The notes under the pieces: model-generated | Told to the model about the DNA's origin: nothing | Databases searched by the model: none | Seen by the model: the letters and a program-made list of their open reading frames with translations, nothing else | Virus record (IMG/VR): IMGVR_UViG_2660238201_000001 | Span: 3,579-67,578 of that record | Reading direction: 5' to 3' (one strand) | DNA length: 64,000 nt | Source of the DNA: a virus | Taxonomy: Duplodnaviria; Heunggongvirae; Uroviricota; Caudoviricetes | Position numbers and translations under genes: made by a program | Part shown: in pieces, positions 1 to 64,000 of the stretch | How positions within the stretch are numbered: the stretch's first letter is position 1 | How the letters are laid out: each line of letters starts with the position of its first letter

Positions 1-1162
1 GCGGGGACGCTCCCGATAGATTTTCGCGGTGGCCCTTTCACTCATTCGACCGCAGGGATGTTACGGGGGATAAAATCAGGACTTGAATAAATACGGGAAA
101 GGGAGCGATCCCCCTCCATCCCCTCTGTCTTATATCTGTGCTCTTTCCTGACTCGAATAACCTCTCTTATGGGGACTCGTATCTCTCTTATTAGCGCTCT
201 ATACGGTGACCATTCGTATGGGAGAAAAGGCAACTTTCTTCTCTCTGCCGGTAAGTGGTTTTGCAGATGTTGTAGAGGTGGTTGTCTTGTGGTTTTCCTC
301 TGGTCTGTATTCTTCGTTGTGGGGATAGTTCTTCTCTGTGTATGGAGTAATGGCGTGTGCGCTTTTCCTTTCGTTTACCTTGAGAGGTGGAAGTGTGGGT
401 GATGTGGTTTCTGGTCTGTTGTCGTTCTCCGCATGTGAAGTAATGGCGTTCCCTGCTTATCAGGAATTTGCGTTATCTTTCGGGGTAAGAGTGGGTAAAC
501 GAGATGGCGCCGGGGACTGTTCTGGCCTGGTCTTGTCTGGAGTTTCTTCCCGGGTATTCTCTTCCGTGTATTGGGGAATGGCGTTCAGAGAAATTGCCTT
601 TCTCTCGCCGCTTTTTGGTGGTGGTCGAGGTTTGCTTCATGGGGTCGGTAGCCTGGGGCAATGAGGTTGGTCTTTTCGGTAGCCTGGCAGGAAGAGGTGG
701 GTATTGCCTGGGTGTGGGGTAATGGCAGTTCCTTTTCTTCGTTATCTTGTTTTGTTGTTTTCTTATTGCCTAAAACAATTTGTTTATATCCTCATTAAAC
801 GCAACGAGAGCCATTCTGAGCGTGTCTGTTTTGTTGTTGTATCAGGAGTCGTTTTTGGCGTTTTCGTCGCAGGGTGTTGGTCTCTGGTACGCTTCTTAAC
901 GGATATAAGAAGTGGCATGGCAAAACGTCAACTTTCGAGACCAAATCAGGGTAAAGCGTTGACTTTTCATTGATGTGTTATTTATTTGTTTTCTTGTGGG
1001 TGTTATGTGCGTAAAAGCCTTGCCGCGCCTGGAGTGTATGAGGTTGGAGGGTAGGGAAGAAGGGCGATCAACGAGTTCTTATAGAAATTAGCATTTTTGA
1101 TGAAAAAAATAGCCACAATGTCAATATAGTTATCACCCACTCCGTTTATAGAGACTGCAACT

Positions 1163-1462
1163 ATGACTACCGTTTGGACCTGGCGAGGTTACTTCTTTGG
1201 TTACATCAGCCACAATAATCTTTATACCTACAGTGGTAGGCATGTTGGTCAATTGATAGATAATGACATCTATGGCAGTGATGGGCGTTATCTAGGTGAA
1301 TTGATGGATCAAAACCGCTTAATAACCTGTCTTCAAAAGAGAAATTATCGGGTCGCCGGATTTAGCCCACTAAACTCTGGCGCCATTGCCCGACATGTAA
1401 ATTACGTTGGCAGCGTCATGTATGCTGGTTATCAAGACTTCCCTTCACCGGAATCATTCTAA
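1163..1462 (+). CDS. hypothetical protein (99 aa)
   Basis: Rare plus-strand ORF with non-repetitive composition. It ends at a convergent hairpin at 1472-1497. Confidence 0.35.
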   Translation: MTTVWTWRGYFFGYISHNNLYTYSGRHVGQLIDNDIYGSDGRYLGELMDQNRLITCLQKRNYRVAGFSPLNSGAIARHVNYVGSVMYAGYQDFPSPESF

Positions 1463-1471
1463 TATCAAACT

Positions 1472-1497
1472 TGGTGCCTCCACTATTAGGAGGCACT
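1472..1497. terminator. bidirectional hairpin between convergent genes
   Basis: ggtgcctcc-actatta-ggaggcac is an 8-bp stem lying between the plus gene ending at 1462 and the minus gene ending at 1501. Confidence 0.4.
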
Positions 1498-1500
1498 AAG

Positions 1501-1818
1501 TCACCAGTCCCAGGCTGGCATTCCATCCACCAGCTCGGCATCACGATCAAAGTGAACCACGTCGTAACCGGCATCCAGTATCATCTTGATATTGGCGATC
1601 GCCGCTTCGGAGATGTTGAATGTACGCATTTCATCTGCCCAGCTATTGTCACGCATTCCGGCACGAACAATCCAACCATATTCTGTGCCGTGTACCCAGT
1701 TAAGACCGCGATCGGTGATTGGGTCAAAACAGGCAATTGGCAACTGTTCGGAGTCTTCCGCGGTAACGTGTGCGGTGCTGATAACAGCTGTCTTGTAGGC
1801 TTCAGTGATTTTCAACAT
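1501..1818 (-). CDS. hypothetical phage protein (105 aa)
   Basis: Protein-like composition. It has an aagtaATG start preceded by the class-2 upstream motif at 1843-1905. The overlapping plus ORF 1471..1881 is judged spurious. Confidence 0.45.
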   Translation of the reverse strand: MLKITEAYKTAVISTAHVTAEDSEQLPIACFDPITDRGLNWVHGTEYGWIVRAGMRDNSWADEMRTFNISEAAIANIKMILDAGYDVVHFDRDAELVDGMPAWDW

Positions 1819-2016
1819 TACTTAACTCTTTTAACTAATTGTTTCCTTGTGTTAGTTATTATCAGCGATGAGAAAAGGTAGAAAACATTTTGTTTGAGGC
1901 AGTGCGACTGCCTCGATACTGTTATGGCGATAATCAGGCGCATAATGCCAAAGCTAAGTTCAGATGTCCGGAGCAAGGCAAAGCTGAAATGTCCGCTTCG
2001 TGCCAAATGCTGACGC

Positions 2017-2445
2017 TCAGGAATTGAGTTTCAGGTACTTTAAAAGCGAGGCTAGCGACTCGACAGGTCCAGCGTGACAACTAGGTGAGCGGGTTTCATC
2101 CCAGGGCATTGCATCATCAGTGCAGAAGTCTCCTGCACATTCCATTTCAAGACGTTCGTCAATTAAACCAACAGGAACCCAGACATAAGGTACGTCTCGC
2201 AGACTGTTAGGCACAGTTGAGCCACATACATTGCAAAAATCTGTACGGTACCCCGTTGGCTTAGACCATGAAGCAATGCAGTTTTCCCCTTTAATCCAGC
2301 GAAACTCACTGTCTTTGACTAGTGTGGCGAGATTGTAACCCACACCGCTCTGCTTTCTGCAAAGCGAGCAATGACAACGATAAAACACTGCTGGTTTATG
2401 AGTAAGTTCAAATTCAATTGTTCCACACAAACAAGATCCATTCAT
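2017..2445 (-). CDS. GFA/CENP-V family Cys-rich zinc protein
   Basis: The N-terminal CLCG..C.C..C and later CNVCGS cysteine pattern are typical of the glutathione-dependent formaldehyde-activating (GFA) fold. Confidence 0.5.
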   Translation of the reverse strand: MNGSCLCGTIEFELTHKPAVFYRCHCSLCRKQSGVGYNLATLVKDSEFRWIKGENCIASWSKPTGYRTDFCNVCGSTVPNSLRDVPYVWVPVGLIDERLEMECAGDFCTDDAMPWDETRSPSCHAGPVESLASLLKYLKLNS

Positions 2446-2625
2446 TTCAAAACCATTCCTGCAAGGTCTAAGAGATTTTATGAAACATTACCATCTTTTT
2501 TGTACTGAATAGGAGCGCTCTTTTTGGCAACTCAAAATCAGCTATCAGTCGGTCTGAATATCCGCTCTTCGCTCAAAGCGGACATTTCAACTTTGCTGTT
2601 GCACATAGTCTGTCCCAAGCAGTGA

Positions 2626-2898
2626 CTACGTTAAATTGAAGTCATCGAAATCGACGAACTCCATGTGTCTGGCTTCCACCTTTGCAAGAGTGAGCAGAAA
2701 CAACATCCCCTCTCTTAGAGAAGTTGGTTCTTCGAGCAGGAACTCAAAACCGTCCACATGTGTCTTGCCCAACCAATAGCCGCCACCATACTGTCTCTCT
2801 CGCTGGAAAAAGACGCACTGGCCAGGTTTGAAATGTTTAAGTGTCTCGCCTCTGTAGACGATCTGATAACTGGTGTCTTTTCCGCCCATTTTGATCAC
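2626..2898 (-). CDS. hypothetical protein (90 aa)
   Basis: ORF preceded at 2960-3010 by a hairpin plus a class-2 motif. Confidence 0.4.
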   Translation of the reverse strand: MIKMGGKDTSYQIVYRGETLKHFKPGQCVFFQRERQYGGGYWLGKTHVDGFEFLLEEPTSLREGMLFLLTLAKVEARHMEFVDFDDFNLT

Positions 2899-3019
2899 CC
2901 CAAATACTGTACATTTAAACAGTAGTTCTTTGATGAAATGCGGTCAAGTTTGACGGTGGTGGTAATAACTTATTGGTGAAAACAAATTATTTAAGGCCAT
3001 AATAATGGCCTTATCACTG

Positions 3020-3277
3020 TTAACCTTTCAAGAAAACAGCTGCCGATGGATACTCATAAAGTACTCGTGTGAGCTCCCCTTTGGATTTTGCATTCTCGAA
3101 GGCTTTCTCAGAGCATTGCACCCAAGTATTGCCGCCGACATTGACTTCGATGATCTTACCAGGCACGTTGTCCATTGCGGCCAACAATACAGTGGCCATT
3201 CGATGTGCGAGGTGGCTCTTTCCGTATGTGGTAATCACTTCGTTAAGCTCATTTCTGGTTATGGTTGATTTGGTCAT
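3020..3277 (-). CDS. hypothetical protein (85 aa)
   Basis: Its start overlaps the stop of the upstream gene by 4 nt, giving an operon-like arrangement. Confidence 0.35.
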   Translation of the reverse strand: MTKSTITRNELNEVITTYGKSHLAHRMATVLLAAMDNVPGKIIEVNVGGNTWVQCSEKAFENAKSKGELTRVLYEYPSAAVFLKG

Positions 3278-3651
3278 ACATCCCCCTCAACGACTGTGAT
3301 GCCCAGTGACTCCAGAAGAGAGATAACCTGGCGCTTTGAGTATGCCGGATAGCTGTGGTCAGCGTAAGTACACGATGGTAGCGGAAGCTTCACGGTGCCG
3401 CCCCCCAGCTCGGCGATGCGATTAGCCTGCCAGTCAACGAATTCTACAAGTCCGACACCTTTTTCTCGCAAACCGTAGTCATCCCTAAGCATGTCGTATA
3501 CATCTGATTTGGTCTTCGCCTTCTCCAGCGCCTCTACCAGAGTGATGATGTCACGAGTCTGGACAAGCATATTTGGGTGGAAATTATCTGCGGCATTCTT
3601 TGCTGCCGCGCGCATACGCAGCGCAAGTTCGTTGATATTCATGCTACGCAC
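3274..3651 (-). CDS. hypothetical protein (125 aa)
   Basis: ORF in a tight minus-strand array. Confidence 0.4.
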   Translation of the reverse strand: MRSMNINELALRMRAAAKNAADNFHPNMLVQTRDIITLVEALEKAKTKSDVYDMLRDDYGLREKGVGLVEFVDWQANRIAELGGGTVKLPLPSCTYADHSYPAYSKRQVISLLESLGITVVEGDV

Positions 3652-4196
3652 CCCATTTCCATCAACCCTGTACGAACGGCATTCAGGATGCGATCGAGGT
3701 ATTGATAATTCGGGTTAGGCACAGAAGGCCATCGTGCGTAACATGGGTCGTCGCCAAAAAGCTCCAAAAGCTCATTACCAATGCCGTAGTCGCAGCAACA
3801 TGCCTTAACGTCATCAGCATTTTCGGCTTCATTCCACATTTCGCGAGCTTTCTCAGCATCAAGTTCCCGTTCGCGACGAAGCTTAATGATATGTGCCTTA
3901 ACGAACGCTAGATTTGCTTCGTTATCGTCGTCAACCGAGCTTTCAAGTTGAGGATCTAAGCAACCAATCAGATAGTCATTGCTAACGCGCTTAATAAAGG
4001 CCTGAACAGAATCACCACCCATGGCGAACCAGGCAGCTGTCCATGCCTTGCCGAAGCAGGTGATTGTGATACGGCCCTTTCCGGGCTCGTAGTTTTCAAT
4101 CATCACCCTGATTGGGTCGAGGCGATCGACGTCGGTAATAGTGAAAGCCATAACGTCCATTCGTTCTACTTTCATGCGCTCTCCCATGCGCCCCAA
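3639..4196 (-). CDS. hypothetical protein (185 aa)
   Basis: ORF translationally coupled to the neighbouring genes. Confidence 0.4.
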   Translation of the reverse strand: MGRMGERMKVERMDVMAFTITDVDRLDPIRVMIENYEPGKGRITITCFGKAWTAAWFAMGGDSVQAFIKRVSNDYLIGCLDPQLESSVDDDNEANLAFVKAHIIKLRRERELDAEKAREMWNEAENADDVKACCCDYGIGNELLELFGDDPCYARWPSVPNPNYQYLDRILNAVRTGLMEMGCVA

Positions 4197-4825
4197 ATCA
4201 GCGCCTTGTGCTTTTCAAAACGTTTCATGTGTACTGGCTGAAGACTGGCTATACCTTCCACTACCACATCACGAGCTTTAATCAGTAATGCATGCTCGAT
4301 ACCTTTTTTCTCCAGAAGGTCAACGACACGCTCGTCGGCGCCAATTTCCTTATTCTCAAATAGGACCTTGAGCATTAACTCTTTTTCAGCGAGATAGATA
4401 GCCGAAAACTCAGGATCGCGGTCGACGATAGACGACGTGTTATCCAGCAGATCAGCCAGCTTTATCATGCGTGTCTGCATATCAAGGCTTTGTGACAGCT
4501 CCAGAACGTTAATAACGAAACGTTGCACCCGATTTCCGTCTTCTGGTTTGGCTATATTGGTGAGGGCCAGCACCATTTCAGCGACACGCTCACCGAAGTG
4601 TTCCCGAACCATCTCAATGGTTACATGGGTATCTTCCACTACGTCATGCAGTAATGCTGCAATCTGCATCTCAACAGTACCGCCATACCAGGCAACTATT
4701 GATCGGACTGAGTCTGGATGGTGGATGTAATCCTCACCTGTATATTTCCGTTTCTGACCAACACCGCCATGAGCGCCGGCAGCAAACATGAAAGCTTTAG
4801 ATACACTCGACATTCTTATCTCCAT
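4172..4825 (-). CDS. HD-domain (p)ppGpp pyrophosphohydrolase, SpoT/Mesh1-like
   Basis: The motifs HHPDSVRS, VAWYGG and LLHDVVEDT match the RelA/SpoT HD hydrolase signature (H..HD..ED). Confidence 0.6.
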   Translation of the reverse strand: MEIRMSSVSKAFMFAAGAHGGVGQKRKYTGEDYIHHPDSVRSIVAWYGGTVEMQIAALLHDVVEDTHVTIEMVREHFGERVAEMVLALTNIAKPEDGNRVQRFVINVLELSQSLDMQTRMIKLADLLDNTSSIVDRDPEFSAIYLAEKELMLKVLFENKEIGADERVVDLLEKKGIEHALLIKARDVVVEGIASLQPVHMKRFEKHKALIWGAWESA

Positions 4826-4928
4826 TGTTTACTTAACTTATTTATTTTCACAGATAAGAAAAGGCAGAAAACAAGTTGTTTAAGGCTATTGATATAGCCT
4901 TAAATTGGTGAAACCAGTTACGACCTCA

Positions 4929-5657
4929 TCATGATGCGGTGGCGTGTAGGTTTTGCCGCTGCAGTGTCTTGACCTGTTCTTCAAGCTCACGCACATACTC
5001 AACGAGAGATCCGCCTGGCGGTATTTGGCACTCTTCCATGAGTTGAAAGTAAACGTCGGCTGCCGCGCGAATGTTTGAGCCTTTGGTTAGCTGATCACTG
5101 AGCAGTTCGTCGCGCTCTTTCATAAGCCGCACGCATTCTCCATTGCGTTGGTCGACTACAGCCTCCAGCTCTGCGATGCGATCGCCTGGCGTTTTGCACC
5201 CCTTACGTTGAGTCGTAACAGTGAAATATCCAAGTTCAGGAACGTCGTAGCTCAATTCCAGATAGTTTTTTGCACCGTGTCGAACAAATTCGCCGGCTAA
5301 CATGGTGGCGAACATGGCAGAGGCCAGCTCTCCGTTAAACAAAGACTCCAGATCTACAGGAGTGCCAGCAGCAAGAGCGGCACGCGCAGCCTCTATGACA
5401 TTCATAAACTCATCATAATGTCTGGCGCGTTTCTCCAGCTCTGCCCACTGCTGACTAGTTCGACGCACCAGGTACTCAATAAAAATCAGCGCTGATTCGT
5501 CGGCGTCGCCTTCAAATGAGACCTTACCCTTATCGACAATAATCGTGCCCACAGCGGTTTGGTTGTTGCCCTTAAGGCAAAGTCTGAAAGGCGTGTCCGT
5601 GCTCATCGGTAATACAGCCTGTATATCCATAGAAGTGTCTTTATTCCTGCTTTCCAT
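4929..5657 (-). CDS. hypothetical protein (242 aa)
   Basis: ORF with a palindromic motif copy upstream at 5697-5726. Confidence 0.45.
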   Translation of the reverse strand: MESRNKDTSMDIQAVLPMSTDTPFRLCLKGNNQTAVGTIIVDKGKVSFEGDADESALIFIEYLVRRTSQQWAELEKRARHYDEFMNVIEAARAALAAGTPVDLESLFNGELASAMFATMLAGEFVRHGAKNYLELSYDVPELGYFTVTTQRKGCKTPGDRIAELEAVVDQRNGECVRLMKERDELLSDQLTKGSNIRAAADVYFQLMEECQIPPGGSLVEYVRELEEQVKTLQRQNLHATAS

Positions 5658-5718
5658 GTGTTTTTCCCTCTAAGTAGCGCGTCATTATTCCTACATAAAA
5701 TAAGTATGTAGTTACCTA

Positions 5719-7404
5719 TTATTTTGTGCGTTTGAAGACATACACGCTGACAGTTATCCCCGTGTCATCAAACTCGCCTGTGAACGACTTACCTTTGGCG
5801 TAGACGAAATTATCCAGCATCATCCAGTTCAGTGTTGGTGAGTCCCCCGGCAAAACAGCAACAAGGCGCCCACCGACTTTCAGATGTCCCAGCCCAGCCA
5901 GCGTGTGTTCTTTGTGGCGCCCGAGAGAGTAGGGTGGATTCATGACTATCTTGTCGAAGAGGTATCCTTCATTGTCAGCAGACCACTTCATGAAGTCACA
6001 GCAGACTGTGTTCACGTAGCCTTTTCCAAGAAGGATGTCAGCAAATAGCGGCGCAACCTCAATACAGGTCACGTCCTCAGGATTCGCCTCAATAAACGTA
6101 AGCAGATCTCCGCGACCAGCTTCCGGCTCCAGCAATGTTTCGCCAGATTTCAAGTCAACGACCTTGGCCACGTATTCCGCGATTACGCGAGGGGTAGGGT
6201 AGAACTGATGTGATTTTGCATCCGGGATCAAACCTGTCGCCACAATCGTATTGAGTGTTTGACCGATCTCATACGGGAACTGCCAGTGCTTTTTATCCTG
6301 TACGCCGCCAATGAAGCTCAATGTGCGCTCCAATTCTTCAACCTGCGACTTCTGGAGACTGGAATCAGAGAAGTACCAAACCCCCTTGTCTTTGCTGAAT
6401 CGCCCGTCACGTAAAGTGGATCGAACGGGCTCAGAGATGGTCTTTTGAATGAGGCCAAACTCCTTAGGAGCTCTGGTTTTTGGGGCTGTTCGGCAGGGGG
6501 CTGGTATAGCGGCCGGCATACTGTACGCCAGCACCTCATTAAGCTTCCAGGCAACATCTGGGTGGATCTCAAAATGCACATTACCGTTCTTGAACATTTT
6601 CACGCGCATGAGGTTACCATCCACGTTGATCCAATCACCCGTCTGGCAATCATTTGCCCGGTACGCAGCCGATAGCATCTCTGTTGTGCGGTTAATGGTG
6701 ATGAACTCCTTATGCGCAAAGAAATGCAGCATTACGCGCAGGTCATCGATGTAATCCTCTTTCCGATAGTTCACGCTGACACTATCCCGCCAGAACTCTG
6801 AAATGCAGCTGGCGATGATCAGCCGCTCGCTAAAGCCGTTCGTTTTATTGGTCTTGTGCGCAGGGCTCAGCGCCTTAAACAAACCGTACACGCGCTCAGA
6901 GAGATATTTATGCCTGTCATTCAGCAGATTGACCATCGTGGGGATGACCGTCTCTGCTTTGAACTCAGGTACGCCAACGAACTCCTTAACCTTCATCTGG
7001 TAGCCGGTTCTGTCAGTCTTGATGGTTTCCTGCTTGCCTTCTATGAACTGTTCGCGCCATTCATCTCGGCGGGAAGCTGGCATGATCAGCAGAACGTTTG
7101 TCATATCCGTGACCTTCTTCCAGTATTCGGCCCAGATATTCTGCTTCACCCACTCAAGATCGACCTTATCCAGCCAGGATCTGTTGAAACGAGTGCGTTC
7201 GTCATCCGGCCGGTGGTTGAGTCGAAGCAGGCGGTTAATCATATTGTGACGCTCATCGCCATAAACGAAGTCGTGAACCTGGTGCATGAACGCAATCTCT
7301 TTCTCGCACTCGGCCACGATGTCATGGATGACGTTCATCTCTTTGCTGTGGTCGATACCGGTGTTCGAAGCAAAAGACTCAAGGACAGAAAGCGCTGTAC
7401 TCAT
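5719..7404 (-). CDS. DNA adenine methyltransferase (gamma-class, NPPY) with ~350 aa N-terminal domain of unknown function
   Basis: The C-terminal third has motif I LLEPEAGRGDLL followed by motif IV MNPPYS in gamma-class order. A class-2 motif lies upstream at 7417-7465. Confidence 0.65.
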   Translation of the reverse strand: MSTALSVLESFASNTGIDHSKEMNVIHDIVAECEKEIAFMHQVHDFVYGDERHNMINRLLRLNHRPDDERTRFNRSWLDKVDLEWVKQNIWAEYWKKVTDMTNVLLIMPASRRDEWREQFIEGKQETIKTDRTGYQMKVKEFVGVPEFKAETVIPTMVNLLNDRHKYLSERVYGLFKALSPAHKTNKTNGFSERLIIASCISEFWRDSVSVNYRKEDYIDDLRVMLHFFAHKEFITINRTTEMLSAAYRANDCQTGDWINVDGNLMRVKMFKNGNVHFEIHPDVAWKLNEVLAYSMPAAIPAPCRTAPKTRAPKEFGLIQKTISEPVRSTLRDGRFSKDKGVWYFSDSSLQKSQVEELERTLSFIGGVQDKKHWQFPYEIGQTLNTIVATGLIPDAKSHQFYPTPRVIAEYVAKVVDLKSGETLLEPEAGRGDLLTFIEANPEDVTCIEVAPLFADILLGKGYVNTVCCDFMKWSADNEGYLFDKIVMNPPYSLGRHKEHTLAGLGHLKVGGRLVAVLPGDSPTLNWMMLDNFVYAKGKSFTGEFDDTGITVSVYVFKRTK

Positions 7405-7532
7405 AATTTCACCATATAAACAATTTGTTTTCTTGTTGGTTTTATTATCTCAGACAAGAAAAGGCGTAAAAGATCTATACAGAGGGCTACGGAGGAGGGG
7501 AAGGGGGCTCTCGCCCCCTTGCTATTTCAGGT

Positions 7533-8111
7533 TCAGTGGCTGACTTGCTGCATCTTGTGCGGCTGGTCATTTAGATCGTGGCGATGGGCAAGTTCTCGCA
7601 TCATGTCTTCGATACGGCTCTTCGCTTCATCCATATTATCCGCCATCGCACCAAGCAGCTGGCGAATAGCAGCGGGATGTTCATCGCCGGTTAGCTCTGG
7701 CATTTTGAACCCGTTATGGGTTGCCATTAGTTTAAAGGCGGTAATTAACATGCCTAAAGAAGACTTAAGGCTGGCGATCTCCCGCTCTTTGCTTTCAATG
7801 CCGATATTGTCTCCGGAGAGATCTGGCGCCGGCGCGCATTTTGGTTCGCTCATCATGTCCAGAGTTGCCTGCAGTTTATTGGCACGTTCATGCTCTTCCA
7901 CATACGCCCCGCCAAAGTGACGAGCAAGCATCAGGATTTTCATTGGTTCGTCAAATAAGTCCATGACCTGGACGATGGCCATGATGCGTTCCAGCGGATG
8001 AGCGTCACCATGACCAGTTATAGAATCAAGCATCCCTACGAGTTTTTTAGCCCCGACTTCATTAATGATCTTCTTTACTTCAGCGTTAGCGGCGGTGCAT
8101 TTATCACACAT
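7533..8111 (-). CDS. hypothetical protein (192 aa)
   Basis: ORF with a class-2 motif upstream at 8128-8170. Confidence 0.45.
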   Translation of the reverse strand: MCDKCTAANAEVKKIINEVGAKKLVGMLDSITGHGDAHPLERIMAIVQVMDLFDEPMKILMLARHFGGAYVEEHERANKLQATLDMMSEPKCAPAPDLSGDNIGIESKEREIASLKSSLGMLITAFKLMATHNGFKMPELTGDEHPAAIRQLLGAMADNMDEAKSRIEDMMRELAHRHDLNDQPHKMQQVSH

Positions 8112-8393
8112 GTGTTTTTCCTTACTTGTTAAAATAATTTGTTTTCTTGGTGGCTTTATTCTGACAATTCAGAAGAGGGGGGCAAACGCGTCATAACGGT
8201 TAAACCAGAAGAATCGAGGGCCAGGTGGCCCTCGGCGATCACTTCGATTTTTTAAGTAGAGGTTGGGCAAAGTAGGTAGCCAATCCAACCAACACGCCAT
8301 CTGCCGCGATAGACATCAGTTTGCCAGTGAAGTCCACCAGCACGACCAGCACGAGAAGAATGGCGACGACGGCCAGCCTTAATTTCTCTGCCA

Positions 8394-8852
8394 TTAGATG
8401 TACGCATCCAGAGATAACTGCAGCGCCTGAGCAATTTTCTTCAGCACAACCTCTTCTTCTTCGCCGATGCCATCCTGATCGGCAATATCCAGGCAGAGAC
8501 ACAACACATCAACGGCTTCTGGAGTGCCGGCGACATCAGCCAGCTCCCGAAGAGCCTGTGCGTTGGCGGAACGAGGAGAAGCTTCATAGCGAGCACGAAT
8601 ATTGCTGCTCATCTGGGCGATCTCACCCGCGAACGGTGAGAAAGCTGGCAATGCGGAGATGGTCTTCTCCAGAATAGCGATTTCTTTTGCATCACAGTTG
8701 CCGTCTGCATAAGCGATCATGTATGCGCCCCAGACAGTAGCTTCGACCGCATCGCGGTTCTCCATTTTTTTAACTTCAATAACCGCTTTACGAGTTTTCT
8801 TTTTGAAGAAACCTAACATGTGTTTTTCCCTATATGTTATGTGCTTAAACAA
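8394..8852 (-). CDS. TerB-like (tellurite-resistance TerB fold) protein
   Basis: The pattern DGNCDAKEIAILEKTISA ... VDVLCLCLDIADQDG resembles the TerB family. This is a weak family-level call. Confidence 0.4.
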   Translation of the reverse strand: MFKHITYREKHMLGFFKKKTRKAVIEVKKMENRDAVEATVWGAYMIAYADGNCDAKEIAILEKTISALPAFSPFAGEIAQMSSNIRARYEASPRSANAQALRELADVAGTPEAVDVLCLCLDIADQDGIGEEEEVVLKKIAQALQLSLDAYI

Positions 8853-9119
8853 ATTGTTTTCGTATAGAAATAAACATTAAGGCAGCAAAGAGAGCCTCCA
8901 AGGCTTCAACCCCTACGCCCATTAACAGAACCCGAGAACAGAGCCGATCGGTGGGACAAAAATCCCCACAACACGAGCGATCGTCATACCTGAGTGAAGA
9001 AATAAATCACCGTGTAGTGCCAGCTTAACGATGTTTGAGATCCAGCCACCCACCGCCAAAAGCAGAATGGCTATCCAAATGAATGACCAGTTTTTGAGTA
9101 AGAAGATCACGCCATCACC

Positions 9120-9674
9120 TCAGTCGCAGCAGGAGGAAGATCCGGAGTCGCAGGACAAACTTGAGGAATCGAATCCAACCGCATCCCATCCAGAGTGGCA
9201 GACCGGGGCATGGTGGTGATGCTGGGTGTGCTTTCCGTGATTGGTGCCGGCGTCTGCTGCGAAACCGTTTTGCATGAGTCCGGCATCAGCAACGCCTGAG
9301 TCGACGGTATTGCTACGGCTGCCAGACAAATCGTGATCAGCCCGTAGGCCATTGGAAGTAGTCTTTTTCGTTGAAATTGATCCATCTGAGCTCTCCATGC
9401 GCGTTTGATAGGCTCGCACGCCCCAGGTGTCTCGCAGGATTTTTGCGGTTCGGGTCTTCATCACTTCCCCCATTGCCACACGAGCCCCCAGGTTAGAGAT
9501 GGCCACCGCATGGTCATCCAGACGATGCTCCATTTGACCTACTTTCTCTTCCAGTTCGGACAGGCGTGCAGACACACGGCCGGAGAATAACTCCGCCAGG
9601 ATGAGTCGTAGCGAACGGGGGTGTTTCTTAAGAGAAGAGGAAGGCGTTTGATGTGCCATTTGAAATCCTTTCAA
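9120..9674 (-). CDS. hypothetical protein with His/Cys-rich C-terminus (184 aa)
   Basis: Longest ORF downstream of the motif copy at 9786-9812. The alternative frame 9107..9385 is rejected. Confidence 0.3.
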   Translation of the reverse strand: MKGFQMAHQTPSSSLKKHPRSLRLILAELFSGRVSARLSELEEKVGQMEHRLDDHAVAISNLGARVAMGEVMKTRTAKILRDTWGVRAYQTRMESSDGSISTKKTTSNGLRADHDLSGSRSNTVDSGVADAGLMQNGFAADAGTNHGKHTQHHHHAPVCHSGWDAVGFDSSSLSCDSGSSSCCD

Positions 9675-9816
9675 TGTCAGAAAGAGTTGCGGCTGGAATG
9701 TCCAGCCGCCGTTTTTTGCGTTCCATCCTTGGAACCGTGCCTAACCAGCACGTTGTCATCCTGACGATGGGTAAGATACATGATACAAAATGATAGGTAA
9801 ATACTTACTTATCATT

Positions 9817-10416
9817 TTATACCAAAAAACCAGCATCTTTTTTGTGTGGAGTATCCGCTGCCGCATATGCTGCGATCTTGGCCAGCCTGTCGCATATTTC
9901 GTTTTCTCGATGCCCGGCGTGGCCCTTTACCCAGTTCCACCTGACATTGTGGCGACTGGCGGCTAAATCGAGTCGTTTCCAGAGGTCGACATTCTTAACA
10001 GGCTTCTTGTCAGCAGTGATCCAACCATTTTGTTTCCACCCCTTCATCCAGAGGGTCATACCATTTTTGAGATACTGGCTATCTGAGTGCAGGATCACGT
10101 TGCAGGAGAATTTAAGGCGTTCCAAAGCTATCAGGGCGCCCATCATCTCCATGCGATTGTTTGTGGTGCTGTGGAAGCCGTCGGAAAACTCGCGTTCTTC
10201 GCCGCGGAACTGAAAGACGATGCCATATCCACCGGGCCCGCCTGGGTTTCTGAGACAAGAGCCATCACTGAAAACTTTGACCGTCTTAAACCGGGGATTA
10301 AATTCGACAACTGGCGTTTTGAAGTTTTTGCGGGGGTGTTTTTGATACTGGTGCTGCGCACGGCCGGCTGCCGTTTTTCGTCTGGCGTGTGTGCTTGTCG
10401 TCATCTCTAACTCCAA
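9817..10416 (-). CDS. rnhA: ribonuclease HI
   Basis: The motifs [21 protein letters not shown] and ILHSDSQYL match RNase HI catalytic motifs. The protein has a 44-aa basic N-terminal extension. Confidence 0.8.
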
Positions 10417-10976
10417 AGCGTGCGCCGCCGCCCGTTTTTCCTCGCGCGTGTGCGCACGCGTGTTTATACATATTTATTTTCAATGAATTACTTCCCAGAT
10501 CGGGTTTATTTTTACCTGAACTGAGCGAACGAAGTGAGTGAAGTTCACCTCGAACGAAGTGAGAGGTTGTCTTTTCAGGTAATACTCTCCCAGGGAGGTG
10601 AGTAAAAAATCCTCACCAACCTGGTCGTTTCATAACCTGAAAAGTTATGACCTAAGTCTACTGCCAGCTTAGGCTTGGGAAGTTATGGATGACAGCACCC
10701 CAGAACCGAGATCTTCCCACACTTCATGAAGGGGAGTACTGGATTCAACCTCTCAAAATACCCAGACTCGACAATCATAAAGTGACCCTTCTCTCTGCCC
10801 ACTTTGGTTCCCCCTTCCCCAGACCCCAAAAGGGCTGGTTCTGCGCTGGTTGTGGGCTTTTTTAAGTCTGGTGCCAGTGACGCTATCCTCCACCCACCAG
10901 ACCGAGATTTCGACTCAGGTCGAAATCGACATCATTCTACAACCACTATGATACATCGTAAACGGTAACTACTTAC

Positions 10977-11234
10977 TTACTTTCCTGACTGATCATTTTG
11001 TCTACCATGAAGCTGAACTTGCAGAGCAAAAACCTCGTTGATTAGCTCGCCAAGGAGCTGCTCAATCAGGTCTTTGTGTTCGCCAGTGTGCAAACATTTC
11101 AGTGACCACTCGTAAAGACTGAATGCCTTTTCACGATCCTTCATGAGTTCGCGAGCGTTAGCCAAAAAATCGCTCTCAACGAGCGCTACAACGTTGGTCG
11201 GGTATGCCATGATGGTTTCCTTACTTGTCTTCAC
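10977..11234 (-). CDS. hypothetical protein (85 aa)
   Basis: ORF downstream of the repeated element at 11321-11385. Confidence 0.4.
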   Translation of the reverse strand: MKTSKETIMAYPTNVVALVESDFLANARELMKDREKAFSLYEWSLKCLHTGEHKDLIEQLLGELINEVFALQVQLHGRQNDQSGK

Positions 11235-11407
11235 AAAAACGATTCTATAGCGTCTGGAAAGGGGTTCCAGAGTGGTCTGGGCGTCTTGTTTCGGTCTGGG
11301 AGTGGTCTGGAATCGACAAGGAAAAGCCTGCTTTCGTATATGTTTATAATTAGTACTTAGTTATTTATATATACGAAAGCAGGTTATGAAACGCTCCCAG
11401 ACTCGGA

Positions 11408-12013
11408 TTAAGCAGCCTGTTTCCGTGGTCTTTTTTTCCTGATCACTTTGGCAGGATCGTAACCACCCAGACTTTTCATCACCGTCAGCGGGACTTTATT
11501 CATGAAGTGACCAGCGTTCTGACAGAATCCGCGAAAGACCACCAGCATACTTCCGCCAGGGTTGATATTGACCTCAACCAAACCCAAAGTGACGTCTGGT
11601 TCCATGAACGCTACGCGGCCGCCAGACAGAACTACCGTCTGGTTTGCGCACTCGGTGGCGCGCTCATACCACATCGTGTCGAGCGATTGCGGAATGAGCA
11701 TAACGGTGGTTACACCACGCGCTTGCTCTCGGATAGCCGCCTCTATCCAGGGGGTTATTTTGGAGTAGGGCGGGTTGAGAAAGGCCACCGTACCAGGATC
11801 ACCCCAGCTGGACTTAAGAGCATCTCGTTCCACACCTATGTAGCTCGGAAGAAGCGCGTTTTCTTTGTTACAGGCGACATCAACATCAAACGTAATGCCG
11901 AGATATCGCTGAATGGCGACAAACAACCATTTCGGTGTGCGCCAAAGGTCTCGAAGAGAGGCATCTCGCTCTCGCTTTTTGATTTTTTCGGCTGCTATCA
12001 TTTTACAATCCAA
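11408..12013 (-). CDS. phage-type DNA N6-adenine methyltransferase (Dam family)
   Basis: LWRTPKWLF near the N-terminus and FLNPPYS match the small phage Dam methyltransferase family. Confidence 0.7.
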   Translation of the reverse strand: MDCKMIAAEKIKKRERDASLRDLWRTPKWLFVAIQRYLGITFDVDVACNKENALLPSYIGVERDALKSSWGDPGTVAFLNPPYSKITPWIEAAIREQARGVTTVMLIPQSLDTMWYERATECANQTVVLSGGRVAFMEPDVTLGLVEVNINPGGSMLVVFRGFCQNAGHFMNKVPLTVMKSLGGYDPAKVIRKKRPRKQAA

Positions 12014-12070
12014 TAGGTAAGTACTTACCTATTTTTTCATGTCATTTTACGAATGGCAAATAAAGAAAAA

Positions 12071-12114
12071 ACACGCCAGATTGCTTAACGGGAGACGCTC
12101 TGGCGTGTTTTTTA
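12071..12114. terminator. bidirectional intrinsic terminator
   Basis: The stem acacgccaga...tctggcgtgt is flanked by an A-run on one side and a T-run on the other. Confidence 0.5.
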
Positions 12115-12185
12115 CTGTTGGGGCATACGAATAACTGTCCAACGCTCTAAAACTATCAGGGGGCTTCAGAGCGCGAAACGGATCG

Positions 12186-13019
12186 TCAGCCAATGGAATA
12201 CTCCGCGATAAATTTCCTTACGATCGGGGACTCTTCATTAAGAAGCAATCTTCCACCATCCCTCGTAGCGATTCCCGTGACTGGGAAAACAGCCATCATC
12301 TGGCCAGCCTGAGTCGACGCGGTGCTGAGTGGATATGGCTTTTCCGGATAGCTCATTAACGCCAGCTTAATGCTATTGCTGCTTGCCTCTTTTGTGTCAA
12401 TAAGATGCCGCAATGCAATCACCGTGTAGATGCTGATATCCGGTCCGCCATTGAACCAATTTAGCAGGTTAGAGATCTTGTCTTTTGCCTTGACCGGCGC
12501 CGAATTCAGAGCTTCGATAAAGACCTCACGTTTCAGGCCAGCCGCAGCATAAAAATCATCGCCCTTTTCGTTCAGACTGAATCGAGGCTTGGGTGCTGCG
12601 CGCTCTTTTTTCGCTGCCTTCGACTCTTTTGGCTGAGCCGCAACTGACGATTCTTTGGCGTGTTTCTCCTTTTTTTCATCAGTCTGAGGTTTATCACCCT
12701 GTGTCGAGTCGATCTTAGGAAGAGGGGAGATCGACTCGACTTGAGGTATCTCAACATCAACCACCTTCAGCGACTCATGTTCGTTTTCCAACTCTTCAAA
12801 CACACCGGTGAGATCGCCGCCGTCTTTCGCTTCCATTACAGTTTCAGCAACAGCCGGCACCGGCACGATCGTCTCATCGTTAAGATCTGCCAGCAGGTCG
12901 TCTATTTCGTCTCCTACAACGGCCTCCGAAGCCAGTTTTTCAGGCTCATCGAGCAGTTGCAGCATGGCGGTCAGCTCATCCAGATCATCTTTTTTGACTG
13001 TATTGTTGAGGTTGCTCAT
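12186..13019 (-). CDS. hypothetical acidic protein (277 aa)
   Basis: Long ORF whose N-terminal half is rich in D and E. Confidence 0.45.
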   Translation of the reverse strand: MSNLNNTVKKDDLDELTAMLQLLDEPEKLASEAVVGDEIDDLLADLNDETIVPVPAVAETVMEAKDGGDLTGVFEELENEHESLKVVDVEIPQVESISPLPKIDSTQGDKPQTDEKKEKHAKESSVAAQPKESKAAKKERAAPKPRFSLNEKGDDFYAAAGLKREVFIEALNSAPVKAKDKISNLLNWFNGGPDISIYTVIALRHLIDTKEASSNSIKLALMSYPEKPYPLSTASTQAGQMMAVFPVTGIATRDGGRLLLNEESPIVRKFIAEYSIG

Positions 13020-13144
13020 GTCTCTCTCCTTTACGTTGTGTGAGCGTTTATACGTTTTTGGGTTGAGAGCATTTTGTCAAAACCTATTAGGTGGAAAAGA
13101 AGTAAATACAGGCAGTTGGGATAATGAGAGGGGCGAAAGCGCCG

Positions 13145-13702
13145 TCAGGCGCTTTCGAATGGGAGCTTATAGAAGCCGTATTTTTCCCGTGCTTTGAAAA
13201 AGCAGTGCATCATCAGATCGGTATCATAGAGCGCGCTGTGCGCCTTAGTCTTGTCATAGACAAAACCCAATGAGAAGGCGAGTTCCTCCAGTCGCGGCCG
13301 TTTGCCGTCTTCTGTCGCCCATAATCCGGATAACATAGTGTCCACAAGAGGCAGCTCTGGGAGAGTGACGCCGTACTCTGCAAATTCATGGCGAATAAAG
13401 GGGAGGTCGAACGCTTCACCATTGTGAGCAACCAAAACGCTTGCATCGCTAATATAGCGAGCGATTTTACCGGCATGTTCAGACAATAGTGGCTCTGCGG
13501 AAAGATCTTCCAGCGAAATGCCATGCACTGCCTGGGCTTTTGGATCGATACTCCGCCGCGGGTTAAAACGCATCGCCAGGCTATCGATGTGCTTCTGGGT
13601 CTCCAGCTCATAGCGGGTAATGGCTATTTCAATAATCTTGTGGTTAGCCCTAAAGTCCAACCCTGTAGATTCAATATCAAGCCCAGCAACAATAGTTGTC
13701 AT
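13145..13702 (-). CDS. DEDDh 3'-5' exonuclease (DnaQ/epsilon-like)
   Basis: Exo I (GLDIESTGLD), Exo II (LVAHNGEAFDLPF) and Exo III (HSALYDTD) motifs are all present. Confidence 0.75.
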   Translation of the reverse strand: MTTIVAGLDIESTGLDFRANHKIIEIAITRYELETQKHIDSLAMRFNPRRSIDPKAQAVHGISLEDLSAEPLLSEHAGKIARYISDASVLVAHNGEAFDLPFIRHEFAEYGVTLPELPLVDTMLSGLWATEDGKRPRLEELAFSLGFVYDKTKAHSALYDTDLMMHCFFKAREKYGFYKLPFESA

Positions 13703-13711
13703 AACTACTCC

Positions 13712-14131
13712 TTACAGCTTTTTGGCACCTTTAAGCAGTGCGCTACGCACGAATTGAGCTGCTTTTTTGATGGTCTCCTCCTGCGATTCGCACTCTACCG
13801 GCGCACGCCACTCACCAGTGGTGACGTTGAGAATGCGAATTTCATTGGTATCCAGACAAATCGACACATACAGAACAGTGCCGGCAGCCATTTTGATATG
13901 CATGGGGAAGATAGGTCGCTTGCCGCGTTCGCTGAACTGGGACATTGCCACATTCAGAACCTCTCCCACATCATCGCCTACCAATCCCTGAACGGACTCA
14001 AAAACAGCTCTGATAGCCAGCCTGGCCTCTCGTTCTGTCATCAGCGATCGGGACTGCTCGTCTGCGATGCGTGTCAGCGCCTCTATCGTTTTACGATCTA
14101 ACTCATCAGCCAGAGATATTTCGCCTAACAT
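13712..14131 (-). CDS. hypothetical protein (139 aa)
   Basis: ORF in the minus-strand array. Confidence 0.45.
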   Translation of the reverse strand: MLGEISLADELDRKTIEALTRIADEQSRSLMTEREARLAIRAVFESVQGLVGDDVGEVLNVAMSQFSERGKRPIFPMHIKMAAGTVLYVSICLDTNEIRILNVTTGEWRAPVECESQEETIKKAAQFVRSALLKGAKKL

Positions 14132-14194
14132 TCTGTTTTCCTGAAACTATTTTTGGTGACGTTATTCTGGCATTCCTTCACAGGGGAACAAGAA

Positions 14195-14845
14195 TCAGTG
14201 GAAGGTGACGCGATTTGAGATACGGCTCTCTATACGTTCCACATGGCGGTCGATTACTCGCATGATCGAGCGTGCTCTTGCGTCAACGGAAATGCAGGTT
14301 TCCGACAGGACGAAAACCTGCAGATCTCCGGATTTGGCCAGAGAGTTAATTTTTGTCAGCTCGCCACACATCAACGAGTCGATACGAGCGACATAAAGGC
14401 GATCAAGCGAACCTCTCTGGGCACGTTCATAATCTTGTGCTCTCAAATTCACGCCCGGGCGCAGCCCCGCAATGGCATTAAAATTGGACAACGCGGTCTT
14501 GTGGCAAAAACGCTCAATTTCCAGCGCCAGATCAATACATCGTTGGTCATTGGTCTGGCCGACCAAATCGAGCGTATAAGCCATCACATCAGCAGGCGTA
14601 CGGTCTATTACAAAGCCTTCCGCTCCGCGTGTTACCAGCTCAATATGGCGGGCAACTTCCATCTGCACCTGCAGACGCTCAAAGAGCGGCATTGGATCGC
14701 CTACGTTGACTCCAAGCCTTGTCATCAGTGCGCCGACGCCAGCATCCACATACGGAATCCCGTAATGCTCGTCGATAAACTTTGCCAGGGTTGTTTTTCC
14801 ACTGCCCTGAGCGCCAGTGATCCCAATTCGGTAATCCATTACCAC
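14195..14845 (-). CDS. P-loop nucleotide kinase (dNMP-kinase-like)
   Basis: Walker A motif GITGAQGSGKTTLAKF. Its start overlaps the DHFR stop and it sits in a nucleotide-metabolism cluster. Confidence 0.5.
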   Translation of the reverse strand: MVMDYRIGITGAQGSGKTTLAKFIDEHYGIPYVDAGVGALMTRLGVNVGDPMPLFERLQVQMEVARHIELVTRGAEGFVIDRTPADVMAYTLDLVGQTNDQRCIDLALEIERFCHKTALSNFNAIAGLRPGVNLRAQDYERAQRGSLDRLYVARIDSLMCGELTKINSLAKSGDLQVFVLSETCISVDARARSIMRVIDRHVERIESRISNRVTFH

Positions 14846-15315
14846 CTTCTGTAAACAATCTGTTTGAAGCCGGGCTCATCCTCCGTTCCCCGTTGTGTAT
14901 GAGCCGTTAACACAGGAAAGAAGCCGAGATTACGCATCATTTGCCGCGGAAAATGAGCATCACTGTCAGGAACGTCTACGCCCATATGCGATAACCAGAG
15001 TTCCTCGACGTGAGGCAGAAACAGAGAATAGATCTGCGCACCGCCGATAACCCAAACGGGACCATCAAGCTGCATTACATCGTCCATAGTGGCAGGGTAA
15101 AAACCATTGGGCATGAACCCAGATGAGCGCGTCAGAACGACGTTGTGGCGCTCCGGAAGCGGGCGCTTAAGACTTTCCATTGTCTTTCTGCCCATGACGA
15201 CTGTGGCGTTTGTGGTGAGCTCCCTGAACAGTTTTAACTCTGAGGGGCAGCGCCAGGGGAGTTCGTTTCCTCTACCGATCTCATAATTGCGACCGACAGC
15301 TGCAATCATCTTCAT
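14839..15315 (-). CDS. frd: dihydrofolate reductase
   Basis: MIAAVGRNYEIGRGNELPW and VVMGRKT match the classic DHFR N-terminus at a DHFR-like length of 158 aa. Confidence 0.8.
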   Translation of the reverse strand: MKMIAAVGRNYEIGRGNELPWRCPSELKLFRELTTNATVVMGRKTMESLKRPLPERHNVVLTRSSGFMPNGFYPATMDDVMQLDGPVWVIGGAQIYSLFLPHVEELWLSHMGVDVPDSDAHFPRQMMRNLGFFPVLTAHTQRGTEDEPGFKQIVYRRW

Positions 15316-15725
15316 TGAGACACCTCATACAATACCGGGCGCTGGTGGAAACCAGACAGAGCGGCTCGTAGGCGTGACGAACTCACCAGTGCCGCGATCA
15401 TCAGATCATCTTTATGCGCGGCAAGCGTGCGCTTTATATGGGTTTCGTAATTGACTCCACGTGGTGCCAGGTGCAGCCAGTCATAATCAATGCCGAAATC
15501 TCTCAGCCATTTTTTGGTTGCGCTTTCGAGCGCTTCCGGACGGTGGCTGATAAGCACCACTTCAGCACCGGAGCGAGCAAAGCCACGCAACATGCGGCTG
15601 GTGGGGAATATGAGCTCATCACCTGCAACGAGAGTGTCTGCGTTTTCATCAGCAGCGGCTTTACGATGGCCGGCTCTCGCCAGCACATCTTCAATTTCAC
15701 ATAACACATACATGCCTCTGGCCAT
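15312..15725 (-). CDS. hypothetical protein, start reassigned to MARGMYV (137 aa)
   Basis: The ORF-track N-terminus overlaps thyA out of frame. An internal ATG at 15725 gives a TGAtATG coupling with the thyA stop. Confidence 0.4.
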   Translation of the reverse strand: MARGMYVLCEIEDVLARAGHRKAAADENADTLVAGDELIFPTSRMLRGFARSGAEVVLISHRPEALESATKKWLRDFGIDYDWLHLAPRGVNYETHIKRTLAAHKDDLMIAALVSSSRLRAALSGFHQRPVLYEVSQ

Positions 15726-15726
15726 A

Positions 15727-16830
15727 TCACACCGCCACTGGAGCCTTAATCCATGGAAGTGGTTCGTAGCCGAAGATCTGCACGCCGTCCCATTTGAAGT
15801 CATCCAGCTCTTCCCATTCGTGCGGGAAGACGACGATGGGGTCGGACGACTCCGGATGTTCGCGAGCCAGTAGCTCTTCAACCTGCTCCAAGTGGTTGTT
15901 GTAAATGTGAACATCAAAGCCGAAATGGACGAAGGCGCCAGCCATGTGACCCGTAATCTTCGCAATGAACTGCGTGAGGATGCCGTAACCGGCAATATTG
16001 AATGGCATACCAAGGAAAGTATCGACACTCCGCTGCACCAGGCAGGAGTTCAGGATACGTTTAGGGATACCAAGCTCATCCAGCATTGGCTCAGAGATAC
16101 TGCCTCGCTGCTCTATCAGGCAAAGCATCTGGGTATAGATCGATTCATAGCCATGCCGGTTATGCTGGATGCCAATATCGGTGGCCATAGACAAACGGGT
16201 CTGGAAATCGAGCTCACGACTCCATACGGATAACACAAAGTGGCAAGGTGGAAGCTTCATATCCTCCAGCTCACCAACATTCCAGGCATTAAGCAGGATG
16301 CGGCGATCGGTCGGGTTGTTGCGCAACTGATCAACCATACGTTGTAACTGATCGATTTCACGGGTGATAACGACGCGGTCTTCATTCAGCCCAATGTAAC
16401 CTTCAACGCGATAACCACGTTCCATGAAGATGTCCTCCTTAAGGCGATACTCACTGTAAGGGACAATCCTGGTGTCCTCCCATCGGCGCCATTGCTTGCC
16501 ATATACAGGCCCTAAATCGCCATTATCGTCGGCCCAAGCATCCCAGATCTTCACACCATGCTCTTTAAGGAACCCAATGTTGCCTGAACCTTGTAAATAC
16601 CATTCAAGCTCAACCAGTAGCGGTTTAAGGTTTACCTGTTTTGAAGAAATGAGCGGAACAGCCCCGCCGGTAAGCATGTAGTAGGAAGGCACATAAGAAA
16701 CGCCAAGCGTACCGGTGCCGGTGCGATCTTCGGAAGGAACGCCGGTATCAACAACGGTCTGAATGACACGGCCATAAGAGCTCGAAGCCAGCTGACCGTT
16801 ACTGAATTCTCGATTAAGTAAAAAAGACAA
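15727..16830 (-). CDS. thyA: thymidylate synthase (ThyA) with two ~40-50 aa insertions
   Basis: DRTGTGTL, IWDAWADDNGDLGPVYGKQWRRW, DRRILLNAWNVGEL, LPPCH, DTFLGMPFNIAGYG and C-terminal IKAPVAV are near-identical to the bacterial ThyA core. The start is a TTG with a GAGGT SD. Extra segments lie at about aa 96-140 and 196-245. Confidence 0.85.
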   Translation of the reverse strand: MSFLLNREFSNGQLASSSYGRVIQTVVDTGVPSEDRTGTGTLGVSYVPSYYMLTGGAVPLISSKQVNLKPLLVELEWYLQGSGNIGFLKEHGVKIWDAWADDNGDLGPVYGKQWRRWEDTRIVPYSEYRLKEDIFMERGYRVEGYIGLNEDRVVITREIDQLQRMVDQLRNNPTDRRILLNAWNVGELEDMKLPPCHFVLSVWSRELDFQTRLSMATDIGIQHNRHGYESIYTQMLCLIEQRGSISEPMLDELGIPKRILNSCLVQRSVDTFLGMPFNIAGYGILTQFIAKITGHMAGAFVHFGFDVHIYNNHLEQVEELLAREHPESSDPIVVFPHEWEELDDFKWDGVQIFGYEPLPWIKAPVAV

Positions 16831-17023
16831 GATGACCTCAAATAATAAGTAAGTACATACCTATCATTTTAAACACAGAGAAGACATCCAGGCTAGAAAT
16901 TAAGTAAAAAAATGGTGGCCACGGGGCCACCAACGCTCAACTTTATCGAAAATAAAGATTGATAAGGATAGAAATGGACAATAGATCACACGTCCATTTC
17001 AATATATATTGATAAGTTAGTAC

Positions 17024-17899
17024 TTACAAGCTGTTTTTAACCACTTCATACAGCGAAGATGCCTGTGCTTGCTCAAGGAAACGAGACAGATAGACATCGC
17101 TATATGTCGGCGATTTAAGGATTTTTCCATCAGACAGGCGATAGCCGATCATCATGTCAGTGCCGTCAGCATGGCGGAATCCGAGATCATTCTTATCATA
17201 TTTACAGTTCTCAACGGCAAGACGACGCGCTTCAGCATCCGCCGGCCACAGCTTTGTCATATTAGAACGGTGGATCTCCGCCACCAGCTCCACGACGTCG
17301 ACGCCAAGGAATTCAGCCAGGCGATACACCATCATGCACGCCACATAGATTTTGTTCATCACGCGGCGCAGATCCTGAATCAGCTCAGCATCACCTACCT
17401 TGTTATGTTCAAGTTTATCGGCCAGCGCGGCCAACATAAGCGCAGCTTCTTCTGCTTCATTGAAGGGGATGGCCATATCGTCGAAGACGGTATTTCCAGG
17501 CACCATAATGGTATGAATAAAGCGATCGACGCTTTGCTCCTGAGTGTAATAGCTCATGCCAGTTGATAGCCCACCTTTGATGGCTACCATCGTCCCGACA
17601 CCCACATACAGGAAGTCAGCCATTGCATCCAGCAATCCCTGCATATCCCCCTTTTTCGCTGCAGGCAGCCCTTCTTCTACCGCCTCTTCATGGATCAGCT
17701 TAGCGCGCAGGCGCAGCAGCTCCGGAGTGGGCATTACACGACGCGGGTGCTGAAACAGCTCGTGGAACTGGTCAACCATCTTGTAAATACTCTCTGTCGC
17801 TTCTCCAAAACCGGGGTTCAGCTCATATGGCTCTGGTTTGAAGCCCACCAGTTTATCGGTGGCCAGCTTGAGATGGTCGGTCAGTTTCGTTAATTTCAT
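17024..17899 (-). CDS. putative all-alpha NTP pyrophosphohydrolase (MazG/dimeric dUTPase-like)
   Basis: The segment EEAVEEG...LLDAMADFLYVGVG resembles a MazG-type EExxE...D helix. It lies between nrdB and thyA. Confidence 0.4.
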   Translation of the reverse strand: MKLTKLTDHLKLATDKLVGFKPEPYELNPGFGEATESIYKMVDQFHELFQHPRRVMPTPELLRLRAKLIHEEAVEEGLPAAKKGDMQGLLDAMADFLYVGVGTMVAIKGGLSTGMSYYTQEQSVDRFIHTIMVPGNTVFDDMAIPFNEAEEAALMLAALADKLEHNKVGDAELIQDLRRVMNKIYVACMMVYRLAEFLGVDVVELVAEIHRSNMTKLWPADAEARRLAVENCKYDKNDLGFRHADGTDMMIGYRLSDGKILKSPTYSDVYLSRFLEQAQASSLYEVVKNSL

Positions 17900-17976
17900 G
17901 CTTTATCTTTCCTTAGTGCTTTTTTTCGCGTTCATTGTGGCCCAGAGCGACCAGGCCACAAAATCTTTATCCAGGC

Positions 17977-19119
17977 TTACAAATCGGCAAACTGGCTTAG
18001 GCCAGCGCGATCAACAGCGGAGTCAATCTGGCCAACGAGATAAGTGCTTTGCTCAGCTTCCTGCGGTGCAATCTGCAAGGTGTCGGACAACAGCCATTTG
18101 TTCATCCACACCAGCGGGTCATCTTTTATCTCCGGGTACAGTGGTTTCAGGCCAAGACGGCGCATCGCAAGATTGGTTCGGTATTTAACATAGCTTTTCA
18201 GGATATCGGCGTTTAAACCAATCATTGAGCCGTCTTTAAACAGATAATCTGCCCAGCGCATTTCCTGTTCGGCAACGTCCATCATGGTCTGATAGATGAA
18301 TGGTTCCTCATCCGCAGCGATCTGGGCCCATAGCAAGCCTTCGCGGCCTGTACGCATAAACCGGAGCATTCGTTCTGTGCCTTCGCAATGAAGCGCCTCA
18401 TCGCGCGCAATGAAACGCATGATTTTGGTGTTGCCCTCAAGTAATTTCCTTTCTCCAAAAGCAAACGTACAGGCGAAGCTAACGTAAAAACGAATGGCCT
18501 CCAGAGCGTTGATGGATACCAAAGTACGGAACAGCTGGCGCTGGAGAGGGTAGGGCTTTCCGTCAAATTCGGAGACGTAGAGCCGTTCGAATTCATCTTC
18601 TCCCAGGTGCTGGCGCGCGCAGGTCATCTCATAGAGCTTGTCGTACTCTGTAGAGATACTGATAGCCCGGCTGATAATTTCCTCGTCGGTCACAATGCCA
18701 TCGAAGACAATGCTCGGATCATCCACCATACCGCGAATAATGTGGGTGTAGCTGCGGCTGTGAATGGTTTCAGAGAACGACCATGTTTCCACCCACGTTT
18801 CGAGCTCTGGAATTGAAATAAGCGGCAGCAGCGTTGCGTTTGGGCTGCGTCCCTGAACGGAATCCAGCAGAGTCTGGTAACGGAGGTTGCTCAGGAAAAT
18901 GTGTCGCTCATGCTCTTGCAGCTTCGTATTGAAATCGATGCGATCGGTGGTTATGTCGACTTCTTCCGGGCGCCAGAAGAAGGAGAGTTGTTTTTCGATC
19001 AGCTTTTCGAAATCGCGGTACTTCTGCTGATCGTAGCGCGCAACGTTGACAGACTGCCCGAGGAACATAGGCTCTTTGGTTGCGTCGTTAGCGCCCAAAC
19101 GGAAAGTGGAGTAACTCAT
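17977..19119 (-). CDS. nrdB: ribonucleotide reductase class Ia beta subunit
   Basis: Full-length R2-like protein of 380 aa with ferritin-like iron ligands (E..H pairs) and an R1-binding C-terminus. Confidence 0.9.
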
Positions 19120-19249
19120 GTGTTTCCCTTTGAATGTTATCGGTATTATTAAACAATTTAATTAGATGCGCTTCTAAACAAATTATTATCTTATTGGTTA
19201 AAATGAGGCATTCAATGAAGTGAAAGGTGGGGATATCTCCCCACGCTTA

Positions 19250-21553
19250 TTAGATTTTGCATGCGCCATCGCACTCATCTTCTGGCTCAACCAACGCAAC
19301 AGAGGCCAGATCATCGTCTTCACGCTTACCGGCACCATCTCGTGTGTTGTGGTAATAAAGCGTCTTCACGCCTTGCTGATAAGCGAAGAGCAGATCTTCA
19401 AGCAACTTCATCATTGGAACCTTGTCGCCCGGGAAGCGAGTAGGGTCATAGTTGGTGTTGGCTGAAATAGCCTGGTCAAAGAACTTCTGAATGATCGCAA
19501 CTTTGGTCAGATAGCCGCGGTTATCCGGCATATCCCAAAGGTACTCGTACTGATCTTTCAGTGCCGCAAAGTCCGGAACCACCATTTTCACAATGCCGTC
19601 TTTGGATGATTTCACGGAAACAGGGCCACGCGGCGGTTCGATACCATTTGTGGAGTTGGTGATTTGGCTGGACGTTTCGCACGGCATCTGAGCTGTCAGG
19701 GTAGAGTTACGCAGACCATATTCGCGTATGCGGCCACGCAGCTCTTCCCACGGCATTTTCAGCTCAAAGGACGTATCAGGGTTAGCGTCAAGCGACTTGC
19801 GGTAATGGTCAATCGGCAGCTGTCCCTGGGCATATTTAGTTTGGGAAAACCAATCACAGGCGCCTTTGGCTTCCGCCAGCCGGCAACTTGCATCAAGCAG
19901 GTAATACTGGATCGCTTCAAACGTTTCATGCACCAGCTGGTTGCCGGCCGGATCAGAGTAGTTAAATCCGTTCTTCGCCAGATAGTACGCAAGATTGGTA
20001 ACGCCGACGCCCAAACTACGACGTGCTTTTGCCGGAATTTCCGCTGCGGCCATCGGGTAATCCTGATAGTCGAGTAGGGAATCGAGCGCAGCCACCGCAT
20101 AGAAGGCGACCTCTTTCAGCGTGTCCAGTGAGCGTAATGCCCCCAGATTAAACGCAGACAGCGTGCAAAGGGCGATCTCACCATCGGCGTCATCGGTAAA
20201 CGCCAGCGGTTTAGTTGGCAGCGTAATCTCCATGCATAAGTTTGACTGGTGAACTGGAGCGACTTTCGGATCGAAGGCGCCGTGTTCGTTCATATGGTCA
20301 ACGTTCGCAATATACACGCGGCCGGTAGAGGCTCGTTCCTGCATCAGGGTTGAGAACAGATCAACAGCGGGAACGGATTTCTTGCGGATGCTCTCATCAG
20401 CTTCATATTGCAGGTACAGCGCTTCGAATTTGTCCTGATCGACAAAGAAAGCATCATAGAGCCCCGGCACATCATGCGGGCTGAACAGCGTAATATTCTC
20501 GTTGCGTACCAGGCGGCGATACATAAGGCGGTTGATCATTACGCCATAGTCCAGATGACGAACACGGTTCTCCTCGATGCCACGGTTATTCTTCAACACC
20601 AGCAGACTTTCAACTTCCAGATGCCAAATAGGGTAGAAAGCCGTCGCTGCGCCGCCGCGAACGCCACCCTGCGAGCATGATTTCACAGCGGTCTGGAAGT
20701 GTTTCAGAAATGGGATTACGCCAGTGTGGGTTGCTTCTCCATTGCGGATCTCACTCCCCAATGCACGCAGGCGGCCAAAACCAATCCCAATGCCAGCACG
20801 ACGCGACACGTAATCGATAATGGCAGAGGATGCAGCGCTGATCCCTTTCAAACTGTCTTCGGACTCAATCAGAACGCAGCTGGAGAACTGGCGCGTCGGG
20901 GTACGGACGCCGGCCATGATTGGGGTGGGCAGAGACAATTTGAATGTACTGGTGACGTCATAGAACCCCTTCACCATTTCCAGACGTGTTTTGCCGGCAC
21001 AACCATCTTCCCAATTCTGGAAAAGACACATACCCACCAGCATATACAGCTGCTGCGGGGCTTCGTAGATTTCGCCGGTGACTCGGTTCTGGACGAGGTA
21101 CTTACTCGCCAGCTGAACAGTCGCGGCATAACCAAAGAGTTCGTCACGCATGGGTTTGATATACACGCCAAGTTCTGCGATCTCTTCGCGGGAGTAAAAC
21201 TTAAGCAAATCCTCATCGTAAACGCCGCGGCTGACGTTGCTGACGATATGATGATAGAAACTTGGGTAAGCGTATTCGCCGAAGGCATCTTTGCGAATTT
21301 TGAACATGTTCAGGCGTGCTGCGACCTGGGAGTAGTTCGGAGTTTCAGACGAAATCAGATCTGCAGCCGACTTAACCAATGCCTCATGAAGCTGCGAAGT
21401 TGTCATGCCGTCAAAAATGCTCGCGGCGGCGCCCATGGCTACGGCAGAGGCGCTTACGTTACGTATACCTTCTACCCCCCACATCACGACGCGGTTGTAC
21501 TTCTCTTCGGATAGCGGCTCTGTGGAGCCATTACGTTTGACAATCCTTATCAT
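19250..21553 (-). CDS. nrdA: ribonucleotide reductase class Ia alpha subunit
   Basis: 767 aa with an ATP-cone-like N-terminus, active-site NLCMEI and a C-terminal CxxC...CDGACKI tail. Confidence 0.9.
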   Translation of the reverse strand: MIRIVKRNGSTEPLSEEKYNRVVMWGVEGIRNVSASAVAMGAAASIFDGMTTSQLHEALVKSAADLISSETPNYSQVAARLNMFKIRKDAFGEYAYPSFYHHIVSNVSRGVYDEDLLKFYSREEIAELGVYIKPMRDELFGYAATVQLASKYLVQNRVTGEIYEAPQQLYMLVGMCLFQNWEDGCAGKTRLEMVKGFYDVTSTFKLSLPTPIMAGVRTPTRQFSSCVLIESEDSLKGISAASSAIIDYVSRRAGIGIGFGRLRALGSEIRNGEATHTGVIPFLKHFQTAVKSCSQGGVRGGAATAFYPIWHLEVESLLVLKNNRGIEENRVRHLDYGVMINRLMYRRLVRNENITLFSPHDVPGLYDAFFVDQDKFEALYLQYEADESIRKKSVPAVDLFSTLMQERASTGRVYIANVDHMNEHGAFDPKVAPVHQSNLCMEITLPTKPLAFTDDADGEIALCTLSAFNLGALRSLDTLKEVAFYAVAALDSLLDYQDYPMAAAEIPAKARRSLGVGVTNLAYYLAKNGFNYSDPAGNQLVHETFEAIQYYLLDASCRLAEAKGACDWFSQTKYAQGQLPIDHYRKSLDANPDTSFELKMPWEELRGRIREYGLRNSTLTAQMPCETSSQITNSTNGIEPPRGPVSVKSSKDGIVKMVVPDFAALKDQYEYLWDMPDNRGYLTKVAIIQKFFDQAISANTNYDPTRFPGDKVPMMKLLEDLLFAYQQGVKTLYYHNTRDGAGKREDDDLASVALVEPEDECDGACKI

Positions 21554-21564
21554 GTATCACCCAT

Positions 21565-21592
21565 CAAAAAAGGCCACTAAATGTAGTGGCCT
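21565..21592 (-). terminator. intrinsic terminator/attenuator in nrdA leader
   Basis: On the minus strand the hairpin aggccactacatttagtggcct is followed by TTTTTT. It lies between the motif copy and the nrdA ATG. Confidence 0.5.
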
Positions 21593-21628
21593 ATAGTATT
21601 AAATAAGTACTTACCTATCAATTGAGGA

Positions 21629-22198
21629 TTATAAAATCCCTTTAAGAACGTCGCGGACTTGTCGGAACTGGTCTGTCTGCATTCCAGAATATATCGAAGC
21701 TATGGCATCAGCCAGGTGCTCATTCTTGGCAACGAGTACATCTTTCCCCGCTTGTTTCCGACGCAACCAAGGGGCATCAGGCTGTTTTGTAATCGCCCAC
21801 TGGATGATCTCTTCTTTAGATGTGGTCAGTTTATTCCCGACGTAGTGCTTAATTTCATTTGGCGTAACCTGGATAAGTGGCTTATCAACGCAAGCAAGAA
21901 CTCCGATACACACACCGTAAGAAGTCTGCGCGCGAGAGCTTTGACTACCTACCGGCAGTTCACAAAACACTATGTGGGCCTGTTCAATGATGGGCCTGGC
22001 GGTGCGCCAGATCTCTTTGGCCCGGCGCAGATCATCGCTGTTTACTCTGACGGTTTTCTTCGTTCCGCCGGCTTTGGTTTCAACCAGTTCAAGACCATGG
22101 ATTTCAAGTTTGTCTGTATCCAGATCCAGCGTACCAATGGCCAGCCCGAAGTTGCTCATTGAAGGGTCGACGCCAACTACTTTGATCACTTTACTCAT
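21629..22198 (-). CDS. RuvC-like Holliday junction resolvase
   Basis: The N-terminal VVGVDPSMSNFGLAI matches the RuvC/YqgF fold start, with a later acidic residue in FCELPVG. Confidence 0.55.
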   Translation of the reverse strand: MSKVIKVVGVDPSMSNFGLAIGTLDLDTDKLEIHGLELVETKAGGTKKTVRVNSDDLRRAKEIWRTARPIIEQAHIVFCELPVGSQSSRAQTSYGVCIGVLACVDKPLIQVTPNEIKHYVGNKLTTSKEEIIQWAITKQPDAPWLRRKQAGKDVLVAKNEHLADAIASIYSGMQTDQFRQVRDVLKGIL

Positions 22199-22207
22199 AG
22201 AGTTTCC

Positions 22208-22954
22208 TTACCATGTTGCCCATACCGGGCATTCCATTAATTTCTCTTCCAGGGTTTTAACTGGAGACTTGCGAACGGGCTCTGGAATGCGGCTCACCAC
22301 ATGTATGTTGTCACTGGTCAGCACACCATTTTCTATGTCTGCGTCGATCATGCTCTGCCCGATGAAGTAGGACATGATATCTATCAGCTTACGCGCAACC
22401 ATCCCGTTAAAACGAAGTACATAGGGGACAGAGGGCTCAACCATTGCCTTATCGCCATCTTCAGTCTCAAAGCTTAATTTGCCTCTTCCTGGAAATGTCT
22501 CAAGTGTATCGTAATTGAAATCGATGCCAGCAAATGCCTTGCCTGGCATTGCAACCTGCCCAGCACGTGCATTTGCCAGTCGAGTCAGGTTAGTAAACGC
22601 GCTGCTGGTATGCGCCTCTATAGCCCCGTACTGCGCATCATCTTTGATAACCATCTCAGGTGATTCCGGGATCACCACGAACCCAGGCCCAGTGTGTGGA
22701 AGATAGCCACCTTCCGAAAATGGGTTGATCAGAATGGGCGCTGTACTTCCTGACGGCATCGATTTCAGACTTGGCATCAACGGGGTCTTGAAAAGTAGAT
22801 CTTTCAGAGCCGTAAACTGCTCCGTCTCAATATTGAGATTTTGCCAACCGACACCAGGAGCCGCCCCAGCAGCGGTATAGCTGTTAATCAGCCTGAATGA
22901 CTGCATCACAGCAAACATTTGCAAAAACTGCGTGCGGCTAAGATTAAACGACAT
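22208..22954 (-). CDS. hypothetical protein (248 aa)
   Basis: ORF whose start overlaps the sbcC stop. Confidence 0.45.
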   Translation of the reverse strand: MSFNLSRTQFLQMFAVMQSFRLINSYTAAGAAPGVGWQNLNIETEQFTALKDLLFKTPLMPSLKSMPSGSTAPILINPFSEGGYLPHTGPGFVVIPESPEMVIKDDAQYGAIEAHTSSAFTNLTRLANARAGQVAMPGKAFAGIDFNYDTLETFPGRGKLSFETEDGDKAMVEPSVPYVLRFNGMVARKLIDIMSYFIGQSMIDADIENGVLTSDNIHVVSRIPEPVRKSPVKTLEEKLMECPVWATW

Positions 22955-24860
22955 AGCTGCGGCCCTCTTTCACTTCCACTGTGATGGTTTCCCGGAACCA
23001 TGACTTCATTTCTTTGTGAGAAATGATCATCACCGTGCCGCGCTCGCGCGCTTTTGCTTCCAGAATCCCCATCAGACGCTCCAGTCCGGCAGTATCCAGC
23101 GCATCGTCAATTTCATCACCGATAAACAGCTCGATGTTCTTGCTCGCGCGGCTGGCCACCAGATCCTGCAGAGCCAGGGAGCACGCAATGCGCACTTTGC
23201 GTTTTTCGCCACCTGACAATGTCTGGAAGGTTTTGCTGGCGCCGATCTTGCGCACGCTGATATTGAACTTATCGCGCCACTCGCCCTTCTTGGTTGATTC
23301 CATCGTTGACCATTCCGCAACAATGTTTCCGTCTGACAGTGTATTGAGATATTCCGCTGTCTGGGCATTCAGGAAAGGCGTCACGGAGGTCAGGATATGC
23401 GAGCGAACGCCGGCAGGAGAGTAGACCAGGCGCGCTTTATCAAGCAGCAGAGCCTGCTCCTGTATATTCTTTAACTCAGTTTTAAGTACACCATAGTTAG
23501 ATTTATTGGCAGCCAGGCTTTCTTCATGGCGTTTGATGACAGCCAGAAATGGGTTAATTTCTTTGGTAATGCGATCTACTTCGCTCCGCGCCCGGGCAAC
23601 CAAAGCTTCTACAGCCACGACTTCTTTTTCCCGATGACGAAGCGTTCCCAGCTCTTTAGTCAGTTGTTCGATTCGGGAAATAATGGCAGACACATCTGGT
23701 GTACTGGCGACAAGTGATGATTCAATTTTGAGCGCCTTCTCAAGATGCTCTTGGTATTTAGCCACTGACGTTGCAGATGCCTGCGCTTGACTGATCTCAC
23801 TGCGCGCCTGTTCAACAAAACTCTCCTTCACGGTAGACAGATCTTCAACGCAATAAGCCTTGCCACAGGTAGGGCACGGCTCCCCGACTTTGGTATTTAC
23901 TTCTTCCGCTTTCACCTTGAATGCGCGAGCACGTTGCATCGCTTCCTTCTGGATGTTTTCGGTAATGCGGATGCTGGCGCGTATATCAGTGATCGCTCCA
24001 CGAACCTTAACCAGCTTGGCGTCATGTTCTTCTTTGGACGCAAGTTTTTCCCGCTCTTTACCGATGGCATTTTCAGTATCACGGATCTGCTCTGGCAGAC
24101 TGCGCAACTCCATTTCGACCTCAGTGAGCGTGACTTCCGCGCCAACCAGATCGGCACGGGCGACATCAAGCCGTTCGTTGCGGTCTCGCTCCCAGGCTTC
24201 AGAAGAGGTTTTAGCAGACTCCAGCTCATTCTGGGCCGATTCGACCAGAGACAAGCAGGCGTCCATCTTGGTTTTTGTGGTCTCCATGCGTGCGGCAGCT
24301 GCGTTGGCTCGTTCGCGAGCAATCGCGTAGGCTTTGGTGAGACGATCGACGCCGGCAGCCTCTTCTACGATGGTTTTGAGGTTTTTATCCGACATGCCAG
24401 GCAAATCAGGCATCGCCTCCTGACTGGCATAGATCGATGCCATAAATACTTCTTTTGACGCACCGATCAGTCGCTCTACAAACTCCTGGGTGAGCGAATC
24501 TTTACCCTTTGTCATGTCGCCGTCTTCGCCACGGACGATAAGCCGGTTTTTAAATTCCTTATGCTTGCGGTGGCGGATAATGGCGTAGCGTTTACCTTCG
24601 TCTTCAATGGTGACTTTTACGCGACAGTTCTTCTCATGGCCCGTAGAGAGAACGTCGTCTCCTTTAACACCATGGGATGTCTCGCCATAAATACACCACA
24701 TCAAACTATTCATGAGGGTTGATTTACCAGCGCCATTGCTGGCGGCCGATGAGTCCCCGGCATTAACACCCTGGATGAGCACCAGCCCACGCTGATCAAG
24801 CTCGACCTTGGCGTTTGCCAGCGCCATGAAGTTTTCCACTTCGAGCGTTAAAAATTTCAT
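22944..24860 (-). CDS. SbcC/Rad50-like recombination ATPase (gp46-like)
   Basis: Walker A GAGKSTLMNSL, a long coiled-coil containing a CPTCG zinc hook, ABC signature LSGGEKRKV and Walker B LFIGDEIDDALD. Confidence 0.8.
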   Translation of the reverse strand: MKFLTLEVENFMALANAKVELDQRGLVLIQGVNAGDSSAASNGAGKSTLMNSLMWCIYGETSHGVKGDDVLSTGHEKNCRVKVTIEDEGKRYAIIRHRKHKEFKNRLIVRGEDGDMTKGKDSLTQEFVERLIGASKEVFMASIYASQEAMPDLPGMSDKNLKTIVEEAAGVDRLTKAYAIARERANAAAARMETTKTKMDACLSLVESAQNELESAKTSSEAWERDRNERLDVARADLVGAEVTLTEVEMELRSLPEQIRDTENAIGKEREKLASKEEHDAKLVKVRGAITDIRASIRITENIQKEAMQRARAFKVKAEEVNTKVGEPCPTCGKAYCVEDLSTVKESFVEQARSEISQAQASATSVAKYQEHLEKALKIESSLVASTPDVSAIISRIEQLTKELGTLRHREKEVVAVEALVARARSEVDRITKEINPFLAVIKRHEESLAANKSNYGVLKTELKNIQEQALLLDKARLVYSPAGVRSHILTSVTPFLNAQTAEYLNTLSDGNIVAEWSTMESTKKGEWRDKFNISVRKIGASKTFQTLSGGEKRKVRIACSLALQDLVASRASKNIELFIGDEIDDALDTAGLERLMGILEAKARERGTVMIISHKEMKSWFRETITVEVKEGRSYVV

Positions 24861-25135
24861 GCTTTGCCTCGAATTGCTTTAGTCAATTTCTGCCCTTTGC
24901 GAAGGCGGTATTCCGTATGTGCCGGGAAGGAGTTGCGTGACAGGAGGCCACGTTTCGTTAGTTGACCAAGGTAAAACGCCTGTGGATTTCCTTCTGGCGG
25001 ATAGGGCTTCTGGAATAAAACGGGCTTCCCGCTTTCAAGCCGTTTAATCATCTGGATGAAATCCCAGAAATTATTGTGGGAGGAAGTCACTACACCGCCT
25101 CCGCACTTTCCGCTTCGGTGAGGATCTCCTGACAC
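24857..25135 (-). CDS. hypothetical protein (92 aa)
   Basis: Small ORF coupled between sbcD and sbcC. Confidence 0.35.
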   Translation of the reverse strand: MSGDPHRSGKCGGGVVTSSHNNFWDFIQMIKRLESGKPVLFQKPYPPEGNPQAFYLGQLTKRGLLSRNSFPAHTEYRLRKGQKLTKAIRGKA

Positions 25136-26175
25136 AAGGCATTCAGTTTGGTTAGGTCAAATCCACCGTCTGTGTCATGAACGATTTTGCAGTAAGCAGA
25201 AACAGACTCGCCAAGGCTGTCGATTTTGCTGGTCTCTGAGGTACTGGCGGTACCCTCCATCATTGAGCCCTTGCGAATGAAGTTGCATACAACACCTTTC
25301 GCTCCCATGGATTTCAGGACGTTCTGCAGCTTGATGCCTTCCTCATCGTTTTCGACGACGGCCCGGAAGCGCACGTAATTGCCGCGTATCTGCTTGTCAT
25401 CCACATCGTCTTCCAGGTTTACGAATTTCGGCGCCGAGGTTTCGAAATGACTGAACGAGCCGTCAGGGTTCACAATCATGTAGCCCGCCAGCGAACCTAC
25501 GTCCCCCCAGTTTTGGTGCGTCAGCGCGCCGACACTGATAACTCCGGGGATTACCTCCTTGTGGTTGTGGTAATGGCCGGACAGCACCAGGCGAAAGCCT
25601 ATGTCTTTCAGCTCCTGCGCATCGATGCCAACATCAGGCATTGTTGGGATAGCTTTGTTGATGGCGGTATGAATCACGACGTCGTGCAGATCCCCGTCAA
25701 GCCGCGCACGAAGTGCTTTCAGGTCGCTAATTAACTCGGCGTGGTTGTTTCGCCAGCTCACCATATGGACGGTGACGTCACCCAATTTGATGCTGTGTGG
25801 CTTACGACCGCAGACGATCTGTACACCAATCGACTTCAGCGCCGCTGCGGCGTTAGCGCTGTAGACAGAGTCGTTTGTTTCCAGGTCATGGTTGCCGGCC
25901 AGCATAGCAACGCTGAGCCCCAGATCTTTGACGATCCACTCATAGGCATCGGAGACGTAGTTGAGTACGGTAGGGGATACGGTTCCGCGGACGTGGAATG
26001 TGTCGCCGGCCACCAGCATGTGGCTGCAGCCCGCTTTTTTCATAGCTATGGCCGCTTCTTTTGTGGCCTCCAGCTGAATGGCCAGCCTAGAGTTGAGACC
26101 ATCTGCATCGGTCGTCGAGAATGAATCCCATTTGTGATAATGGGGATCGGAGATCACCCCATATGGCAACGTCAT
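25090..26175 (-). CDS. SbcD/Mre11-like nuclease (gp47-like)
   Basis: Phosphoesterase motifs ISDPHY, VAGDTFH, GNHD and SGHYH are present. Confidence 0.8.
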   Translation of the reverse strand: MTLPYGVISDPHYHKWDSFSTTDADGLNSRLAIQLEATKEAAIAMKKAGCSHMLVAGDTFHVRGTVSPTVLNYVSDAYEWIVKDLGLSVAMLAGNHDLETNDSVYSANAAAALKSIGVQIVCGRKPHSIKLGDVTVHMVSWRNNHAELISDLKALRARLDGDLHDVVIHTAINKAIPTMPDVGIDAQELKDIGFRLVLSGHYHNHKEVIPGVISVGALTHQNWGDVGSLAGYMIVNPDGSFSHFETSAPKFVNLEDDVDDKQIRGNYVRFRAVVENDEEGIKLQNVLKSMGAKGVVCNFIRKGSMMEGTASTSETSKIDSLGESVSAYCKIVHDTDGGFDLTKLNALCQEILTEAESAEAV

Positions 26176-26363
26176 GTGTATTTTCCTTTGTGGTTATTTT
26201 GATATAGATTCTAAGCATGTAAAACAGGCCAGCAACCAAGTAAACACGGCACATTAGAAAATCTACAGGCGGGATATTATGGCAAAATAGATAAGTAAGT
26301 ACATACCTATTTTTATAAGGTAGAGCTAGACCCTTAAGTAAGATCTAGGCTCTAGGTGTGGTC

Positions 26364-26858
26364 TCAGCGTGGGTTGCGGAAAAGCAGTTGAGTACCTGTG
26401 GGGCTGGTATCAACAAGGTGAAAACCTCGGCGTTTAAGCATTTCAGCCATTTTTGTCGATTTGACGTAACACTTTGCCATCATTGGTAGTGGTGCGTTTG
26501 AGTCAATCATATCCGACAGGAACATCGAACCATATCCTTTACCCTGCATAGATTTGGTGATACAGAAGGTACGGAGTTCAAGACGTTGATATCCAGCCGG
26601 ATCAATCTCAGGAGTAAACCAGATCAGGCCAATTTTTTTATCGTCTGAACGACGAAGCAGGATGAAGATGAAATGGCCTGACTCACCATTAGCGTCGCGA
26701 ATCTTAATGGCTTCACGCATTTGTTTTTCAAACTTCTTCCCACCGGCTTGCGTGATGATCTCATTTGTAAAGTGACCAAGACGTGCTCCTTCCTCGAATT
26801 CATGCATCAGAAAGGGCATATCAGCCAGAGTAATCTCTCTTGAGTAAAAATCGTCCAT
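26364..26858 (-). CDS. GNAT family N-acetyltransferase
   Basis: Motif A MQGKGYGSMFL (Q/RxxGxG/A) at a GNAT-like length of 164 aa. Confidence 0.55.
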   Translation of the reverse strand: MDDFYSREITLADMPFLMHEFEEGARLGHFTNEIITQAGGKKFEKQMREAIKIRDANGESGHFIFILLRRSDDKKIGLIWFTPEIDPAGYQRLELRTFCITKSMQGKGYGSMFLSDMIDSNAPLPMMAKCYVKSTKMAEMLKRRGFHLVDTSPTGTQLLFRNPR

Positions 26859-26933
26859 ATATCACTCCCTTGGCTTCTCAGATGCATTCTAAGCTACGCT
26901 ATTTTGTATTCGCGTAAAGACCCCTTTGTTCGC

Positions 26934-27578
26934 TTAGGGTTCGTCAGAGAGCTTCTGACGCGCATTTGCGATGCTAAAAACTTCTGCTTTTGGCCGAGGG
27001 TCGACTAAATCGAGTTCTTCTTCGCTGTGATACTCGATATCAAAGTCCCGTTTGATGTGTCTGATGTAAATCGCTGTGAGCAGGCTGTCTTCTTTCAGGA
27101 AGTGGCCATAGGATCGGCGGATCACTTCACCCACTTTTTCGATCTTCTCTCCGCCCATACAGAGGTGATTGAATCGACTGTGCTTTCTCAGCATCTCATC
27201 AACTGGCCCAGAGTAAACTTTATCCACGACACCGAATCGAAGGATCTTCGCAGTATCAGCTTCAACCAGGCAGACAATTTTCCCCTCGGTCAATCTGTCA
27301 CGCCAGGTAACGCCTGAACGCATAGTGTTGAAGTAGGGGGTATCCAGACCGATGATCGGTTTTCGGAATGCCAGCAGCGGTACGTATCTAACACAGCTGT
27401 TCAGGTGGAAGTTAACGCCGGCGTCACGCAACTTGAGTCGGGTCTCGTTGATGTTGCACTTCGAGGCTATGCCACACAGGCTGCAGAGAACCTTCTCGTT
27501 GCTCAGTGTGGAGTTCGATTCTATGGTGTAGGTTCCGTCTTCCAAACGGCGTATCCAACGTGTGCGTTTTAAGTCCAT
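26934..27578 (-). CDS. hypothetical protein (214 aa)
   Basis: ORF immediately adjacent to the origin region. Confidence 0.45.
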   Translation of the reverse strand: MDLKRTRWIRRLEDGTYTIESNSTLSNEKVLCSLCGIASKCNINETRLKLRDAGVNFHLNSCVRYVPLLAFRKPIIGLDTPYFNTMRSGVTWRDRLTEGKIVCLVEADTAKILRFGVVDKVYSGPVDEMLRKHSRFNHLCMGGEKIEKVGEVIRRSYGHFLKEDSLLTAIYIRHIKRDFDIEYHSEEELDLVDPRPKAEVFSIANARQKLSDEP

Positions 27579-27651
27579 GTTCTCGTTTTAGTGATTGTTG
27601 ACCGGAACCACGATAGCTTACTAGGCACATCTGTAATCGCAAATGCCTGTT

Positions 27652-27740
27652 TTACTTATCCACTTATCCACTGGATAGATCCCAATAATAAGATCCCTAT
27701 AACAGATCCCCAAACAGATCCAAAGAGATCCCCGATCGCC
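27652..27740 (+). promoter_or_regulatory. plasmid-type origin element: tandem DnaA boxes + GATC-rich heptamer repeats
   Basis: TTATCCACT occurs twice at 27656-27672, each matching the DnaA-box consensus TTATCCACA at 8/9. It is followed by six GATC sites within 60 bp, five of them in AGATCC(C) heptamers. Confidence 0.6.
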
Positions 27741-27777
27741 GCAGGCCGCGCCACGCCTGGGCTAAGGACTGATCCGT

Positions 27778-27879
27778 GTATGCTGTCAGCGGTAAACGAT
27801 ATGCTGTCAGCGGTACGGTATATGCTGCCAACGGTTTTGTGTATGCTATCAGCGGTAATTGACGTATGCTGTCAGCGGT
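27778..27879 (+). repeat. iteron array A (5 copies, 21-23 bp period)
   Basis: Five direct repeats of (G)TATGCTGTCAGCGGT, two of them degenerate, start at 27779, 27800, 27821, 27842 and 27865. Confidence 0.8.
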
Positions 27880-27899
27880 TAGAACCAAAAGGTATCCAC

Positions 27900-28997
27900 A
27901 TGTCCACAAGAAAGAAAAAAGAGAGCGATATCAAAGAAATACCTGAAGACAACGAAATTCCTGAGGAAGAAGCTCTCACTTTGTACACAGGTGATTTAGT
28001 TCCTAACAGCAACAACACGGTGCAGCCAATCGCTTTAATGCGTCTTGGCCTCTTCGTGCCGACACTCAAAGGAACGAAGAATAGCTCTCGCAACAAGTCC
28101 AACATGATCGACGCATCCAGAGAGCTTGTCCAGCTGGAAGTCGCGCGGTCAGAGGGTTATTCAAACATTAAAATCACCGGTCCTCGACTGGATATGGATC
28201 ATGACTTCAAAACCTGGGTTGGTGTTGTTCGCTCTCTGGCTGAATACGGCGAGCCAACCGGGCGCGTTGAGCTGAGCATCACGAAGTTCGCCAAGTTCTG
28301 CGGCTACCCGTCTTCGCAGATCCGCAAAACCCTGCGAGACCGCCTGACAAACAGCCTGCTCAAGATCATGCGCACGACGTTGTCGTTCCAGCGCACTCAT
28401 GAAGAGAAGAACGTCGACGACACCAACAAGATATCCCTGTTGATGGTTCACCTCATAAACAGCGTTGATTACAACGAGAAGAAAGACTCTATTGTCTTTT
28501 ATGCTGAACCTAAGCTGTCTGAGCTCTATCGCTTTGACCACAAAGTTCTGCTGCAGTTGAAGGTCATCAACAAGCTCCCGCGCAAGGAGACGGCCCAGGC
28601 GCTGTATACTTTCATCGAAAGTCTTCCTCCTAAGCCGGCACCGGTATCTCTTGCCCGGCTGCGCGCCAGGCTCAATCTGAGCACGCGCAACGTCAGTTCG
28701 CAAAACCAGACTATCAGGAACGGATTGAAGTCACTGCAAGAGCTGGGCTATCTCGAATATAGCGAGGTTAAGCGTGGCCGTTCTGTCTACATCCAGATCC
28801 ACAGTCGTAACCCAAAACTGAAAGTAACATCGAGCAAACCTGAGAAGCCAGAGTCGCCTAAGCAGGCAGAAGAAGCGAAGGGTGAAATTGATGCGAAACA
28901 GAACCTCAAAAACAAAATTTCTGAGCTGTCGCAGAACCTGACGCCAGAGAATATCAAGCTGATCGAGATACTTACCAATAGCCTCAAATTGCTTTGA
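27900..28997 (+). CDS. iteron-plasmid replication initiator (Rep) protein
   Basis: A 365-aa plus-strand gene flanked on both sides by iterons. The basic N-terminus MSTRKKK is chosen as start because the upstream in-frame ATGs lie inside iterons. Confidence 0.65.
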   Translation: MSTRKKKESDIKEIPEDNEIPEEEALTLYTGDLVPNSNNTVQPIALMRLGLFVPTLKGTKNSSRNKSNMIDASRELVQLEVARSEGYSNIKITGPRLDMDHDFKTWVGVVRSLAEYGEPTGRVELSITKFAKFCGYPSSQIRKTLRDRLTNSLLKIMRTTLSFQRTHEEKNVDDTNKISLLMVHLINSVDYNEKKDSIVFYAEPKLSELYRFDHKVLLQLKVINKLPRKETAQALYTFIESLPPKPAPVSLARLRARLNLSTRNVSSQNQTIRNGLKSLQELGYLEYSEVKRGRSVYIQIHSRNPKLKVTSSKPEKPESPKQAEEAKGEIDAKQNLKNKISELSQNLTPENIKLIEILTNSLKLL

Positions 28998-29264
28998 TAC
29001 GCTGTCAGCGGTTCAACATATGCTGTCAGCGGTTCTTTTGTCTCAATGTATGCTGTCAGCGGTAAAACGTATGCTGTCAGCGGTACATTTCCACTATCTG
29101 CGGTCTTTATAAATCGACATGGCTAACGTCTAAGAGCAACTGCTGCCCTATAAATGTATGCTGTCAGCGGTGAAAGATATGCTGTCAGCGGTAAAACGTA
29201 TGCTGTGAGCGGTACAAGGTATGCTGCCAGCGGTAATTCACTGGCAACGTATGCTGTGAGCGGT
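28997..29264 (+). repeat. iteron array B (9 copies in two clusters)
   Basis: The repeat (G)TATGCTGTCAGCGGT starts at 28998, 29019, 29049, 29070, 29156, 29178, 29199, 29220 and 29250. Spacing is 21, 22 or 30 bp. The array ends in the palindrome aattcagcactgaatt. Confidence 0.8.
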
Positions 29265-29448
29265 AATTCAGCACTGAATTAGATATCCTGAAAACGGGCG
29301 ACGCAGCCATTGATTTGCGCCAGGCCCGTGTAGATAACAATATGGCTTCCCCAGTGGTCACTAACCTGCTAACCCGCATGAATGCTAGGTTAGTGGTTAC
29401 TAATAATTGTTATTCCACCACACTCATAACGCTCTACAGAAACATCGG

Positions 29449-29661
29449 TTAGTGGATCTGCTTGAGCAAACCCCAAAGCGTTTGTGCTTTCGATGTAAGT
29501 TTCCCCGTTTCAGGATCAAACATGCGCCACTCCCGACGCTGGTGGATGATGTAACCGTCTTCGCGTTCCAGACGCTCCAGCATGTCCGGTTTTCGGAAGC
29601 CTTTCGCTCTCCAGTAGCCGCTTGTTTTCTCAATCTCAAGACCAGTCATTGTGAGAGCCAT
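29449..29661 (-). CDS. hypothetical protein (70 aa)
   Basis: Small ORF. Confidence 0.3.
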   Translation of the reverse strand: MALTMTGLEIEKTSGYWRAKGFRKPDMLERLEREDGYIIHQRREWRMFDPETGKLTSKAQTLWGLLKQIH

Positions 29662-29996
29662 TAACCAACCTCCTTACATCCGTCGAAAAAGAAACTTTGG
29701 TTTTTGCTATGAACGCCGTAGACGTCGTGGGATTTGTTGTAGATAAGCTCGTCCTCGCCAACGCCAACCAATTTACCGTTGCGTTTAGCCAGATATGGAG
29801 ATGAGAGAACATCATCGCCGCGGACGACATAGAACTGATCTCCGCTATCAACGACCAGCGCGCCGAAGTCAGCTTTAGTAGGTCTGCTGATTTGATCATT
29901 TTTCACCTGCGATACGGTCATATCGCATTGGTAAATCCGGGTATCCGCCAGCAGAGAAAAGGAGAGGGCGGCCAGCAGAAGCGTTATTTTTCTCAT
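29661..29996 (-). CDS. secreted/periplasmic hypothetical protein
   Basis: N-terminal signal peptide MRKITLLLAALSFSLLA. It is ATGA-coupled to a 57-codon membrane ORF at about 30000-30172. Confidence 0.45.
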   Translation of the reverse strand: MRKITLLLAALSFSLLADTRIYQCDMTVSQVKNDQISRPTKADFGALVVDSGDQFYVVRGDDVLSSPYLAKRNGKLVGVGEDELIYNKSHDVYGVHSKNQSFFFDGCKEVG

Positions 29997-30530
29997 ACCA
30001 CTATCCCTGTGTAGACCTGTGCTGTAGAGGTGACGACCAGCACCAGTGCGAGCATGTTCACAGTGGTTCCGTTGACAGGAGACAGAGCTTTCTTGAGTGT
30101 CCCGATCATCAGGCAGTCCAACATAAACAGTATTGAAAAGATGAGTAACAGGATATCTATGTATATCTTCATAATAGGTAAATACTAACTTATATATTTT
30201 GAGCTGTAAATGACTACGGAAGAGCGCTAAGGCCAGGGCTCGCTAAAGATGGCGAGCCCAGAGCCATTCACCATAAGCAGTGGCTAAGCATCAATTTCAG
30301 TACTGGCAGATATCCAAACTAATATTCTCATGTGTTTCTCCTTTTTGGTGTATGTACTTACTTATTATTATGATCGAGAGAAGGGGAGCAATCGTCCTGT
30401 TCAGGTGATGGCTCATCTATTAGAGCAATGACCTCGCGCAGCTGAGCGGCCCATTCAGGCTCAGGTAAGCCTTGGGCGATTTCTGCGTCGATAACATCGA
30501 GCGCGGCATTGGCCGCATCCCAGAGCCTCT

Positions 30531-31265
30531 TCACTTTGATTCTCCCTTCTCCAGCAAACTTTTAATGTCAATCTGTAGGTCGTCTGGCCCTTCGATAACG
30601 TCGGACATCCCAGCTCGCATAGCGGCGCCAGAAACATATGCCTCAATTTCCGCCTTGCCTGACGATACGATTTTATCCATCGACTCCTGCATCAGCCTGG
30701 TGGAGAAAGAAAGATTAGATGGCAAATTGGCCGTAGCTGCGCGCAAAGATGCATACACATCCTCCAGATCACGCTTCCCAGCTCTGCCCTTCTTAACCAG
30801 TTCTCCTAAACGAGCAACTTCGTCCATGATTCGTTCAATTTCTTTCGATGCCGTCGCCTCAATTTGAGACTCGAACTTGTCACGAATGCTCTTCTGTTCT
30901 GCAATATCAGGGAGACGTTCTGCATCACCTGAACTGCGGTAAGAAATTGTGCAAGGCACTCCATCGCCAACACCGAAGCTGCTGACCATTGCTGCCCACT
31001 GGGCCTGACTGAGTCGAATTTCTACGATCGGTCTGCGCTTATAGGTGCTTCTTCTAGGGGTCGGATGCTCGCGATCCATCGTCATTTCTGCTTCGTATAC
31101 ACCGATCTCAATGTATTCGTGATGTTTCAGCTCCGAATCGAATAGACGAATGCCGGTTGTATGTACCCGGCTGGTTTTGACAAGACCGAATGCCGGGTGC
31201 GACTGGATGGTTTCGCCATGTTTGTTTGTACTAGTTATCGGATTTTCAATTCTACGATTGCTCAT
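30531..31265 (-). CDS. hypothetical protein (244 aa)
   Basis: ORF. Confidence 0.45.
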   Translation of the reverse strand: MSNRRIENPITSTNKHGETIQSHPAFGLVKTSRVHTTGIRLFDSELKHHEYIEIGVYEAEMTMDREHPTPRRSTYKRRPIVEIRLSQAQWAAMVSSFGVGDGVPCTISYRSSGDAERLPDIAEQKSIRDKFESQIEATASKEIERIMDEVARLGELVKKGRAGKRDLEDVYASLRAATANLPSNLSFSTRLMQESMDKIVSSGKAEIEAYVSGAAMRAGMSDVIEGPDDLQIDIKSLLEKGESK

Positions 31266-31266
31266 A

Positions 31267-31512
31267 TCATCCTCTGTACTCGATAAACGCTAGGGGAAGC
31301 TGTTCAACGCTGTAACCGTTTTGCAGCTCCTTGGCAAAGACACGCTCAACCACTCGTTTGTCTGGGTTGAACATGTAATTTCCGGGGTGCTTCGTTTTGA
31401 ATACGTGTCCATCTTTCACCAGCCACCAGGCGTCCATGATGGCTACCCGGTAACTACGTGGCACTGTCACATTTGACTTTGGGATCGGGATTAATTCCAT
31501 ATTAGTAACCAA
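31267..31512 (-). CDS. hypothetical protein (81 aa)
   Basis: ORF with a class-2 motif upstream at 31510-31535. Confidence 0.4.
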   Translation of the reverse strand: MVTNMELIPIPKSNVTVPRSYRVAIMDAWWLVKDGHVFKTKHPGNYMFNPDKRVVERVFAKELQNGYSVEQLPLAFIEYRG

Positions 31513-31541
31513 GTTGTTTTCTTATTGGTGATAATACTCAT

Positions 31542-31567
31542 AAAAAAACGGCGTCCAATGGACGCCG
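31542..31567 (-). terminator. intrinsic terminator
   Basis: On the minus strand the hairpin cggcgtccattggacgccg is followed by TTTTTTT. Confidence 0.55.
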
Positions 31568-31582
31568 TAACTTTGTTGAGGG

Positions 31583-32413
31583 TTATTTAATAGTAATGAA
31601 AGGAGTGTTTGCGCCCTGTGTCATGTATTGAGGCAACTGACCATTCCACTTATTGATAGCTTCAAGTTCCATGACGTTAGGGTTCTGGCGTAGCGCTTCA
31701 CCGCGCAATTTGATCGCATCAGCTTCTGCTTGAGCACGTTTACGAATAGCATCAGCTTCCCCTTCCGCTTGTTCGCGTAGCATGTTTGCTTCAGCTTTAC
31801 GTTGCTCGACCTCCTGCTGGCGCTGGAGAGTTTTCTGGTTCGCGGTAACCTTGGCATTGATGGATTCAATGACAGTGTCTGGGTAGTCAGGTTTCCCTAC
31901 CCACGACAAACTCAAGACTTCTATACCTACCGGGGTCATTTCTTTCTGAATATCTTTGAGTGCATTGTCGAGCAGTGCTGCTTTTCCACCGTCAATGAAG
32001 GCATCCGTGGTCATGCGACTAGCAAGTCTGTTTAAAGAGTCGGCAATCTTCTGGCGAAGATCAGTGTCGGTAATATCATCAACACCTTTCCGATAAGTTT
32101 GGAAAACCGTGGTGACCTTGTCGCGATTGACCAAGTACGCAACACCGATTTTGTGACCAATTGCAGTACCGTCACTCATTTGAAAAGTGAAAGGTTCATC
32201 GTATGTTTTCATCTGCTTAAATGTCGGGAATACGTAGAGCTCGGTATTGATGCCCGTCCACTGACGACCCACGCCAACAACCTCCCCAATTCCCTTGTCT
32301 TCGCCTAGTTTGTTGACCTTAATGCCAACGTAACCTGGCTCTACACGATCACAACCACTAAGGACCATCGTACAAATCGCAGCCAGTACTATCGCCAATA
32401 TGCCTTTCTTCAT
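31583..32413 (-). CDS. SPFH/band-7 domain lipoprotein
   Basis: LSGC lipobox, a stomatin/prohibitin-like core and a C-terminal charged coiled-coil QRQQEVEQRKAEANMLREQAEGEADAIRKRAQAEADAIK. Confidence 0.6.
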   Translation of the reverse strand: MKKGILAIVLAAICTMVLSGCDRVEPGYVGIKVNKLGEDKGIGEVVGVGRQWTGINTELYVFPTFKQMKTYDEPFTFQMSDGTAIGHKIGVAYLVNRDKVTTVFQTYRKGVDDITDTDLRQKIADSLNRLASRMTTDAFIDGGKAALLDNALKDIQKEMTPVGIEVLSLSWVGKPDYPDTVIESINAKVTANQKTLQRQQEVEQRKAEANMLREQAEGEADAIRKRAQAEADAIKLRGEALRQNPNVMELEAINKWNGQLPQYMTQGANTPFITIK

Positions 32414-32616
32414 TACTTATTCTCCTGAGATTTTTTGAGTGAGTTGATATACCGGCGTCCTGCGATGAGACCTATAACTGGGAACCCAAAAGCCATAAAA
32501 AGGCCGATTAACAGAGCCACATCGCTTTTAGCCGAAACAAGCGAAGGGACCAGCAGTCCGTAAACAAAAGCGACTGATAACACAGTCAAAACCGCCATCA
32601 GATAACCTTTAATCAT
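32413..32616 (-). CDS. small two-helix membrane protein
   Basis: Hydrophobic 67-aa product. The start is reassigned to MIKGYL, which has an AAGGA SD. Confidence 0.4.
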   Translation of the reverse strand: MIKGYLMAVLTVLSVAFVYGLLVPSLVSAKSDVALLIGLFMAFGFPVIGLIAGRRYINSLKKSQENK

Positions 32617-32680
32617 GTGTGTCCTTACGTTGTTTTGCTTTCTCAAATGATAAGTAAGTACTTATATATTTTCAAGTATC

Positions 32681-32705
32681 AAAAAAGGCGTCCATTGGAC
32701 GCCTT
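32681..32705 (-). terminator. intrinsic terminator after recA-like gene
   Basis: On the minus strand the hairpin aaggcgtccaatggacgcctt is followed by TTTTTT. Confidence 0.55.
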
Positions 32706-32709
32706 AACG

Positions 32710-35055
32710 TTACTCGATGGTTTCTGTAGAGCCAGAAGACAGGTCTTTAGCTCGACGTTCGTCGATGGTCTGTAGCGCCGCAATGATCTCCGGAAGGGGC
32801 TTATCACGATACATATCGACGATCTGCGATTTGGTGTATTTCTTGTCGCCAATCTCTACGCGGCCGCTGGCATTTTTTGGCAGGTATCCTTCTTCGAGCA
32901 TGTGCTCAACCAGTGACTCGATAACGTCCAGACCGCGGGTCGGGTCGAAGTAGAATTTCCATGAGCATTTGCCGAATGGCGGTGCCACTTTGTTTTTGAT
33001 GCACTCGGCGCCAACGTCCTGACCGATCTTATCTTTGCCATCCTTCATGACAGAAGCGCCAAGACGAATACGTACTGAGGCGTAGAACTTCGGAGAATCA
33101 CCACCAGGGGAGGTGGTCGGATCGCCAAACATCACGCCGATTTTTGTACGAACCTGGTTAAGGAAAATAATGCAGGCATTGTACTTGCGCGCCCATAGCG
33201 CCAGCGTTGGAAAGTTGGCGCTCGTGGCGCGAGCCAGGGCCGTATTATCGTTCATGTTTAGCTGATCTTTATCCTTCGCTGTACCTTCCGCCATTTTGTC
33301 GAACTTCTCGGCTTTGGAGTTTGGCACCATTGACGCAAGGGAGTCGGCTACGATGCAAATAGGGGCGTCTGCGGGGATCAGCTCTTCGTCCCGCACCAGT
33401 TTCAGGATGGTGCCGATCAGCTCAACCGATTCTTCGAACGTGTCCGGCTGCTTATAGACCCACTGGCCGTCATCCTCATCCGCATTCAGCCCGTTTGCCA
33501 CCGCCAGACCAACGTCAAAGCTGTTTTCGTGGTCGAGGAATACAGCCAGACCCTCCTGTTTCTGAGCGGAGACCATGGCGGCCGTCGCCAGGAATGTGTT
33601 GTGGCTGATAATCCCGTTAGACCAGAAAGAGTGTGTTTCCGGCATCGCTACGTCGAACGTTGGTGCTTCACCTTCCTCAATAGCCACGACTTCGTCGTAG
33701 AACAAGTTAGAGTCAATTACCGCTGCCAGTTGTGCAAACAGATGCTCGTTAAAACGATTCTTTCTGCCAATGAAGGAGACATAGATTTCTCGCAGTTTGT
33801 CTATTCCGACACGATCGCCGCGGCCAATAACGTGATCTACCAGAACGTAGTCTTTACGAGAGGTCTTGGTGAGTGACTCGTAGAGTGATTTCACTAAGCC
33901 GCTGATGTGCGGAACGTAGCCTAAATAAGTGCGGTCAAAACTAATGTCCCGTTTGGTTGCCACTGCTAAACGAGCCGGAGACTCGAACCCAATCGTTGAC
34001 AGGAAAAGGTCGTAGTTAGAGCCACTGAATGACAGCCGGTAATATATGTTTTTATAACCTGCGACGTGTTTTTCAGAGATAGTTGACGTAATCCCCAGAT
34101 TCAGGAGCATGAGGCGAATTTGCTGTAGCAGCAGCCCACTCGCGCTCACAACCTCAATGCAGCGACCATCATTGACGTGGCATTCCAGCTCAAAGTAGCC
34201 GCGAAGGAATGCAATTTGAGCCTCGCTATTGGCGCGACGCACACTCAACGGAACCTGCTTGCCAGCAGCTTTCTCATACTCCAGACCATATTCTTTAAAA
34301 AGCAGCGAACGCACCTCTTTGCTAAACAGCACATGGTCTTCCGAGCCGTTATGTTTTCTCGTAACTGGCATCTTGTCTGATACCAGCGAAATGAGGCGGT
34401 AGTACTCATCCTTGATGAATGGATCTGTGTTAGAAAAATGCACAGAATTTTCAGAGGCCACGTATCCGTCAGCAATTAAATAGCCCATCAGTTTTGCGAT
34501 ATTGGCATCCAAGTGCTGATCGCCGAATTGATGTGTGCCAACCATTGAAGGAATCGTGTCGCCTACACTGATTTTTTCAGCATACCGCCAGACGATATTG
34601 CCTAAGTCGTCAACCACACGAATTGGGTGACGGAACGTAGCCTCGATGTAACCCCCTGATGCCAGCTTAATGCGCTTGAATTTGCGACGGTTGTTCCATG
34701 TCAGGTGTGAGGTCTTCTCTATCACGCCATTTTCATTGATGAGTCCAACGTTATGCTCTACATCGCGAGTAGTGCATGTTGCTTTGTGCCCCTCAATCTC
34801 AAACAGTTCTTTCACTGTTACCATTCCACGCTCCGTCAGCAGCATGGTGTCTGCGGTAACACATTTCCCCGCACTTGGCGGCCCAAAGATCTCAACGATA
34901 CGTCCGCTTGGGAAACCGCCGTCATAGCGCCCGGAGATGGCTTTATTCAGCGGAGGGAAGCCGGAATCAATCCAGTGTGAAACCTTTTGGATCTCGTCAT
35001 TGCTGCCGATTTTCTTTTTTAATGCCATTGCCAGTGCTGATTTTCCTTTTGCCAT
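32710..35055 (-). CDS. RecA-family recombinase (RecA/UvsX-like) precursor containing an intein
   Basis: Exteins of 64 and 295 aa together give 359 aa. They include Walker A GPPSAGK|T and the RecA-like core VFLDHENSFD. Confidence 0.8.
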   Translation of the reverse strand: MAKGKSALAMALKKKIGSNDEIQKVSHWIDSGFPPLNKAISGRYDGGFPSGRIVEIFGPPSAGKCVTADTMLLTERGMVTVKELFEIEGHKATCTTRDVEHNVGLINENGVIEKTSHLTWNNRRKFKRIKLASGGYIEATFRHPIRVVDDLGNIVWRYAEKISVGDTIPSMVGTHQFGDQHLDANIAKLMGYLIADGYVASENSVHFSNTDPFIKDEYYRLISLVSDKMPVTRKHNGSEDHVLFSKEVRSLLFKEYGLEYEKAAGKQVPLSVRRANSEAQIAFLRGYFELECHVNDGRCIEVVSASGLLLQQIRLMLLNLGITSTISEKHVAGYKNIYYRLSFSGSNYDLFLSTIGFESPARLAVATKRDISFDRTYLGYVPHISGLVKSLYESLTKTSRKDYVLVDHVIGRGDRVGIDKLREIYVSFIGRKNRFNEHLFAQLAAVIDSNLFYDEVVAIEEGEAPTFDVAMPETHSFWSNGIISHNTFLATAAMVSAQKQEGLAVFLDHENSFDVGLAVANGLNADEDDGQWVYKQPDTFEESVELIGTILKLVRDEELIPADAPICIVADSLASMVPNSKAEKFDKMAEGTAKDKDQLNMNDNTALARATSANFPTLALWARKYNACIIFLNQVRTKIGVMFGDPTTSPGGDSPKFYASVRIRLGASVMKDGKDKIGQDVGAECIKNKVAPPFGKCSWKFYFDPTRGLDVIESLVEHMLEEGYLPKNASGRVEIGDKKYTKSQIVDMYRDKPLPEIIAALQTIDERRAKDLSSGSTETIE
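33598..34863 (-). mobile_element. intein with LAGLIDADG homing-endonuclease domain (422 aa)
   Basis: It starts with Cys immediately after GPPSAGK and ends in SHN, with +1 Thr. The LAGLIDADG block LMGYLIADGY is internal. Confidence 0.75.
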
Positions 35056-35057
35056 TC

Positions 35058-35324
35058 TTAGGCTCCTTTTGTCTCGTTGATGCGTTTGGAAGCGGCGGCT
35101 TCATCAAACTTTATTGCGTCGTGGTTGAGGTGTTTGGCCATGCGGGAGAGGATCTTGACGACCTGTTCGCTAATCAGCCCGTACTCTCGTTCTGTCACGC
35201 TCATGCCGGCCGCGCCGAGAATGCGCGGTAGTGCAACAACGGCATGTTCTCCATGGAAGAAGACAATCTCCTTAGCCAGCATCGTAGGCGTGGTCGTATT
35301 GCCGTTGATGAGTGATTTCAACAT
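35058..35324 (-). CDS. hypothetical protein (88 aa)
   Basis: ORF coupled to recA. Confidence 0.4.
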   Translation of the reverse strand: MLKSLINGNTTTPTMLAKEIVFFHGEHAVVALPRILGAAGMSVTEREYGLISEQVVKILSRMAKHLNHDAIKFDEAAASKRINETKGA

Positions 35325-36319
35325 CAGCAGTACCTCTCAAAAGGCAAAACGAACACATCCAGATCTTCCAGGAATGACCGGAAGTTCAGCTCATGGCAGA
35401 GCAGTTCGAAGGCTTTCAAATCACGTGCGCCTTTTATCTTTTCAATTTCGCTGGGTGGGAACTTGGTATCGATGAGGTTCATCAGCGTCATGTTGCGTTT
35501 GAAGGCTTCCAGCATCCGGCAGCCGGTCTTCTCGTTGAAGGCATTTTTGGCCAGTTTGTTGAATGCCGTTTTGTATCGGCCTTTATTGATGACGATCGAG
35601 CCGTCGTTAATGCCGCGCACCATAGCGGCGACGCTTCCCCATTCGTGCAGCAGCTCCTTGGCGCCACCGTCACCAATCCCGCCTACACCTTTGATGTTGT
35701 CGGAGGTATCCCCTTGCAGAGCTTTGGCTTCGAGGAAAGCACGAGGAGTAGGCAGACCGATCAGCTCAGGGAACTGCTCAAAGTTCACCTGCTTGTGTTT
35801 GGCGTCTTCACGAAGGCTCACCCAGCTGACTTTTTCTCGAACCAGCTGCAGCCAGTCGCCGTCGCCGGTGAGCAGGTAGATATGATCGACCGTTGGTTGT
35901 GGCGCAAGACGACCAACCAGCATCCCCGCCAGGTCATCGGCCTCGGCGTCTTTGGCGATCAGCTGGTTGACGCCAAGGGCGGCCATCATTTTCAGGATAT
36001 AAGGCTTCTGGACTGCAAAGCCTTCTTTCATCTTCTTCATTTCCGGATCTTCATCGCGATTTGCTTTGTATTCCGGGTAATAGTCGCGACGCTTGTCGCT
36101 AAAGCCGTCCCACAGGATCATGGGGCGTGCGTGAAGAATGGACGCATAGCGACGAACGTTTTTGACGAAGCCAAACACCGCCTGAACTTCCATTTCGCCG
36201 TTATGTAATTTGTCAGATTGCTGGTGGTAATAGCCCAGGCTGTTACCATCCACTAAGAGATAATTCACCGGAAAACTCCTTCCAAAAAGTAAGGCGTCCG
36301 TAGACGCCTTAACAGTCAT
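35324..36319 (-). CDS. 5'-3' exonuclease / flap endonuclease (T4 RNase H / PolI 5'-exo family)
   Basis: LLVDGNSLGYY and YKANRDE are PIN/FEN-like motifs, followed by H3TH-like GIGDGGAKELL. Confidence 0.75.
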   Translation of the reverse strand: MTVKASTDALLFGRSFPVNYLLVDGNSLGYYHQQSDKLHNGEMEVQAVFGFVKNVRRYASILHARPMILWDGFSDKRRDYYPEYKANRDEDPEMKKMKEGFAVQKPYILKMMAALGVNQLIAKDAEADDLAGMLVGRLAPQPTVDHIYLLTGDGDWLQLVREKVSWVSLREDAKHKQVNFEQFPELIGLPTPRAFLEAKALQGDTSDNIKGVGGIGDGGAKELLHEWGSVAAMVRGINDGSIVINKGRYKTAFNKLAKNAFNEKTGCRMLEAFKRNMTLMNLIDTKFPPSEIEKIKGARDLKAFELLCHELNFRSFLEDLDVFVLPFERYC

Positions 36320-36328
36320 GGCCTGTGA

Positions 36329-37387
36329 TTAAAGCGATTCTAATTCCGCCAGCAGATCGTCAAGACCCTCATCGTCATTAGAAGTGCTGGTCGCGGCTGC
36401 AGTGGTAGTGGCGGCAGCAGCTGATGCTTTAACTTCTTCCGGCTCTGGTACGAACTCTGCCTCTGCGGCACGTAAGATCTCTTCGTCTACCAGAGATGTT
36501 TTTGCTGGTTCCGGGGTAGAGGTCGTGGCAACAGCAGCTGCACCTTCCGTATGGCCAGTGATGGTGCCAAAACCAGGCAGAGTAGCTGCGCTGGCAGCAG
36601 CTGGTGAGGAAATAGCAGCGGTGGCGGCGGCAGGTGCAGCAATACCAATGAGACGCCCCATGGTGCGAACGGTGGACAGCAGACGAGTTTCATCAGCCTG
36701 ATTGGCGTAAGCGATCAGGTCATGCTGGGTCGACCACAGTTTTTCAGGGATATCGCCCTTGTAGACTTTACGTTTTGGGGATACGTCGTACTTGGTATCG
36801 CGACCGGAGCCGGTGCGTTTGATCAGGAACGCATAGCCTTCTTCTTTGCTTAACGGGTTGCCGATATCATCTGCGATATCCTCAGACATCACTTTGCAGA
36901 TATCGTCGAACACAGTGGACGGGAGCTCAATCAGCTGACATTTTTCTGCGTCGCCAAAGTCTTCACGAGCTGAAAGTACGCCATTGACCAGGTAGCGTGG
37001 AGTAGCGCGCATTTGACCGATACGCTCTTCCATTGCCTTGTTGCCTTTGTAGCGAGCGCGACCTTCCATCACCATCTCACACAGCTGGCACGCACGATTG
37101 TGGGTGTGCTGTTCGCAGATATAGGCAGTGGTAACTTCTTTGCCCTCCTCATTCTGATGCTTAACGTAGTGCATACCGAAAGTCTGGAAGAACACACCGT
37201 TCTGATCCTCCTTGTTGGGGAAGATGCGCAGATAGTTATTACCGTCTTTCAGACGGGTTAGGTCGACGTTGTTGCCTCGTTTGGAAGCAATATCGCCGCG
37301 GGTCTTGTTAAGCAGATCAAGTAATGACTTAGACATGTATTTCTCCTTGTTGTGATTATGGCCATGGGCGCTTTGCGCTTGGGGCAT
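36329..37387 (-). CDS. single-stranded DNA-binding protein, gp32-like (putative)
   Basis: Cys/His cluster CEQHTHNRACQLC, a long Ala/Thr-rich linker and an acidic C-terminal tail DDEGLDDLLAELESL. Confidence 0.5.
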   Translation of the reverse strand: MPQAQSAHGHNHNKEKYMSKSLLDLLNKTRGDIASKRGNNVDLTRLKDGNNYLRIFPNKEDQNGVFFQTFGMHYVKHQNEEGKEVTTAYICEQHTHNRACQLCEMVMEGRARYKGNKAMEERIGQMRATPRYLVNGVLSAREDFGDAEKCQLIELPSTVFDDICKVMSEDIADDIGNPLSKEEGYAFLIKRTGSGRDTKYDVSPKRKVYKGDIPEKLWSTQHDLIAYANQADETRLLSTVRTMGRLIGIAAPAAATAAISSPAAASAATLPGFGTITGHTEGAAAVATTSTPEPAKTSLVDEEILRAAEAEFVPEPEEVKASAAAATTTAAATSTSNDDEGLDDLLAELESL

Positions 37388-37455
37388 TCGCTTGTTCGTG
37401 GCTCTTAAAAGCGTACATAATAATAGATCACTACTTACTTACTATCTATCAAAAG

Positions 37456-37886
37456 TTATCGGGTGGCGGTGAAGCGTTCGGCGCCCAGTCGTTCAATCTC
37501 TACGATAGCCATTTTCGAGGCCTGCACGATCATGTCTCTACGGTGAGAGAAGGCAGTGACAGCGTGCTTATAGATGTCAGCAATCAGACGCGCGTCATCC
37601 AGTTTTTGGCGCTTCGCAAGGTATTGTGGGCTTGTGCGAACCTTGGCTTCCAGTACCGATTCATTGAACTTTATTCCGTTCATACTCAAGTTCTTACGTT
37701 CAATGTCGTAGATTTTTGCCTCTATGGCATCGAGGGAGAGTTTAGCATCTGCAACCTCTCGTTCTGCGCGCGCTAGTCTTGCTCCGTACTCCATCAACAG
37801 CCTCGGTTGCTGCCGCCAGACCTCTTCCAGTTTGTCGCGATCGAACTCCAGATCGGTCATGATTTTTTCGTAAATTTCGGTGCTCA
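37456..37886 (-). CDS. hypothetical protein (start reassigned to MSTEIYEK)
   Basis: ORF with a motif variant gttaagtatccacttac immediately upstream. Confidence 0.4.
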
Positions 37887-37995
37887 TTTTGTTAAGTATC
37901 CACTTACTAAATTGTATCAATATTACCATGAAGAAATCAGCTGGTGGAACATGTGTCGTGAGGGTGTGGAGGGGCTTATAAATGGAGTGTGCAAA

Positions 37996-38028
37996 CAAAA
38001 AACCCGCCGTTTGGCGGGTTATATTTTG
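37996..38028. terminator. bidirectional intrinsic terminator
   Basis: The hairpin aacccgccgtttggcgggtt lies between an A-run and a T-run. Confidence 0.5.
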
Positions 38029-38033
38029 TGAAT

Positions 38034-38333
38034 TTAGTTATTTCCCAATGACCCGGCCATTGCCGCGTATTTAATCTCATCTTCTGGGATTTCGGGGTGA
38101 AGCTTGATTTGCCGAATAACATAGGCAGGGACTTCGTCGCCCCAGAGTTTCGCCGCATCTTTGCAAATCTTATAAGCTAAATCTCTATGTTCAAAAGCAT
38201 AGGCTTTACCATAGGCGTATTGTTGACAGTTGTGTACATATGCACCAAAGTCGCCATCCTTGTCTGGGAAGGCGCATCCGGAAAGTATTAGTGAGGTAGC
38301 GACGATGGCTATGCCTTTAATCGTGCGGGGCAT
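38034..38333 (-). CDS. lipoprotein (99 aa)
   Basis: Signal peptide with lipobox LSGC. Confidence 0.45.
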   Translation of the reverse strand: MPRTIKGIAIVATSLILSGCAFPDKDGDFGAYVHNCQQYAYGKAYAFEHRDLAYKICKDAAKLWGDEVPAYVIRQIKLHPEIPEDEIKYAAMAGSLGNN

Positions 38334-38343
38334 TATTTTTTCC

Positions 38344-38763
38344 TCAAAATTCAGGTTTCATCTGCTCAGGAAATTTCTTAGATGAAGCGTAATAGCTCCC
38401 AAGGGTATAAGCCTTTAACTGCTGTTCAGTGTCGACTCGACATGATGTGTTATAACAAGCACCGCTGATCATCCCATAAGCTGCAGCCTTTTTGTTTAAG
38501 TCTGCCTTTGCTTCTTCGATGCTGTTCTTGCTCATTGTCACGACGCATCCTGAAACAATCGCTTGGGCCTTGCGGTCGTCCATGTTCAAAATCACCGTGT
38601 TGGCTTCTTTACTGTATCCATTATTCTTGTAAACATCGGCAGCGAACTCACGACATTCAGTGTAGTGCGGGCTTGTTTTGACCTCATCATAATTCGGTAT
38701 CTTCATGCCAGCACAGCCAACCATGATGAAACTCATCCCCGTTATTAGCGTTTTTTTTATCAT
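38344..38763 (-). CDS. lipoprotein (139 aa)
   Basis: Signal peptide with MVGC lipobox. Confidence 0.45.
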   Translation of the reverse strand: MIKKTLITGMSFIMVGCAGMKIPNYDEVKTSPHYTECREFAADVYKNNGYSKEANTVILNMDDRKAQAIVSGCVVTMSKNSIEEAKADLNKKAAAYGMISGACYNTSCRVDTEQQLKAYTLGSYYASSKKFPEQMKPEF

Positions 38764-38963
38764 ATTCCTAACCCGAAGGCTCCGTTATGAGAGTGTGTAG
38801 TCCAGTTAAGTACCATTGTTGGTGCTACAAATATGTTCCCAAATTCACGAGAATAAACAAGAGCATCCCTTGAAAATATGTGGCTTTATGTCTCAATTCT
38901 GTTAGAACGGGGTAAATTTTACACTGATTCCAAAGAATGCCCCGCCTTATGGCGGAGCATTCT

Positions 38964-39407
38964 TTATGCTACTTTTTTACCGAATATGTTTGATAGAGTG
39001 ACTCTGGTCTGCCTCTTAAGCCGGTATCTTCTGACGTCGCCTATCTTGCTCACCTCCATGAACTCCTTGGCCACCTTCAGGACAAGACGGGCACGGAACG
39101 CTTTAAATGAAGCCAGCTCTTCTTCTGGTTTGTCAGATTCATAAATCTCCAGCAGATATTGGCACGCCTTTGGATCTTGCGTTTTTAATGCCAGCGCACG
39201 CGCGCATTTCCGTAATCGACAAATAGGGTCGGCGCCATCCTGCTTTGCAAACGCCAATGCCAGATCGAGCGTGACAGGGCAGTCAATGATTTCCCAGAAC
39301 TGTGATCGCAGAGTAGCTTCAATCGCCTTCTCCTGAAACTCCTGTGGTATTGCTGTGAGCTCTTGTGCAATTTTATCCGCTGCGCTCATGTGTTTTCCTT
39401 TATTCAT
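38964..39407 (-). CDS. hypothetical protein (147 aa)
   Basis: ORF coupled to dnaE part B. Confidence 0.4.
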   Translation of the reverse strand: MNKGKHMSAADKIAQELTAIPQEFQEKAIEATLRSQFWEIIDCPVTLDLALAFAKQDGADPICRLRKCARALALKTQDPKACQYLLEIYESDKPEEELASFKAFRARLVLKVAKEFMEVSKIGDVRRYRLKRQTRVTLSNIFGKKVA

Positions 39408-40573
39408 TTGTTAATAGTCTCCGCTACCTCTGCCAGAATGGCTTCCAGCTTTTCTCCTTCCTCTGGACGGAAGTACAAAATATTCGGGTTAAATCCATAG
39501 AACACGGTCACGTCCAGGTCTGGCAGATATTCTTTGCGCCCAACAAGATCGGATGGCTTGCTCTTGTTATTGAACAGCGATGTCGCCCGGCTGCCGCACG
39601 TCAGCACGTAGGTTGGACGAACCAGATTTATCTCTTCCCGCATAAAGTCGATAAACTGGCCGATCTCATCTTTGGTGTAGTCTTTTTCCTTATCCTTTAC
39701 CTTTTTACACACGCCAGTGACATACAAATCACCCATACGCAGGTCACCAGAAACCAGCAACTTGGCTTTGAAGTCATCGTAGCCGTTCTCCATGAAGTAG
39801 CCGGTACGTGCATCATTGCCATTGGCATTGTCGAGTATGACCATAATTTTTGGCTTAATGCCGATGCTTGGTCGTATCAACTCATCGCCCAGACCCATTT
39901 CTGCGGCCATGCGAGTCATCAGTACATTGACCTCTGCAGAGCGTTTTGGGTTCATTTCAAATGGGCGTGTAGCTTTCACCGCATCGATCACCAGATTGCC
40001 CATCAGCTCTGCCTGATCTCGCAGACGTTCCGGATCGGTCGCCGGCATACTGCCAGGTTCAATAGAGGCGAATGCCCCAACCTTTTGCAGAGACTCACGT
40101 ACTCGGCTGTTACAGGCTCGCTTCTCGACCGCTTCCTCAAATTGCGCCAGCGACTCGAATTTGCCGCCAACTTTCTCACGCGCTCTCATGATGGCCTGGC
40201 AACCATTCTCAGAGCAGCCTTTCACAGCAGAGAATGGCGCATACAGAACCTGGCTGCCGTCTTCCAGCGTGCGGATCTCAATTCGGTTAGATGACACGTT
40301 AACGTCTGGTGGCAATACGCGAATGCCATAGGTCAGCGCATCCTTAACCAGCCCCTGGTGCTTATCCTCGCCCAGAATGGTGAGAGCAGCAGCGAAGAAC
40401 TCAGCAGGGTAATGTGTCTTTAACCACATAGACTGATAGCTGATCAGCGAGTAGGCAACGGAGTGTGATTTGTTGAAGGCATATCCACCGAACTTCTCAA
40501 AGGCGTCCCATACTTCTTGGGCTTTCTCAGGGCTAAGACCTTCCTGCTCGGAAATAACTTTGGCAATTTTCAT
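39404..40573 (-). CDS. dnaE: DNA polymerase III alpha (DnaE-like), C-terminal segment
   Basis: Begins just before the fingers motif GGYAFNKSHSVAYSLISYQSMWLKTHYPAEF. Confidence 0.8.
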   Translation of the reverse strand: MKIAKVISEQEGLSPEKAQEVWDAFEKFGGYAFNKSHSVAYSLISYQSMWLKTHYPAEFFAAALTILGEDKHQGLVKDALTYGIRVLPPDVNVSSNRIEIRTLEDGSQVLYAPFSAVKGCSENGCQAIMRAREKVGGKFESLAQFEEAVEKRACNSRVRESLQKVGAFASIEPGSMPATDPERLRDQAELMGNLVIDAVKATRPFEMNPKRSAEVNVLMTRMAAEMGLGDELIRPSIGIKPKIMVILDNANGNDARTGYFMENGYDDFKAKLLVSGDLRMGDLYVTGVCKKVKDKEKDYTKDEIGQFIDFMREEINLVRPTYVLTCGSRATSLFNNKSKPSDLVGRKEYLPDLDVTVFYGFNPNILYFRPEEGEKLEAILAEVAETINK

Positions 40574-40594
40574 GTGTTTTTCCCGTCATTAGCT

Positions 40595-41296
40595 TCAAAC
40601 GCTAGCTTTTTTTAAGATATTTGCGATTTGAGTGTTAGAGATGCCGAATTTTTCTCGCAACTTTTCATAGGTTGCGCCAGCCTTGCGCAAGGCGACCACC
40701 TCAGCTCTTGCTTCAGCATCCAGTTTTTTGGATGCTCTTGAGACAACGATCGGCCCACCAACTCGTGCCCATTTCTTCCCGGTGACGATATGGTGAATGT
40801 AAAGCTCAGTTAAACCATATTCGGCCGCGAGATCTTTGTTCAGAGCGCCTTCTGACTTTTTAATGCGAATAGCAATGACGACTTCGTTGGTTAGCTTGGC
40901 GTTGTAGCGCCTCTCACCAAACTCAACGGTATCGTGTGCAATGGCGTCAGCCATGTTGTCGACTTGAGTGCCATACGCGAGATTGGAGAGCGCATTGTTT
41001 GATGGTCTTCCGTCAAGATGACGAATAAGTAAGCCTTCTGGTCGTTCTCCGTGGAATGCAGTTGCTACCAGATAATGGACTGTGCGGTCGCATTTGACGC
41101 CGTTGACGCTTAGTTTCACGCCCAGATGTCCAAAATCATTGATTACGCGAGGTTTGAGGATTTGCCCCTTCTTCACCCATTCGCCCCCATTGGGGGCTGT
41201 TCGTATAACATCTAAAGAGCGAATGCGACCTAAACTGGATGCTTCGTAATAACCTTCAAACTCAGGAATGGATTTCCAAATTTCTTCCACCGTCAA
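40595..41296 (-). CDS. HNH homing endonuclease (NUMOD4 + HNH_3 + C-terminal HTH)
   Basis: WKSIPEFEGYYEASSLGRIRSL matches NUMOD4 and HYLVATAFHG...RHLDGRPSNNALSNL matches HNH. Its ATG forms an ATGA overlap with the dnaE part A stop. Confidence 0.75.
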   Translation of the reverse strand: MTVEEIWKSIPEFEGYYEASSLGRIRSLDVIRTAPNGGEWVKKGQILKPRVINDFGHLGVKLSVNGVKCDRTVHYLVATAFHGERPEGLLIRHLDGRPSNNALSNLAYGTQVDNMADAIAHDTVEFGERRYNAKLTNEVVIAIRIKKSEGALNKDLAAEYGLTELYIHHIVTGKKWARVGGPIVVSRASKKLDAEARAEVVALRKAGATYEKLREKFGISNTQIANILKKASV

Positions 41297-43656
41297 ACTC
41301 CAAAATCAACAATATCAGCGTTATCACCAATCGCTTCGTCATAGGTTCTGCGTTTGCCGTCAGAGCACATCAGCTTGGCCTTTTTGTGGACTTCTACTGT
41401 GCTTCCGTTTTCAAGTGACAGTGTCACCCAACCTGCTTGCGCTCGTTCTACAAAATCGCTGCCGATCGCTTTCATCTTATCCATGTTCTTTTTACCGATA
41501 GCGGAACGCAGAGCGTCAGCCTCAGCCATAGAGAATCCAGCGAGTACGCGAGAGCTTTTCATGATCTGCTCTTGATAGAGTAAAACGCCGTTGGTTTCTT
41601 TAGTTGCTTCCTCAAGACGCGGATGAATTGAATGTGGAGCCATAAAACCTTTTGCCACGGAGACATAGTCGTCCAACATGCCTGACTGAATTGGACCTGG
41701 TCTGAAAAGCGCAGTTGTGGCCACAATGGTTTTGAAGCTCATTGGCTCGATACCACCACCCAGATCTTTGAGTAGCTTCCTCATGGGGCCGGACTCAAGC
41801 TGGAACACACCTTGCGTATACCCCGCGGCGAATCCATCAAGTACTTTGCGATCATCCAGTGGGATGGCATCGAGGTTGATGTCCTTGCCGGTGCTCTCTT
41901 TGATGTAACGTTTTGCGCTATCCAGCAGATCGAGAGTGGCCAGGCCCAGAACGTCCAGTTTGATTAACCCCATGGCCTCGCAGTATCGTTTATCGAATGC
42001 GATGCAACGCGCGTCTCCACGTCGCTCTACAGGGGTACGTTCCGTCAGAGGTACGCCAGCGACAATCACCCCTGCAGCATGACGGCCGAAGCCACGCATC
42101 AGGTTTTGCAACTTGCTCGCCGCCTTAAATGCGTCCGGATGTTTGGTGGCGTATTTGTCCAGGCTGGCCAGCTGCTCGCGCAACTCCGACAGAGACAGAC
42201 TGTCATCCTCCAGGGTCTTAAGCTCCTTGGAAACCGCCATATCAGCCGCATCAACGCCATAAATACGTGCTGTGTCGCGCAGCGCGGAAGCGGCGCCCAG
42301 ATAAGTGAAGTTCGGAATGCCTGCAACATACTCTTCGCCATATCGGGCATTCAGATACTCGATCACCTCATGGCGCCGCGCCTGGCTAAAGTCCAGATCA
42401 GCATCCGGCAAGTCGAGACGTTCAGGGTTAATGAAACGTTCGAACAGCAGGCCATGACGGATAGGGTCAACGTTGGTAATGCCGATGCACCATGCCACCA
42501 GAGAGCCGGCGGATGAACCACGACCTGGCCCGACCGGAATACCTGTCTCGCGACTATGATTCATCAGATCGCGAACCATCAGGAAATAACCGCAGAATCC
42601 CAGGCGAGTGAGCGTTTCCATTTCATACTTGAGGCGATCGACGTAAACGCGGTGCTCGGAAGCTGGTGGCGTGTAGCCAAATTCTTTGTTGCTGAGACGT
42701 TTTCGAAGCCCTGCGACAGCCAGTTTCATCAACGTTGCAGGCTCATCGTCTGCCATTTTTGGCAGCGCCGGCGCCATCTCGTGCCAGCGCCATTCGCACG
42801 CCTTAACGATGGAGTCTTGCGTTGTAGAAGCCATGGCGGCAGATACAGATACGCCCATCCGGACAGAAAACTCTTTCAGAGCCTGCAGCAGATGACGGCG
42901 ACCATTTATTGCATTGTCGCGCTGGTGGGGGATACGCAGCCGGTGTGGCTGATCGACTTTGATATTGTTCATCACCATGTGGGCGATGTCTTTGATGTCA
43001 GCGTCATCAACCCCTTCGTAATAAGCTGGGTAAAACGCAACGGGCTCGATTTTCAGTGCGCTTGCCACTTTCATGGCTCGCACGTTGATCTGGTCATAGA
43101 ATGGCGTAGGGTGCGGATAAACTACGCTGTAGAAATTCTCGCGTCCGCCGGCAGTAATCAGCGCGCTAATAATTTTAGCGAAGTCCGGGCGCTGGAATAC
43201 GCTGCCGATATCCGAAGTCAGCAACAGTATATTGCCTTTAGCGTAAGTAGCCGCCAGCTGTTCGAGCGCCAGGCGTGGTACGAAGTAAAACTGCTCGCGT
43301 GTATTGGCTAAAGTCATTAGTTCGCAAATGTCGCGATAACCTTGCTCGTTTTTAATCAGTGCGGTGAAGCAGTAGTTACGTCCACGCTCCAATGATTCCA
43401 TACATCCATTAGACTCTTTGGCCAGTTTAGCCCGGTACTCGTATGTTGGATCGTCGACAACATTCAGCTTAACACCACAGATCACCGCCATCTCATCGCC
43501 AGCTGCTCGCTGCAGGGGGATAACGCTGGCGATATTCATCGTGTCAGCAGAGATAACCGCGGTATAGCCAGCCTCCTTTGCTACCTTTACTGCGTGCTCT
43601 GCTTTCAGTGCTGATTCTCCCAGGGAAAAATCAGTCCTGACCATCAGTGCTTTCAT
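41293..43656 (-). CDS. dnaE: DNA polymerase III alpha (DnaE-like), N-terminal segment (PHP + palm)
   Basis: PHP-domain N-terminus and palm motif PVGPGRGSSAGSLVAWCIGITNVDP. The last ~45 aa (VTLSLENGSTVEV...DFGV) have no counterpart in DnaE. Confidence 0.85.
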   Translation of the reverse strand: MKALMVRTDFSLGESALKAEHAVKVAKEAGYTAVISADTMNIASVIPLQRAAGDEMAVICGVKLNVVDDPTYEYRAKLAKESNGCMESLERGRNYCFTALIKNEQGYRDICELMTLANTREQFYFVPRLALEQLAATYAKGNILLLTSDIGSVFQRPDFAKIISALITAGGRENFYSVVYPHPTPFYDQINVRAMKVASALKIEPVAFYPAYYEGVDDADIKDIAHMVMNNIKVDQPHRLRIPHQRDNAINGRRHLLQALKEFSVRMGVSVSAAMASTTQDSIVKACEWRWHEMAPALPKMADDEPATLMKLAVAGLRKRLSNKEFGYTPPASEHRVYVDRLKYEMETLTRLGFCGYFLMVRDLMNHSRETGIPVGPGRGSSAGSLVAWCIGITNVDPIRHGLLFERFINPERLDLPDADLDFSQARRHEVIEYLNARYGEEYVAGIPNFTYLGAASALRDTARIYGVDAADMAVSKELKTLEDDSLSLSELREQLASLDKYATKHPDAFKAASKLQNLMRGFGRHAAGVIVAGVPLTERTPVERRGDARCIAFDKRYCEAMGLIKLDVLGLATLDLLDSAKRYIKESTGKDINLDAIPLDDRKVLDGFAAGYTQGVFQLESGPMRKLLKDLGGGIEPMSFKTIVATTALFRPGPIQSGMLDDYVSVAKGFMAPHSIHPRLEEATKETNGVLLYQEQIMKSSRVLAGFSMAEADALRSAIGKKNMDKMKAIGSDFVERAQAGWVTLSLENGSTVEVHKKAKLMCSDGKRRTYDEAIGDNADIVDFGV

Positions 43657-43836
43657 GTGTTTTTACCTTCTGTTTTTTCTTAATTTTGTCGTTGGGGAAG
43701 CCGACGAACTTCCCGTATATCGAAATCGCAACTCCTTTGGCTGCCTGGTGGCAGTCAGGCCTGTGAGCGCATGACAAACAGGCCGCGCCAGTTTCAGAAG
43801 CTGCGATAAGAGATCCAAAACAACCTTTACGCACGA

Positions 43837-45069
43837 TTAACCGAAGATTTTCTGAACCACTTCACGCGCCGCTTGCGCAGAGGTGGAGGGGAGTTTATTG
43901 ATGAATGACTTCTCGATGCCGGCTGCGAAATCACCTCGCATCATTCCGATTTTTGCGGACAGAAGCAGCTCACGCGGGCCGATTGGTTGGCTGATCAGGT
44001 GTTGCTCATACCCGTCTCGTACCAGATTGGCGAACTTAACCATTTTTTCGGCGTATTCACGGATGATTCCCGCTTCGACCAGCATGTTTACCTCAGCACC
44101 AGGCTTCATGTACTTGACGTGAGATACGATGCCAAAGCGAGAGAAGTTAGCCGCGTTCTGGATGTTCGTTCCTTGATAAAGCCCCGTTTCATCCCCTGAA
44201 CCATTAGTGTTGCCTGTACCGATGAAGGCGAAGCGCTTATGCGGCGCCACGCGACGCCAGTCTGGTGTCGCTTCTTTGATTACGAGAGGTTCGCCTTCCA
44301 GAACTGGCTGGTAGATCCCCAGAATCTGCGGGAATGCAAAATCGTATTCGTCTGCCAGATACACCCAACCGTTCTTCATCGCCAGCGACAGAAGCCCTGG
44401 TTCAAAGTAGGTTGTGCCTTCTCGCGCCAGAATCTGGCCCGTAATATGGGCTTCCTCAGTTGATGCCGTATGCTGTGAGCGGATAACCGGGCGATTCAGG
44501 AGCGCGCAAAGCTGGGTTGGCAGGGAGGTTTTCCCCGTACCAGCATGACCCCATAGATAACCAGGAATGCCGATCTCCAGCATCATGAAGATGTCTTTAA
44601 TCAGATCGAAGTCGCCGTATACATAGCCGGCTTTCACTTCTGGCACGAACTCCGGATATGGCGTGTTGATGTTGACCGTCACCTGAAGGGGTTTGCCTCG
44701 AGGCGTGCCAAGTTCCTTGATGGTCAGGCCAAGCAGCTCGTGAGCGGCGACAAGCTCAGTTTTGTATTCGACTGTCCCTGCATAGCCGGGGTGGGAACTG
44801 ATATCCGCGATTTTGCCGTCTGCTCCAGCCTTCTCAGAGCGTTTCGTCTTTAACGCTTCAATGGCCTTTGGAGACAGCGTTGGTTCCCCAGGGAATGCTG
44901 TGGTGTACATTTTCACTACGTCATCCACACCAAGCCCTTTGGCTTCTTCTGGAATGCCTTCACAACGTCCCATCGAAATGTGGGATTTGAGGTGATGGAA
45001 GGATTTTCCGCACCATTTGCAGGTGACGGCATCAGAGTGGGCGTCTTGTGGTAGCGCAGTCGCGGTCAT
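43837..45069 (-). CDS. AAA+ ATPase, MoxR/CobS-like
   Basis: Walker A GHAGTGKTSL, Walker B VYLADEYD, and an N-terminal C..C...H..C zinc-finger-like motif. Confidence 0.65.
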   Translation of the reverse strand: MTATALPQDAHSDAVTCKWCGKSFHHLKSHISMGRCEGIPEEAKGLGVDDVVKMYTTAFPGEPTLSPKAIEALKTKRSEKAGADGKIADISSHPGYAGTVEYKTELVAAHELLGLTIKELGTPRGKPLQVTVNINTPYPEFVPEVKAGYVYGDFDLIKDIFMMLEIGIPGYLWGHAGTGKTSLPTQLCALLNRPVIRSQHTASTEEAHITGQILAREGTTYFEPGLLSLAMKNGWVYLADEYDFAFPQILGIYQPVLEGEPLVIKEATPDWRRVAPHKRFAFIGTGNTNGSGDETGLYQGTNIQNAANFSRFGIVSHVKYMKPGAEVNMLVEAGIIREYAEKMVKFANLVRDGYEQHLISQPIGPRELLLSAKIGMMRGDFAAGIEKSFINKLPSTSAQAAREVVQKIFG

Positions 45070-45165
45070 GTGTTTTTCCTTACTTGTTGTCGTTTCTGGG
45101 CTCTATTCTATACGAATGTATCAGGCTTTATAGTAACTAGTTACTTATTTTATAGGGCGTAAGAT

Positions 45166-47451
45166 TTACTCTAAAATGATACGAGATAACTCGCTGACAA
45201 CTGACGTACCCAACTCTTCGACCTTATTCACTAGCGCATAGTTTTTGTAATACCGGCGCGGCGCGTCCGTAAGAATGCCAATGGCCAACAGGTTGATGTC
45301 ACTTGTGTTTTCGATGTCATTCGTTACAGAGCGAAGATGGTTACTAAAGCCATCCCCCGCAGCGCATGGGGCGCCGTCGCTCTGCACAATCATGATCTTC
45401 TTGTCTTCCATGCGCCCTGCGAACAGAGAAGCCAGCTGTGCGATGCTCTCGCCATCCACGTTGTTTAGCAGGGGGAATGTCTCCGCCACACAGCCCATAC
45501 GAGCACGTATCTCAGGGGAGTTCGCTTTTTCATGCCAGTTTTTAATAATCGGCAGCATAAGCGCTTCAAAGCGGCTAAACCCACGTTTCGACATAGTTGC
45601 TACATCCGGATTGCCATACGTAGTGAAGCCGGTAATGACGTTCGGCACGTGGATACGATCTAGGGCGTCAGCCAGTGTGTATGCGGATGCCAGCGCGAGC
45701 TCGATTTTTCGGCCGCCCATTGAACCTGACAAATCGATGACCTGTTGAACGCACGCGTTCACGGCCTTGTGGTCTTCTTTTCTCCGGAATACCCGATCGT
45801 CATTCATCGACAGTCGGTAAAGACTCGCCCCATGTACGCGTCCACGACGCTGGCCAGGGATGAACTGAACACGGTTACGACTGGCGATCGCGCGCTCCAG
45901 GTCTTTGGCCAAGGTAGATGACACCGAGGAAGACAGATGCTTCTCCACCTTCATCTCAAACAGTTTTCTGCCCTCTGGAACAATGCGGTAGCGATCTACG
46001 GGCGAATACATAGGGATTGCGCCAAAAGCTTTTCTGGCGCGCTTAATATGCTCTTCTGCCTCGTCAATTGGCCCCAGGAAGTCGTAGGAGCGATTGTATG
46101 GCCGGTAATCAGATAGTGACGCGCTGGCTAGCTCCGACTTGATCGCCGACGCCAGCGCATCTTCGGTTGAAGAACCTATCTCTTCATCGACGTTTTCTAA
46201 TGCCTTGAGAGCATCATCAAGAGACATATCGTCAGCGTGTGGGGCAAAGCCGGCATCGCTTTCATCCGAGGTGTCACGATCCCCTTCATCCTTCTCCTTG
46301 CCACCGTCTTTGTCAGCCTTGCCTTCACCTTCACCGTCCTCGACAGCTTCGCTGTCATCAGAGGAGCTGCCGGGCCTGTCCTTAGCGCTATCATTCGTGG
46401 ATGGGTTGTAATCACCTTCATCATCCACTTCTTCCCCTGCATCTGAGCCCAGAGATGTAACAGGATCATCAGCTGTCGTTTCTTCGCTGTCAGGCAAGTC
46501 GTCAACATTTTCATGGCCTAAATCGCCATCTTCAGGTTTACTTTCTGTATCATTTATCACTTCATCACTGTTAGGTATGTACTTACTTATAGATTTGTCT
46601 GATTTTTCATCATCTTCATCGTCAGAGCTAAACTCATCAGGAGTGCTATCGAGCCCCTCTTCGTCACAAACCTCAGTATCGTCTCCTGCAGCCGGCTCAT
46701 CTGAACTGTCTTCTTCTGGTTCGGTCTTTTTGGTTAAAGAGGACTCACGTTCAGGTAACGGGCCTTCTGGCATCTCAGTCATTTCACGAAGGATCTTAGC
46801 CATTGCTGCTGCAACCTTGACGCAATCCTCAGTGCTATCCATACGACGGACAGCTTCATCGACGCCAAACTCTTTCAGAACGGCAATAGGTTTATCGATG
46901 AGGCGCCAGTGCTCCTCCATGAAATCAGCAAAAGTTGGTTGGCCATCCCACGCCCGTAGAACCGGACAGAGGAAGAACTTTAGAAACAACTCGCGTTGAT
47001 CCCCGCGGCACATCGCTACCGCCTTTTTAATGTGGGGATTAAAATATTTATCAATCATTAGGTTACGTGTGGACAATAGGTTACGCCGGCTGCCGGTGAA
47101 CACTTCACTCATGCGACGTTCGATGTAGACGTCTTCCAGGGCATTCCAGAGTCCGAATGCCTTTGTGTTGCGCATTTTCTTGACGACTTTTTCGTCTGTG
47201 AAAAGGAGATGGCCAACCTCGTGATCAAGGAATCCACGTATGGCATTCATAAGCGCAGGGCTCGCGTCATCTGGTATGGATGGGATGTTAACCATGACTG
47301 GTTCACCCTTTTTATTGTAGCGAACGTATGCTGTGTCTCCGCATTCAGCTACAGGAATGTTCTTGCCCGAAAGAAGACCAACGACGCGTTTTACGGAATC
47401 GCGGAAGTCCTGTACCTCTTTGAGTACAGTTTTGCTGGGTTTGGTTGCCAT
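45166..47451 (-). CDS. von Willebrand factor A (vWA) protein, CobT-like partner
   Basis: MIDAS motif DLSGSMGG near the C-terminus and a ~200 aa poly-acidic linker in the middle. Confidence 0.65.
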   Translation of the reverse strand: MATKPSKTVLKEVQDFRDSVKRVVGLLSGKNIPVAECGDTAYVRYNKKGEPVMVNIPSIPDDASPALMNAIRGFLDHEVGHLLFTDEKVVKKMRNTKAFGLWNALEDVYIERRMSEVFTGSRRNLLSTRNLMIDKYFNPHIKKAVAMCRGDQRELFLKFFLCPVLRAWDGQPTFADFMEEHWRLIDKPIAVLKEFGVDEAVRRMDSTEDCVKVAAAMAKILREMTEMPEGPLPERESSLTKKTEPEEDSSDEPAAGDDTEVCDEEGLDSTPDEFSSDDEDDEKSDKSISKYIPNSDEVINDTESKPEDGDLGHENVDDLPDSEETTADDPVTSLGSDAGEEVDDEGDYNPSTNDSAKDRPGSSSDDSEAVEDGEGEGKADKDGGKEKDEGDRDTSDESDAGFAPHADDMSLDDALKALENVDEEIGSSTEDALASAIKSELASASLSDYRPYNRSYDFLGPIDEAEEHIKRARKAFGAIPMYSPVDRYRIVPEGRKLFEMKVEKHLSSSVSSTLAKDLERAIASRNRVQFIPGQRRGRVHGASLYRLSMNDDRVFRRKEDHKAVNACVQQVIDLSGSMGGRKIELALASAYTLADALDRIHVPNVITGFTTYGNPDVATMSKRGFSRFEALMLPIIKNWHEKANSPEIRARMGCVAETFPLLNNVDGESIAQLASLFAGRMEDKKIMIVQSDGAPCAAGDGFSNHLRSVTNDIENTSDINLLAIGILTDAPRRYYKNYALVNKVEELGTSVVSELSRIILE

Positions 47452-47566
47452 GTGCTTTCCTTATCGAGTAAACAAATTGTTTTCAGATATAAGAAATAAC
47501 ACTGCGCGAACAGGGGAGGAAGCAATTCGCGCAGGGGATCAATGAGTTATAGGCGGGTTATAAATT

Positions 47567-47797
47567 TTAGTTGATTCGAACCGCGAAAGAGAGGTCGCCA
47601 GTATTGATCAGCGTGAAAGAGCCATTTTCCAGGGAGAACCGGAAAACAGTAGCGTCGCGCGCTCTAACGTTTACCTGGTGATTTGGTAACTCAGATAGTA
47701 CTTCTGCAGCCTCCAGGTGTGTCAGCGCGAAAACATTGCCTACATTCAGAGCAAGTAAATTAGATGACAATTTTTCCATTAATAGCATCCTAATCAA
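47567..47797 (-). CDS. hypothetical protein (76 aa)
   Basis: Small ORF. Confidence 0.35.
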   Translation of the reverse strand: MIRMLLMEKLSSNLLALNVGNVFALTHLEAAEVLSELPNHQVNVRARDATVFRFSLENGSFTLINTGDLSFAVRIN

Positions 47798-48052
47798 CAG
47801 GTTTCATTTGGAGGTGATGGTACTACCTATTGATATAAAAGTTAATAAAAATGTATCGTAATGTCTTAAACAAAAACAATCAAAAAAATCAACAGAAGTA
47901 CCGGATTTTACTAATTTATCCCTTATTTCGCGTGATTTATGTGCGATAATTGCCTACAAATAGCCGGATGTAAGACTTTACAATAACAACCGTTGCTGTA
48001 ATATCGGTAAGTACTTACCATACAATAAGATCACGCGAGGATAGTAACTACA

Positions 48053-48433
48053 ATGACAATGGCCGATGAGAAGACCGCTCGTTACGTCGCCTACATCGAT
48101 TCTTTAATCACTGTTTCGCCGAAAAGTCAGTCGGCGATCTCCCGTGAGATTGGTTACAAGAATCCCAACATTTTGTCCCTGATAAAAAAGGGAAGAATTC
48201 CGCTGCCGGTAGAGAAAGTGCTACCACTGGCAGAAGCACTGAATGCAGACCCAGTACGTCTCATGATGATGGTTCTTGAAGACCGTCAGCCTGAGCTGGC
48301 AGATTTTTTACGAGACCAGGGCATCGCGCCGCTGACTCCGGAAGAACGTGAGGTTCTCGCAGCTTTCCGCAACCGCTTTCCGGCTCAAACTGATGGTGTT
48401 GAGCAGGTTGTCGAAGCAATTAAAAAGCTATGA
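48053..48433 (+). CDS. HTH transcriptional regulator (XRE-like)
   Basis: SQSAISREIGYKNPNILSLIKKG has helix-turn-helix character. A palindromic motif lies upstream at 48006-48030. Confidence 0.5.
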   Translation: MTMADEKTARYVAYIDSLITVSPKSQSAISREIGYKNPNILSLIKKGRIPLPVEKVLPLAEALNADPVRLMMMVLEDRQPELADFLRDQGIAPLTPEEREVLAAFRNRFPAQTDGVEQVVEAIKKL

Positions 48434-49528
48434 GAAGTTTACTCTGATCAGCTCGGTGGATAGGCGATCTCCCTTCATTTTGTGGTCAATTTCTTCTAAA
48501 TCTGGTTGCTCAACAATCGACGAGATGTACGATGAGAAGCTCTCAAGGGCTTCTCGCATCTGATCCATGTAGTCATATCGGTCGTATACACGGTCGATAC
48601 CTTCCAGACTATGATTCATGATCTTACGTGATACTTCCTGTGAAATATTAAGGGCAGGAAAGTAGCTGCGTGCCGTTCTACGCAGATCACGTGGGGTAAA
48701 CGACTCCACATCCCCCAGCTCCGGCCGCTCCAGAATCCGCCTCAACGCCTGGGCTATTGCCACCTTTGACATTGGCGTATCAGCTTTCTTTTTGTTCGAC
48801 GGGACGAGCCACTGGCTGCCGGCGCCATAATCAATCAATTCTTCTACGCACTTCCGCATCAGTGAGCTCATCGGAAGGGTGTGCGACCGGGCCGATTTGT
48901 TGCGAGATCCTTGATTCCATACATTTAGCTTAAGGTCGAACTCGCTTACTCTGGCCCGCAGCACTTCATCTGGACGCCTGGCAGCTACGAGGCAAAGCCT
49001 TGCCGCCCATTTCGTTCCCGGACATACGTCGAAATAGTCCCAGACATTCCAGAATACCCAAACCTCTGCGTCCGTCAGGCATCGTTCCCGCGGGGCCGTC
49101 TTCGCGCCGCCGGCAACTTTGTTCAGCGATATATCATTCAGGGGCGATGTTTCGATAATCCCCTGGAAGGCACACCATCCCAGGAACTGCTTCATGATGG
49201 AAAAAACACGGCGCCCCATCACGATCTTCCCTTCTAGGATCAGCGGGTTGACCAGCTGATTCACCATTATTCTATTCAGGTTACTTACTTTTTCCTGAGC
49301 GATATGCGGGAGAACATGTATCAAAACACAATGGACAGCTATCTCGGGCCGGCGGCGAGTTATCAATAATGATAAGCGAGTGAATAACATGAATGCGTCG
49401 GCGAAAGTCAGATCGGCGCCCTGCATCGAGACCGACCTGGCATCCATCTGCGATGCTCGATCCAGATAGGTGATCGCTTCCTGTGACGTGTTTTCCGCTG
49501 CGCGTGCTCTGTCAAACGTGTTTTTCAT
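48428..49528 (-). CDS. tyrosine recombinase / integrase
   Basis: Catalytic-domain remnants RPDEVLRARVSEF, FTPRDLRRTARSYF and LNHS..GIDRVYDRYDY give an R..R..Y layout. Confidence 0.7.
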   Translation of the reverse strand: MKNTFDRARAAENTSQEAITYLDRASQMDARSVSMQGADLTFADAFMLFTRLSLLITRRRPEIAVHCVLIHVLPHIAQEKVSNLNRIMVNQLVNPLILEGKIVMGRRVFSIMKQFLGWCAFQGIIETSPLNDISLNKVAGGAKTAPRERCLTDAEVWVFWNVWDYFDVCPGTKWAARLCLVAARRPDEVLRARVSEFDLKLNVWNQGSRNKSARSHTLPMSSLMRKCVEELIDYGAGSQWLVPSNKKKADTPMSKVAIAQALRRILERPELGDVESFTPRDLRRTARSYFPALNISQEVSRKIMNHSLEGIDRVYDRYDYMDQMREALESFSSYISSIVEQPDLEEIDHKMKGDRLSTELIRVNFS

Positions 49529-49555
49529 AATCTGGCCACTGTATGACGCTTTTTA

Positions 49556-49575
49556 TACTGTGTTTATATACAGTA
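49556..49575. promoter_or_regulatory. LexA (SOS) box
   Basis: TACTGTGTTTATATACAGTA matches CTGT-N8-ACAG with near-consensus flanks. It lies about 28 bp upstream of the recombinase start. Confidence 0.55.
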
Positions 49576-49877
49576 TATTAGGCATTGTTTTTATTGAGAT
49601 CAACCTAAAATACCCTCTTTTGTCTAATGATTCCATACCTACCAAGTATGGAATCATAGAAAGCCTTTTTTTTGAAAATTACTCATCTGGGCAGTGTCAT
49701 TTCCCGCTTGTTTGTTTGCGACATCACCCTTGTCTATGCGTTATGTCCCATCGTTGTCCGGTGCCAGTTCAGTCATGTTTGCGTCTATGGCTGTCTCGAT
49801 GCCGCCTGGTCTCGAAGGGGGACTTCGTCAATTCATGATATGATAGCTTTAACGGTATAGCTATGAAGGAATCATAG

Positions 49878-50237
49878 ATGATGACCTTAAAATATTATTT
49901 ACGGCACTGCTTATGGGGATGGTGTGGTTATGGCTATCTGATCTATTTTATAGTGCGCGATATGAATGACGGACTCATTTTTCCTGCCTATGTTCCTTAT
50001 ATGCCATTTGTGGTTACATATCTTGTTTTAAGCGCCGTCCTGTACCCATTCTCATATTATACTTCGGAGAAACTAGCCCTTAAGATAATGACCAAACCCT
50101 TTTGGGATCGTCACATTGGCGTGAATAGCGGTGTGTATGGCATGTTCATTATTTTGTGGTTATTTTGCCTGCCGCTTTCTGTACCGTTATTTCTCGTATA
50201 TTTATGCATACGCGCAAAGACTAGATTAAGTGCCTAA
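49878..50237 (+). CDS. polytopic membrane protein (119 aa)
   Basis: Four hydrophobic segments in an AT-rich locus on the plus strand. Confidence 0.4.
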   Translation: MMTLKYYLRHCLWGWCGYGYLIYFIVRDMNDGLIFPAYVPYMPFVVTYLVLSAVLYPFSYYTSEKLALKIMTKPFWDRHIGVNSGVYGMFIILWLFCLPLSVPLFLVYLCIRAKTRLSA

Positions 50238-50301
50238 AAAATATGAAAATTATCGCAATGGAACCACGCTACGAAAGAGAAAGGCATGGAGCTGCAGGTA
50301 A

Positions 50302-50712
50302 CTACGGGTTTGTTAATTTCTGGAAGGCTGCCGCGTATTTGGCGATGTCGCTCATTTTGACTGGATCACTGGCTGTTTTGTGTGCCTCTTTCGGGAAGAT
50401 GGCCAGCAGACTATACACGTCCTGAAACTTGGCGTGCTGGGTATAAACGAGGGCGCGGTCGCTTGTACAGTTGAACCTGTTTCGGTGACTATTTCGTTCT
50501 TGCTTGGTGAATAAGAGATGAACGTGGTAAACACGAGAGGAAACTACAGAACCAGGTTCGGTATAGGGGCCATCTTTGCCAAAAACGGCCGGATAAAAGC
50601 CGTTCTTAAAACTCACAAAGTCAGCAAGTAAGGAGGTCTTCAGATCTGGCATTACTCTGAAGACCGGCTCCAAAAATTGGGCGTAACTATCACTGTTCCA
50701 TGTGACTTTCAT
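50302..50712 (-). CDS. hypothetical protein (136 aa)
   Basis: ORF. Confidence 0.4.
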   Translation of the reverse strand: MKVTWNSDSYAQFLEPVFRVMPDLKTSLLADFVSFKNGFYPAVFGKDGPYTEPGSVVSSRVYHVHLLFTKQERNSHRNRFNCTSDRALVYTQHAKFQDVYSLLAIFPKEAHKTASDPVKMSDIAKYAAAFQKLTNP

Positions 50713-50721
50713 CGTTCAGCC

Positions 50722-51339
50722 TTAATGGAAGGAGAAGTTTGCGAAGACGTCCTCATCAATGAGGCCTGTCTGCGATTCGATAACTTCTACCTCGTTAAAG
50801 CACTGATTTAGAATCATCAGGAGGTCAGAAACCGCCAGACGGTACTCAGTGATAGCATCACTCAAACGTTTCAGGTACGGATGTGGCAGTTCGGCGTCAC
50901 GGATGAACTTGTTAACGAAGCCTTCTAAACCGCGTATGGACAGGTCAACGTTCTTCAAGTCCTCGTAACGGCTTTCACCGAAAGTATCGCGGATCTGTTC
51001 CGCACTGTAACCTGAAATGTTATGGGTCAACTGAACGTGTTTCGCCGTCAGCTCTGCGAGCCTTTGTTCAATATCCGCAAGCTGAGCTGCGGTATCGCTT
51101 TCAGCTACCGGAATTCCTTCTGTTTGCGGCAGTCTGAACTCGTTAGAATCTGCAAAACCTGGCCTCGTCGACCTTGTGATGCCGCCGATACGGGGACGCA
51201 TCTTAAATTTTGTGTGTACACGCTTCGGGAACGCTTTCGGAGTGCTATTTGCATTCGAAAAGCGTGAAGCGTTAGAAGTCACGGTAGCAAGAGCATTGCT
51301 AATGACATTCATATCTTCCAGGCAATTTTCTAAATGCAT
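50722..51339 (-). CDS. hypothetical protein (205 aa)
   Basis: ORF. Confidence 0.45.
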   Translation of the reverse strand: MHLENCLEDMNVISNALATVTSNASRFSNANSTPKAFPKRVHTKFKMRPRIGGITRSTRPGFADSNEFRLPQTEGIPVAESDTAAQLADIEQRLAELTAKHVQLTHNISGYSAEQIRDTFGESRYEDLKNVDLSIRGLEGFVNKFIRDAELPHPYLKRLSDAITEYRLAVSDLLMILNQCFNEVEVIESQTGLIDEDVFANFSFH

Positions 51340-51433
51340 AAAACCTCTTTACAGCTAAATGGCTCGTACCTAAGTGTACGCTCTGTTATCAAAAGCGACA
51401 AATCAAAACGGCCCCAAACGGAGCCGTATTGTA

Positions 51434-51679
51434 TTACAGAGTGCTTGCGAAAGCAGCAAATTCTGTGTAACCGCCGATTGGAACATCGTCCAAAAACACC
51501 TGGGGAATGGTTTCTACCGGCTTCCCAACCATGTCACTCAGCTTTTGTTTATCGATCCCGGCAGCGACAATATCGATGTACTGATATTCGCCATATCCAT
51601 GCCCCTGCAGCTGCTTCGCCAGCTCAACTGCCCGCTTACAGAAGGAGCAATTATCTCGGCCATAAATCACACACTTCAT
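51434..51679 (-). CDS. glutaredoxin (NrdC/NrdH-like)
   Basis: 81-aa product with an N-terminal redox motif CSFC in MKCVIYGRDNCSFCKRA. Confidence 0.7.
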   Translation of the reverse strand: MKCVIYGRDNCSFCKRAVELAKQLQGHGYGEYQYIDIVAAGIDKQKLSDMVGKPVETIPQVFLDDVPIGGYTEFAAFASTL

Positions 51680-52062
51680 TGTTTTGCCTCGTTAAATCTT
51701 TGTTTTAAGAGATATCCTTCAAGTGGCCAGATTTTAGCGACTGCGTTCTGGCGCGCAATCTTACGACCGATCTCCGGATCAAAGTTTTCCGGGCTTGCAC
51801 AAGCTGATTCACCGGTAACGACGAATCCGTTCTCCAACACCAGTACACAAAACGTCAGTAATTTAAGCGACTCAAGATCAGCGTCGCTAGCAACTGGCAC
51901 CTCTTTGCCGGCATAGGTCCCACTTGCCAGGGCACCAGATCTGCCATCAAAGGCCGTAAAATAATGTTCGGCGCGGATAACGCTTTGGATACGTTCTGGG
52001 GTTACTCGCGCGGCCGTTTTTCCCTTGGCCACGATTTCTTTTTCGATTTCCATGTCAGTCAT
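51676..52062 (-). CDS. hypothetical protein (128 aa)
   Basis: ORF coupled between phoH and grx. Confidence 0.45.
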   Translation of the reverse strand: MTDMEIEKEIVAKGKTAARVTPERIQSVIRAEHYFTAFDGRSGALASGTYAGKEVPVASDADLESLKLLTFCVLVLENGFVVTGESACASPENFDPEIGRKIARQNAVAKIWPLEGYLLKQRFNEAKQ

Positions 52063-52071
52063 TTTGTTTCC

Positions 52072-52863
52072 TTACAGATAGGCTTGAAGCGCCACTTTAC
52101 ACAGCTCTGAGCGCACGCAATCTTCGGCCGTGAACTCAATGAGCCCTACCTGGCGAGATGGCTTGAACCGCTGCAGGGCGTCCTCAAGACCAGATTTAAC
52201 ATTACCCGGCAGGTCGCATTGGGTTACATCACCATTCACGATGACCGTTACGTTCTCACCCATCCTGGTCAGGAACATCTTCATTTGTGACGCTGTCACG
52301 TTCTGGGCCTCATCGAGGATCACCACAGCGTTTTCGAAGGTGCGGCCGCGCATATATGCGAAGGGTGCGATCTCGACTTTAGCCACCTCAGGCTTTAGGC
52401 AGTATTCGAGAAATGAAGCGCCAAGGCGCTTCTGGAGCACATCGTAGACGGGACGAAAGAACGGAGCGAACTTCTCAGCCATATCGCCAGGCAGGAAGCC
52501 CAAATCCTCCTCTGCCTGCAGTACGGGGCGCGTAACGATAATTCGCTCTACTTCCTTATCGAGTAATCGCTGTGCGGCGACGGCCGTCGCCAGGAAGGTT
52601 TTACCGCAGCCGGCTTCGCCAGTGGCGAACGTCAGTGCTTTGCTATCAAGAGAGATAAGATAGTGGGCCTGGGCCTCATTGCGTGCCTCTATGGGGGAAG
52701 TATCACGCTTCGGTTTTGGGGGCAGAGCAGGGGCGGCGGAGGCCAGCTCGTCTACGATAATAGTGTCGATCTCGTAGCCGAGGATACGCGATTTTGACTT
52801 AAGCGCCTGGCGAGCTGCACGTCGCGCCTGTTTACGTTTGTTTCCCATATTGAGTCCTTTCAA
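52072..52863 (-). CDS. phoH: PhoH-like ATPase
   Basis: Walker A GEAGCGKTFLA, Walker B VVILDEAQN and PhoH-family length and order. Confidence 0.8.
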   Translation of the reverse strand: MKGLNMGNKRKQARRAARQALKSKSRILGYEIDTIIVDELASAAPALPPKPKRDTSPIEARNEAQAHYLISLDSKALTFATGEAGCGKTFLATAVAAQRLLDKEVERIIVTRPVLQAEEDLGFLPGDMAEKFAPFFRPVYDVLQKRLGASFLEYCLKPEVAKVEIAPFAYMRGRTFENAVVILDEAQNVTASQMKMFLTRMGENVTVIVNGDVTQCDLPGNVKSGLEDALQRFKPSRQVGLIEFTAEDCVRSELCKVALQAYL

Positions 52864-52943
52864 GTGAGTAACCAGACGAACTATACCTAAAAGTTAACAC
52901 AAAAGTAAGTAAGTAGTTACATAACGACAAGGGCGTTTATGCA

Positions 52944-52969
52944 AGAAAAGGGGCCGAAGCCCCTTTGGA
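52944..52969 (-). terminator. intrinsic terminator downstream of tRNA cluster
   Basis: On the minus strand the hairpin aaaggggcttcggcccctttt is followed by a T-rich tract. Confidence 0.5.
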
Positions 52970-53121
52970 TTTTGCGCTGAAAAAAGTGTTGCTAAGATGC
53001 TAGAAGCTATGGTTAAAGAACGTCTGCCGTAATGTCTATCACAGCGTTGAGCGGTCTGGCCATGGTGACAGGCGGAGTCTTTTCGATAAGAAAAACAAAA
53101 CCAAACCGCTCAACGCTGTGT

Positions 53122-53208
53122 TGGCGGAGGATAATGGAATCGAACCATCATCGCTTTCGCAATGGGACGGTTTTCAAGACCGCTTGGGCGCCATGCCCTC
53201 TATCCTCC
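53122..53208 (-). tRNA. tRNA-Ser (anticodon TGA), type II long variable arm
   Basis: Manual fold: acceptor GGAGGAT/ATCCTCC, anticodon stem GCGGT/ACCGT with loop CTTGAAA, T-arm GGTTCGATTCC and an encoded CCA. Confidence 0.7.
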
Positions 53209-53356
53209 GTTCGTTGTGACGCCAGATGCTTATCTTCTGGTTGCTTCAACGAGCTGAAATTCATCACAACGGTAAGGGCATTCAGGGAATCAAGATCCGT
53301 CGCGAACAGCCAAAGAGCGCGCCTTCCTTGCTGTCGTCCAAATGCCCTTACCGTTG

Positions 53357-53431
53357 TGGCGATGGTGGGTGGATTCGAACCACCGACCAGTTGATTAACA
53401 GTCAACCGCTCTACCACTGAGCTACACCATC
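53357..53431 (-). tRNA. tRNA-Asn (anticodon GTT)
   Basis: Manual fold: acceptor GATGGTG/CACCATC, D-arm TAGCTCAGTGGTAGAGCG, anticodon stem-loop GTTGA-CTGTTAA-TCAAC, T-arm GGTTCGAATCC and CCA. Confidence 0.8.
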
Positions 53432-54174
53432 TAAAGTTGACACCGTCAGCCTCTGTCGATTTACGGACTTGTGGGGCCGCATCGCCGATTCACCGGTGTC
53501 GTTCGCAGCAGTCCTACCGCTTTCTGCCACCGTATTCACCAAACGCTTACAAGCCAAGATCTTCAAATACTCTCCGAGGGTTGAGGAGGGCTTTCTTTCA
53601 GATCTAATTGGATGTATGGAATCATTTAATCGTTGTGGCCACGGGGCAGTGACAACAATGGCTATAACCAGAAGGATAATGAATCCGTGGCCACAACGTT
53701 GAGACCACTGGGACGGATTAATGTACTTGGCCCTACATGTCTGCCGGTTCTGCCTCTGTGATGCAAAAACCAGTGGTCTCAACGTTGCGTGCTGGCTCAC
53801 CTAACCAGCCGGGTTACGTCGCCATTTTTAACCCAAAACTAAACGACATAAGTAACAGAAATGACGTAACAGGATAGACGGTCGGGCCTTTGGGAGCCGG
53901 GATGTGTTGGACATAAAACCCAACCGCCCATTCTGTTACCTCATCGGTAAGGGCACTGGTTAACCAGATGCCCTACCTGCGTTTTGCAATCACACTCGCT
54001 TAGTGTGTCCCATTTCGGTGACGAGGCTGGAAACTGACCTCGCTGGTGTTTGGCTTTTTAGGCTACTGCCAGATACTGATTGTCGTTTGCAGTTATCTTT
54101 AAACGTTCAAACAGTCGCGTCTCAACGAAAACAAGCCAATCATAGTTGTATCAAAATAATAAGTAAATACTTAC

Positions 54175-54477
54175 CTATATTTTCATGCATTCTTTTGCTC
54201 CTTTTTTCATCAGCTTTGACTTATCATCCTGCGTCCGTTGGATTGTGGCCGTGAATCTTTTTGCCTTTATGCAAAGGACTTCATCTTCCTTCAGCTCGCC
54301 GTACCGCTGTTCAAGCAGAGAACCAAGGCACCAAAGTGTGTCATCGATACGCTTGCGATTGGCGAATCTTAAAAGCAGTAGCTTTACAAGAGACTGGCCA
54401 ACCGTGAAAGCTACTGCGACACCAGAGGCCACAAAGTACAAGCCTACCCACCAGTCTAAGGAGGTTAGATTGCTCAT
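54175..54477 (-). CDS. membrane protein (100 aa)
   Basis: N-terminal transmembrane helix. It is ATGA-coupled to an upstream 49-codon transmembrane ORF at about 54477-54626. Confidence 0.4.
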   Translation of the reverse strand: MSNLTSLDWWVGLYFVASGVAVAFTVGQSLVKLLLLRFANRKRIDDTLWCLGSLLEQRYGELKEDEVLCIKAKRFTATIQRTQDDKSKLMKKGAKECMKI

Positions 54478-54622
54478 TTTGATACCCCTGTCTCGTGAAC
54501 GACGCGATATACCCTCTTACCGATACGTAGTGTTTTGGTCTTCAGTTCCTGCTTGATCAAGTCATGACAGATGATGAAGCCAAGGGCGACGCCTCCAGAA
54601 AAAGTCAATATGATGTATGGAA

Positions 54623-54871
54623 TCATGAGTATTCTCCTGCTTCAATCAGTTGCTCCAGCAGCTCTATCGCCTTCTGATCACTGGGTACGGACTTGCTAAG
54701 TGGATCGGCCACTTTGTATTTCTTCACCCCGAAACGAACAAATGGGTTCAGCATGAGTGACACCATTCTTTGTTCGAAGTCATTCATACTGGCCAGCGCC
54801 TCTTTCTTGGCGTTCGTTCCCATTGCTTTAATGGCGTCCAGCTTATGTTTAAGCGCGATCAGCTTCTCCAT
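54623..54871 (-). CDS. hypothetical protein (82 aa)
   Basis: ORF. Confidence 0.4.
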   Translation of the reverse strand: MEKLIALKHKLDAIKAMGTNAKKEALASMNDFEQRMVSLMLNPFVRFGVKKYKVADPLSKSVPSDQKAIELLEQLIEAGEYS

Positions 54872-55338
54872 TAGTCGGTCTTCTCCTTTAAGGTTTCTTT
54901 GATAAGTTCTGAATAAATCTCGCTGGCATCGGGCAGTCTGCCAGTTTCAGCAACGGTCGAAGATTGGCGCTTCCCTTTAATTCCACTGTAGATAGATGCA
55001 CTGCCTCTCTTCGGCTGCAGGGTTCTCGCTGTTCGGTTTCTTTCCTCCACCTCTTCAATGAGCGCCGGCATATCGACGAAATACAGCGACTCACCTTGCC
55101 GGATTTCCTCAACCATCATTTTCAGCGCCTGGCATTTTCCGGCCGAAATGGCGTTCGCACAGGAGGTGAACGATGACGCCGGCAGTCGCTTCTCTTTGAA
55201 GGCAAGGATCGTGTGCTGACAGACGGTGTAGCTGCAGTACGAGTCATGTCCGTTAAGCTTCACTTCCGGGCAACGCAGCGAGTAGCCGTTGAGTCCAGAG
55301 ATCGAAGGGATTTTTGATAAGTCAGTTTTGGTAGCCAT
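54871..55338 (-). CDS. hypothetical Cys-rich protein (155 aa)
   Basis: ORF. Confidence 0.4.
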   Translation of the reverse strand: MATKTDLSKIPSISGLNGYSLRCPEVKLNGHDSYCSYTVCQHTILAFKEKRLPASSFTSCANAISAGKCQALKMMVEEIRQGESLYFVDMPALIEEVEERNRTARTLQPKRGSASIYSGIKGKRQSSTVAETGRLPDASEIYSELIKETLKEKTD

Positions 55339-55417
55339 TTCTCTAAACGATAATCTTGTACTTACTTACTAATCAGTTTAAATAACTCTGTACGGGGACA
55401 CAGTACATAGTCACGGC

Positions 55418-56233
55418 TTACCAGGTGGCCCAGCCGGTCATCTTGTCACTTGCGGCTTCGTATCGATATGGGGTTAGCAGGTCGTTTGCGGCATGAACGG
55501 CGTGGGATTTGGCTTCCTGAATCAGCATAGGCATTTCATTGGCCAAACGACTGATCTTACTTGCGTATTGTGCCAACACCCCATCACAGACGCGGCCAGC
55601 CTCAACGATCACGTTGATTAAGTCCAGATCACTACGACACAAGTCGCAGATACGCCCATAGTCCAGCTCACGAACACGCGCTATAGCCTTGTTGTAATCT
55701 CCGGAGACAATCATTTCCAACAAGCCTGGTGGTGCTACCAGATCTACATGGCGCCTTTCAACATCGGGAGAAGTCATGACGCTGACGAAAGCCTCTCCTA
55801 CTGTCTCGCATTTGCTTTCTACGGCTCTTAGAGTCACGTCCACGCTCTTCTCAAGCGTTTCTCTGCTTTCCATCTGGTAGCAGTTTGAGAAGATGATTTT
55901 GTCGTCATACCAGGCGCCAAAACGCGCAACTGGCCCAATGCCGGTCTCAAGCGACGGGACGATGAACGCAACCAGAGCTACACGCTTTTGAACAGTACCG
56001 GGCATTTCAGGCGTCTTTGCGTACCACACTAACACCGACGTATGTGTCGCCCCTTCTTTGAGAGGAATGCAGGATAGCGCATTCGATATATGCTCTGATG
56101 CCGTGTTGAATGAGGCATCGATGATGCTCTCCAGTTCTCCCTCGCCAAGCTCTACGCCTGACTTCTTGATCATCTCTAAAACTGCCTGTTCGATATCTTC
56201 TTTCATGTGATGTCCTCCACAACCAGAGAGCAA
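55418..56233 (-). CDS. hypothetical protein (271 aa)
   Basis: ORF with a palindromic motif upstream at 56243-56266. Confidence 0.45.
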   Translation of the reverse strand: MLSGCGGHHMKEDIEQAVLEMIKKSGVELGEGELESIIDASFNTASEHISNALSCIPLKEGATHTSVLVWYAKTPEMPGTVQKRVALVAFIVPSLETGIGPVARFGAWYDDKIIFSNCYQMESRETLEKSVDVTLRAVESKCETVGEAFVSVMTSPDVERRHVDLVAPPGLLEMIVSGDYNKAIARVRELDYGRICDLCRSDLDLINVIVEAGRVCDGVLAQYASKISRLANEMPMLIQEAKSHAVHAANDLLTPYRYEAASDKMTGWATW

Positions 56234-56453
56234 ATTATTACATTAAAATATGTAAGTAGCTACTTATCAAAGAGAGGCGGAGAGGTATACGATGGCAACA
56301 GACCAACACAACAATGCATAGGCCCCAAGAGCGTTTGACTCGGAACGTAGCAACTATGAAGACTTAACCTTACTAAAGCTGTTCGTACTCTGTTAATATA
56401 TTGAAGCAAAAAACAAAGGTTATGCAATTTCCTTTTCAGCAAAGAATCTAACT

Positions 56454-57665
56454 TTGCAGAAAACAAATAATAACACGTATTGTTTAATAGGGGATTTTAT
56501 GAAATTTTTTGATGAGTCTTATGAACATGAAGTTAATTCCATCACGAGTCATATAACTAGTACTTTCCCCTTGTCAAATGATTTATCTAATAATCCGTTT
56601 GCTGCCGACGATTCAATTTTGTCTGATGTAATTATTTCACTGTCATGGCGCTATTTTATAGACTTGTATTTTAAGCATAGAGATTTACTCAACGAACACA
56701 CACCATTTAATCAAGAAAAGATAGAGGGTGGTAATCTCCCTAGCTTATCAGAATTAAAAAGTGATAAACATTTCTTTTTATTTAAAATACTCAGATTAAT
56801 ATATGAATACAATTTTTGGACAGTGAGCGACACAAGACAACCACTTTTTTTAGATTTTTCCATTTTAGAAAGATTAGATAGACTGTCCCCAAAGGATAAC
56901 ATTCCAATTTCGTTCACCTGGATAGAACAAACAATGCCTGCAGCATTGGTTAAACACTTATTGCGGTCAGATAAATTTTCTCTTTTTAAAAACATTGCAA
57001 CTAATGTAGGTGGCTTTGAGGAAGAAATTTCGAAGCAAATAAAAAATGGTATCAGCACGGCGCAAAATGAGGCAGAACAGTTAAAAGAAAAAATTGAGAC
57101 TCTCGTTAACAATGCCGATTCGTCCATAAAGTCTCTTCAAGAATATGATGAAAAACTCAAACAGTATAAAAGTGAATATAACTTCGTTCTGCTGAGCAAA
57201 GCTTTCTCAAATCTTTTGAAAACCAAAAAAGCAGAATATGTCACAAATCACAGAAGTGTAATTATTTTTTCTTCATGGTTGATTGCCACGCCTTTATTTG
57301 CTTTATTGAATCATATCTATAATTTCTTCCCCGTGGAATTTAATTTAAATGCATTATTCTATTTCCTGCCGATATTATCATTAGAATTGTTATTTTTTTA
57401 TTTTATGCGTCTATATTATATTGAGGGCAAGGCCATCAAGGCTCAGATACTTCAAATAGAACAGCGACTAAGTCTATGTGAGTTTATACATGACTACGTG
57501 GAGACCAAAAATAACTCCGGTGCTGAAAAGGAATCATGGTCGCTGTTTGAGAAGTTAATTTTCAGCCCAATACAGGTTACTTCTGAAAACATACCGTCTT
57601 TACTGGATGGCGCATCATCTATTGCAGAGTTAGCTGGGAAAGTATTGTCCAAAGATTCTAAATAA
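56454..57665 (+). CDS. AT-rich foreign gene: soluble N-domain + C-terminal multi-TM anchor (probable true start MKFF at 56499)
   Basis: Its GC content is far below the neighbours. It is on the plus strand against minus-strand polarity. Hydrophobic helices WLIATPLFALL and FYFLPILSLELLFFYF are present. Confidence 0.5.
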   Translation: MQKTNNNTYCLIGDFMKFFDESYEHEVNSITSHITSTFPLSNDLSNNPFAADDSILSDVIISLSWRYFIDLYFKHRDLLNEHTPFNQEKIEGGNLPSLSELKSDKHFFLFKILRLIYEYNFWTVSDTRQPLFLDFSILERLDRLSPKDNIPISFTWIEQTMPAALVKHLLRSDKFSLFKNIATNVGGFEEEISKQIKNGISTAQNEAEQLKEKIETLVNNADSSIKSLQEYDEKLKQYKSEYNFVLLSKAFSNLLKTKKAEYVTNHRSVIIFSSWLIATPLFALLNHIYNFFPVEFNLNALFYFLPILSLELLFFYFMRLYYIEGKAIKAQILQIEQRLSLCEFIHDYVETKNNSGAEKESWSLFEKLIFSPIQVTSENIPSLLDGASSIAELAGKVLSKDSK

Positions 57666-57704
57666 CCATGTTGGCTGCCCTCTTTTGGCAGCCAACCAAA
57701 CACC

Positions 57705-58829
57705 TCACGAATTAAACACTTTTATACCGAGAACCTTGCTCTGCAGCTCCAGCTGCTTAGAGTAGGGTTTTGCGCGATAGTAGGCTTTGAGAATTTGTTC
57801 CTGGGTTGCTTCCCCGGGATCTAGCCCTTCTTCTCCAAGACAGGATATTTTTACATTTAACCCTATACTGGTTAATCGTCTGGCGGCCGCCATTGTGTTG
57901 CGGATCGCTTGCTTCTCGCTATCCCACATCATGATGACGTTTCGCAGACCATCAGCCTTTAACGACAGAAATGCGCCCAGTTGGTCTTCTGCGTCTACAG
58001 TCGTGTTTCCGGACAGATGCATCCCGAACGTGCCAATGGGCTCTACGTAGTCCCGGAGCGTCTCTTCGTCGAATATGGCGCGCTTAACCCCCATGACATC
58101 GAAAGCCCCCTCACAGACGACGACTGTTTGCTTTCCAACTGCGTTATGTCCGTTATAGAGAAACCTCCCGGATGCCGGCAGCTGCATTGGAAAGAGATAT
58201 CGGCGTTCTGCTGCGCCGGTGACGTCACGCCCCTGGAATGTCTTCATCACCCCATTCAGATCGTAAATCGGTATCAGGATGCGCATATCGAATGCCTGCC
58301 CTTTAACCTGATCGGTATATGGGTCGACATAAGCATGTTTTCCCTCGACGCAGTAACGCAGGTCAAAATATTTGGCCAGCTCCGGGGTAATGTTCCGCTC
58401 AACAAGATAGTCCGGCAGCCGACCGTCAATTGGCAGTTCATAATGCCGCGGTAAAGCCACCGGGCCTTCAAGTTCCACAGCACTGGCCAGCACAACCTCT
58501 TCTTTTTTTGGCGCCCAACCTTGAGACAGGAGTGCGTTATGTACGTACTCCTCAAAGGCACGACGAGACTTACCGCTGTAGTGTTTGAGGAAAACCAGCT
58601 TATTAAATTGAATTTCTTCTGGGTGATCGCCGGCGAAGCATTTCCCGACGTTGTTGGTCAGGTTGAAATAGACCTTCCAGTTTGTGCTTCCACATACCGG
58701 ACATTCTTTGATATTCACTTCGCGGCCGCGGGCGCTTACACCGCCGCGACGATAGATGATGCCTTCCATATCCAGCCATTGTTCGAAATCCAGCTCGGAC
58801 AGTAACTCTTTGAGGTCACTCATTGTCAT
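57705..58829 (-). CDS. DNA primase (zinc-ribbon + TOPRIM)
   Basis: CPVCGS...C..H zinc ribbon and TOPRIM motif VVCEGAFDVMG with downstream acidic residues. Confidence 0.75.
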   Translation of the reverse strand: MTMSDLKELLSELDFEQWLDMEGIIYRRGGVSARGREVNIKECPVCGSTNWKVYFNLTNNVGKCFAGDHPEEIQFNKLVFLKHYSGKSRRAFEEYVHNALLSQGWAPKKEEVVLASAVELEGPVALPRHYELPIDGRLPDYLVERNITPELAKYFDLRYCVEGKHAYVDPYTDQVKGQAFDMRILIPIYDLNGVMKTFQGRDVTGAAERRYLFPMQLPASGRFLYNGHNAVGKQTVVVCEGAFDVMGVKRAIFDEETLRDYVEPIGTFGMHLSGNTTVDAEDQLGAFLSLKADGLRNVIMMWDSEKQAIRNTMAAARRLTSIGLNVKISCLGEEGLDPGEATQEQILKAYYRAKPYSKQLELQSKVLGIKVFNS

Positions 58830-58975
58830 TCACCGCAGTTTTTAAAAGGCAATATCTTGATAAGCCTCGGTTTTTGAATACCATAGAGGCTCATGTGTTT
58901 TTCCTTTTGTGATTAAACAAAAGGTAATTTGGAAGGGCGTGGGGCTGTTATCCGTCTTTGCCCCACGCCTATTTT

Positions 58976-60316
58976 TTAAAGAACTTCCATGATCCGCTCG
59001 ATGAAGCGCATCTGTTCGAGGTTCTGCTTAACGCGAATACTCACCCCGCCCTTCTGGTTACGAGAACCAGCAAAATAGAGACGTGCTTCGCCTTTGGCTT
59101 CTTCCTCCTCAGTCTTGTTGATAGTGATGACTAAGTCGGCAATACGGACTTTTTCGATATTGTCCGCGGCGTGCATCATGGTGGCCACTTCGGATGAACC
59201 ACCTTCACGGTTGGTCTGGGATGCCGTGATTCCTGCAACGTTGTGCTTATCGTAGAGAGCACGCAGATCGGTGTAGATAGAGCGGATGTTCGCCCGGTCG
59301 TCACGGAGGTCGTAACTGGCTCGCATCAAGTCCGCATAGTCGACCACCACCATATCCGGGATCATGCCATTCGCTTTCATGCTATTGAGCATACGATCCA
59401 AATCTGCAGGCGACATGCTTCCTGACGGGCGCTCAACCACCCAGAGATTCCCCACCCCTTTCGTCGCGCCAAGCTCCGCGAGTTTCCGGTGAACGTCGTC
59501 ACGCTGCTCTACCAGCTTTGACATCTCCGTTTCAGACAGCCGCGCATCGAAGCGATCGGAGAGAATCGAGGTATGCACTTCGAGAGAAAGATACAAAACG
59601 TTGTAGCCGGCCAGCGTTGCGTTAATGGAGAACTCCCCCATCGCTGTCGATTTACCTGATTTCGCAAAACCCATGAAGAGCACCATCTCACGTTTCGCCC
59701 ACCCTTTTTGATAGAGCATACGATCCAGCAGCGGCAGGCCAGTGGTGATGCTGTTCGGCACGTAATCATCTGAGGCCTCATATTCACGAGCCTTGTAACG
59801 TTCCGCTGCAGAGGCGAAATAGTCATAAATGCCCGTCGCTTCGTTAGAACCGATCTGCTGCACTTTGGCCATGATGGCCATCGCTCCCTGGAAGTCGCCC
59901 TTCTCCTTCATCTCGGCCGCTTTAATCAACGCATCGTCGAACGCTACACTTTTAGCGAACGTCGCGACCTGGTCGACCATGTAAGCCGTATCAGAGAGTT
60001 TTTCCGAGAGCACCCGCTTAAACGCCGCCACAACGTCCGGGAACATCTCTTCTCTGATCGTCTTATCGCGTTTAGCACGCTTCAACATATCTAGGATGGC
60101 CGCCGATGAAGGCGCGCTCTTATACATTCTGAAATAGCCCGATACCATGTTCACCAGTATGGCGTTCGCCGCATTGGAGAATTGGTTGGGGGCAACCAGA
60201 TCGCCGGCACGAGTCAGAAACTCATGATCGCGGCAAAAATACGCCGCCAGACGATTCTGGAAGTCATCGTCGAACTCTTCAGACAACCCTCGTCCCGTGT
60301 GGCAAAGTTCGGTCAT
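58976..60316 (-). CDS. replicative DNA helicase (DnaB family)
   Basis: Walker A GFAKSGKST, H2 VVDYADLM and a DnaB-like N-terminal domain. It is adjacent to the primase. Confidence 0.75.
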   Translation of the reverse strand: MTELCHTGRGLSEEFDDDFQNRLAAYFCRDHEFLTRAGDLVAPNQFSNAANAILVNMVSGYFRMYKSAPSSAAILDMLKRAKRDKTIREEMFPDVVAAFKRVLSEKLSDTAYMVDQVATFAKSVAFDDALIKAAEMKEKGDFQGAMAIMAKVQQIGSNEATGIYDYFASAAERYKAREYEASDDYVPNSITTGLPLLDRMLYQKGWAKREMVLFMGFAKSGKSTAMGEFSINATLAGYNVLYLSLEVHTSILSDRFDARLSETEMSKLVEQRDDVHRKLAELGATKGVGNLWVVERPSGSMSPADLDRMLNSMKANGMIPDMVVVDYADLMRASYDLRDDRANIRSIYTDLRALYDKHNVAGITASQTNREGGSSEVATMMHAADNIEKVRIADLVITINKTEEEEAKGEARLYFAGSRNQKGGVSIRVKQNLEQMRFIERIMEVL

Positions 60317-60380
60317 GTGTTTGTTATCCTTTGGTGCTTAAACAAGTTGTTTTCTAATCGTAAAAATATGGAACAGGCGA

Positions 60381-61106
60381 TCAACACAGTCGCCGTGCTT
60401 CTTCCAGTTCTTCCGGGTAATGGGCATAGATAACGCGCTCAGGCACCAGCTCCATCAACCAGACAGCAGAGAAGATGGTGCGGATACGCTTATCACGGGT
60501 GATGTGCTTCAAACGCTCCAGAACCCATTCAAAGTAACGTTCCTGAATTGGGTCATGCTGCATGTCTCCTAAGTGCTTAAAACTCACTACAGAGTCATCC
60601 AGACGCGTTCCCGCACGATTGGCGAGTTTGCTTTCGAAGATCTCAATCAGTTCTGGCTGCCAGAGATGCTGAGGACGAGGTAATTTATCCCAGAGCCGGC
60701 GCGCAGCTGCAGAAAGAACAGTTGATATAAAATAGTCATAAGAACAGCAATACCGATCTGCAAACTGGCGAGCTTTCCAGAGAGACGTTTTGTTCACCGC
60801 CGAAAGCTCTTGGTAAGGCAGGCGTTTCAGACCAGTGCTGAATGGCGCCGTCTCGAAATGCTCGCGGCCATGAGACAGCATGATCTGTGAGTATGCGCGC
60901 TTATAGGCTTCGGTGAACAGGCAGGTTGCCATCAGCGGGTGCATGTCGCGATAGTCAAACCACTTTGTATCAAAGAGCTCAGCCTCCCCCTGGCATCGTG
61001 AAAGACCGATGTTTTCCGCAACCCACTTGTCCATGGCAGCCGCGTCCCACTCTGTCATAAAGTCGTACTGGCCGTTGTTTATGGTGTCAAAAAAGATCTG
61101 GCTCAT
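60381..61106 (-). CDS. hypothetical protein (241 aa)
   Basis: ORF with a class-2 motif at 60338-60362 and palindromic motif at 61118-61140 upstream. Confidence 0.45.
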   Translation of the reverse strand: MSQIFFDTINNGQYDFMTEWDAAAMDKWVAENIGLSRCQGEAELFDTKWFDYRDMHPLMATCLFTEAYKRAYSQIMLSHGREHFETAPFSTGLKRLPYQELSAVNKTSLWKARQFADRYCCSYDYFISTVLSAAARRLWDKLPRPQHLWQPELIEIFESKLANRAGTRLDDSVVSFKHLGDMQHDPIQERYFEWVLERLKHITRDKRIRTIFSAVWLMELVPERVIYAHYPEELEEARRLC

Positions 61107-61350
61107 GCTCTCACCGATAGGTAACTACTTACTTACTATTTAACAGATCATAGCGACTGGAGACTGTTTTTGGAAGTAGAAGCAGAAGGGAATGTGTCTG
61201 GGAAGAATGCAAAATACCTACTTACGTATAAATAATAAGTTACTTAGTTTTATATACGAAAGCAGGTTCTGAACTTATAACCAATTAGTTTCTAAGAAAT
61301 GCTATAATGCAAAAAGTGTTAACTGTATCTAAACCTCAACATAAGGCGCC

Positions 61351-62136
61351 ATGATGCTATTATATAAATACATACCAGAAGAAAGTCTAAAACTATTTTT
61401 TGATCATGACGCAATCAGCTTTAAATTTACGCCAGTTGGTCATTTCAATGACCCTTTCGAAACATATGGGGTATCGTTGGCATCAGAGGATGTAGACTCG
61501 TTAATGCATTTGACCTTGCGCTCAAAAATAAACTCTGAACTTGCCAGTCTATGTTTATCCGAATCGCCATTAGAAGTTTTAATGTGGTCTCACTACGCAC
61601 AACATCATAGAGGTTACGTAGTAGGCATAGATGCAGATTTAGCAGGTTTTAACGATGACTCTCTTTGTTTAATAACAGCTAATGAGGGAAATATCGACTA
61701 CCGAGAGGAGAGAGAGAAAGCAAGAATCATTGTTTCAGAAAAAGATTTTAAAAACAAAGAGATAATCAAAAAAATATTGTTACGAAAAAGCCTGCACTGG
61801 AAATATGAGAAAGAAGTTAGAGTTGTAATAGAAAGTAAAAAACTGCTCCCCATAGAGAATGAAGAAGAGAAGTTCTATTTATACAAGGCTCCAGGGATTA
61901 ATAGCATTAAAGAGATTTATATCGGCATTAATAATGAGGAGTATGAATTTACCGTTACAGAGAATGAAAATTTAAGAAATGCCATATTGGAAAATAATAT
62001 AAAAATTCAAAAGTGCAATTTCAAAAAGGGAACTTGGGACTTAGATTCGATGGACTACGACATGAAGGATATTACAAACATTGAGTTCAATATACTTGCG
62101 GGGGTAATATCTGCTTTTGAAAAAAATGAAGTATAA
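61351..62136 (+). CDS. AT-rich foreign gene, DUF2971-like protein
   Basis: LYKYIP...FKFTPVGHFNDPFE matches the N-terminal signature I recall for DUF2971. The gene is low in GC, on the plus strand and has its own hairpin terminator at 62140-62170. Confidence 0.45.
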   Translation: MMLLYKYIPEESLKLFFDHDAISFKFTPVGHFNDPFETYGVSLASEDVDSLMHLTLRSKINSELASLCLSESPLEVLMWSHYAQHHRGYVVGIDADLAGFNDDSLCLITANEGNIDYREEREKARIIVSEKDFKNKEIIKKILLRKSLHWKYEKEVRVVIESKKLLPIENEEEKFYLYKAPGINSIKEIYIGINNEEYEFTVTENENLRNAILENNIKIQKCNFKKGTWDLDSMDYDMKDITNIEFNILAGVISAFEKNEV

Positions 62137-62181
62137 AATTAAGCGAGCACAAACCACCGATGCTCGCTTTTCATAGCGATA

Positions 62182-62544
62182 TTAGCCTTTCTTCATCAAC
62201 TCGCGCTTTATTTCGTCAGTACGCATCGTCACATCGGCAGCAGTGATCGCCTCGTTCATCTTGACGATGTCCTCAATCTCTTGCGGGGACTTCTCTGCCA
62301 GATGGAAAATGGCTGCACGTATCACATCAGAACGGGTGAACTTCTCGAAGCGAGGGATGAACTTCATCATCTCCAGTAATTCGAAATACTCGTCTTCAAG
62401 AGACATCGTGCGGCTTTTGATTTTCTCTTTGCCACGTGTTGGACGGCCTTGTGGACGGACAGGCTGGCGCATCGGGGTGCTGCTTTTTGGCGCAGCAGCT
62501 TCTGCAGCCGGACGTTTTGCCAGATCACCCATTTTCATGGACAT
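62182..62544 (-). CDS. small partition partner protein (ParG/ribbon-helix-helix-like)
   Basis: 120-aa product overlapping parA by 1 nt, with a basic N-terminal tail and a C-terminal RHH-like segment SDVIRAAIFHLA. Confidence 0.45.
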   Translation of the reverse strand: MSMKMGDLAKRPAAEAAAPKSSTPMRQPVRPQGRPTRGKEKIKSRTMSLEDEYFELLEMMKFIPRFEKFTRSDVIRAAIFHLAEKSPQEIEDIVKMNEAITAADVTMRTDEIKRELMKKG

Positions 62545-63209
62545 TATTCACCCTCCAAGGTCATTACGTATTCTACTAATGCTTCAATCTCGGCCTCAGC
62601 CTTTTTGTCGCGTTCGGCTCCGGTCATCTCAAATATGGAACGACCCGCCTCTTCGGCATCGTCATAGACGTTGCGGTTGTAAAGATTCACCGGTACCGCC
62701 TCAATGCCAAAGGTTTCGACAATTTCTTTTGCAGCGATAATGCGCGCAGCTTGGGAAGGCAGAGACGGGCACTGGTTCATTACAGCACGGATTTTGATTT
62801 GGTCATTCACGCTGCTAACGCTGTCGACGATGGGGTCGATGTCACGCAAGGATTTCAGATCGCGGCGTTTCGGGCGAAGCGGGATAAGGATCACGTTGGC
62901 CATCAGCATAGCCTGGCGCTGAATTTCGGAGTCGAAACCACCAGCGTCAACGACGACGTAATCGAAACGGCCGCGAAGCGAAGTGATGTGTTTGATGATG
63001 TCATCCTGGACATAGGCGAACGGGATCAGCTCCAGTTCTTCATTGTGCCGGCGGTCTTCACACCATCCTGTCGTGGTGCGCTGGATGTCGATATCAGTGA
63101 TCTGTACTTTCTTTTTCTTTTTGATTTTCAGACAGGCTGCAATTTGCTGTGCAACAGTCGATTTGCCTGGGCCACCCTTGGTGCCGCCCACCACAATGAT
63201 CTGAGTCAT
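62544..63209 (-). CDS. parA: ParA/Soj-type partition ATPase (small type Ib)
   Basis: Deviant Walker A VVGGTKGGPGKSTVA at a ParA-Ib length of 221 aa. Confidence 0.8.
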   Translation of the reverse strand: MTQIIVVGGTKGGPGKSTVAQQIAACLKIKKKKKVQITDIDIQRTTTGWCEDRRHNEELELIPFAYVQDDIIKHITSLRGRFDYVVVDAGGFDSEIQRQAMLMANVILIPLRPKRRDLKSLRDIDPIVDSVSSVNDQIKIRAVMNQCPSLPSQAARIIAAKEIVETFGIEAVPVNLYNRNVYDDAEEAGRSIFEMTGAERDKKAEAEIEALVEYVMTLEGE

Positions 63210-63393
63210 TCGTGATATCCCTACGTGTGATTTATCGTCGTATGAAACAACTTGTTTTCTTATATGCGATATAGCCTAAATGCCTACGGCTGCGGTGTAA
63301 AGGTGAAATGGTAGGTTATGTAGATACAGATAAATAAAAAATGGAGAGAGTGAAAAGCTGTGGCGAGGAGGCGGCACAAAGCCGCCTGTCGAT

Positions 63394-63975
63394 TTACTGT
63401 TCGAACCAGCCGACTGGTGTTCTTGAAGAGCGCGAGATGATTAGAACAATGAACTTTTGTACATTGATCTGCACTTTATTGGGCAACCATGAGCTCAGTT
63501 CGGGGTCGAGCAGTAGGCCACGGTTCCATGGTAAAAAACCAGTGTTCTTACCCATACCATATTCACCCAGCACGTCCTCGAACTTTTCTGTTTTGGCGTT
63601 GTAAATACGGACATCGCCGGTACGCATCAGAGGGCCAGCCCAGATCTTGGCGCCGGGAATGGTTTGGTTGTCATCGCAAACCAAATGCTCGTACCAATGA
63701 AGAAGGAAAAGATAGGTACTGTGGCACAGTCCTCGCTGACGAAGCGCTCTGACAGTTTCAACTCCAGCTACCTGATAACTTTCAACTTCAGTGTCATTTT
63801 CAACAAAGCTATATTCACGCAGAGCTATTCTGCCTGCGATCGAATTTTTGCTATCGTCCAAAAGCCCTGAGCGGAGCAACTCTTTGATGATTTCTTCTTC
63901 AGTAGCACCTTCATCGGCTCGATCTAGGATAAACTCGCTCAGCTGACTCTGGTCATACGCACCTACTCGCTCCAT
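63394..63975 (-). CDS. hypothetical protein (193 aa)
   Basis: ORF. Confidence 0.4.
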   Translation of the reverse strand: MERVGAYDQSQLSEFILDRADEGATEEEIIKELLRSGLLDDSKNSIAGRIALREYSFVENDTEVESYQVAGVETVRALRQRGLCHSTYLFLLHWYEHLVCDDNQTIPGAKIWAGPLMRTGDVRIYNAKTEKFEDVLGEYGMGKNTGFLPWNRGLLLDPELSSWLPNKVQINVQKFIVLIISRSSRTPVGWFEQ

Positions 63976-64000
63976 AGAGACATAAAGGCAAATGTCGTCT

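Follow-up and report, generated by a model that had tools for sequence, protein, structure and literature searches.

A dispersed palindromic dyad in an SSU5-like phage-plasmid of Klebsiella and its possible role as a multi-copy operator

What does a short palindrome do when it recurs before gene after gene of a phage-plasmid? The window analysed here, a 64,000-nucleotide stretch of DNA, belongs to an SSU5-like phage-plasmid of Klebsiella with 98–99% identity to phage pJN2-26. The dyad spans 12–20 bp, with core GTAAGTACTTAC and arms ATAG/CTAT, and is also given as GGTAAGTACTTACC; the palindromic core of the ~25-bp motif described in the first-pass annotation stands, and the fuller form is rather a longer near-palindrome, AAAATGATAGGTAAGTACTTACCTATCATTTT. 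Allowing at most one mismatch, the core has 14 matches in the window versus 0.02 expected from shuffles, and scanning with an orientation-neutral 20-bp position weight matrix (PWM), with the cut-off set by shuffle maxima, returned 21 sites where chance would give about none. The repeat is therefore real, and no published description of it was found in the literature. Eighteen of the 21 coordinates first listed were recovered by the PWM, the listed positions lying 0–12 bp left of the core; those at 11348, 55355 and 61228 fall below threshold (11348 and 61228 are centres of a separate 56-bp palindrome), and PWM copies at 10965, 29389 (borderline) and 37896 had been missed. The sites, with PWM scores in brackets, are as follows.

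5704–5715, minus strand, dyad GTATGTAGTTAC (28.6), abutting the DUF4942 methylase stop codon, 46 nt upstream of ORF 4929–5657; SSU5 ortholog at 84182
9797–9808, minus strand, dyad, a nearly perfect 32-bp palindrome (29.4), 137 nt upstream of ORF 9120–9659; conserved in SSU5 at 79908
10965–10976, minus strand, dyad (21.4) abutting the stop of ORF 10977–11210, followed by a 560-nt ORF-free gap and then RNase HI
12017–12028, minus strand, perfect-core dyad (32.3), 15 nt upstream of DNA methylase ORF 11408–12001
16849–16860, minus strand, dyad (30.2) upstream of thyA (15727–16830), 52 nt past terminator 16932–16913
17016–17027, minus strand, dyad (16.9) overlapping the NTP pyrophosphohydrolase stop codon, upstream of the same terminator
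21603–21614, minus strand, dyad (27.3), 49 nt upstream of nrdA
26295–26306, minus strand, dyad (30.2), 119 nt upstream of an SbcD-like exonuclease operon (start 26175), with TGnCATAAT 11 nt downstream, conserved in pJN2-26 and SSU5
29389–29400, no strand assigned, borderline dyad-like copy (12.3, exactly the threshold) in the convergent gap between repB and ORF 29449–29661; it may be a chance match
30178–30189, minus strand, dyad (25.4) inside ORF 29661–30233 of the pJN2-26 annotation; SSU5 counterpart at 58078, intergenic between SSU5_065 and SSU5_066
30350–30361, minus strand, dyad (17.4) with a strong Shine-Dalgarno AAGGAG 7 nt later
32654–32665, minus strand, dyad (27.4) after terminator 32705–32685, ~40 nt upstream of a small membrane-protein ORF
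37427–37438, minus strand, dyad (20.3), 90 nt upstream of a gp32-like SSB gene (36329–37336)
37896–37907, minus strand, weak dyad (17.6), 8 nt upstream of ORF 37456–37887
45133–45144, minus strand, dyad GTAACTAGTTAC, a symmetric double variant (21.6), 63 nt upstream of a CobS-like ATPase gene
46575–46586, minus strand, dyad (28.5) in a vWA/CobT-like gene, translated within the acidic linker as ...SISKYIPNS...; context ...DKSISKYIPNSDEV...; kept in pJN2-26 (91936) and SSU5 (43665)
48007–48018, plus strand, perfect-core dyad (20.3), 34 nt upstream of the start codon of a helix-turn-helix (HTH) gene and 227 nt from divergent ORF 47567–47779
52909–52920, minus strand, dyad (25.3) past a terminator-like hairpin, 60 nt upstream of phoH
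54163–54174, minus strand, dyad (29.4) abutting the stop of ORF 54175–54477, 730 nt upstream of tRNA-Asn and tRNA-Ser genes
56252–56263, minus strand, dyad (24.7) in a divergent gap, 45 nt upstream of ORF 55418–56206 and 235 nt from plus-strand ORF 56499–57665
61121–61132, minus strand, dyad (28.7), 14 nt upstream of ORF 60381–61106, which precedes a DnaB-like helicase gene; conserved in SSU5 and pMB7868_2

Although ~85% of the window is coding, 19 of the 21 sites are non-coding (binomial p ~1e-14). The copy reported inside a coding region is genuine (46575), and a second, at 30178, lies within an annotated ORF. A placement mostly 10–50 bp upstream of start codons describes 11 sites, where the core stands 8–63 nt from the start; at the remaining sites the distance is 90–137 nt or more. 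Use on both strands likewise holds in part, as 48007 is the only dyad followed by a plus-strand gene and two further dyads, 56252 and 61121, occupy divergent gaps; the dyads at 48007 and 56252 may be used divergently. About twenty lytic-cycle genes are preceded by dyads in this element, and likewise in distant relatives, and copies are also present in the late/structural module; among the window ORFs and PWM sites, none was seen to precede repB, parA or the integrase gene directly.

Whole-genome counts are similar across the family, with 26 dyads in pJN2-26, 26 in SSU5, 22 in pMB7868_2, 33 in pABTJ2 and 29 in RHEph10. Corresponding intergenic positions carry the identical dyad in Salmonella phage SSU5, E. 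coli phage Cyrano and plasmid pMB7868_2, the enteric members having the form GTAAG-TA-CTTAC, and recognisable variants occur in ~30 copies each in Acinetobacter pABTJ2 (AGTAAG-CG-CTTACT) and Rhizobium phage RHEph10 (AGTMAAT-ATTKACT), where single sites combine differing half-site variants. At orthologous positions the half-sites are conserved above the flanking intergenic DNA, while the centre varies (TA, CG and CA at one site in different genomes), and many copies are unable to fold as RNA. These features together fit a dimeric DNA-binding protein, and what persists across this old family looks like the signature of such a protein on double-stranded DNA, as the suggestion of a dimeric-protein operator had anticipated.

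Nine of the 46 sigma-70-like promoter calls overlap dyads, and all nine are directed at the adjacent gene. The dyad lies within the spacer at 21603 (TTGATA-17-TACTAT, 21621–21593), 37427 (TAGATA-17-TATTAT, 37448–37420), 17016 (overlapping the promoter-like TTGTAA-17-TATATT at 17029–17001) and 32654, where it fills the spacer of TTGAAA-17-TATCAT (10/12 matches, 32675–32647), the best promoter call of its region. At three sites it follows the -10 by 2 nt: 12017 (TTGCCA-17-(TG)AAAAAT, 12059–12031), 45133 (TTTAGA-17-TAAAAT, 45175–45147) and 48007 (TTTACA-16-TAATAT, 47977–48004). At 30178 (TTTACA-17-TAGTAT, 30210–30182) and 54163 (TTTACT-17-TATGAT, 54167–54139) it covers a promoter hexamer. Such a variable register suggests operator-like behaviour and not a fixed promoter box. 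Conservation points the same way at the methylase promoter, where the -35, -10 and dyad at 12017 are conserved in SSU5 and pMB7868_2 and the spacer is divergent, and at the HTH promoter, whose hexamers and dyad are identical in Cyrano and whose spacer differs. Promoter calls overall are, however, no commoner than in shuffles, and since the AT-rich palindromic arms yield -10-like hexamers on both sides, part of the overlap may stem from the motif itself.

The proposal that the motif marks a promoter class with a TATTAT-like -10 is thus borne out only in part. A -10-like hexamer, TAT(C/T)AT, does stand at +2 to +7 after the core and several complete sigma-70-like promoters are present; the register is variable and no -35 hexamer stands at a constant offset from the dyad at the sites compared. 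As -10-like hexamers flank the dyad symmetrically, a TATTAT-like -10 cannot be set apart from the palindrome's own arm. Nor do copies usually follow a terminator, an arrangement seen at a few sites only (16849, 32654 and 52909). The reverse order, dyad and then terminator hairpin, occurs at 17016, after the capsid gene in relatives, and at 21603, where the described promoter-then-hairpin arrangement before nrdA exists (hairpin at 21592–21571) and is conserved entire in SSU5. Overall the earlier interpretation is partly supported.

The protein that we regard as the best candidate binder, which the first-pass annotation named as an example, is encoded within the window:

48053–48433, plus strand, XRE-family HTH protein of 126 aa, candidate dyad-binding repressor

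It matches PHROG transcriptional regulators, and its predicted fold resembles XRE/cI-type dimeric repressors (lambda cI, P22 c2 and the C proteins of restriction-modification systems). It shares 56% identity with its Cyrano ortholog, the 'putative repressor' CYRAN_45, which is transcribed at 10 times the local background in the lysogen (PMC9928086). Homologs are present in pMB7868_2, pABTJ2 and RHEph10, with a recognition helix conserved in every motif-bearing lineage, and this type of HTH is nearly universal in the family (913 PLSDB plasmids versus 930 with the helicase). The fold, the orthology to the Cyrano repressor and the dyad at the gene's own predicted start together single it out; it is the most likely binder of the dyad, and repression would proceed through that binding. 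Two observations complicate the assignment. HTH alleles have diverged far more than the backbone (100%, ~66%, ~57% and ~41% identity, where the helicase keeps at least 90%), and still the dyad is identical in pJN2-26, SSU5 and Cyrano, which is unexpected of an immunity repressor unless specificity resides elsewhere. SSU5, a lytic isolate, is without the integrase-HTH module and yet has 26 dyads; a recent deletion would explain this, and it is equally expected of a promoter element. The absence of the module from a lytic isolate also counts in favour of a repressor, as does the SSU5 junction, which none of 822 related plasmids matched in one piece. Other DNA-binding candidates are two conserved ParB_N proteins and an 88-aa protein upstream of terS with a weak LexA-type winged-helix match.

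We propose, giving the idea about an even chance of being right, that the dyad is a multi-copy palindromic operator in lytic-gene promoters, most likely bound by the XRE repressor of 48053–48433. A phage-encoded dimer would read the half-sites GGTAAG/CTTACC and leave the central 2–4 bp free to vary. Bound to a dyad that occupies a promoter spacer, coincides with a transcription start or covers a hexamer, this dimer would block RNA polymerase. The genes so controlled would be those for replication, nucleotide metabolism, tRNAs, structural proteins and lysis. A single repressor would silence ~25 dispersed lytic transcription units during plasmid maintenance and autoregulate its own gene through the dyad at 48007, and its loss or inactivation would free all promoters together. 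If this is true, one phage repressor shuts the whole lytic programme while the element persists as a plasmid. Copies in 30-bp gaps of the late operon, or immediately ahead of terminators, have no obvious role as promoter operators and count against the proposal.

The main rival, which we consider unlikely though deserving of serious attention, holds the dyad to be a phage-specific promoter element that replaces the -35 and is read by a putative phage activator or RNAP-binding factor, with TAT(C/T)AT as the -10 1 bp downstream. It is modelled on the P1 late promoters (Lpa-activated, with AAGTnACTT as a -22 box and a -10), whose annotated form AAGT(G/T)ACTT-N4-TAnnAT is close to the window's AAGTACTT-ACY-TATYAT. 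A peak of -10-like hexamers at a fixed offset right after the core (+1 in pJN2-26, at 3.2 bits, and in SSU5; 0 in pABTJ2, with its frequent TATAAT hexamers) speaks for it, as do the missing constant -35, the dyads before tRNA genes and most lytic operons, some of them at positions that follow an opposite-strand gene and so need a promoter, and the lytic growth of SSU5 with 26 dyads and no HTH gene. So do the asymmetries of the motif: the upstream arm of the pABTJ2 sites varies far less than the downstream arm, which drifts towards TATAAT, and RHEph10 and pMB7868_2 show an orientation bias in their half-sites. Its reader, on the other hand, is elusive, as phmmer against all ORFs of five genomes found no Lpa homolog (PF25716), the enteric members yielded no sigma homolog, in contrast to pABTJ2 and RHEph10, each of which has one, and no candidate reader protein was found. 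The register relative to the best promoter hexamers differs among sites, the RHEph10 sites are without a downstream -10, and early and late genes are both preceded by the motif, unlike the P1 late class. In several copies, such as 50553 and 60783 of RHEph10, 30350 of the window and that of the portal gene, the Shine-Dalgarno begins 0–8 nt after the motif, so that a start 13–15 nt downstream would delete it, and the dyad at 48007 lies at the predicted start of the HTH gene's own conserved promoter.

An operator with a different reader is improbable in our estimation: one of the two ParB_N proteins, encoded upstream of the terminase genes, would bind the dyad for KorB-like silencing and/or DNA organisation. 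ParB and KorB sites are typically dispersed palindromes of 13–16 bp; both proteins are conserved in pJN2-26, SSU5, pMB7868_2 and pABTJ2, all four have a dyad in the divergent gap immediately before this operon, and SSU5 retains both the proteins and the dyads. ParB_N is nevertheless their sole domain match, with no DNA-binding HTH detected, nothing links them to transcription, and partition is served by a separate ParA-type locus with no adjoining dyad. More improbable still, and hardly to be expected, is a function at the RNA level, in which a 5'-leader or intercistronic hairpin would serve as processing site, stabiliser, terminator/antiterminator target or translational-repressor site. Some copies of the extended palindrome form a strong fold (9797, at -17.8 kcal/mol, is the most stable among those tested) and many copies lie just upstream of Shine-Dalgarno sequences, but energies range from -1.5 to -17.8 kcal/mol and three of eight copies tested fold no better than shuffles. 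The gene-sense excess of G.T over A.C at symmetric core positions (46 versus 13, four genomes) also speaks for it but could instead reflect strand-specific mutation bias or promoter constraints, and the core pairs also contain 54 transversion mismatches. Both half-site sequences are conserved beyond mere complementarity while the centre varies, the form most frequent in RHEph10 carries an A.G mismatch and a stem of only 5 bp, and start-codon spacing runs from 8 to >130 nt and differs between orthologs.

Among known systems, the stoperators of mycobacteriophage L5 and other Cluster A phages are reportedly (Brown et al. 1997) short sites in intergenic gaps of early and late lytic operons, through which one repressor (gp71) is said to silence the whole genome, with one further site at a true promoter. 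Both systems have ~25–35 copies of a short site in early and late operons; the L5 sites are reportedly 13-bp, asymmetric, strictly oriented with transcription and monomer-bound, in a phage that integrates into the chromosome, whereas the window has palindromes whose orientation is weakly biased at most. The KorB operators (OB) of IncP plasmid RK2, a dozen or more dispersed palindromes that mediate global repression, resemble the dyad in lying at variable distances from promoters, but KorB is a ParB-family protein with an HTH and the ParB_N proteins here show none. The Lpa- and SspA-dependent P1 late promoters share a palindromic AAGT..ACTT box a few bp upstream of a -10, without a -35, in ~10–25 occurrences in a phage-plasmid; the window box is 8–12 bp rather than 9 bp, its gap to the -10 is 2–3 bp rather than 4 bp, no Lpa homolog was found, and the motif is neither restricted to late genes nor constant in register. 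The operators of 434, P22 c2 and lambda cI and the C boxes are likewise palindromes, of 14–20 bp, in which the outer half-sites are conserved and the centre, which is not contacted, varies; they are bound by dimers of XRE-fold HTH domains, the fold predicted for the 48053 protein. They number 2–6 at one or two loci, in contrast to 20–30 genome-wide, and the 48053 protein is without a LexA-like cleavage domain. In layout the P1 C1 operators are alike: both elements are plasmid prophages of ~100 kb in which one repressor serves (here the candidate 48053 protein would serve) many operators scattered genome-wide, overlapping lytic-gene promoters with one at a regulator's own locus, as the P1 annotation shows for P1. 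P1 differs in its asymmetric 17-bp 'monovalent' sites, in a C1 protein unrelated to the small XRE candidate, and in having a separate Lpa late-promoter class where the window has one motif for early and late genes. Between P1 and P7 the operators are constant while immunity differs.

The dyad, a dispersed palindrome with half-sites GGTAAG/CTTACC, was searched for with a 20-bp, symmetrised and orientation-neutral PWM, the threshold being set at the 90th percentile of shuffle maxima. Twenty-one sites were found in the window, in agreement with the earlier count of at least 20 copies, and 19 of them lie in non-coding DNA even though about 85% of the window is coding. Allowing up to one mismatch, the 12-mer GTAAGTACTTAC occurs 14 times against 0.02 expected, and the copies extend into a near-palindrome of about 32 bp, AAAATGATAGGTAAGTACTTACCTATCATTTT. 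The first-pass annotation had listed 21 positions, of which 18 were recovered; the other three fall below the PWM threshold, and two of these are the centres of a different, 56-bp palindrome. The copy described as lying within the vWA/CobT-like gene is indeed there and is translated as SISKYIPNS. The placement of copies 10–50 bp before start codons proved too narrow, the observed distance being 8–137 nt, or longer if the copy has no ORF after it. A terminator in front of the copy, described as usual, is present at only a few sites, and the reverse order of motif and then hairpin also occurs, before nrdA in the window and 3' of the capsid gene in relatives.

The window holds the part of an SSU5-type phage-plasmid devoted to replication, nucleotide metabolism, recombination, integrase and partition functions, as judged by transfer of the pJN2-26 annotation, and nearly all of its genes are on the minus strand. 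A 7-kb piece of it shares 98–99% identity with Klebsiella phage-plasmids such as pJN2-26 and about 79% with SSU5 (Salmonella). Features of the window are as follows.

10405–10964 and 53432–54162: two long stretches directly 3' of dyad copies, with no convincing ORF
11327–11383 and 61217–61266: two copies of a 56-bp near-perfect palindrome
32710–35055 (region): RecA-like ORF of 781 aa, against 357 aa in pJN2-26
39404–43656 (region): DNA polymerase III alpha gene, matching just residues 1–776 of the pJN2-26 protein
40595–41296 and 39404–40573: ORFs after the polymerase gene, with no match among pJN2-26 proteins
48053–48433, plus strand: gene of an XRE-family HTH protein
50302–50712: ORF matching the YafO toxin family (Pfam E-value 7.7e-22)
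50722–51339: ORF upstream of the YafO-family ORF
53122–53208, minus strand: tRNA-Ser
53357–53431, minus strand: tRNA-Asn
56000–58000: AT-rich block, GC 0.38 against about 0.49 elsewhere
56499–57665, plus strand: ORF in the AT-rich block, 55% identical to its pJN2-26 counterpart, where its neighbours are 95–99% identical

The differences in the RecA-like and DNA polymerase III alpha genes suggest inteins or homing-endonuclease insertions, the block with ORF 56499–57665 looks like an exchanged accessory gene, and ORFs 50302–50712 and 50722–51339 are probably a toxin-antitoxin pair. The stretch 53432–54162 runs into the two tRNA genes, tRNA-Asn being the one match that Rfam reported for the window at gathering threshold. 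Beyond the window, pJN2-26 5022–5552 gives a full-length match to Pfam Flag1_repress (FljA family, phase-1 flagellin repressors; E-value 4e-86), a gene that is unexpected in a Klebsiella phage-plasmid. The 56-bp palindrome is built from CCTGCTTTCGTATATA, a dyad-like centre (CTAAGTACTAAT or similar) and TATATACGAAAGCAGG; pJN2-26 has a third one immediately before terS (38533–38587), and the SSU5 record starts inside it. The role of this palindrome may lie in packaging, termination or high-affinity regulation. A translation-initiation context, AAGGAGAAACACATG, is strongly conserved at many gene starts of the window (for example 30331, 32613, 45069, 26175 and 37336), and the 10-mer ATGTGTTTTC occurs 11 times in pMB7868_2.

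The dyad observation was confirmed and extended to the whole superfamily. The complete pJN2-26 genome contains 26–28 copies, several of them in the structural/lysis module (in the terL-portal gap, 3' of the capsid gene, and ahead of holin and tail genes), and there are 26 in SSU5, 22 in pMB7868_2 and at least 13 in 50 kb of the E. coli phage Cyrano. Copies occupy orthologous positions in pJN2-26, SSU5 and pMB7868_2 (helicase identity 70%) and the same gene junctions in Cyrano and in pABTJ2 from Acinetobacter (helicase identity 38%), the terL-portal gap and the 3' side of the capsid gene among them. Since copy positions are conserved between relatives, a selfish short palindromic repeat (REP or MITE-like) is excluded. 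The motif takes the form ATTATTA-GTAAGCGCTTAC-TATAAT in the 33 copies of pABTJ2 and TCAGT(A/C)AATATT(G/T)A(C/T)TGA in 29 copies in the Rhizobium phage RHEph10 (60% G+C), where they lie in short gaps and often abut Shine-Dalgarno sequences; in the neighbourhood of its HTH, CobT/CobS and DNA polymerase genes this phage has the gene order seen here. The common denominator of all variants is AGTAA-N4-6-TTACT. Literature searches on the exact motifs and on the regulation of SSU5 or pHCM2 turned up no published description of any of these forms. The 10-mers AACAAGTTGT and AACAACTTGT occur 11 times each in pMB7868_2 and a related one, AAACAAGTTGTTT, lies upstream of parA in pJN2-26; a role as partition or iteron-like repeats is possible.

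Pairwise alignments show the half-sites to be more conserved than the adjoining intergenic DNA, the two being conserved about equally, and the centre of the dyad varies freely, reading TA, CG or CA at one and the same site in different genomes. In pMB7868_2 and RHEph10 there is no more than a partial orientation bias. Half-sites kept in sequence around a free centre are the signature that a dimeric protein on double-stranded DNA would leave. It is very improbable that the feature shared by the copies is instead an RNA hairpin, whether a terminator, a processing site or a leader structure. RNA structure was rejected as the common denominator on the predicted folds, which range from -1.5 to -17.8 kcal/mol and in three of eight cases are no better than shuffles, on the 54 transversion mismatches among the core pairs, which speak against RNA pairing, and on the commonest RHEph10 form, which mixes two half-site variants and would contain an A.G mismatch if folded as RNA. 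An Rfam scan returned one tRNA as its sole match.

The relation of the dyad to promoters is close and variable in register. A -10-like TAT(C/T)AT stands at +2 to +7 after the core, and in pABTJ2 TATAAT follows immediately; the highest mean -10 log-odds is reached at +1 past the core in pJN2-26 and in SSU5 (3.2 and 2.3 bits, respectively) and at 0 in pABTJ2 (2.8 bits). Equally good -10-like hexamers are present on the opposite side of the dyad. A -10 occurs at a fixed motif position, as in a canonical sigma-70 class, but most copies lack the -35 located 16–18 bp upstream that such a class would have. No -35 at constant distance was detected, the best full-promoter offsets being scattered and sense not differing from antisense, and a fixed -35 or -10 register up- or downstream of the dyad was rejected for want of a directional signal. 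A simple promoter scanner gave no overall excess of sigma-70-like sites. Among the 46 calls that it made from 5 to 62 kb, nine overlap a dyad and all nine are aimed at the adjacent gene; these dyads make up 9 of the 21 window copies and fall into three different registers. At 21603, 32654 and 37427 (first coordinates of the dyad cores) the dyad fills a 17-bp promoter spacer, at 17016 it overlaps the -35 and spacer, at 12017, 45133 and 48007 it starts 2 nt after the -10, and at 30178 and 54163 it covers a promoter hexamer. Two of the promoters are supported by comparison: that of the methylase gene, in which TTGNCA, (T/A)AAAAT and the dyad are kept in pJN2-26, SSU5 and pMB7868_2 around a diverged spacer, and that of the HTH gene, which reads TTTACA-16-TAATAT-CG-dyad in the window and Cyrano with differing spacers. 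A variable register points to an operator, since operators show this and a fixed activator box does not. The best reading of the dyad is an operator in sigma-70-type lytic promoters. The first-pass annotation had proposed a promoter class, a dimeric-protein operator and the HTH product as binder; the analysis partly supports this proposal, placing the operator within sigma-70-type promoters and giving up the new promoter class.

A rather unlikely alternative is that the dyad is an activator-dependent promoter box. Late promoters in the annotated P1 record, AAGT(G/T)ACTT-N4-TAnnAT, come near to the AAGTACTT-ACY-TATYAT found here, the arms of the pABTJ2 motif are asymmetric with the downstream arm tending towards TATAAT, and SSU5 retains all its copies without an HTH gene. 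Set against this, the motif precedes early genes as well, dyads standing before nrdA, thyA, the SSB gene, a helicase-region gene, phoH and the tRNA genes in addition to the portal, tail and holin genes, and at several copies the ribosome-binding site starts 0–8 nt after the motif, so that a transcription start 13–15 nt downstream would remove it. Nor was any Lpa or sigma homolog found in the enteric members to serve such a box. The P1 activator Lpa (Pfam PF25716 / phrog_1704) was rejected as reader of the dyad for lack of a homolog: with phmmer, none of all the ORFs of 45 aa or longer in the window, pJN2-26, SSU5, pMB7868_2 and pABTJ2 did better than an E-value of 0.68, and among 42 proteins scanned against Pfam or PHROG none matched the family. 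A phage sigma factor was likewise rejected, tblastn and a homolog HMM having returned nothing in the window, pJN2-26, SSU5 and pMB7868_2. A sigma70_r2-like protein is encoded between the CobS-like ATPase and DNA polymerase genes in pABTJ2 (18154–18819) and RHEph10 (24607–25242); at this position the window has only a 67-aa ORF (43631–43834), with no sigma homolog elsewhere.

Centres and arms differ by lineage across hosts, which argues that the reader is encoded by the phage, and to our knowledge none of the consensus sequences of Fur, TrpR, RcsB, CpxR, NarL, DnaA, IHF and LexA fits the dyad. The DNA-binding candidates common to pABTJ2 and pJN2-26 are the HTH protein, two ParB_N proteins and the small terminase. 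A reader of ParB/KorB type is improbable. The two ParB_N proteins are encoded beyond the window, and no HTH domain was detected in them. Pfam scans of 33 window and pJN2-26 proteins and PHROG scans of seven window proteins revealed no further clear transcription factor; an 88-aa protein encoded upstream of terS has a weak LexA-type winged-helix match.

In PHROG the HTH protein finds its matches among transcriptional regulators, and its predicted fold (pLDDT 71.5) resembles XRE repressors, lambda cI and P22 c2 among them, and R-M controller proteins. The Cyrano ortholog, with 56% identity, carries the annotation of putative repressor and is listed in PMC9928086 as transcribed 10 times above local background in LF82 lysogens. 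The recognition helix N-x-N-x-[LIV]-[ST]-x-I-x-x-G is conserved in the homologs from pMB7868_2, pABTJ2 and Rhizobium phages, the homologs in pMB7868_2, pABTJ2 and RHEph10 are preceded by dyad-like sites, and in the window and Cyrano this candidate repressor gene has a dyad at its own promoter. The gene occurs in 913 plasmid records and the helicase in 930. SSU5, which was isolated as a lytic phage, is without the integrase-HTH module: at about 42600–42760 of its genome it is missing the block that begins with phoH and includes the integrase and HTH genes, which in the window, pJN2-26, Cyrano and pMB7868_2 separates the tRNA genes from the vWA gene. The SSU5 junction was matched in one piece by none of the 822 related plasmids, and the deletion is therefore specific to the SSU5 lineage. 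The uniqueness of this junction weakens the argument that the HTH protein is not the reader because SSU5 does without it, and SSU5 may be a virulent phage derived by deletion from a phage-plasmid.

As an operator embedded in sigma-70-type lytic promoters, the dyad would act through a bound protein that occludes RNA polymerase in every observed register. As expected of dispersed operators, many copies lie in short non-coding gaps of lytic operons, including the structural module. We consider the chances evenly balanced that a repressor with a genome-wide operator set, read by the candidate HTH protein, accounts for the dyads. More tentatively, and with some doubt, the SSU5 superfamily, from Rhizobium phages to Acinetobacter and enterobacterial resistance plasmids, might share an ancient grammar of one small XRE protein and 25–35 sites in essentially every lytic promoter, in which occupancy of a single operator type would decide between plasmid and phage life; the sites would have been kept unchanged through the loss of a phage sigma factor from the enteric branch and through strong divergence of the repressor.

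SSU5-type phage-plasmids, very common across Klebsiella, E. coli, Enterobacter, Salmonella and Acinetobacter, account for more than 900 records in the plasmid collection searched; two reports describe clinically important resistance genes on some of them (PMC9600943, PMC12217456). A single recognisable operator/promoter signature would provide a map of the lytic regulon and a named candidate master regulator, and, in the form of dyad mutations, repressor deletion or decoy sites, direct means of inducing these elements or of locking them. The elements are abundant in clinical Enterobacterales and Acinetobacter. Conserved from alpha- to gammaproteobacterial hosts, the half-sites would serve as a marker for recognising family members, and the dyad set as a case study of how a many-site regulon constrains repressor/operator evolution.

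Among known systems, P1 late promoters have the box AAGTnACTT 4 bp upstream of the -10 and no -35; the pattern here, AAGTACTT + ACY + TATYAT, has a box shorter by 1 bp and a 3-bp gap. P1 late promoters are restricted to late (morphogenesis, lysis) operons, which the dyad is not. The dyads form a genome-wide set, as do the P1 (C1) operators and the L5 stoperators, but differ from these in symmetry, the L5 and P1 sites being asymmetric and in a single orientation with respect to transcription and the dyads being palindromic.

What the first reader, a model, noticed from the sequence alone, without database searches (positions are those of the whole stretch)
27640..29290. Complete P1/F-style iteron replicon (DnaA boxes - GATC heptamers - 5 iterons - rep - 9 iterons) embedded in a lytic-phage-like genome
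The architecture is visible directly in the sequence. Two tandem DnaA boxes are followed by six GATC sites within 60 bp, five of them in AGATCC(C) heptamers. Next come five 21-23 bp-spaced iterons with core TATGCTGTCAGCGGT, then a 365-aa basic Rep gene, then nine more copies of the same iteron. This is the oriR/incC-repA-incA logic of P1, F and other low-copy plasmids, with Dam-methylation sensing at the origin. It argues that the element replicates as a plasmid prophage. Combined with the ParA operon and the T4-like dNTP/replication genes, the gene content fits SSU5/pHCM2-type phage-plasmids. The iteron sequence itself and the 30-bp spacing irregularities splitting array B into 4+5 are not something I can match to a described replicon.
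Basis: partly seen in the sequence, partly recalled or inferred. Interest (0 to 1): 0.7.

Follow-up and report, generated by a model that had tools for sequence, protein, structure and literature searches.

The report
P1-type iteron replicon of Klebsiella phage-plasmid
This is the plasmid-maintenance origin and initiator gene of a common Klebsiella phage-plasmid, a clear relative of the classic phage P1 plasmid replicon; it is real and complete, but its replicon type is already catalogued.

Summary
There are two tandem DnaA boxes (27656-27672) and five AGATCC heptamers plus a sixth GATC (27677-27737). A GC-rich spacer follows, then five direct iterons spaced 21/21/21/23 bp (27779-27879). Next come a 365-aa basic Rep (27900-28997) and nine more direct iterons (28998-29264).

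Rep is a homologue of P1/P7 RepA (42% identity, E 9e-65) and SSU5 RepA (53%). It matches Pfam Rep3_N, and its predicted fold matches RepE and RctB. The DnaA-box/GATC/GC-spacer half of the origin is 80% identical in nucleotide sequence to P1 oriR.

The region is 99-100% identical to more than 300 Klebsiella plasmids of about 110 kb typed IncFIB. Its repA is 97.2% identical to pKPHS1, so it belongs to the named IncFIB(pKPHS1)/"IncpKPHS1" replicon of the pKpn group of SSU5-like phage-plasmids.

Two corrections apply. The 4+5 split of the downstream array comes from an 87-bp interval holding decayed iterons, not from the 30-bp spacings. And the replicon does match a described one.

New detail: in 42 related loci the origin array never changes, while the downstream array has 8-12 iterons.

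Verdict: already known, low interest.

The parts
27656..27672 (+). Two tandem DnaA boxes (TTATCCAC-TTATCCACT), at the outer end of the origin
   Evidence: They align with the annotated 18-bp DnaA binding site of P1 oriR. The window has one base fewer between the boxes than P1.
27677..27737 (+). Five AGATCC(C/A) heptamers plus GATCG, giving six Dam (GATC) sites in 60 bp. Inferred to be the methylation-sensing region, and the unwinding region by analogy with P1.
   Evidence: six GATC in 60 bp, at most 3 elsewhere in the window, and 0 of 200 shuffles reach 6. The heptamers align with the P1 heptamers and annotated Dam sites. GC content is 42%.
27738..27778 (+). GC-rich spacer (about 74% GC), including GCAGGCCGCGCCACG, which is identical in P1 oriR
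27779..27879 (+). Origin iteron array (incC equivalent): five direct iterons, core TATGCTGTCAGCGGT, spaced 21, 21, 21, 23 bp
   Evidence: The number and spacing are the same in about 40 related loci. P1 incC has five iterons spaced 21, 21, 21, 22.
27825..27885 (+). Zone holding the candidate rep promoters. Candidates are CTGCCA-16-TGcTATCAG (27825-27852) and TTGACG-15-TAGAAC (27859-27885). Both overlap iterons and neither is strong.
   Evidence: The upstream gene is divergent, so the promoter must lie within 27579-27899. In P1, PrepA lies inside incC. This part is inferred, not shown.
27892..27900 (+). DnaA-box-like GTATCCACA overlapping the rep start codon
   Evidence: P1 (CTATCCACA) and JK004 (TTATCCACA) have a box between incC and repA.
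27900..28997 (+). rep (repA): a 365-aa basic initiator of the RepFIB/P1 RepA family
   Evidence: Pfam Rep3_N, 35.6 bits against a cut-off of 22.4. tblastn to P1/P7 RepA gives E 9e-65. The AF2 model matches RctB domains 2-3 and RepE. The RefSeq start at 27780 lies inside iteron 1 and is probably an artefact.
28998..29264 (+). Downstream iteron array (incA equivalent): nine direct iterons arranged 4+5, starting directly after the rep stop codon
   Evidence: P1 incA starts at the repA stop codon and has nine iterons. Related loci have 8-12 iterons here.
29085..29156 (+). Non-iteron stretch that splits incA; it looks like decayed iterons (CACTATCTGCGGT, CTGCTGCC)
   Evidence: PhiR41_1 has an intact extra iteron at this position.

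Best explanation
This is the low-copy plasmid replicon of a Klebsiella SSU5-like phage-plasmid (pKpn group; replicon type IncFIB(pKPHS1), also called IncpKPHS1). It is a homologue of the P1 oriR-repA-incA replicon and most likely works the same way. Rep monomers bind the five phased origin iterons. Host DnaA binds the tandem boxes at the outer end. The two together open the adjacent heptamer region and load the host helicase. The six GATC sites make initiation depend on full Dam methylation and allow SeqA to sequester the newly replicated, hemimethylated origin. Rep represses its own promoter, which must lie within the origin/iteron region. The nine downstream iterons hold copy number down by titrating Rep and pairing with origin iterons (handcuffing). 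What is shown here is the anatomy, its homology to P1, and its conservation. The binding, opening, methylation dependence, autorepression and copy control are inferred from P1 and other iteron plasmids.
For: - Rep is homologous to P1/P7 RepA (42% identity over 278 aa, E 9e-65) and to SSU5 RepA. More than 5000 RepFIB-type plasmids carry a relative.
- Rep passes the Pfam Rep3_N (WH1) threshold. The AF2 model matches RctB domains 2-3, RepE and a WH1 domain, E 7e-8 to 1e-3.
- The origin's left half (27650-27778) is 80% identical to P1 oriR, while the rep core is only 57% identical at nucleotide level.
- The element order and counts match the P1 annotation: DnaA site, Dam sites, 5 iterons, repA, then 9 iterons from the stop codon.
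- Among 42 complete related loci, nearly all have exactly five origin iterons spaced 21, 21, 21, 23; three score four at the mismatch cut-off used. The downstream array has 8-12 iterons in several spacing patterns. This fits a geometry-constrained origin and a dose-type control locus.
- The region is 95-100% identical in more than 300 circular Klebsiella plasmids typed IncFIB. Its repA is 97.2% identical to that of pKPHS1, which has the same 5+9 layout.
- Each IncpKPHS1 plasmid carries only this one replicon, and one of them (p11219-CTXM) was established in E. coli TOP10 by electroporation (PMC6735626).
- General iteron-replicon mechanisms are reviewed in PMC6312765 and PMC6090056.
Against: - No experiment on this particular replicon could be found or read. 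No minimal-replicon cloning, Rep-iteron binding, or dam/dnaA dependence has been reported in what I could access.
- No convincing sigma-70 promoter for rep could be identified.
- All nine downstream iterons are direct, whereas six of the nine in P1 are inverted. Rep also carries N- and C-terminal extensions that P1 RepA lacks. Control details may therefore differ.
- The element also encodes phage-type replication proteins: a DnaB-like helicase, a primase and DnaE.
Confidence: 0.9

Rival explanations
1. The replicon is a conserved but non-essential or vestigial module. In this view the element is maintained in lysogeny by its phage-type replication machinery (DnaB-like helicase, primase, Pol III alpha, gp32-like SSB) from some other origin.
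For: The window encodes a DnaB-like helicase (58976-60316), a primase-like protein (57705-58829), a split DnaE and a gp32-like protein. No direct functional test of this replicon could be read.
Against: The origin geometry is essentially invariant across about 40 related loci, and Rep is intact in hundreds of plasmids, which points to purifying selection. Published surveys report a single plasmid-type replicon per element (PMC6735626). In P1, the homologous module is the prophage replicon, while lytic replication uses a separate origin (established knowledge of P1).
Confidence: 0.05
2. The repeats are operators of an unrelated regulator, or they are attachment sites (attL/attR) of an integrated prophage, as two of them are labelled in GenBank record MZ779062.
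For: The pJN2-26 record labels two 20-bp repeats flanking rep as attR and attL.
Against: There are 14 copies, not 2. They flank a RepA homologue at the same positions as the RepA-binding iterons of P1. The att labels coincide with iterons. That paper annotated the element with RAST-tk, BLAST and PHASTER, so the labels are probably output of an automated prophage finder. The element is a free circular plasmid.
Confidence: 0.02
3. It is a P1-type replicon whose methylation control relies on the element's own Dam-family methyltransferase (11408-12013) rather than on host Dam. That would make origin firing partly independent of the host.
For: An ORF with a strong Pfam PF05869 (Dam) match, E 2.5e-35, lies 16 kb from the origin. 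The origin keeps all five GATC heptamers plus one further GATC.
Against: The specificity of this methyltransferase was not tested here. Enterobacterial hosts have their own Dam (established knowledge). P1 oriR needs only host Dam.
Confidence: 0.1

Closest known systems
Phage P1/P7 plasmid replicon (oriR-incC-repA-incA)
   Same: RepA is homologous (42% identity, E 9e-65). Both have tandem DnaA boxes at the outer end, five GATC-type heptamers plus GATCG, and a GC-rich spacer; this left half is 80% identical in sequence. Both have five origin iterons about 21 bp apart, and nine downstream iterons beginning at the rep stop codon.
   Different: The iteron sequence differs (TATGCTGTCAGCGGT here, ATGTGTGCTGGAGGG in P1). 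All nine downstream iterons are direct and spaced 21-30 bp with one 87-bp gap; P1 has 3 direct and 6 inverted, spaced 30-41 bp. Rep is 365 aa against 286 aa, with an acidic N-terminal extension and a helical C-terminal extension. The leader between the last iteron and the ATG is 20 nt against 56 nt. parAB is not adjacent: ParA lies 33 kb away and is a small 221-aa type.
IncFIB(pKPHS1) / 'IncpKPHS1' replicon of Klebsiella pKpn-group phage-plasmids (pKPHS1, pCP020063, pJN2-26, ST13-OXA48phi12.3)
   Same: It is the same replicon. The 1.7-kb region is 99.9% identical to pCP020063. repA is 97.2% identical to pKPHS1, which has the identical 5+9 iteron layout.
   Different: None of substance. The published description is incomplete: it reports four iterons downstream of repA and no known domain (PMC6735626). 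Database records start rep inside iteron 1.
Salmonella phage SSU5 / pHCM2-type replicon
   Same: The location in the backbone is the same; the flanking proteins are 67-81% identical and of equal length. RepA is homologous (48-53% identity), and iterons lie on both sides of rep.
   Different: The iterons are different (core CCACTGTAG). The SSU5 origin keeps only one DnaA-like box and three intact GATC heptamers, and its left half is 61% identical. The SSU5 downstream iterons have mixed orientation.
RepFIB replicons of IncF plasmids (E. coli pO157-type, Klebsiella IncFIB(K))
   Same: Rep is homologous (about 47% identity, E about 1e-85). A DnaA box and a GATC cluster lie upstream of rep, with repeats on both sides.
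   Different: The iteron sequences and arrangement differ. The hosts are conjugative or virulence plasmids, not phage-plasmids.

Membership tests
P1-type (RepFIB-family) iteron replicon | The initiator is homologous to P1 RepA | tested here: met
   tblastn gives 42% identity over residues 32-309, E 9e-65, to P1 and P7 RepA.
P1-type (RepFIB-family) iteron replicon | Tandem DnaA boxes at the outer end of the origin | tested here: met
   TTATCCAC-TTATCCACT at 27656-27672 aligns with the annotated DnaA site of P1.
P1-type (RepFIB-family) iteron replicon | A cluster of GATC-containing heptamers between the DnaA boxes and the iterons | tested here: met
   Five AGATCC heptamers plus GATCG lie in 60 bp and align with the P1 heptamers and Dam sites.
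P1-type (RepFIB-family) iteron replicon | Five direct origin iterons phased about two helical turns apart, upstream of rep | tested here: met
   Spacing is 21, 21, 21, 23 here and 21, 21, 21, 22 in P1. It is essentially invariant in about 40 related loci.
P1-type (RepFIB-family) iteron replicon | The rep promoter is embedded in the origin iterons (autorepression) | tested here: inconclusive
   The promoter must lie within 27579-27899 because the upstream gene is divergent. Only weak sigma-70 candidates overlap the iterons.
P1-type (RepFIB-family) iteron replicon | A second, downstream iteron array (incA) acting as the copy-control locus | tested here: met
   Nine iterons begin directly after the stop codon, as in P1. 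Their orientation differs (all direct). The control function itself cannot be tested here.
P1-type (RepFIB-family) iteron replicon | A parAB partition operon immediately downstream of incA (true of P1 itself, not of the wider family) | tested here: not met
   The downstream neighbours are small minus-strand ORFs. ParA is at 62544-63209.
P1-type (RepFIB-family) iteron replicon | Rep binds the iterons; replication depends on DnaA, Dam and the DnaK/DnaJ chaperones | not testable with these tools
   This needs EMSA or footprinting, and mini-replicon tests in mutant hosts.
Rep3 / WH1-WH2 iteron initiators (RepE, Pi, pPS10 RepA, RctB core) | A Pfam Rep3_N (WH1) match above the curated threshold | tested here: met
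   35.6 bits against a cut-off of 22.4, E 1.4e-8.
Rep3 / WH1-WH2 iteron initiators (RepE, Pi, pPS10 RepA, RctB core) | A fold of two winged-helix domains | tested here: met
   The AF2 model has mean pLDDT 70, and most 10-residue blocks across residues 70-305 average 75-91. Foldseek hits are RctB domains 2-3 (E 7e-8), RepE (E 2e-5) and a WH1 domain. TM-scores are only 0.36-0.53. A sequence-only search of PDB found nothing.
IncpKPHS1 / IncFIB(pKPHS1) incompatibility group | repA more than 96% identical in nucleotide sequence to repA of pKPHS1, with an SSU5-like backbone (PMC6735626) | tested here: met
   repA is 97.2% identical over the annotated 1218 nt, with the same 5+9 iterons. The region is 99.9% identical to the listed member pCP020063. 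Backbone synteny was confirmed.
IncpKPHS1 / IncFIB(pKPHS1) incompatibility group | Actual incompatibility with pKPHS1-type plasmids | not testable with these tools
   This needs co-residence experiments.

The most novel reading that the evidence does not exclude
The origin has two halves that evolve differently. The host-interface half (DnaA boxes, Dam heptamers, GC spacer) is kept nearly P1-identical at 80%. The specificity half (iterons plus Rep) has diverged to a new incompatibility type inside an otherwise SSU5-like backbone. The downstream control array changes quickly, with 8-12 iterons and at least five spacing patterns among close relatives. That variation could give natural copy-number variants of the phage-plasmid, which would matter for the dosage of the resistance genes these elements sometimes carry.
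Probability: 0.35. Interest if true: 0.35.

Novelty: already known. Interest (0 to 1): 0.15.

Why it matters
The main value is for annotation and epidemiology. These phage-plasmids of about 110 kb are very common in clinical Klebsiella and sometimes carry ESBL or carbapenemase genes.

A correct map of the replicon improves on what is in the databases and the one published description. The correct layout is 5+9 iterons, DnaA boxes, Dam heptamers and a rep start at 27900. Current records start rep inside iteron 1 (a 405-aa product), label two iterons as attL/attR, or report only four iterons.

The contrast between a fixed origin array and a variable control array gives a simple, testable link between iteron number and copy number. 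The biology itself is the textbook P1 paradigm.

Tried and rejected
- NCBIfam scan of Rep: no hit.
- Sequence-only PDB search with Rep: only chance hits with E above 0.3. Fold comparison was needed to reach RepE and RctB.
- Strict promoter/terminator scan of 27500-29700: no + strand promoter. A relaxed script gave only weak candidates.
- Rfam at E up to 1 on 26500-30500: nothing.
- Search for inverted half-iterons, which would indicate an F/pPS10-type dimer operator: none of 7 nt or more in 27501-29500.
- The inverted repeat at 29353-29403 as an RNA or terminator: folding z is only about -2 and it occurs once in the window. Left unexplained.
- The idea that the iterons are att sites, as in record MZ779062: rejected.
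- The P1 genome paper (PMC523184) is not held. The 2026 bioRxiv preprint on phage-plasmid heteroresistance appears in searches with 41 mentions of repA, but its text could not be opened.
- The supplement of PMC6735626 with the published iteron motif is not held.
Full report
**1. Observation**

- Two DnaA boxes, TTATCCACT, lie at 27656-27664 and 27664-27672. Each matches TTATCCACA at 8 of 9 positions, and they share one T.
- Single boxes at this stringency are no more frequent in the window than chance (13 found, 12.6 expected). What counts is the tandem arrangement and its position.
- Five AGATCC heptamers start at 27677, 27691, 27704, 27716 and 27726. A sixth GATC is at 27734 and a seventh at 27771.
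- Six GATC in 60 bp is unique in the window. The maximum elsewhere is 3, and none of 200 shuffles reached 6.
- A spacer of about 74% GC follows.
- The 15-nt core TATGCTGTCAGCGGT occurs 14 times with at most 2 mismatches, always on the + strand. Allowing 3 mismatches gives 17 matches in the window against 1.5 expected, and 0 of 100 shuffles reached that.
- Five copies lie at 27779-27879, spaced 21, 21, 21, 23. Nine lie at 28998-29264, spaced 21, 30, 21, 87, 21, 21, 21, 30.
- The ORF between the two arrays runs from ATG 27900 to the stop at 28997. It encodes 365 aa with pI 9.5.

One detail in the finding is wrong. The 4+5 split comes from the 87-bp interval, not from the 30-bp spacings. The intervening DNA (29085-29156) looks like decayed iterons, and the E. 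coli relative PhiR41_1 has an intact extra iteron at that place.

**2. What it is**

The 1.7-kb region is 95-100% identical to 312 plasmid records. These are almost all Klebsiella pneumoniae, about 110 kb, non-mobilizable and typed IncFIB. The region covers 80% or more of the query in 328 records. It also matches six deposited 'Klebsiella phage' genomes, including ST13-OXA48phi12.3, vB_Kpn_1825-KPC53 and pJN2-26.

repA is 97.2% identical to repA of pKPHS1, which has the same 5+9 iteron layout. That meets the published criterion of more than 96% for the 'IncpKPHS1' group (PMC6735626). The same replicon is the PlasmidFinder target IncFIB(pKPHS1) (PMC9241755). Pfeifer et al. place such Klebsiella elements in the pKpn group of the SSU5 supergroup of phage-plasmids, most of which type as IncFIB (PMC7969092).

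The window's gene content fits this. It encodes nrdAB, thyA, dfr, a gp32-like SSB, RecA, DnaE, a DnaB-like helicase, a primase, a tyrosine recombinase, and ParA at 62544-63209. The genes on both sides of rep have the same lengths as SSU5_070, 068 and 067 and are 67-81% identical to them.

**3. The initiator**

- Rep passes the Pfam Rep3_N (WH1) threshold, 35.6 against 22.4 bits.
- It is 53% identical to SSU5 RepA and 42% identical to P1/P7 RepA over residues 32-309 (E 9e-65).
- It is about 47% identical to the RepFIB initiators of E. coli, Salmonella and Klebsiella IncF plasmids. More than 5000 plasmid records carry a relative.
- An AlphaFold2 model was built from a 36-sequence alignment. Mean pLDDT is 70, and most of residues 70-305 scores 75-91.
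- The model's best solved-structure matches are RctB domains 2-3 (E 7e-8), RepE of F (E 2e-5), a Rep-ssDNA complex and an isolated WH1 domain. This is the two-winged-helix initiator fold. TM-scores are moderate (0.36-0.53).
- Compared with the 286-aa P1 RepA, Rep has a 31-aa acidic N-terminal extension. It also has a 56-aa C-terminal extension with two predicted helices. The function of these extensions is unknown.
- RefSeq and GenBank records start the gene at ATG 27780, inside iteron 1, giving 405 aa. The extra 40 residues are translated iterons, and relatives such as PhiR41_1 are annotated from the equivalent of 27900. I take 27900 as the start.

**4. The origin is homologous to P1 oriR**

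The GenBank annotation of P1 (AF234172) lists the following in order: an 18-bp DnaA site, five Dam sites, five incC iterons (spaced 21, 21, 21, 22) with PrepA inside them, repA, and nine incA iterons starting at the repA stop codon. The window has the same order and the same counts.

The left half (27650-27778) aligns base for base with P1 at 104 of 130 positions, or 80%. The shared sequence includes TTATCCACTGGATAGATCC and GCAGGCCGCGCCACG. The rep core is only 57% identical at nucleotide level.

The same left half is 75% identical in PhiR41_1, 73% in the P1-like Cronobacter phage JK004, and 61% in SSU5. SSU5 has lost one DnaA box and two of its heptamers have lost the GATC. RepFIB replicons of pO157 and of IncFIB(K) plasmids also have a DnaA box and a GATC cluster upstream of rep.

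So the host-interface part of the origin is conserved across the family, while the iterons change together with Rep:
- relatives with about 80-88% Rep identity keep TATGCTGTCAGCG;
- a relative at 61% identity has ATCTATTCTGTAG;
- SSU5 has CCACTGTAG;
- P1 has TGTGTGCTGGAGG.

**5. Differences from P1**

- All nine downstream iterons are direct. In P1 three are direct and six inverted.
- The spacings are shorter.
- The leader between the last iteron and the ATG is only 20 nt. It carries a DnaA-box-like GTATCCACA that overlaps the start codon.
- parAB is not adjacent.
- There are no inverted half-iterons that could act as an F/pPS10-type dimer operator. This fits P1-type autorepression through the direct iterons.
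- I could not identify a convincing rep promoter, although it must lie within 27579-27899 because the upstream gene is divergent.

**6. Population view**

A scan of IMG/VR for the exact iteron returned more than 118 stretches. In 42 loci with a complete replicon, the origin array almost always has five iterons spaced 21, 21, 21, 23; three loci score four at the mismatch cut-off. The downstream array has 8, 9, 10, 11 or 12 iterons, falls into at least five spacing patterns, and is always direct. The window's pattern occurs in six of these loci. pJN2-26 differs from the window by a clean 21-bp deletion of one iteron. This is what one expects if origin geometry is essential and the downstream array acts by dose.

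**7. Mechanism (inferred)**

By homology with P1 and the general iteron-plasmid model (PMC6312765, PMC6090056), the likely sequence is as follows.
- Rep monomers occupy the five origin iterons.
- DnaA binds the tandem boxes.
- The heptamer region opens and the host helicase is loaded.
- Full Dam methylation of the GATC sites is needed for firing, and hemimethylated DNA is sequestered by SeqA.
- Rep represses its own transcription.
- The downstream iterons titrate Rep and handcuff the origin, which keeps copy number low.

None of these steps has been tested for this replicon in anything I could read. The nearest experimental support is that an IncpKPHS1 plasmid, with this as its only replicon, was established in E. 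coli TOP10 by electroporation (PMC6735626). The element also encodes its own Dam-family methyltransferase (PF05869), which might contribute to origin methylation.

**8. Verdict**

The replicon is already in databases and typing schemes and is a plain homologue of a textbook system, so novelty is 'already known' and interest is low.

The useful by-products are a corrected anatomy and the fixed-origin, variable-control-array pattern. The literature reports only four iterons and 'no known domain'. Database records mis-start rep, and one record labels iterons as att sites.

Noticed in passing
window 32710-35055 (-): The RecA-like gene is interrupted by an intein carrying a LAGLIDADG homing endonuclease, giving a 781-aa ORF that matches Pfam RecA, Intein_splicing and LAGLIDADG_3. 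The closely related plasmid pCAVP50-112 has an uninterrupted recA of 1077 nt.
   Followed up: partly
window 39404-43656 (-): The Pol III alpha (dnaE) gene is split in two. The N-terminal part is at 41293-43656 and the C-terminal part at 39404-40573. Between them sits an HNH_3/NUMOD4 homing-endonuclease ORF at 40595-41296. In pCAVP50-112, dnaE is a single 3519-nt gene.
   Followed up: partly
window 11408-12013 (-): The element encodes its own Dam-family N6-adenine methyltransferase (Pfam PF05869, E 2.5e-35). This could matter for the GATC-rich origin. Its specificity is not known.
   Followed up: partly
window 29353-29403: An inverted repeat, CCAGTGGTCACTAACC ... GGTTAGTGGTTACTAA, lies just past the downstream iterons. 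Similar sequence occurs near the replicon in SSU5 (L003, about 2625-2690, opposite orientation) and inside the iteron array of PhiR41_1. There is no Rfam match, folding z is about -2, and it occurs once in the window. Function unknown.
   Followed up: partly
window 27780-27899; L004 2677-2696 and 3947-3966: Two annotation artefacts appear in public records. RefSeq starts rep at an ATG inside iteron 1 (a 405-aa product whose first 40 residues are translated iterons). GenBank MZ779062 labels two iterons as attR and attL.
   Followed up: yes
window 62182-63209 (-): The partition operon (a small 221-aa ParA plus a 120-aa downstream ORF) lies 33 kb from the replicon. In P1, and in a Rosenbergiella relative (L011), parAB sits next to rep.
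   Followed up: partly
L003 (SSU5) 1130-1210: The SSU5 origin has only one DnaA-like box. Two of its heptamers have lost the GATC (AGAACC, AGACCC). SSU5 may therefore depend less on Dam than P1 or the Klebsiella element.
   Followed up: no
window 48428-49528 (-) and about 1-7400: A tyrosine recombinase (Phage_integrase) is present and could act as a dimer resolvase. [quoted passage not shown]
   Followed up: no

Follow-up and report, generated by a model that had tools for sequence, protein, structure and literature searches.

What does an AT-rich gene do inside the replication module of a phage-plasmid when it runs against the strand of its neighbours? The gene lies in a 64,000-nucleotide stretch of viral DNA (IMGVR_UViG_2660238201_000001:3579-67578), which was analysed as a whole and is called the window here. 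An earlier note, made from the sequence, had taken the gene for foreign cargo of unusual composition encoding a candidate exclusion or abortive-infection (Abi) effector. We found a plus-strand ORF ending at 57665, flanked by minus-strand genes and convergent with the primase gene. The GC content was 0.30-0.35 over about 56200-57600 (0.32 in the cargo gene) versus about 0.50-0.53 on either side. Since both the orientation of the ORF and the drop in GC were found in the window, the composition and polarity signals described in that note are real. The region 55400-58900 was 100% identical to the K. pneumoniae plasmid NZ_CP034047.1 (113 kb), and about 95% identical to SSU5-like Klebsiella phage-plasmids such as vB_Kpn_1825-KPC53 and pJN2-26. 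By its sequence, the host element is a Klebsiella SSU5-like phage-plasmid, and the slot lies between the gene of a 262-aa protein and the primase gene, in the replication module. The features of the locus are as follows.

55418-56206, minus strand: backbone gene of a 262-aa hypothetical protein
56238-56266, minus strand: motif-1 (GTAAGTAG/CTACTTAC), a backbone element upstream of the 262-aa gene, at the left boundary of the cassette
56267-57706, 1,440 bp: cargo cassette (leader, single CDS and hairpin), delimited by BLAST against vB_KpnS_p4727, the drop in identity and GC content
56489-56494, plus strand: Shine-Dalgarno-like AGGGGA, 4 nt before the ATG at 56499, read from the sequence
56499-57665, plus strand: predicted CDS of 388 aa plus stop, a PHROG 9373 member, placed by homolog lengths, the PHROG alignment and purifying selection in frame
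57670-57696, unstranded: 10-bp GC-rich hairpin between the convergent cargo and primase genes, a terminator-like site read from the sequence
57705-58829, minus strand: primase gene
58976-60316, minus strand: DnaB-like helicase gene

The boundaries of the cassette were determined by comparison with related elements. The mean pairwise nucleotide identity of eight loci was 0.96-0.99 in both flanks and 0.51-0.90 inside about 56240-57720, with sharp edges. In BLAST of the window against phage vB_KpnS_p4727 (L010), homology ended at 56266 and restarted at 57707. The site is empty in this phage and in several plasmids, where 59 unrelated bp replace window positions 56267-57706, and an Enterobacter plasmid (L011) carries other small ORFs in the same slot as alternative cargo. 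Among about 306 PLSDB plasmids sharing the upstream backbone gene at 95% nucleotide identity or more, the cargo gene was present in 225 Klebsiella plasmids (about 74%). The gene is dispensable, being present in some and absent from others of otherwise near-identical genomes. The insert is best explained as a horizontally exchanged 'moron' of a temperate phage-plasmid, an accessory cassette complete in itself. The cargo reading was supported by the foreign composition, the opposite strand, the single gene, the polymorphic slot and the location of relatives in accessory slots. The window holds a second AT-rich, opposite-strand, single-gene insert at 61351-62136, which encodes a DUF2971 protein and matches the PADLOC candidate PDC-S31.

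The product had been given as 403 aa, a length that follows from a TTG start at 56454 and is merely that of the longest mechanical ORF. We consider 388 aa from the ATG at 56499 most likely the true length and 403 aa wrong, because homologs are 388 aa long (all 114 full-length homologs, 114 of the 120 homologs listed), the PHROG 9373 alignment starts at residue 16 of the longer ORF, and AGGGGA stands upstream of this ATG. Motif-1, which the earlier note had driving the plus-strand gene, was placed outside the cassette because its copies precede other minus-strand genes and empty-site relatives retain it. Related copies of it occur at 55341-55371, 61108-61138 and 52901-52926, each just 5' of a backbone gene, and it is still present in the empty-site relative. 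Nothing suggests that it serves as a divergent promoter of the cargo gene, and we rejected this role. No convincing sigma-70 promoter was found in the 232-bp leader of the cassette. The hairpin at 57670-57696 is without a clear T-run on the plus strand and may possibly act as a bidirectional terminator. A search of the cassette for an Rfam family, a structured RNA, an antitoxin or a second conserved ORF found none, and an antisense ORF of 138 aa (56711-57127) was rejected since it is not conserved among alleles. As far as its sequence can be read, the cassette is a single gene.

The architecture of the product was analysed using AlphaFold2 with a 35-sequence alignment, a separate model of the N-domain and Kyte-Doolittle hydropathy. 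Four parts were distinguished, listed here with the evidence used.

56499-57008, plus strand: N-terminal domain, residues 1-170, predicted cytoplasmic and all-alpha, hypervariable
57009-57251, plus strand: coiled-coil stalk, residues 171-251, predicted as one long helix continuous with TM1 (AlphaFold2, entropy, dN)
57252-57413, plus strand: predicted transmembrane hairpin of TM1 (252-273), a short periplasmic loop and TM2 (281-305) (Kyte-Doolittle hydropathy, positive-inside, AlphaFold2)
57414-57662, plus strand: conserved C-terminal tail, residues 306-388 (83 aa), predicted cytoplasmic (identity, dN/dS, invariant residues)

The separate model of the N-domain was globular and all-helical, with a pLDDT of 87 and a pTM of 0.84. 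The structure prediction that the earlier note had proposed for this domain therefore gave a confident model, and no structural relative was found. AlphaFold2 placed residues 170-274 (about 105 residues) in a single helix, the stalk running straight into TM1, and extended TM2 as a cytoplasmic helix to about residue 336. The remaining tail to 388 was of low confidence (C-tail pLDDT 41-58). The loop between TM1 and TM2, about 8-12 residues, is the only part facing the periplasm. Both termini are predicted to be cytoplasmic because four lysine and arginine residues precede TM1 and three follow TM2, with none in the loop, and a signal peptide is absent. The protein should accordingly be an inner-membrane hairpin protein with exactly two transmembrane helices and both ends in the cytoplasm. 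The layout described earlier holds for the helical N-terminal part, including the peptide EAEQLKEKIE..., and for the hydrophobic helices after it, and its '2-3 helices' are exactly two (252-273 and 281-305). The helix pair is not a C-terminal membrane anchor, as had been claimed, because the 83-residue cytoplasmic tail follows TM2, and no other part of the protein is as conserved as this tail. The stalk carries the motif YNFV(L/G)L..(A/G)F at 227-236, and the tail carries QIExRLSLCEFIxxY, FExLIFSPI and IPSxxDG.

The ORF matched PHROG 9373 over its full length (E 2.9e-148, 495 bits; residues 16-401 of the 403-aa ORF against profile positions 1-388 of 388). On sequence comparison PHROG 9373, which has no functional annotation, is the only named family of the cargo protein, so the earlier statement that it fits no named family holds for characterised families and fails for this one. 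When 1.84 billion cluster representatives were searched with a profile, 761 clusters matched at E ≤ 1e-3 (about 760 at 50% identity). Among the matches listed, the lengths were mostly 350-430 aa. The named members were mostly Gammaproteobacteria (Yersinia, Pantoea, Serratia, Vibrio, Aeromonas, Shewanella, Marinobacter), with others such as Geotalea. The conserved core of the family is the C-terminal part of about 190 residues, with the motif YNFVGL..GF...L...K..E, a conserved proline in TM1, P..S......YYFR in TM2, and QIELRK(T/S)LC.FIQ.Y, KFE.IIFS and LPSTFDG in the tail. In the N-domain, R99, E103 and P147 were invariant across 35 sampled members. Invariant residues across the family were N228, F229, L232 and F236 in the stalk, P291, S294 and Y301 in TM2, and Q319, R323, L326, C327, F329, I330, Y333, F350, E351, F355, S356, P366, D370 and G371 in the tail.

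Searches of Pfam, NCBIfam, PADLOC and PDB with the window protein and 35 diverse members found no credible match, and what they returned was coiled-coil noise only (V-SNARE, the ZorA tail, VbhT, Type I S subunit). For the same proteins, the best match in PADLOC-DB v2.0 was a Type I S subunit at E 6e-4, with ZorA, LmuA and a 4TM effector at E ≥ 0.004. No resemblance to known defence, Abi or superinfection exclusion (Sie) proteins was detected in sequence or fold. The UniRef cluster of one homolog (P0150) is named 'SMODS and SLOG-associating 2TM effector domain...', and this SLATT assignment was not reproduced by any HMM. The SLATT models of Pfam and NCBIfam did not match the window protein, and none was among the families listed for the 35 members at E ≤ 0.1 (25 of 35 for Pfam, 25 of 31 for NCBIfam). 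They also gave no match for 10 members including P0150 at E ≤ 10, and no SLATT Pfam label occurred among 120 remote matches. The N-domains of several members repeatedly matched DUF5677 (PF18928) in the same register, at about residues 68-185 against profile positions of about 11-133, with a best E of 5.4e-4, all below the gathering threshold of 27.1 bits, and the window protein itself gave no match. The single DUF5677 ORF assayed in one preprint gave no protection (bioRxiv 10.1101/2025.10.07.681051). A literature search returned nothing on the cargo family, nor on cargo of the orf30 slot as defence.

The alleles differ strongly from one end of the protein to the other. In 114 full-length alleles, variability was concentrated in residues 1-215, with an entropy peak at 161-200, and was lowest at 300-380. 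Residues 171-215 were the most variable stretch. The segment 251-300, which holds TM1 and the loop, was moderately variable, with identity down to 48% between alleles, and the tail was at least 90% identical in amino acids in all 225 Klebsiella plasmids carrying the gene. We estimated dN and dS on eight loci by the Nei-Gojobori method. The flanking backbone genes had a dS of about 0.07-0.08 and a dN of 0.003-0.016. Within the cargo gene, residues 1-170 had a saturated dS of about 1.7 with a dN of 0.47, residues 171-215 a saturated dS of about 1.6 with a dN of 0.65, and residues 301-388 a dS of 0.64 with a dN of 0.03 (omega 0.05). As the dS is about 1.7 in the gene versus about 0.07 in the flanks, the alleles are far older than the backbone, and they were brought in by recombination rather than made in place. 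One allele (L016) had the N-terminal part of the window (dS 0) and the C-terminal part of another allele (L012; dS 0.02, versus 0.22 to the window), which marks a breakpoint within the gene. The alleles are mosaics that recombine inside the gene. TM2 and the tail are strongly constrained, with strong purifying selection on the tail (omega 0.05). In the variable part, dN/dS is below 1 with saturated dS, so that positive selection is neither shown nor excluded, and the diversity of the N-terminal part could have arisen by neutral divergence over a long time in a domain under loose constraint. Hypermutation in situ of a DGR-like kind was rejected as the source of diversity because synonymous sites are saturated as well and whole segments are exchanged.

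The relatives share the genomic habits of the window gene. In IMG/VR, 130 contigs encode a relative, and the 79 loci fetched comprised 45 P2-like, 10 SSU5-like and 24 other loci. In the 40 P2-like loci that had both gpS and gpV, the relative lay between the two in 33 and on the opposite strand in 38. The same position and orientation were seen for the homologs of Yersinia phage vB_YenM_31.17 and of a Pantoea prophage. This position corresponds to the P2 orf30 locus, which is among the three loci known for horizontal acquisition in P2-like phages (PMC3091744). The term orf30 was absent from the P2-hotspot literature searched, in which one preprint names old/tin, Z/fun and tail-cI as other hotspots. 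The V. cholerae relative follows tnsE of a Tn7-like element as the next called gene. Those of Aeromonas, Shewanella, Geotalea, Catenovulum and Marinobacter are lone insertions surrounded by unrelated genes, and the sampled chromosomal copies stood among housekeeping genes, with no recognisable defence islands. The GC content of the gene was below that of its flanks in all 74 family loci compared (medians 0.35 vs 0.54). No conserved partner gene was found among the family loci compared. A 99-aa downstream partner in Aeromonas and Geotalea was rejected, the two proteins being unrelated. As to standalone proteins of the C-terminal module, the one inspected, the 217-aa 'short form' of Enterobacter, is an IS-truncated copy adjoining a gpS remnant. 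SMODS, SLOG, RT and TIR neighbours were absent from the window and from 11 loci with called-gene tables (L003-L008, L018-L022). The family is widespread and unannotated, and it prefers accessory slots of temperate elements.

These results suggest that the gene is most likely a single-protein candidate for anti-phage exclusion or Abi, as judged from its context and evolution, and the core idea of foreign cargo encoding such an effector is reasonable and is strengthened by the same two kinds of evidence. We think it quite possible, at a little short of an even chance, that the product is a sensor-coupled membrane effector that shields the lysogen from other phages or from mobile elements. The coupling of a hypervariable cytoplasmic domain to a strongly constrained membrane module fits a sensor-effector immunity protein, and the PDC-S31-matching insert in the same window lends the defence-cargo reading support by analogy. 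The sequence analysis supports a protein in the inner membrane with both ends cytoplasmic. The N-domain and the upper coiled coil would form a specificity module that recognises a phage-derived trigger in the cytoplasm, and the signal would travel along the long helix continuous with TM1. The near-invariant TM2 and C-tail, probably oligomeric, would then compromise the integrity or energisation of the membrane, which may abort the infection or block an early step. Many ancient, recombining alleles would give phage-plasmid lineages different specificities. More speculatively, and with somewhat greater doubt, the protein may be the founding example of widespread, so far unrecognised single-protein immune sensors of temperate phages, phage-plasmids and transposons, with a swappable head, a continuous helix, a new two-helix effector and recombining alleles kept by balancing selection, for which the orf30 slot would be a third P2-like defence hotspot.

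The same accessory-slot context would also be expected of superinfection exclusion at entry, in which the hairpin disturbs DNA ejection or translocation across the inner membrane and the cell is not killed. T4 Imm, P22 SieA and HK97 gp15 interfere with the entry of incoming phage DNA at the inner membrane, where the cargo protein is also predicted to lie, and the moderate variability of TM1 and the loop (48% identity in 251-300) would be expected if they contact a phage ejection protein. However, merely about 8-12 residues are periplasmic, the most variable parts (1-215) are cytoplasmic and less accessible to an ejection apparatus, and similarity to known Sie proteins was not detected, so we regard this reading as unlikely. 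Some form of exclusion of phages or other mobile elements, taking the sensor-coupled effector and the block at entry together, is nevertheless probable. A lysogenic-conversion or housekeeping-type membrane protein (stress, envelope or signalling adaptor) that takes no part in phage conflict would agree with the chromosomal copies of Aeromonas, Shewanella, Geotalea and Catenovulum, which stand singly among genes of metabolism, with the unmatched defence models and with the lack of protection by the assayed DUF5677 ORF, whose domain is weakly similar. For such a protein, extreme allelic diversity in one domain and ancient alleles in a 95%-identical backbone would be unexpected, as would presence/absence polymorphism, AT-richness in every host and the preferred location in phage accessory slots or as Tn7 cargo, and we give it only a minor share of the probability, equal to that of a block at entry.

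It is improbable that the protein is a remote SLATT 2TM effector whose nucleotide-signalling partner was lost or unneeded, that is, an effector half with its sensor elsewhere. The UniRef name of P0150 and the same gross architecture, two transmembrane helices with cytoplasmic helical flanks, speak for it, whereas no Pfam or NCBIfam model matched, the label was missing from the 120 remote matches, and a signalling partner was absent from the 11 loci. Even less can be said for a selfish toxin of the addiction type or for a decaying remnant that no longer has a function. In favour of these are the AT-rich, foreign character of the gene and the existence of truncated copies (the 217-aa Enterobacter remnant and many partial database entries), but the frame is intact at exactly 388 aa in 114 of the 120 homologs listed, the tail is under very strong purifying selection (omega 0.05 at dS 0.64), and no antitoxin-like partner ORF or RNA was found. 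We consider this reading very improbable.

No characterised relative was found, and the protein, if functional, would be a single-protein system for membrane exclusion or Abi encoded by a prophage. Clinical Klebsiella commonly carry SSU5-like phage-plasmids, and the gene is present in about three quarters of the 306 PLSDB plasmids with the backbone. Should the protein exclude phages, its allele would determine phage susceptibility at the level of the strain, which would bear on phage therapy and on how phage-plasmids compete with each other. The protein would also add a defence family new to current catalogues and give the P2 orf30 slot a role, and the natural swaps of specificity domains on a constant effector would be useful for studying the triggering of a membrane Abi. 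Without a phenotype, there would still be a striking ancient allelic polymorphism in a mobile-element gene to explain. The allelic series and the P2 orf30 slot are the features of interest.

Among known systems, the DUF2971 (PDC-S31) insert at 61351-62136 has the same insert style and backbone as the cargo cassette; its protein is unrelated and soluble, and is itself a computational candidate. The morons of P2-like phages (old, tin, fun(Z) and Orf30) offer a further comparison, as relatives of the cargo gene share the orf30 locus, the opposite strand and AT-richness. P2 old, tin and fun(Z) exclude other phages, and P2 Orf30 is, like the cargo protein, a nonessential predicted membrane protein. 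Homology to P2 Orf30 (NP_046770) was rejected, as hhalign against the family profile gave a probability of 0.2% and an E of 0.37. Orf30 and the family relatives have the slot, not the sequence, in common, and the window gene lies in a different, SSU5-like backbone. The SLATT effectors of CBASS-like, DRT and related conflict systems resemble the cargo protein in having two transmembrane helices with cytoplasmic helical flanks, a generic and not diagnostic likeness, and in the predicted disruption of the membrane. The cargo protein differs from them in giving no HMM match, in being always standalone, and in having its own large N-domain and coiled coil. T4 Imm, P22 SieA and SieB, lambda RexB and HK97 gp15 are small, dispensable inner-membrane proteins that are expressed from prophages and block other phages. 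The cargo protein shares with them the inner membrane and the status of dispensable cargo, with no sequence or fold similarity detected, and has instead a sensor-like cytoplasmic part of 250 residues and an unusually conserved cytoplasmic tail.

Outside the cassette, the following features were located in the window, together with a different cargo in the corresponding slot of an Enterobacter plasmid:

52901-52926, 55341-55371, 56238-56266 and 61108-61138: element containing GTAAGTAG/CTACTTAC, directly 5' of minus-strand backbone genes
53122-53208, minus strand: tRNA-Ser(TGA)
53357-53431, minus strand: tRNA-Asn(GTT)
61351-62136, plus strand, opposite to its surroundings: AT-rich single-gene insert (261 aa, GC about 0.33)
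62544-63209, minus strand: ParA/MipZ-type ATPase (Pfam AAA_31, MipZ and CbiA)
2450-4449 of Enterobacter cloacae pAVS0889-a: different cargo of about 2 kb, with the 262-aa gene on one side and the primase on the other

The cargo of pAVS0889-a includes two small minus-strand ORFs of 107 and 132 aa, neither of which was matched in Pfam or PADLOC. Homology between this plasmid and the window restarts at 57639, within the final 27 nt of the target gene, suggesting that a resident allele was replaced earlier. The GTAAGTAG/CTACTTAC element is retained in relatives without the cassette, and is probably a common promoter or regulatory site of the replication-region genes of the phage-plasmid.

The insert at 61351-62136 is the second of its style (AT-rich, opposite-strand, one gene) in the window. 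On one side of it lies a 241-aa backbone gene, on the other the ParA-like partition region, where the ATPase gene presumably serves plasmid partition in the phage-plasmid. Two profiles matched the 261-aa product: PDC-S31, a single-gene defence candidate in PADLOC (E 1.8e-24), and DUF2971 of Pfam (E 1.5e-10). Close to both tRNA genes, more tRNA-like inverted repeats were seen at 53694-53787 and 53946-53977.

Using the full predicted model of the target protein to search the viral structure library BFVD, we found that the best matches, A0A8S5TVZ3 and A0A142KAZ0 (Gordonia phage Lucky10), were both non-significant (E 2e-3 and 5e-2, TM-score about 0.3). Both belong to phages, are uncharacterised and come close to the target protein in length; they may represent analogous architectures in actinophages.

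In Vibrio cholerae, a family member (8001-9071 of locus L003) is the first called gene after tnsABCDE of a Tn7-like transposon, and therefore the family gene also moves on transposons. The main viral home of the family is the P2 orf30 locus, in the gpS/gpV intergenic region on the opposite strand, as found at L002, L005, L022 and 45 IMG/VR loci (within L037-L102); the term orf30 was absent from the P2 defence-hotspot literature searched. P2's own Orf30 is a predicted membrane protein unrelated to the family, and the slot therefore carries alternative membrane-protein cargo.
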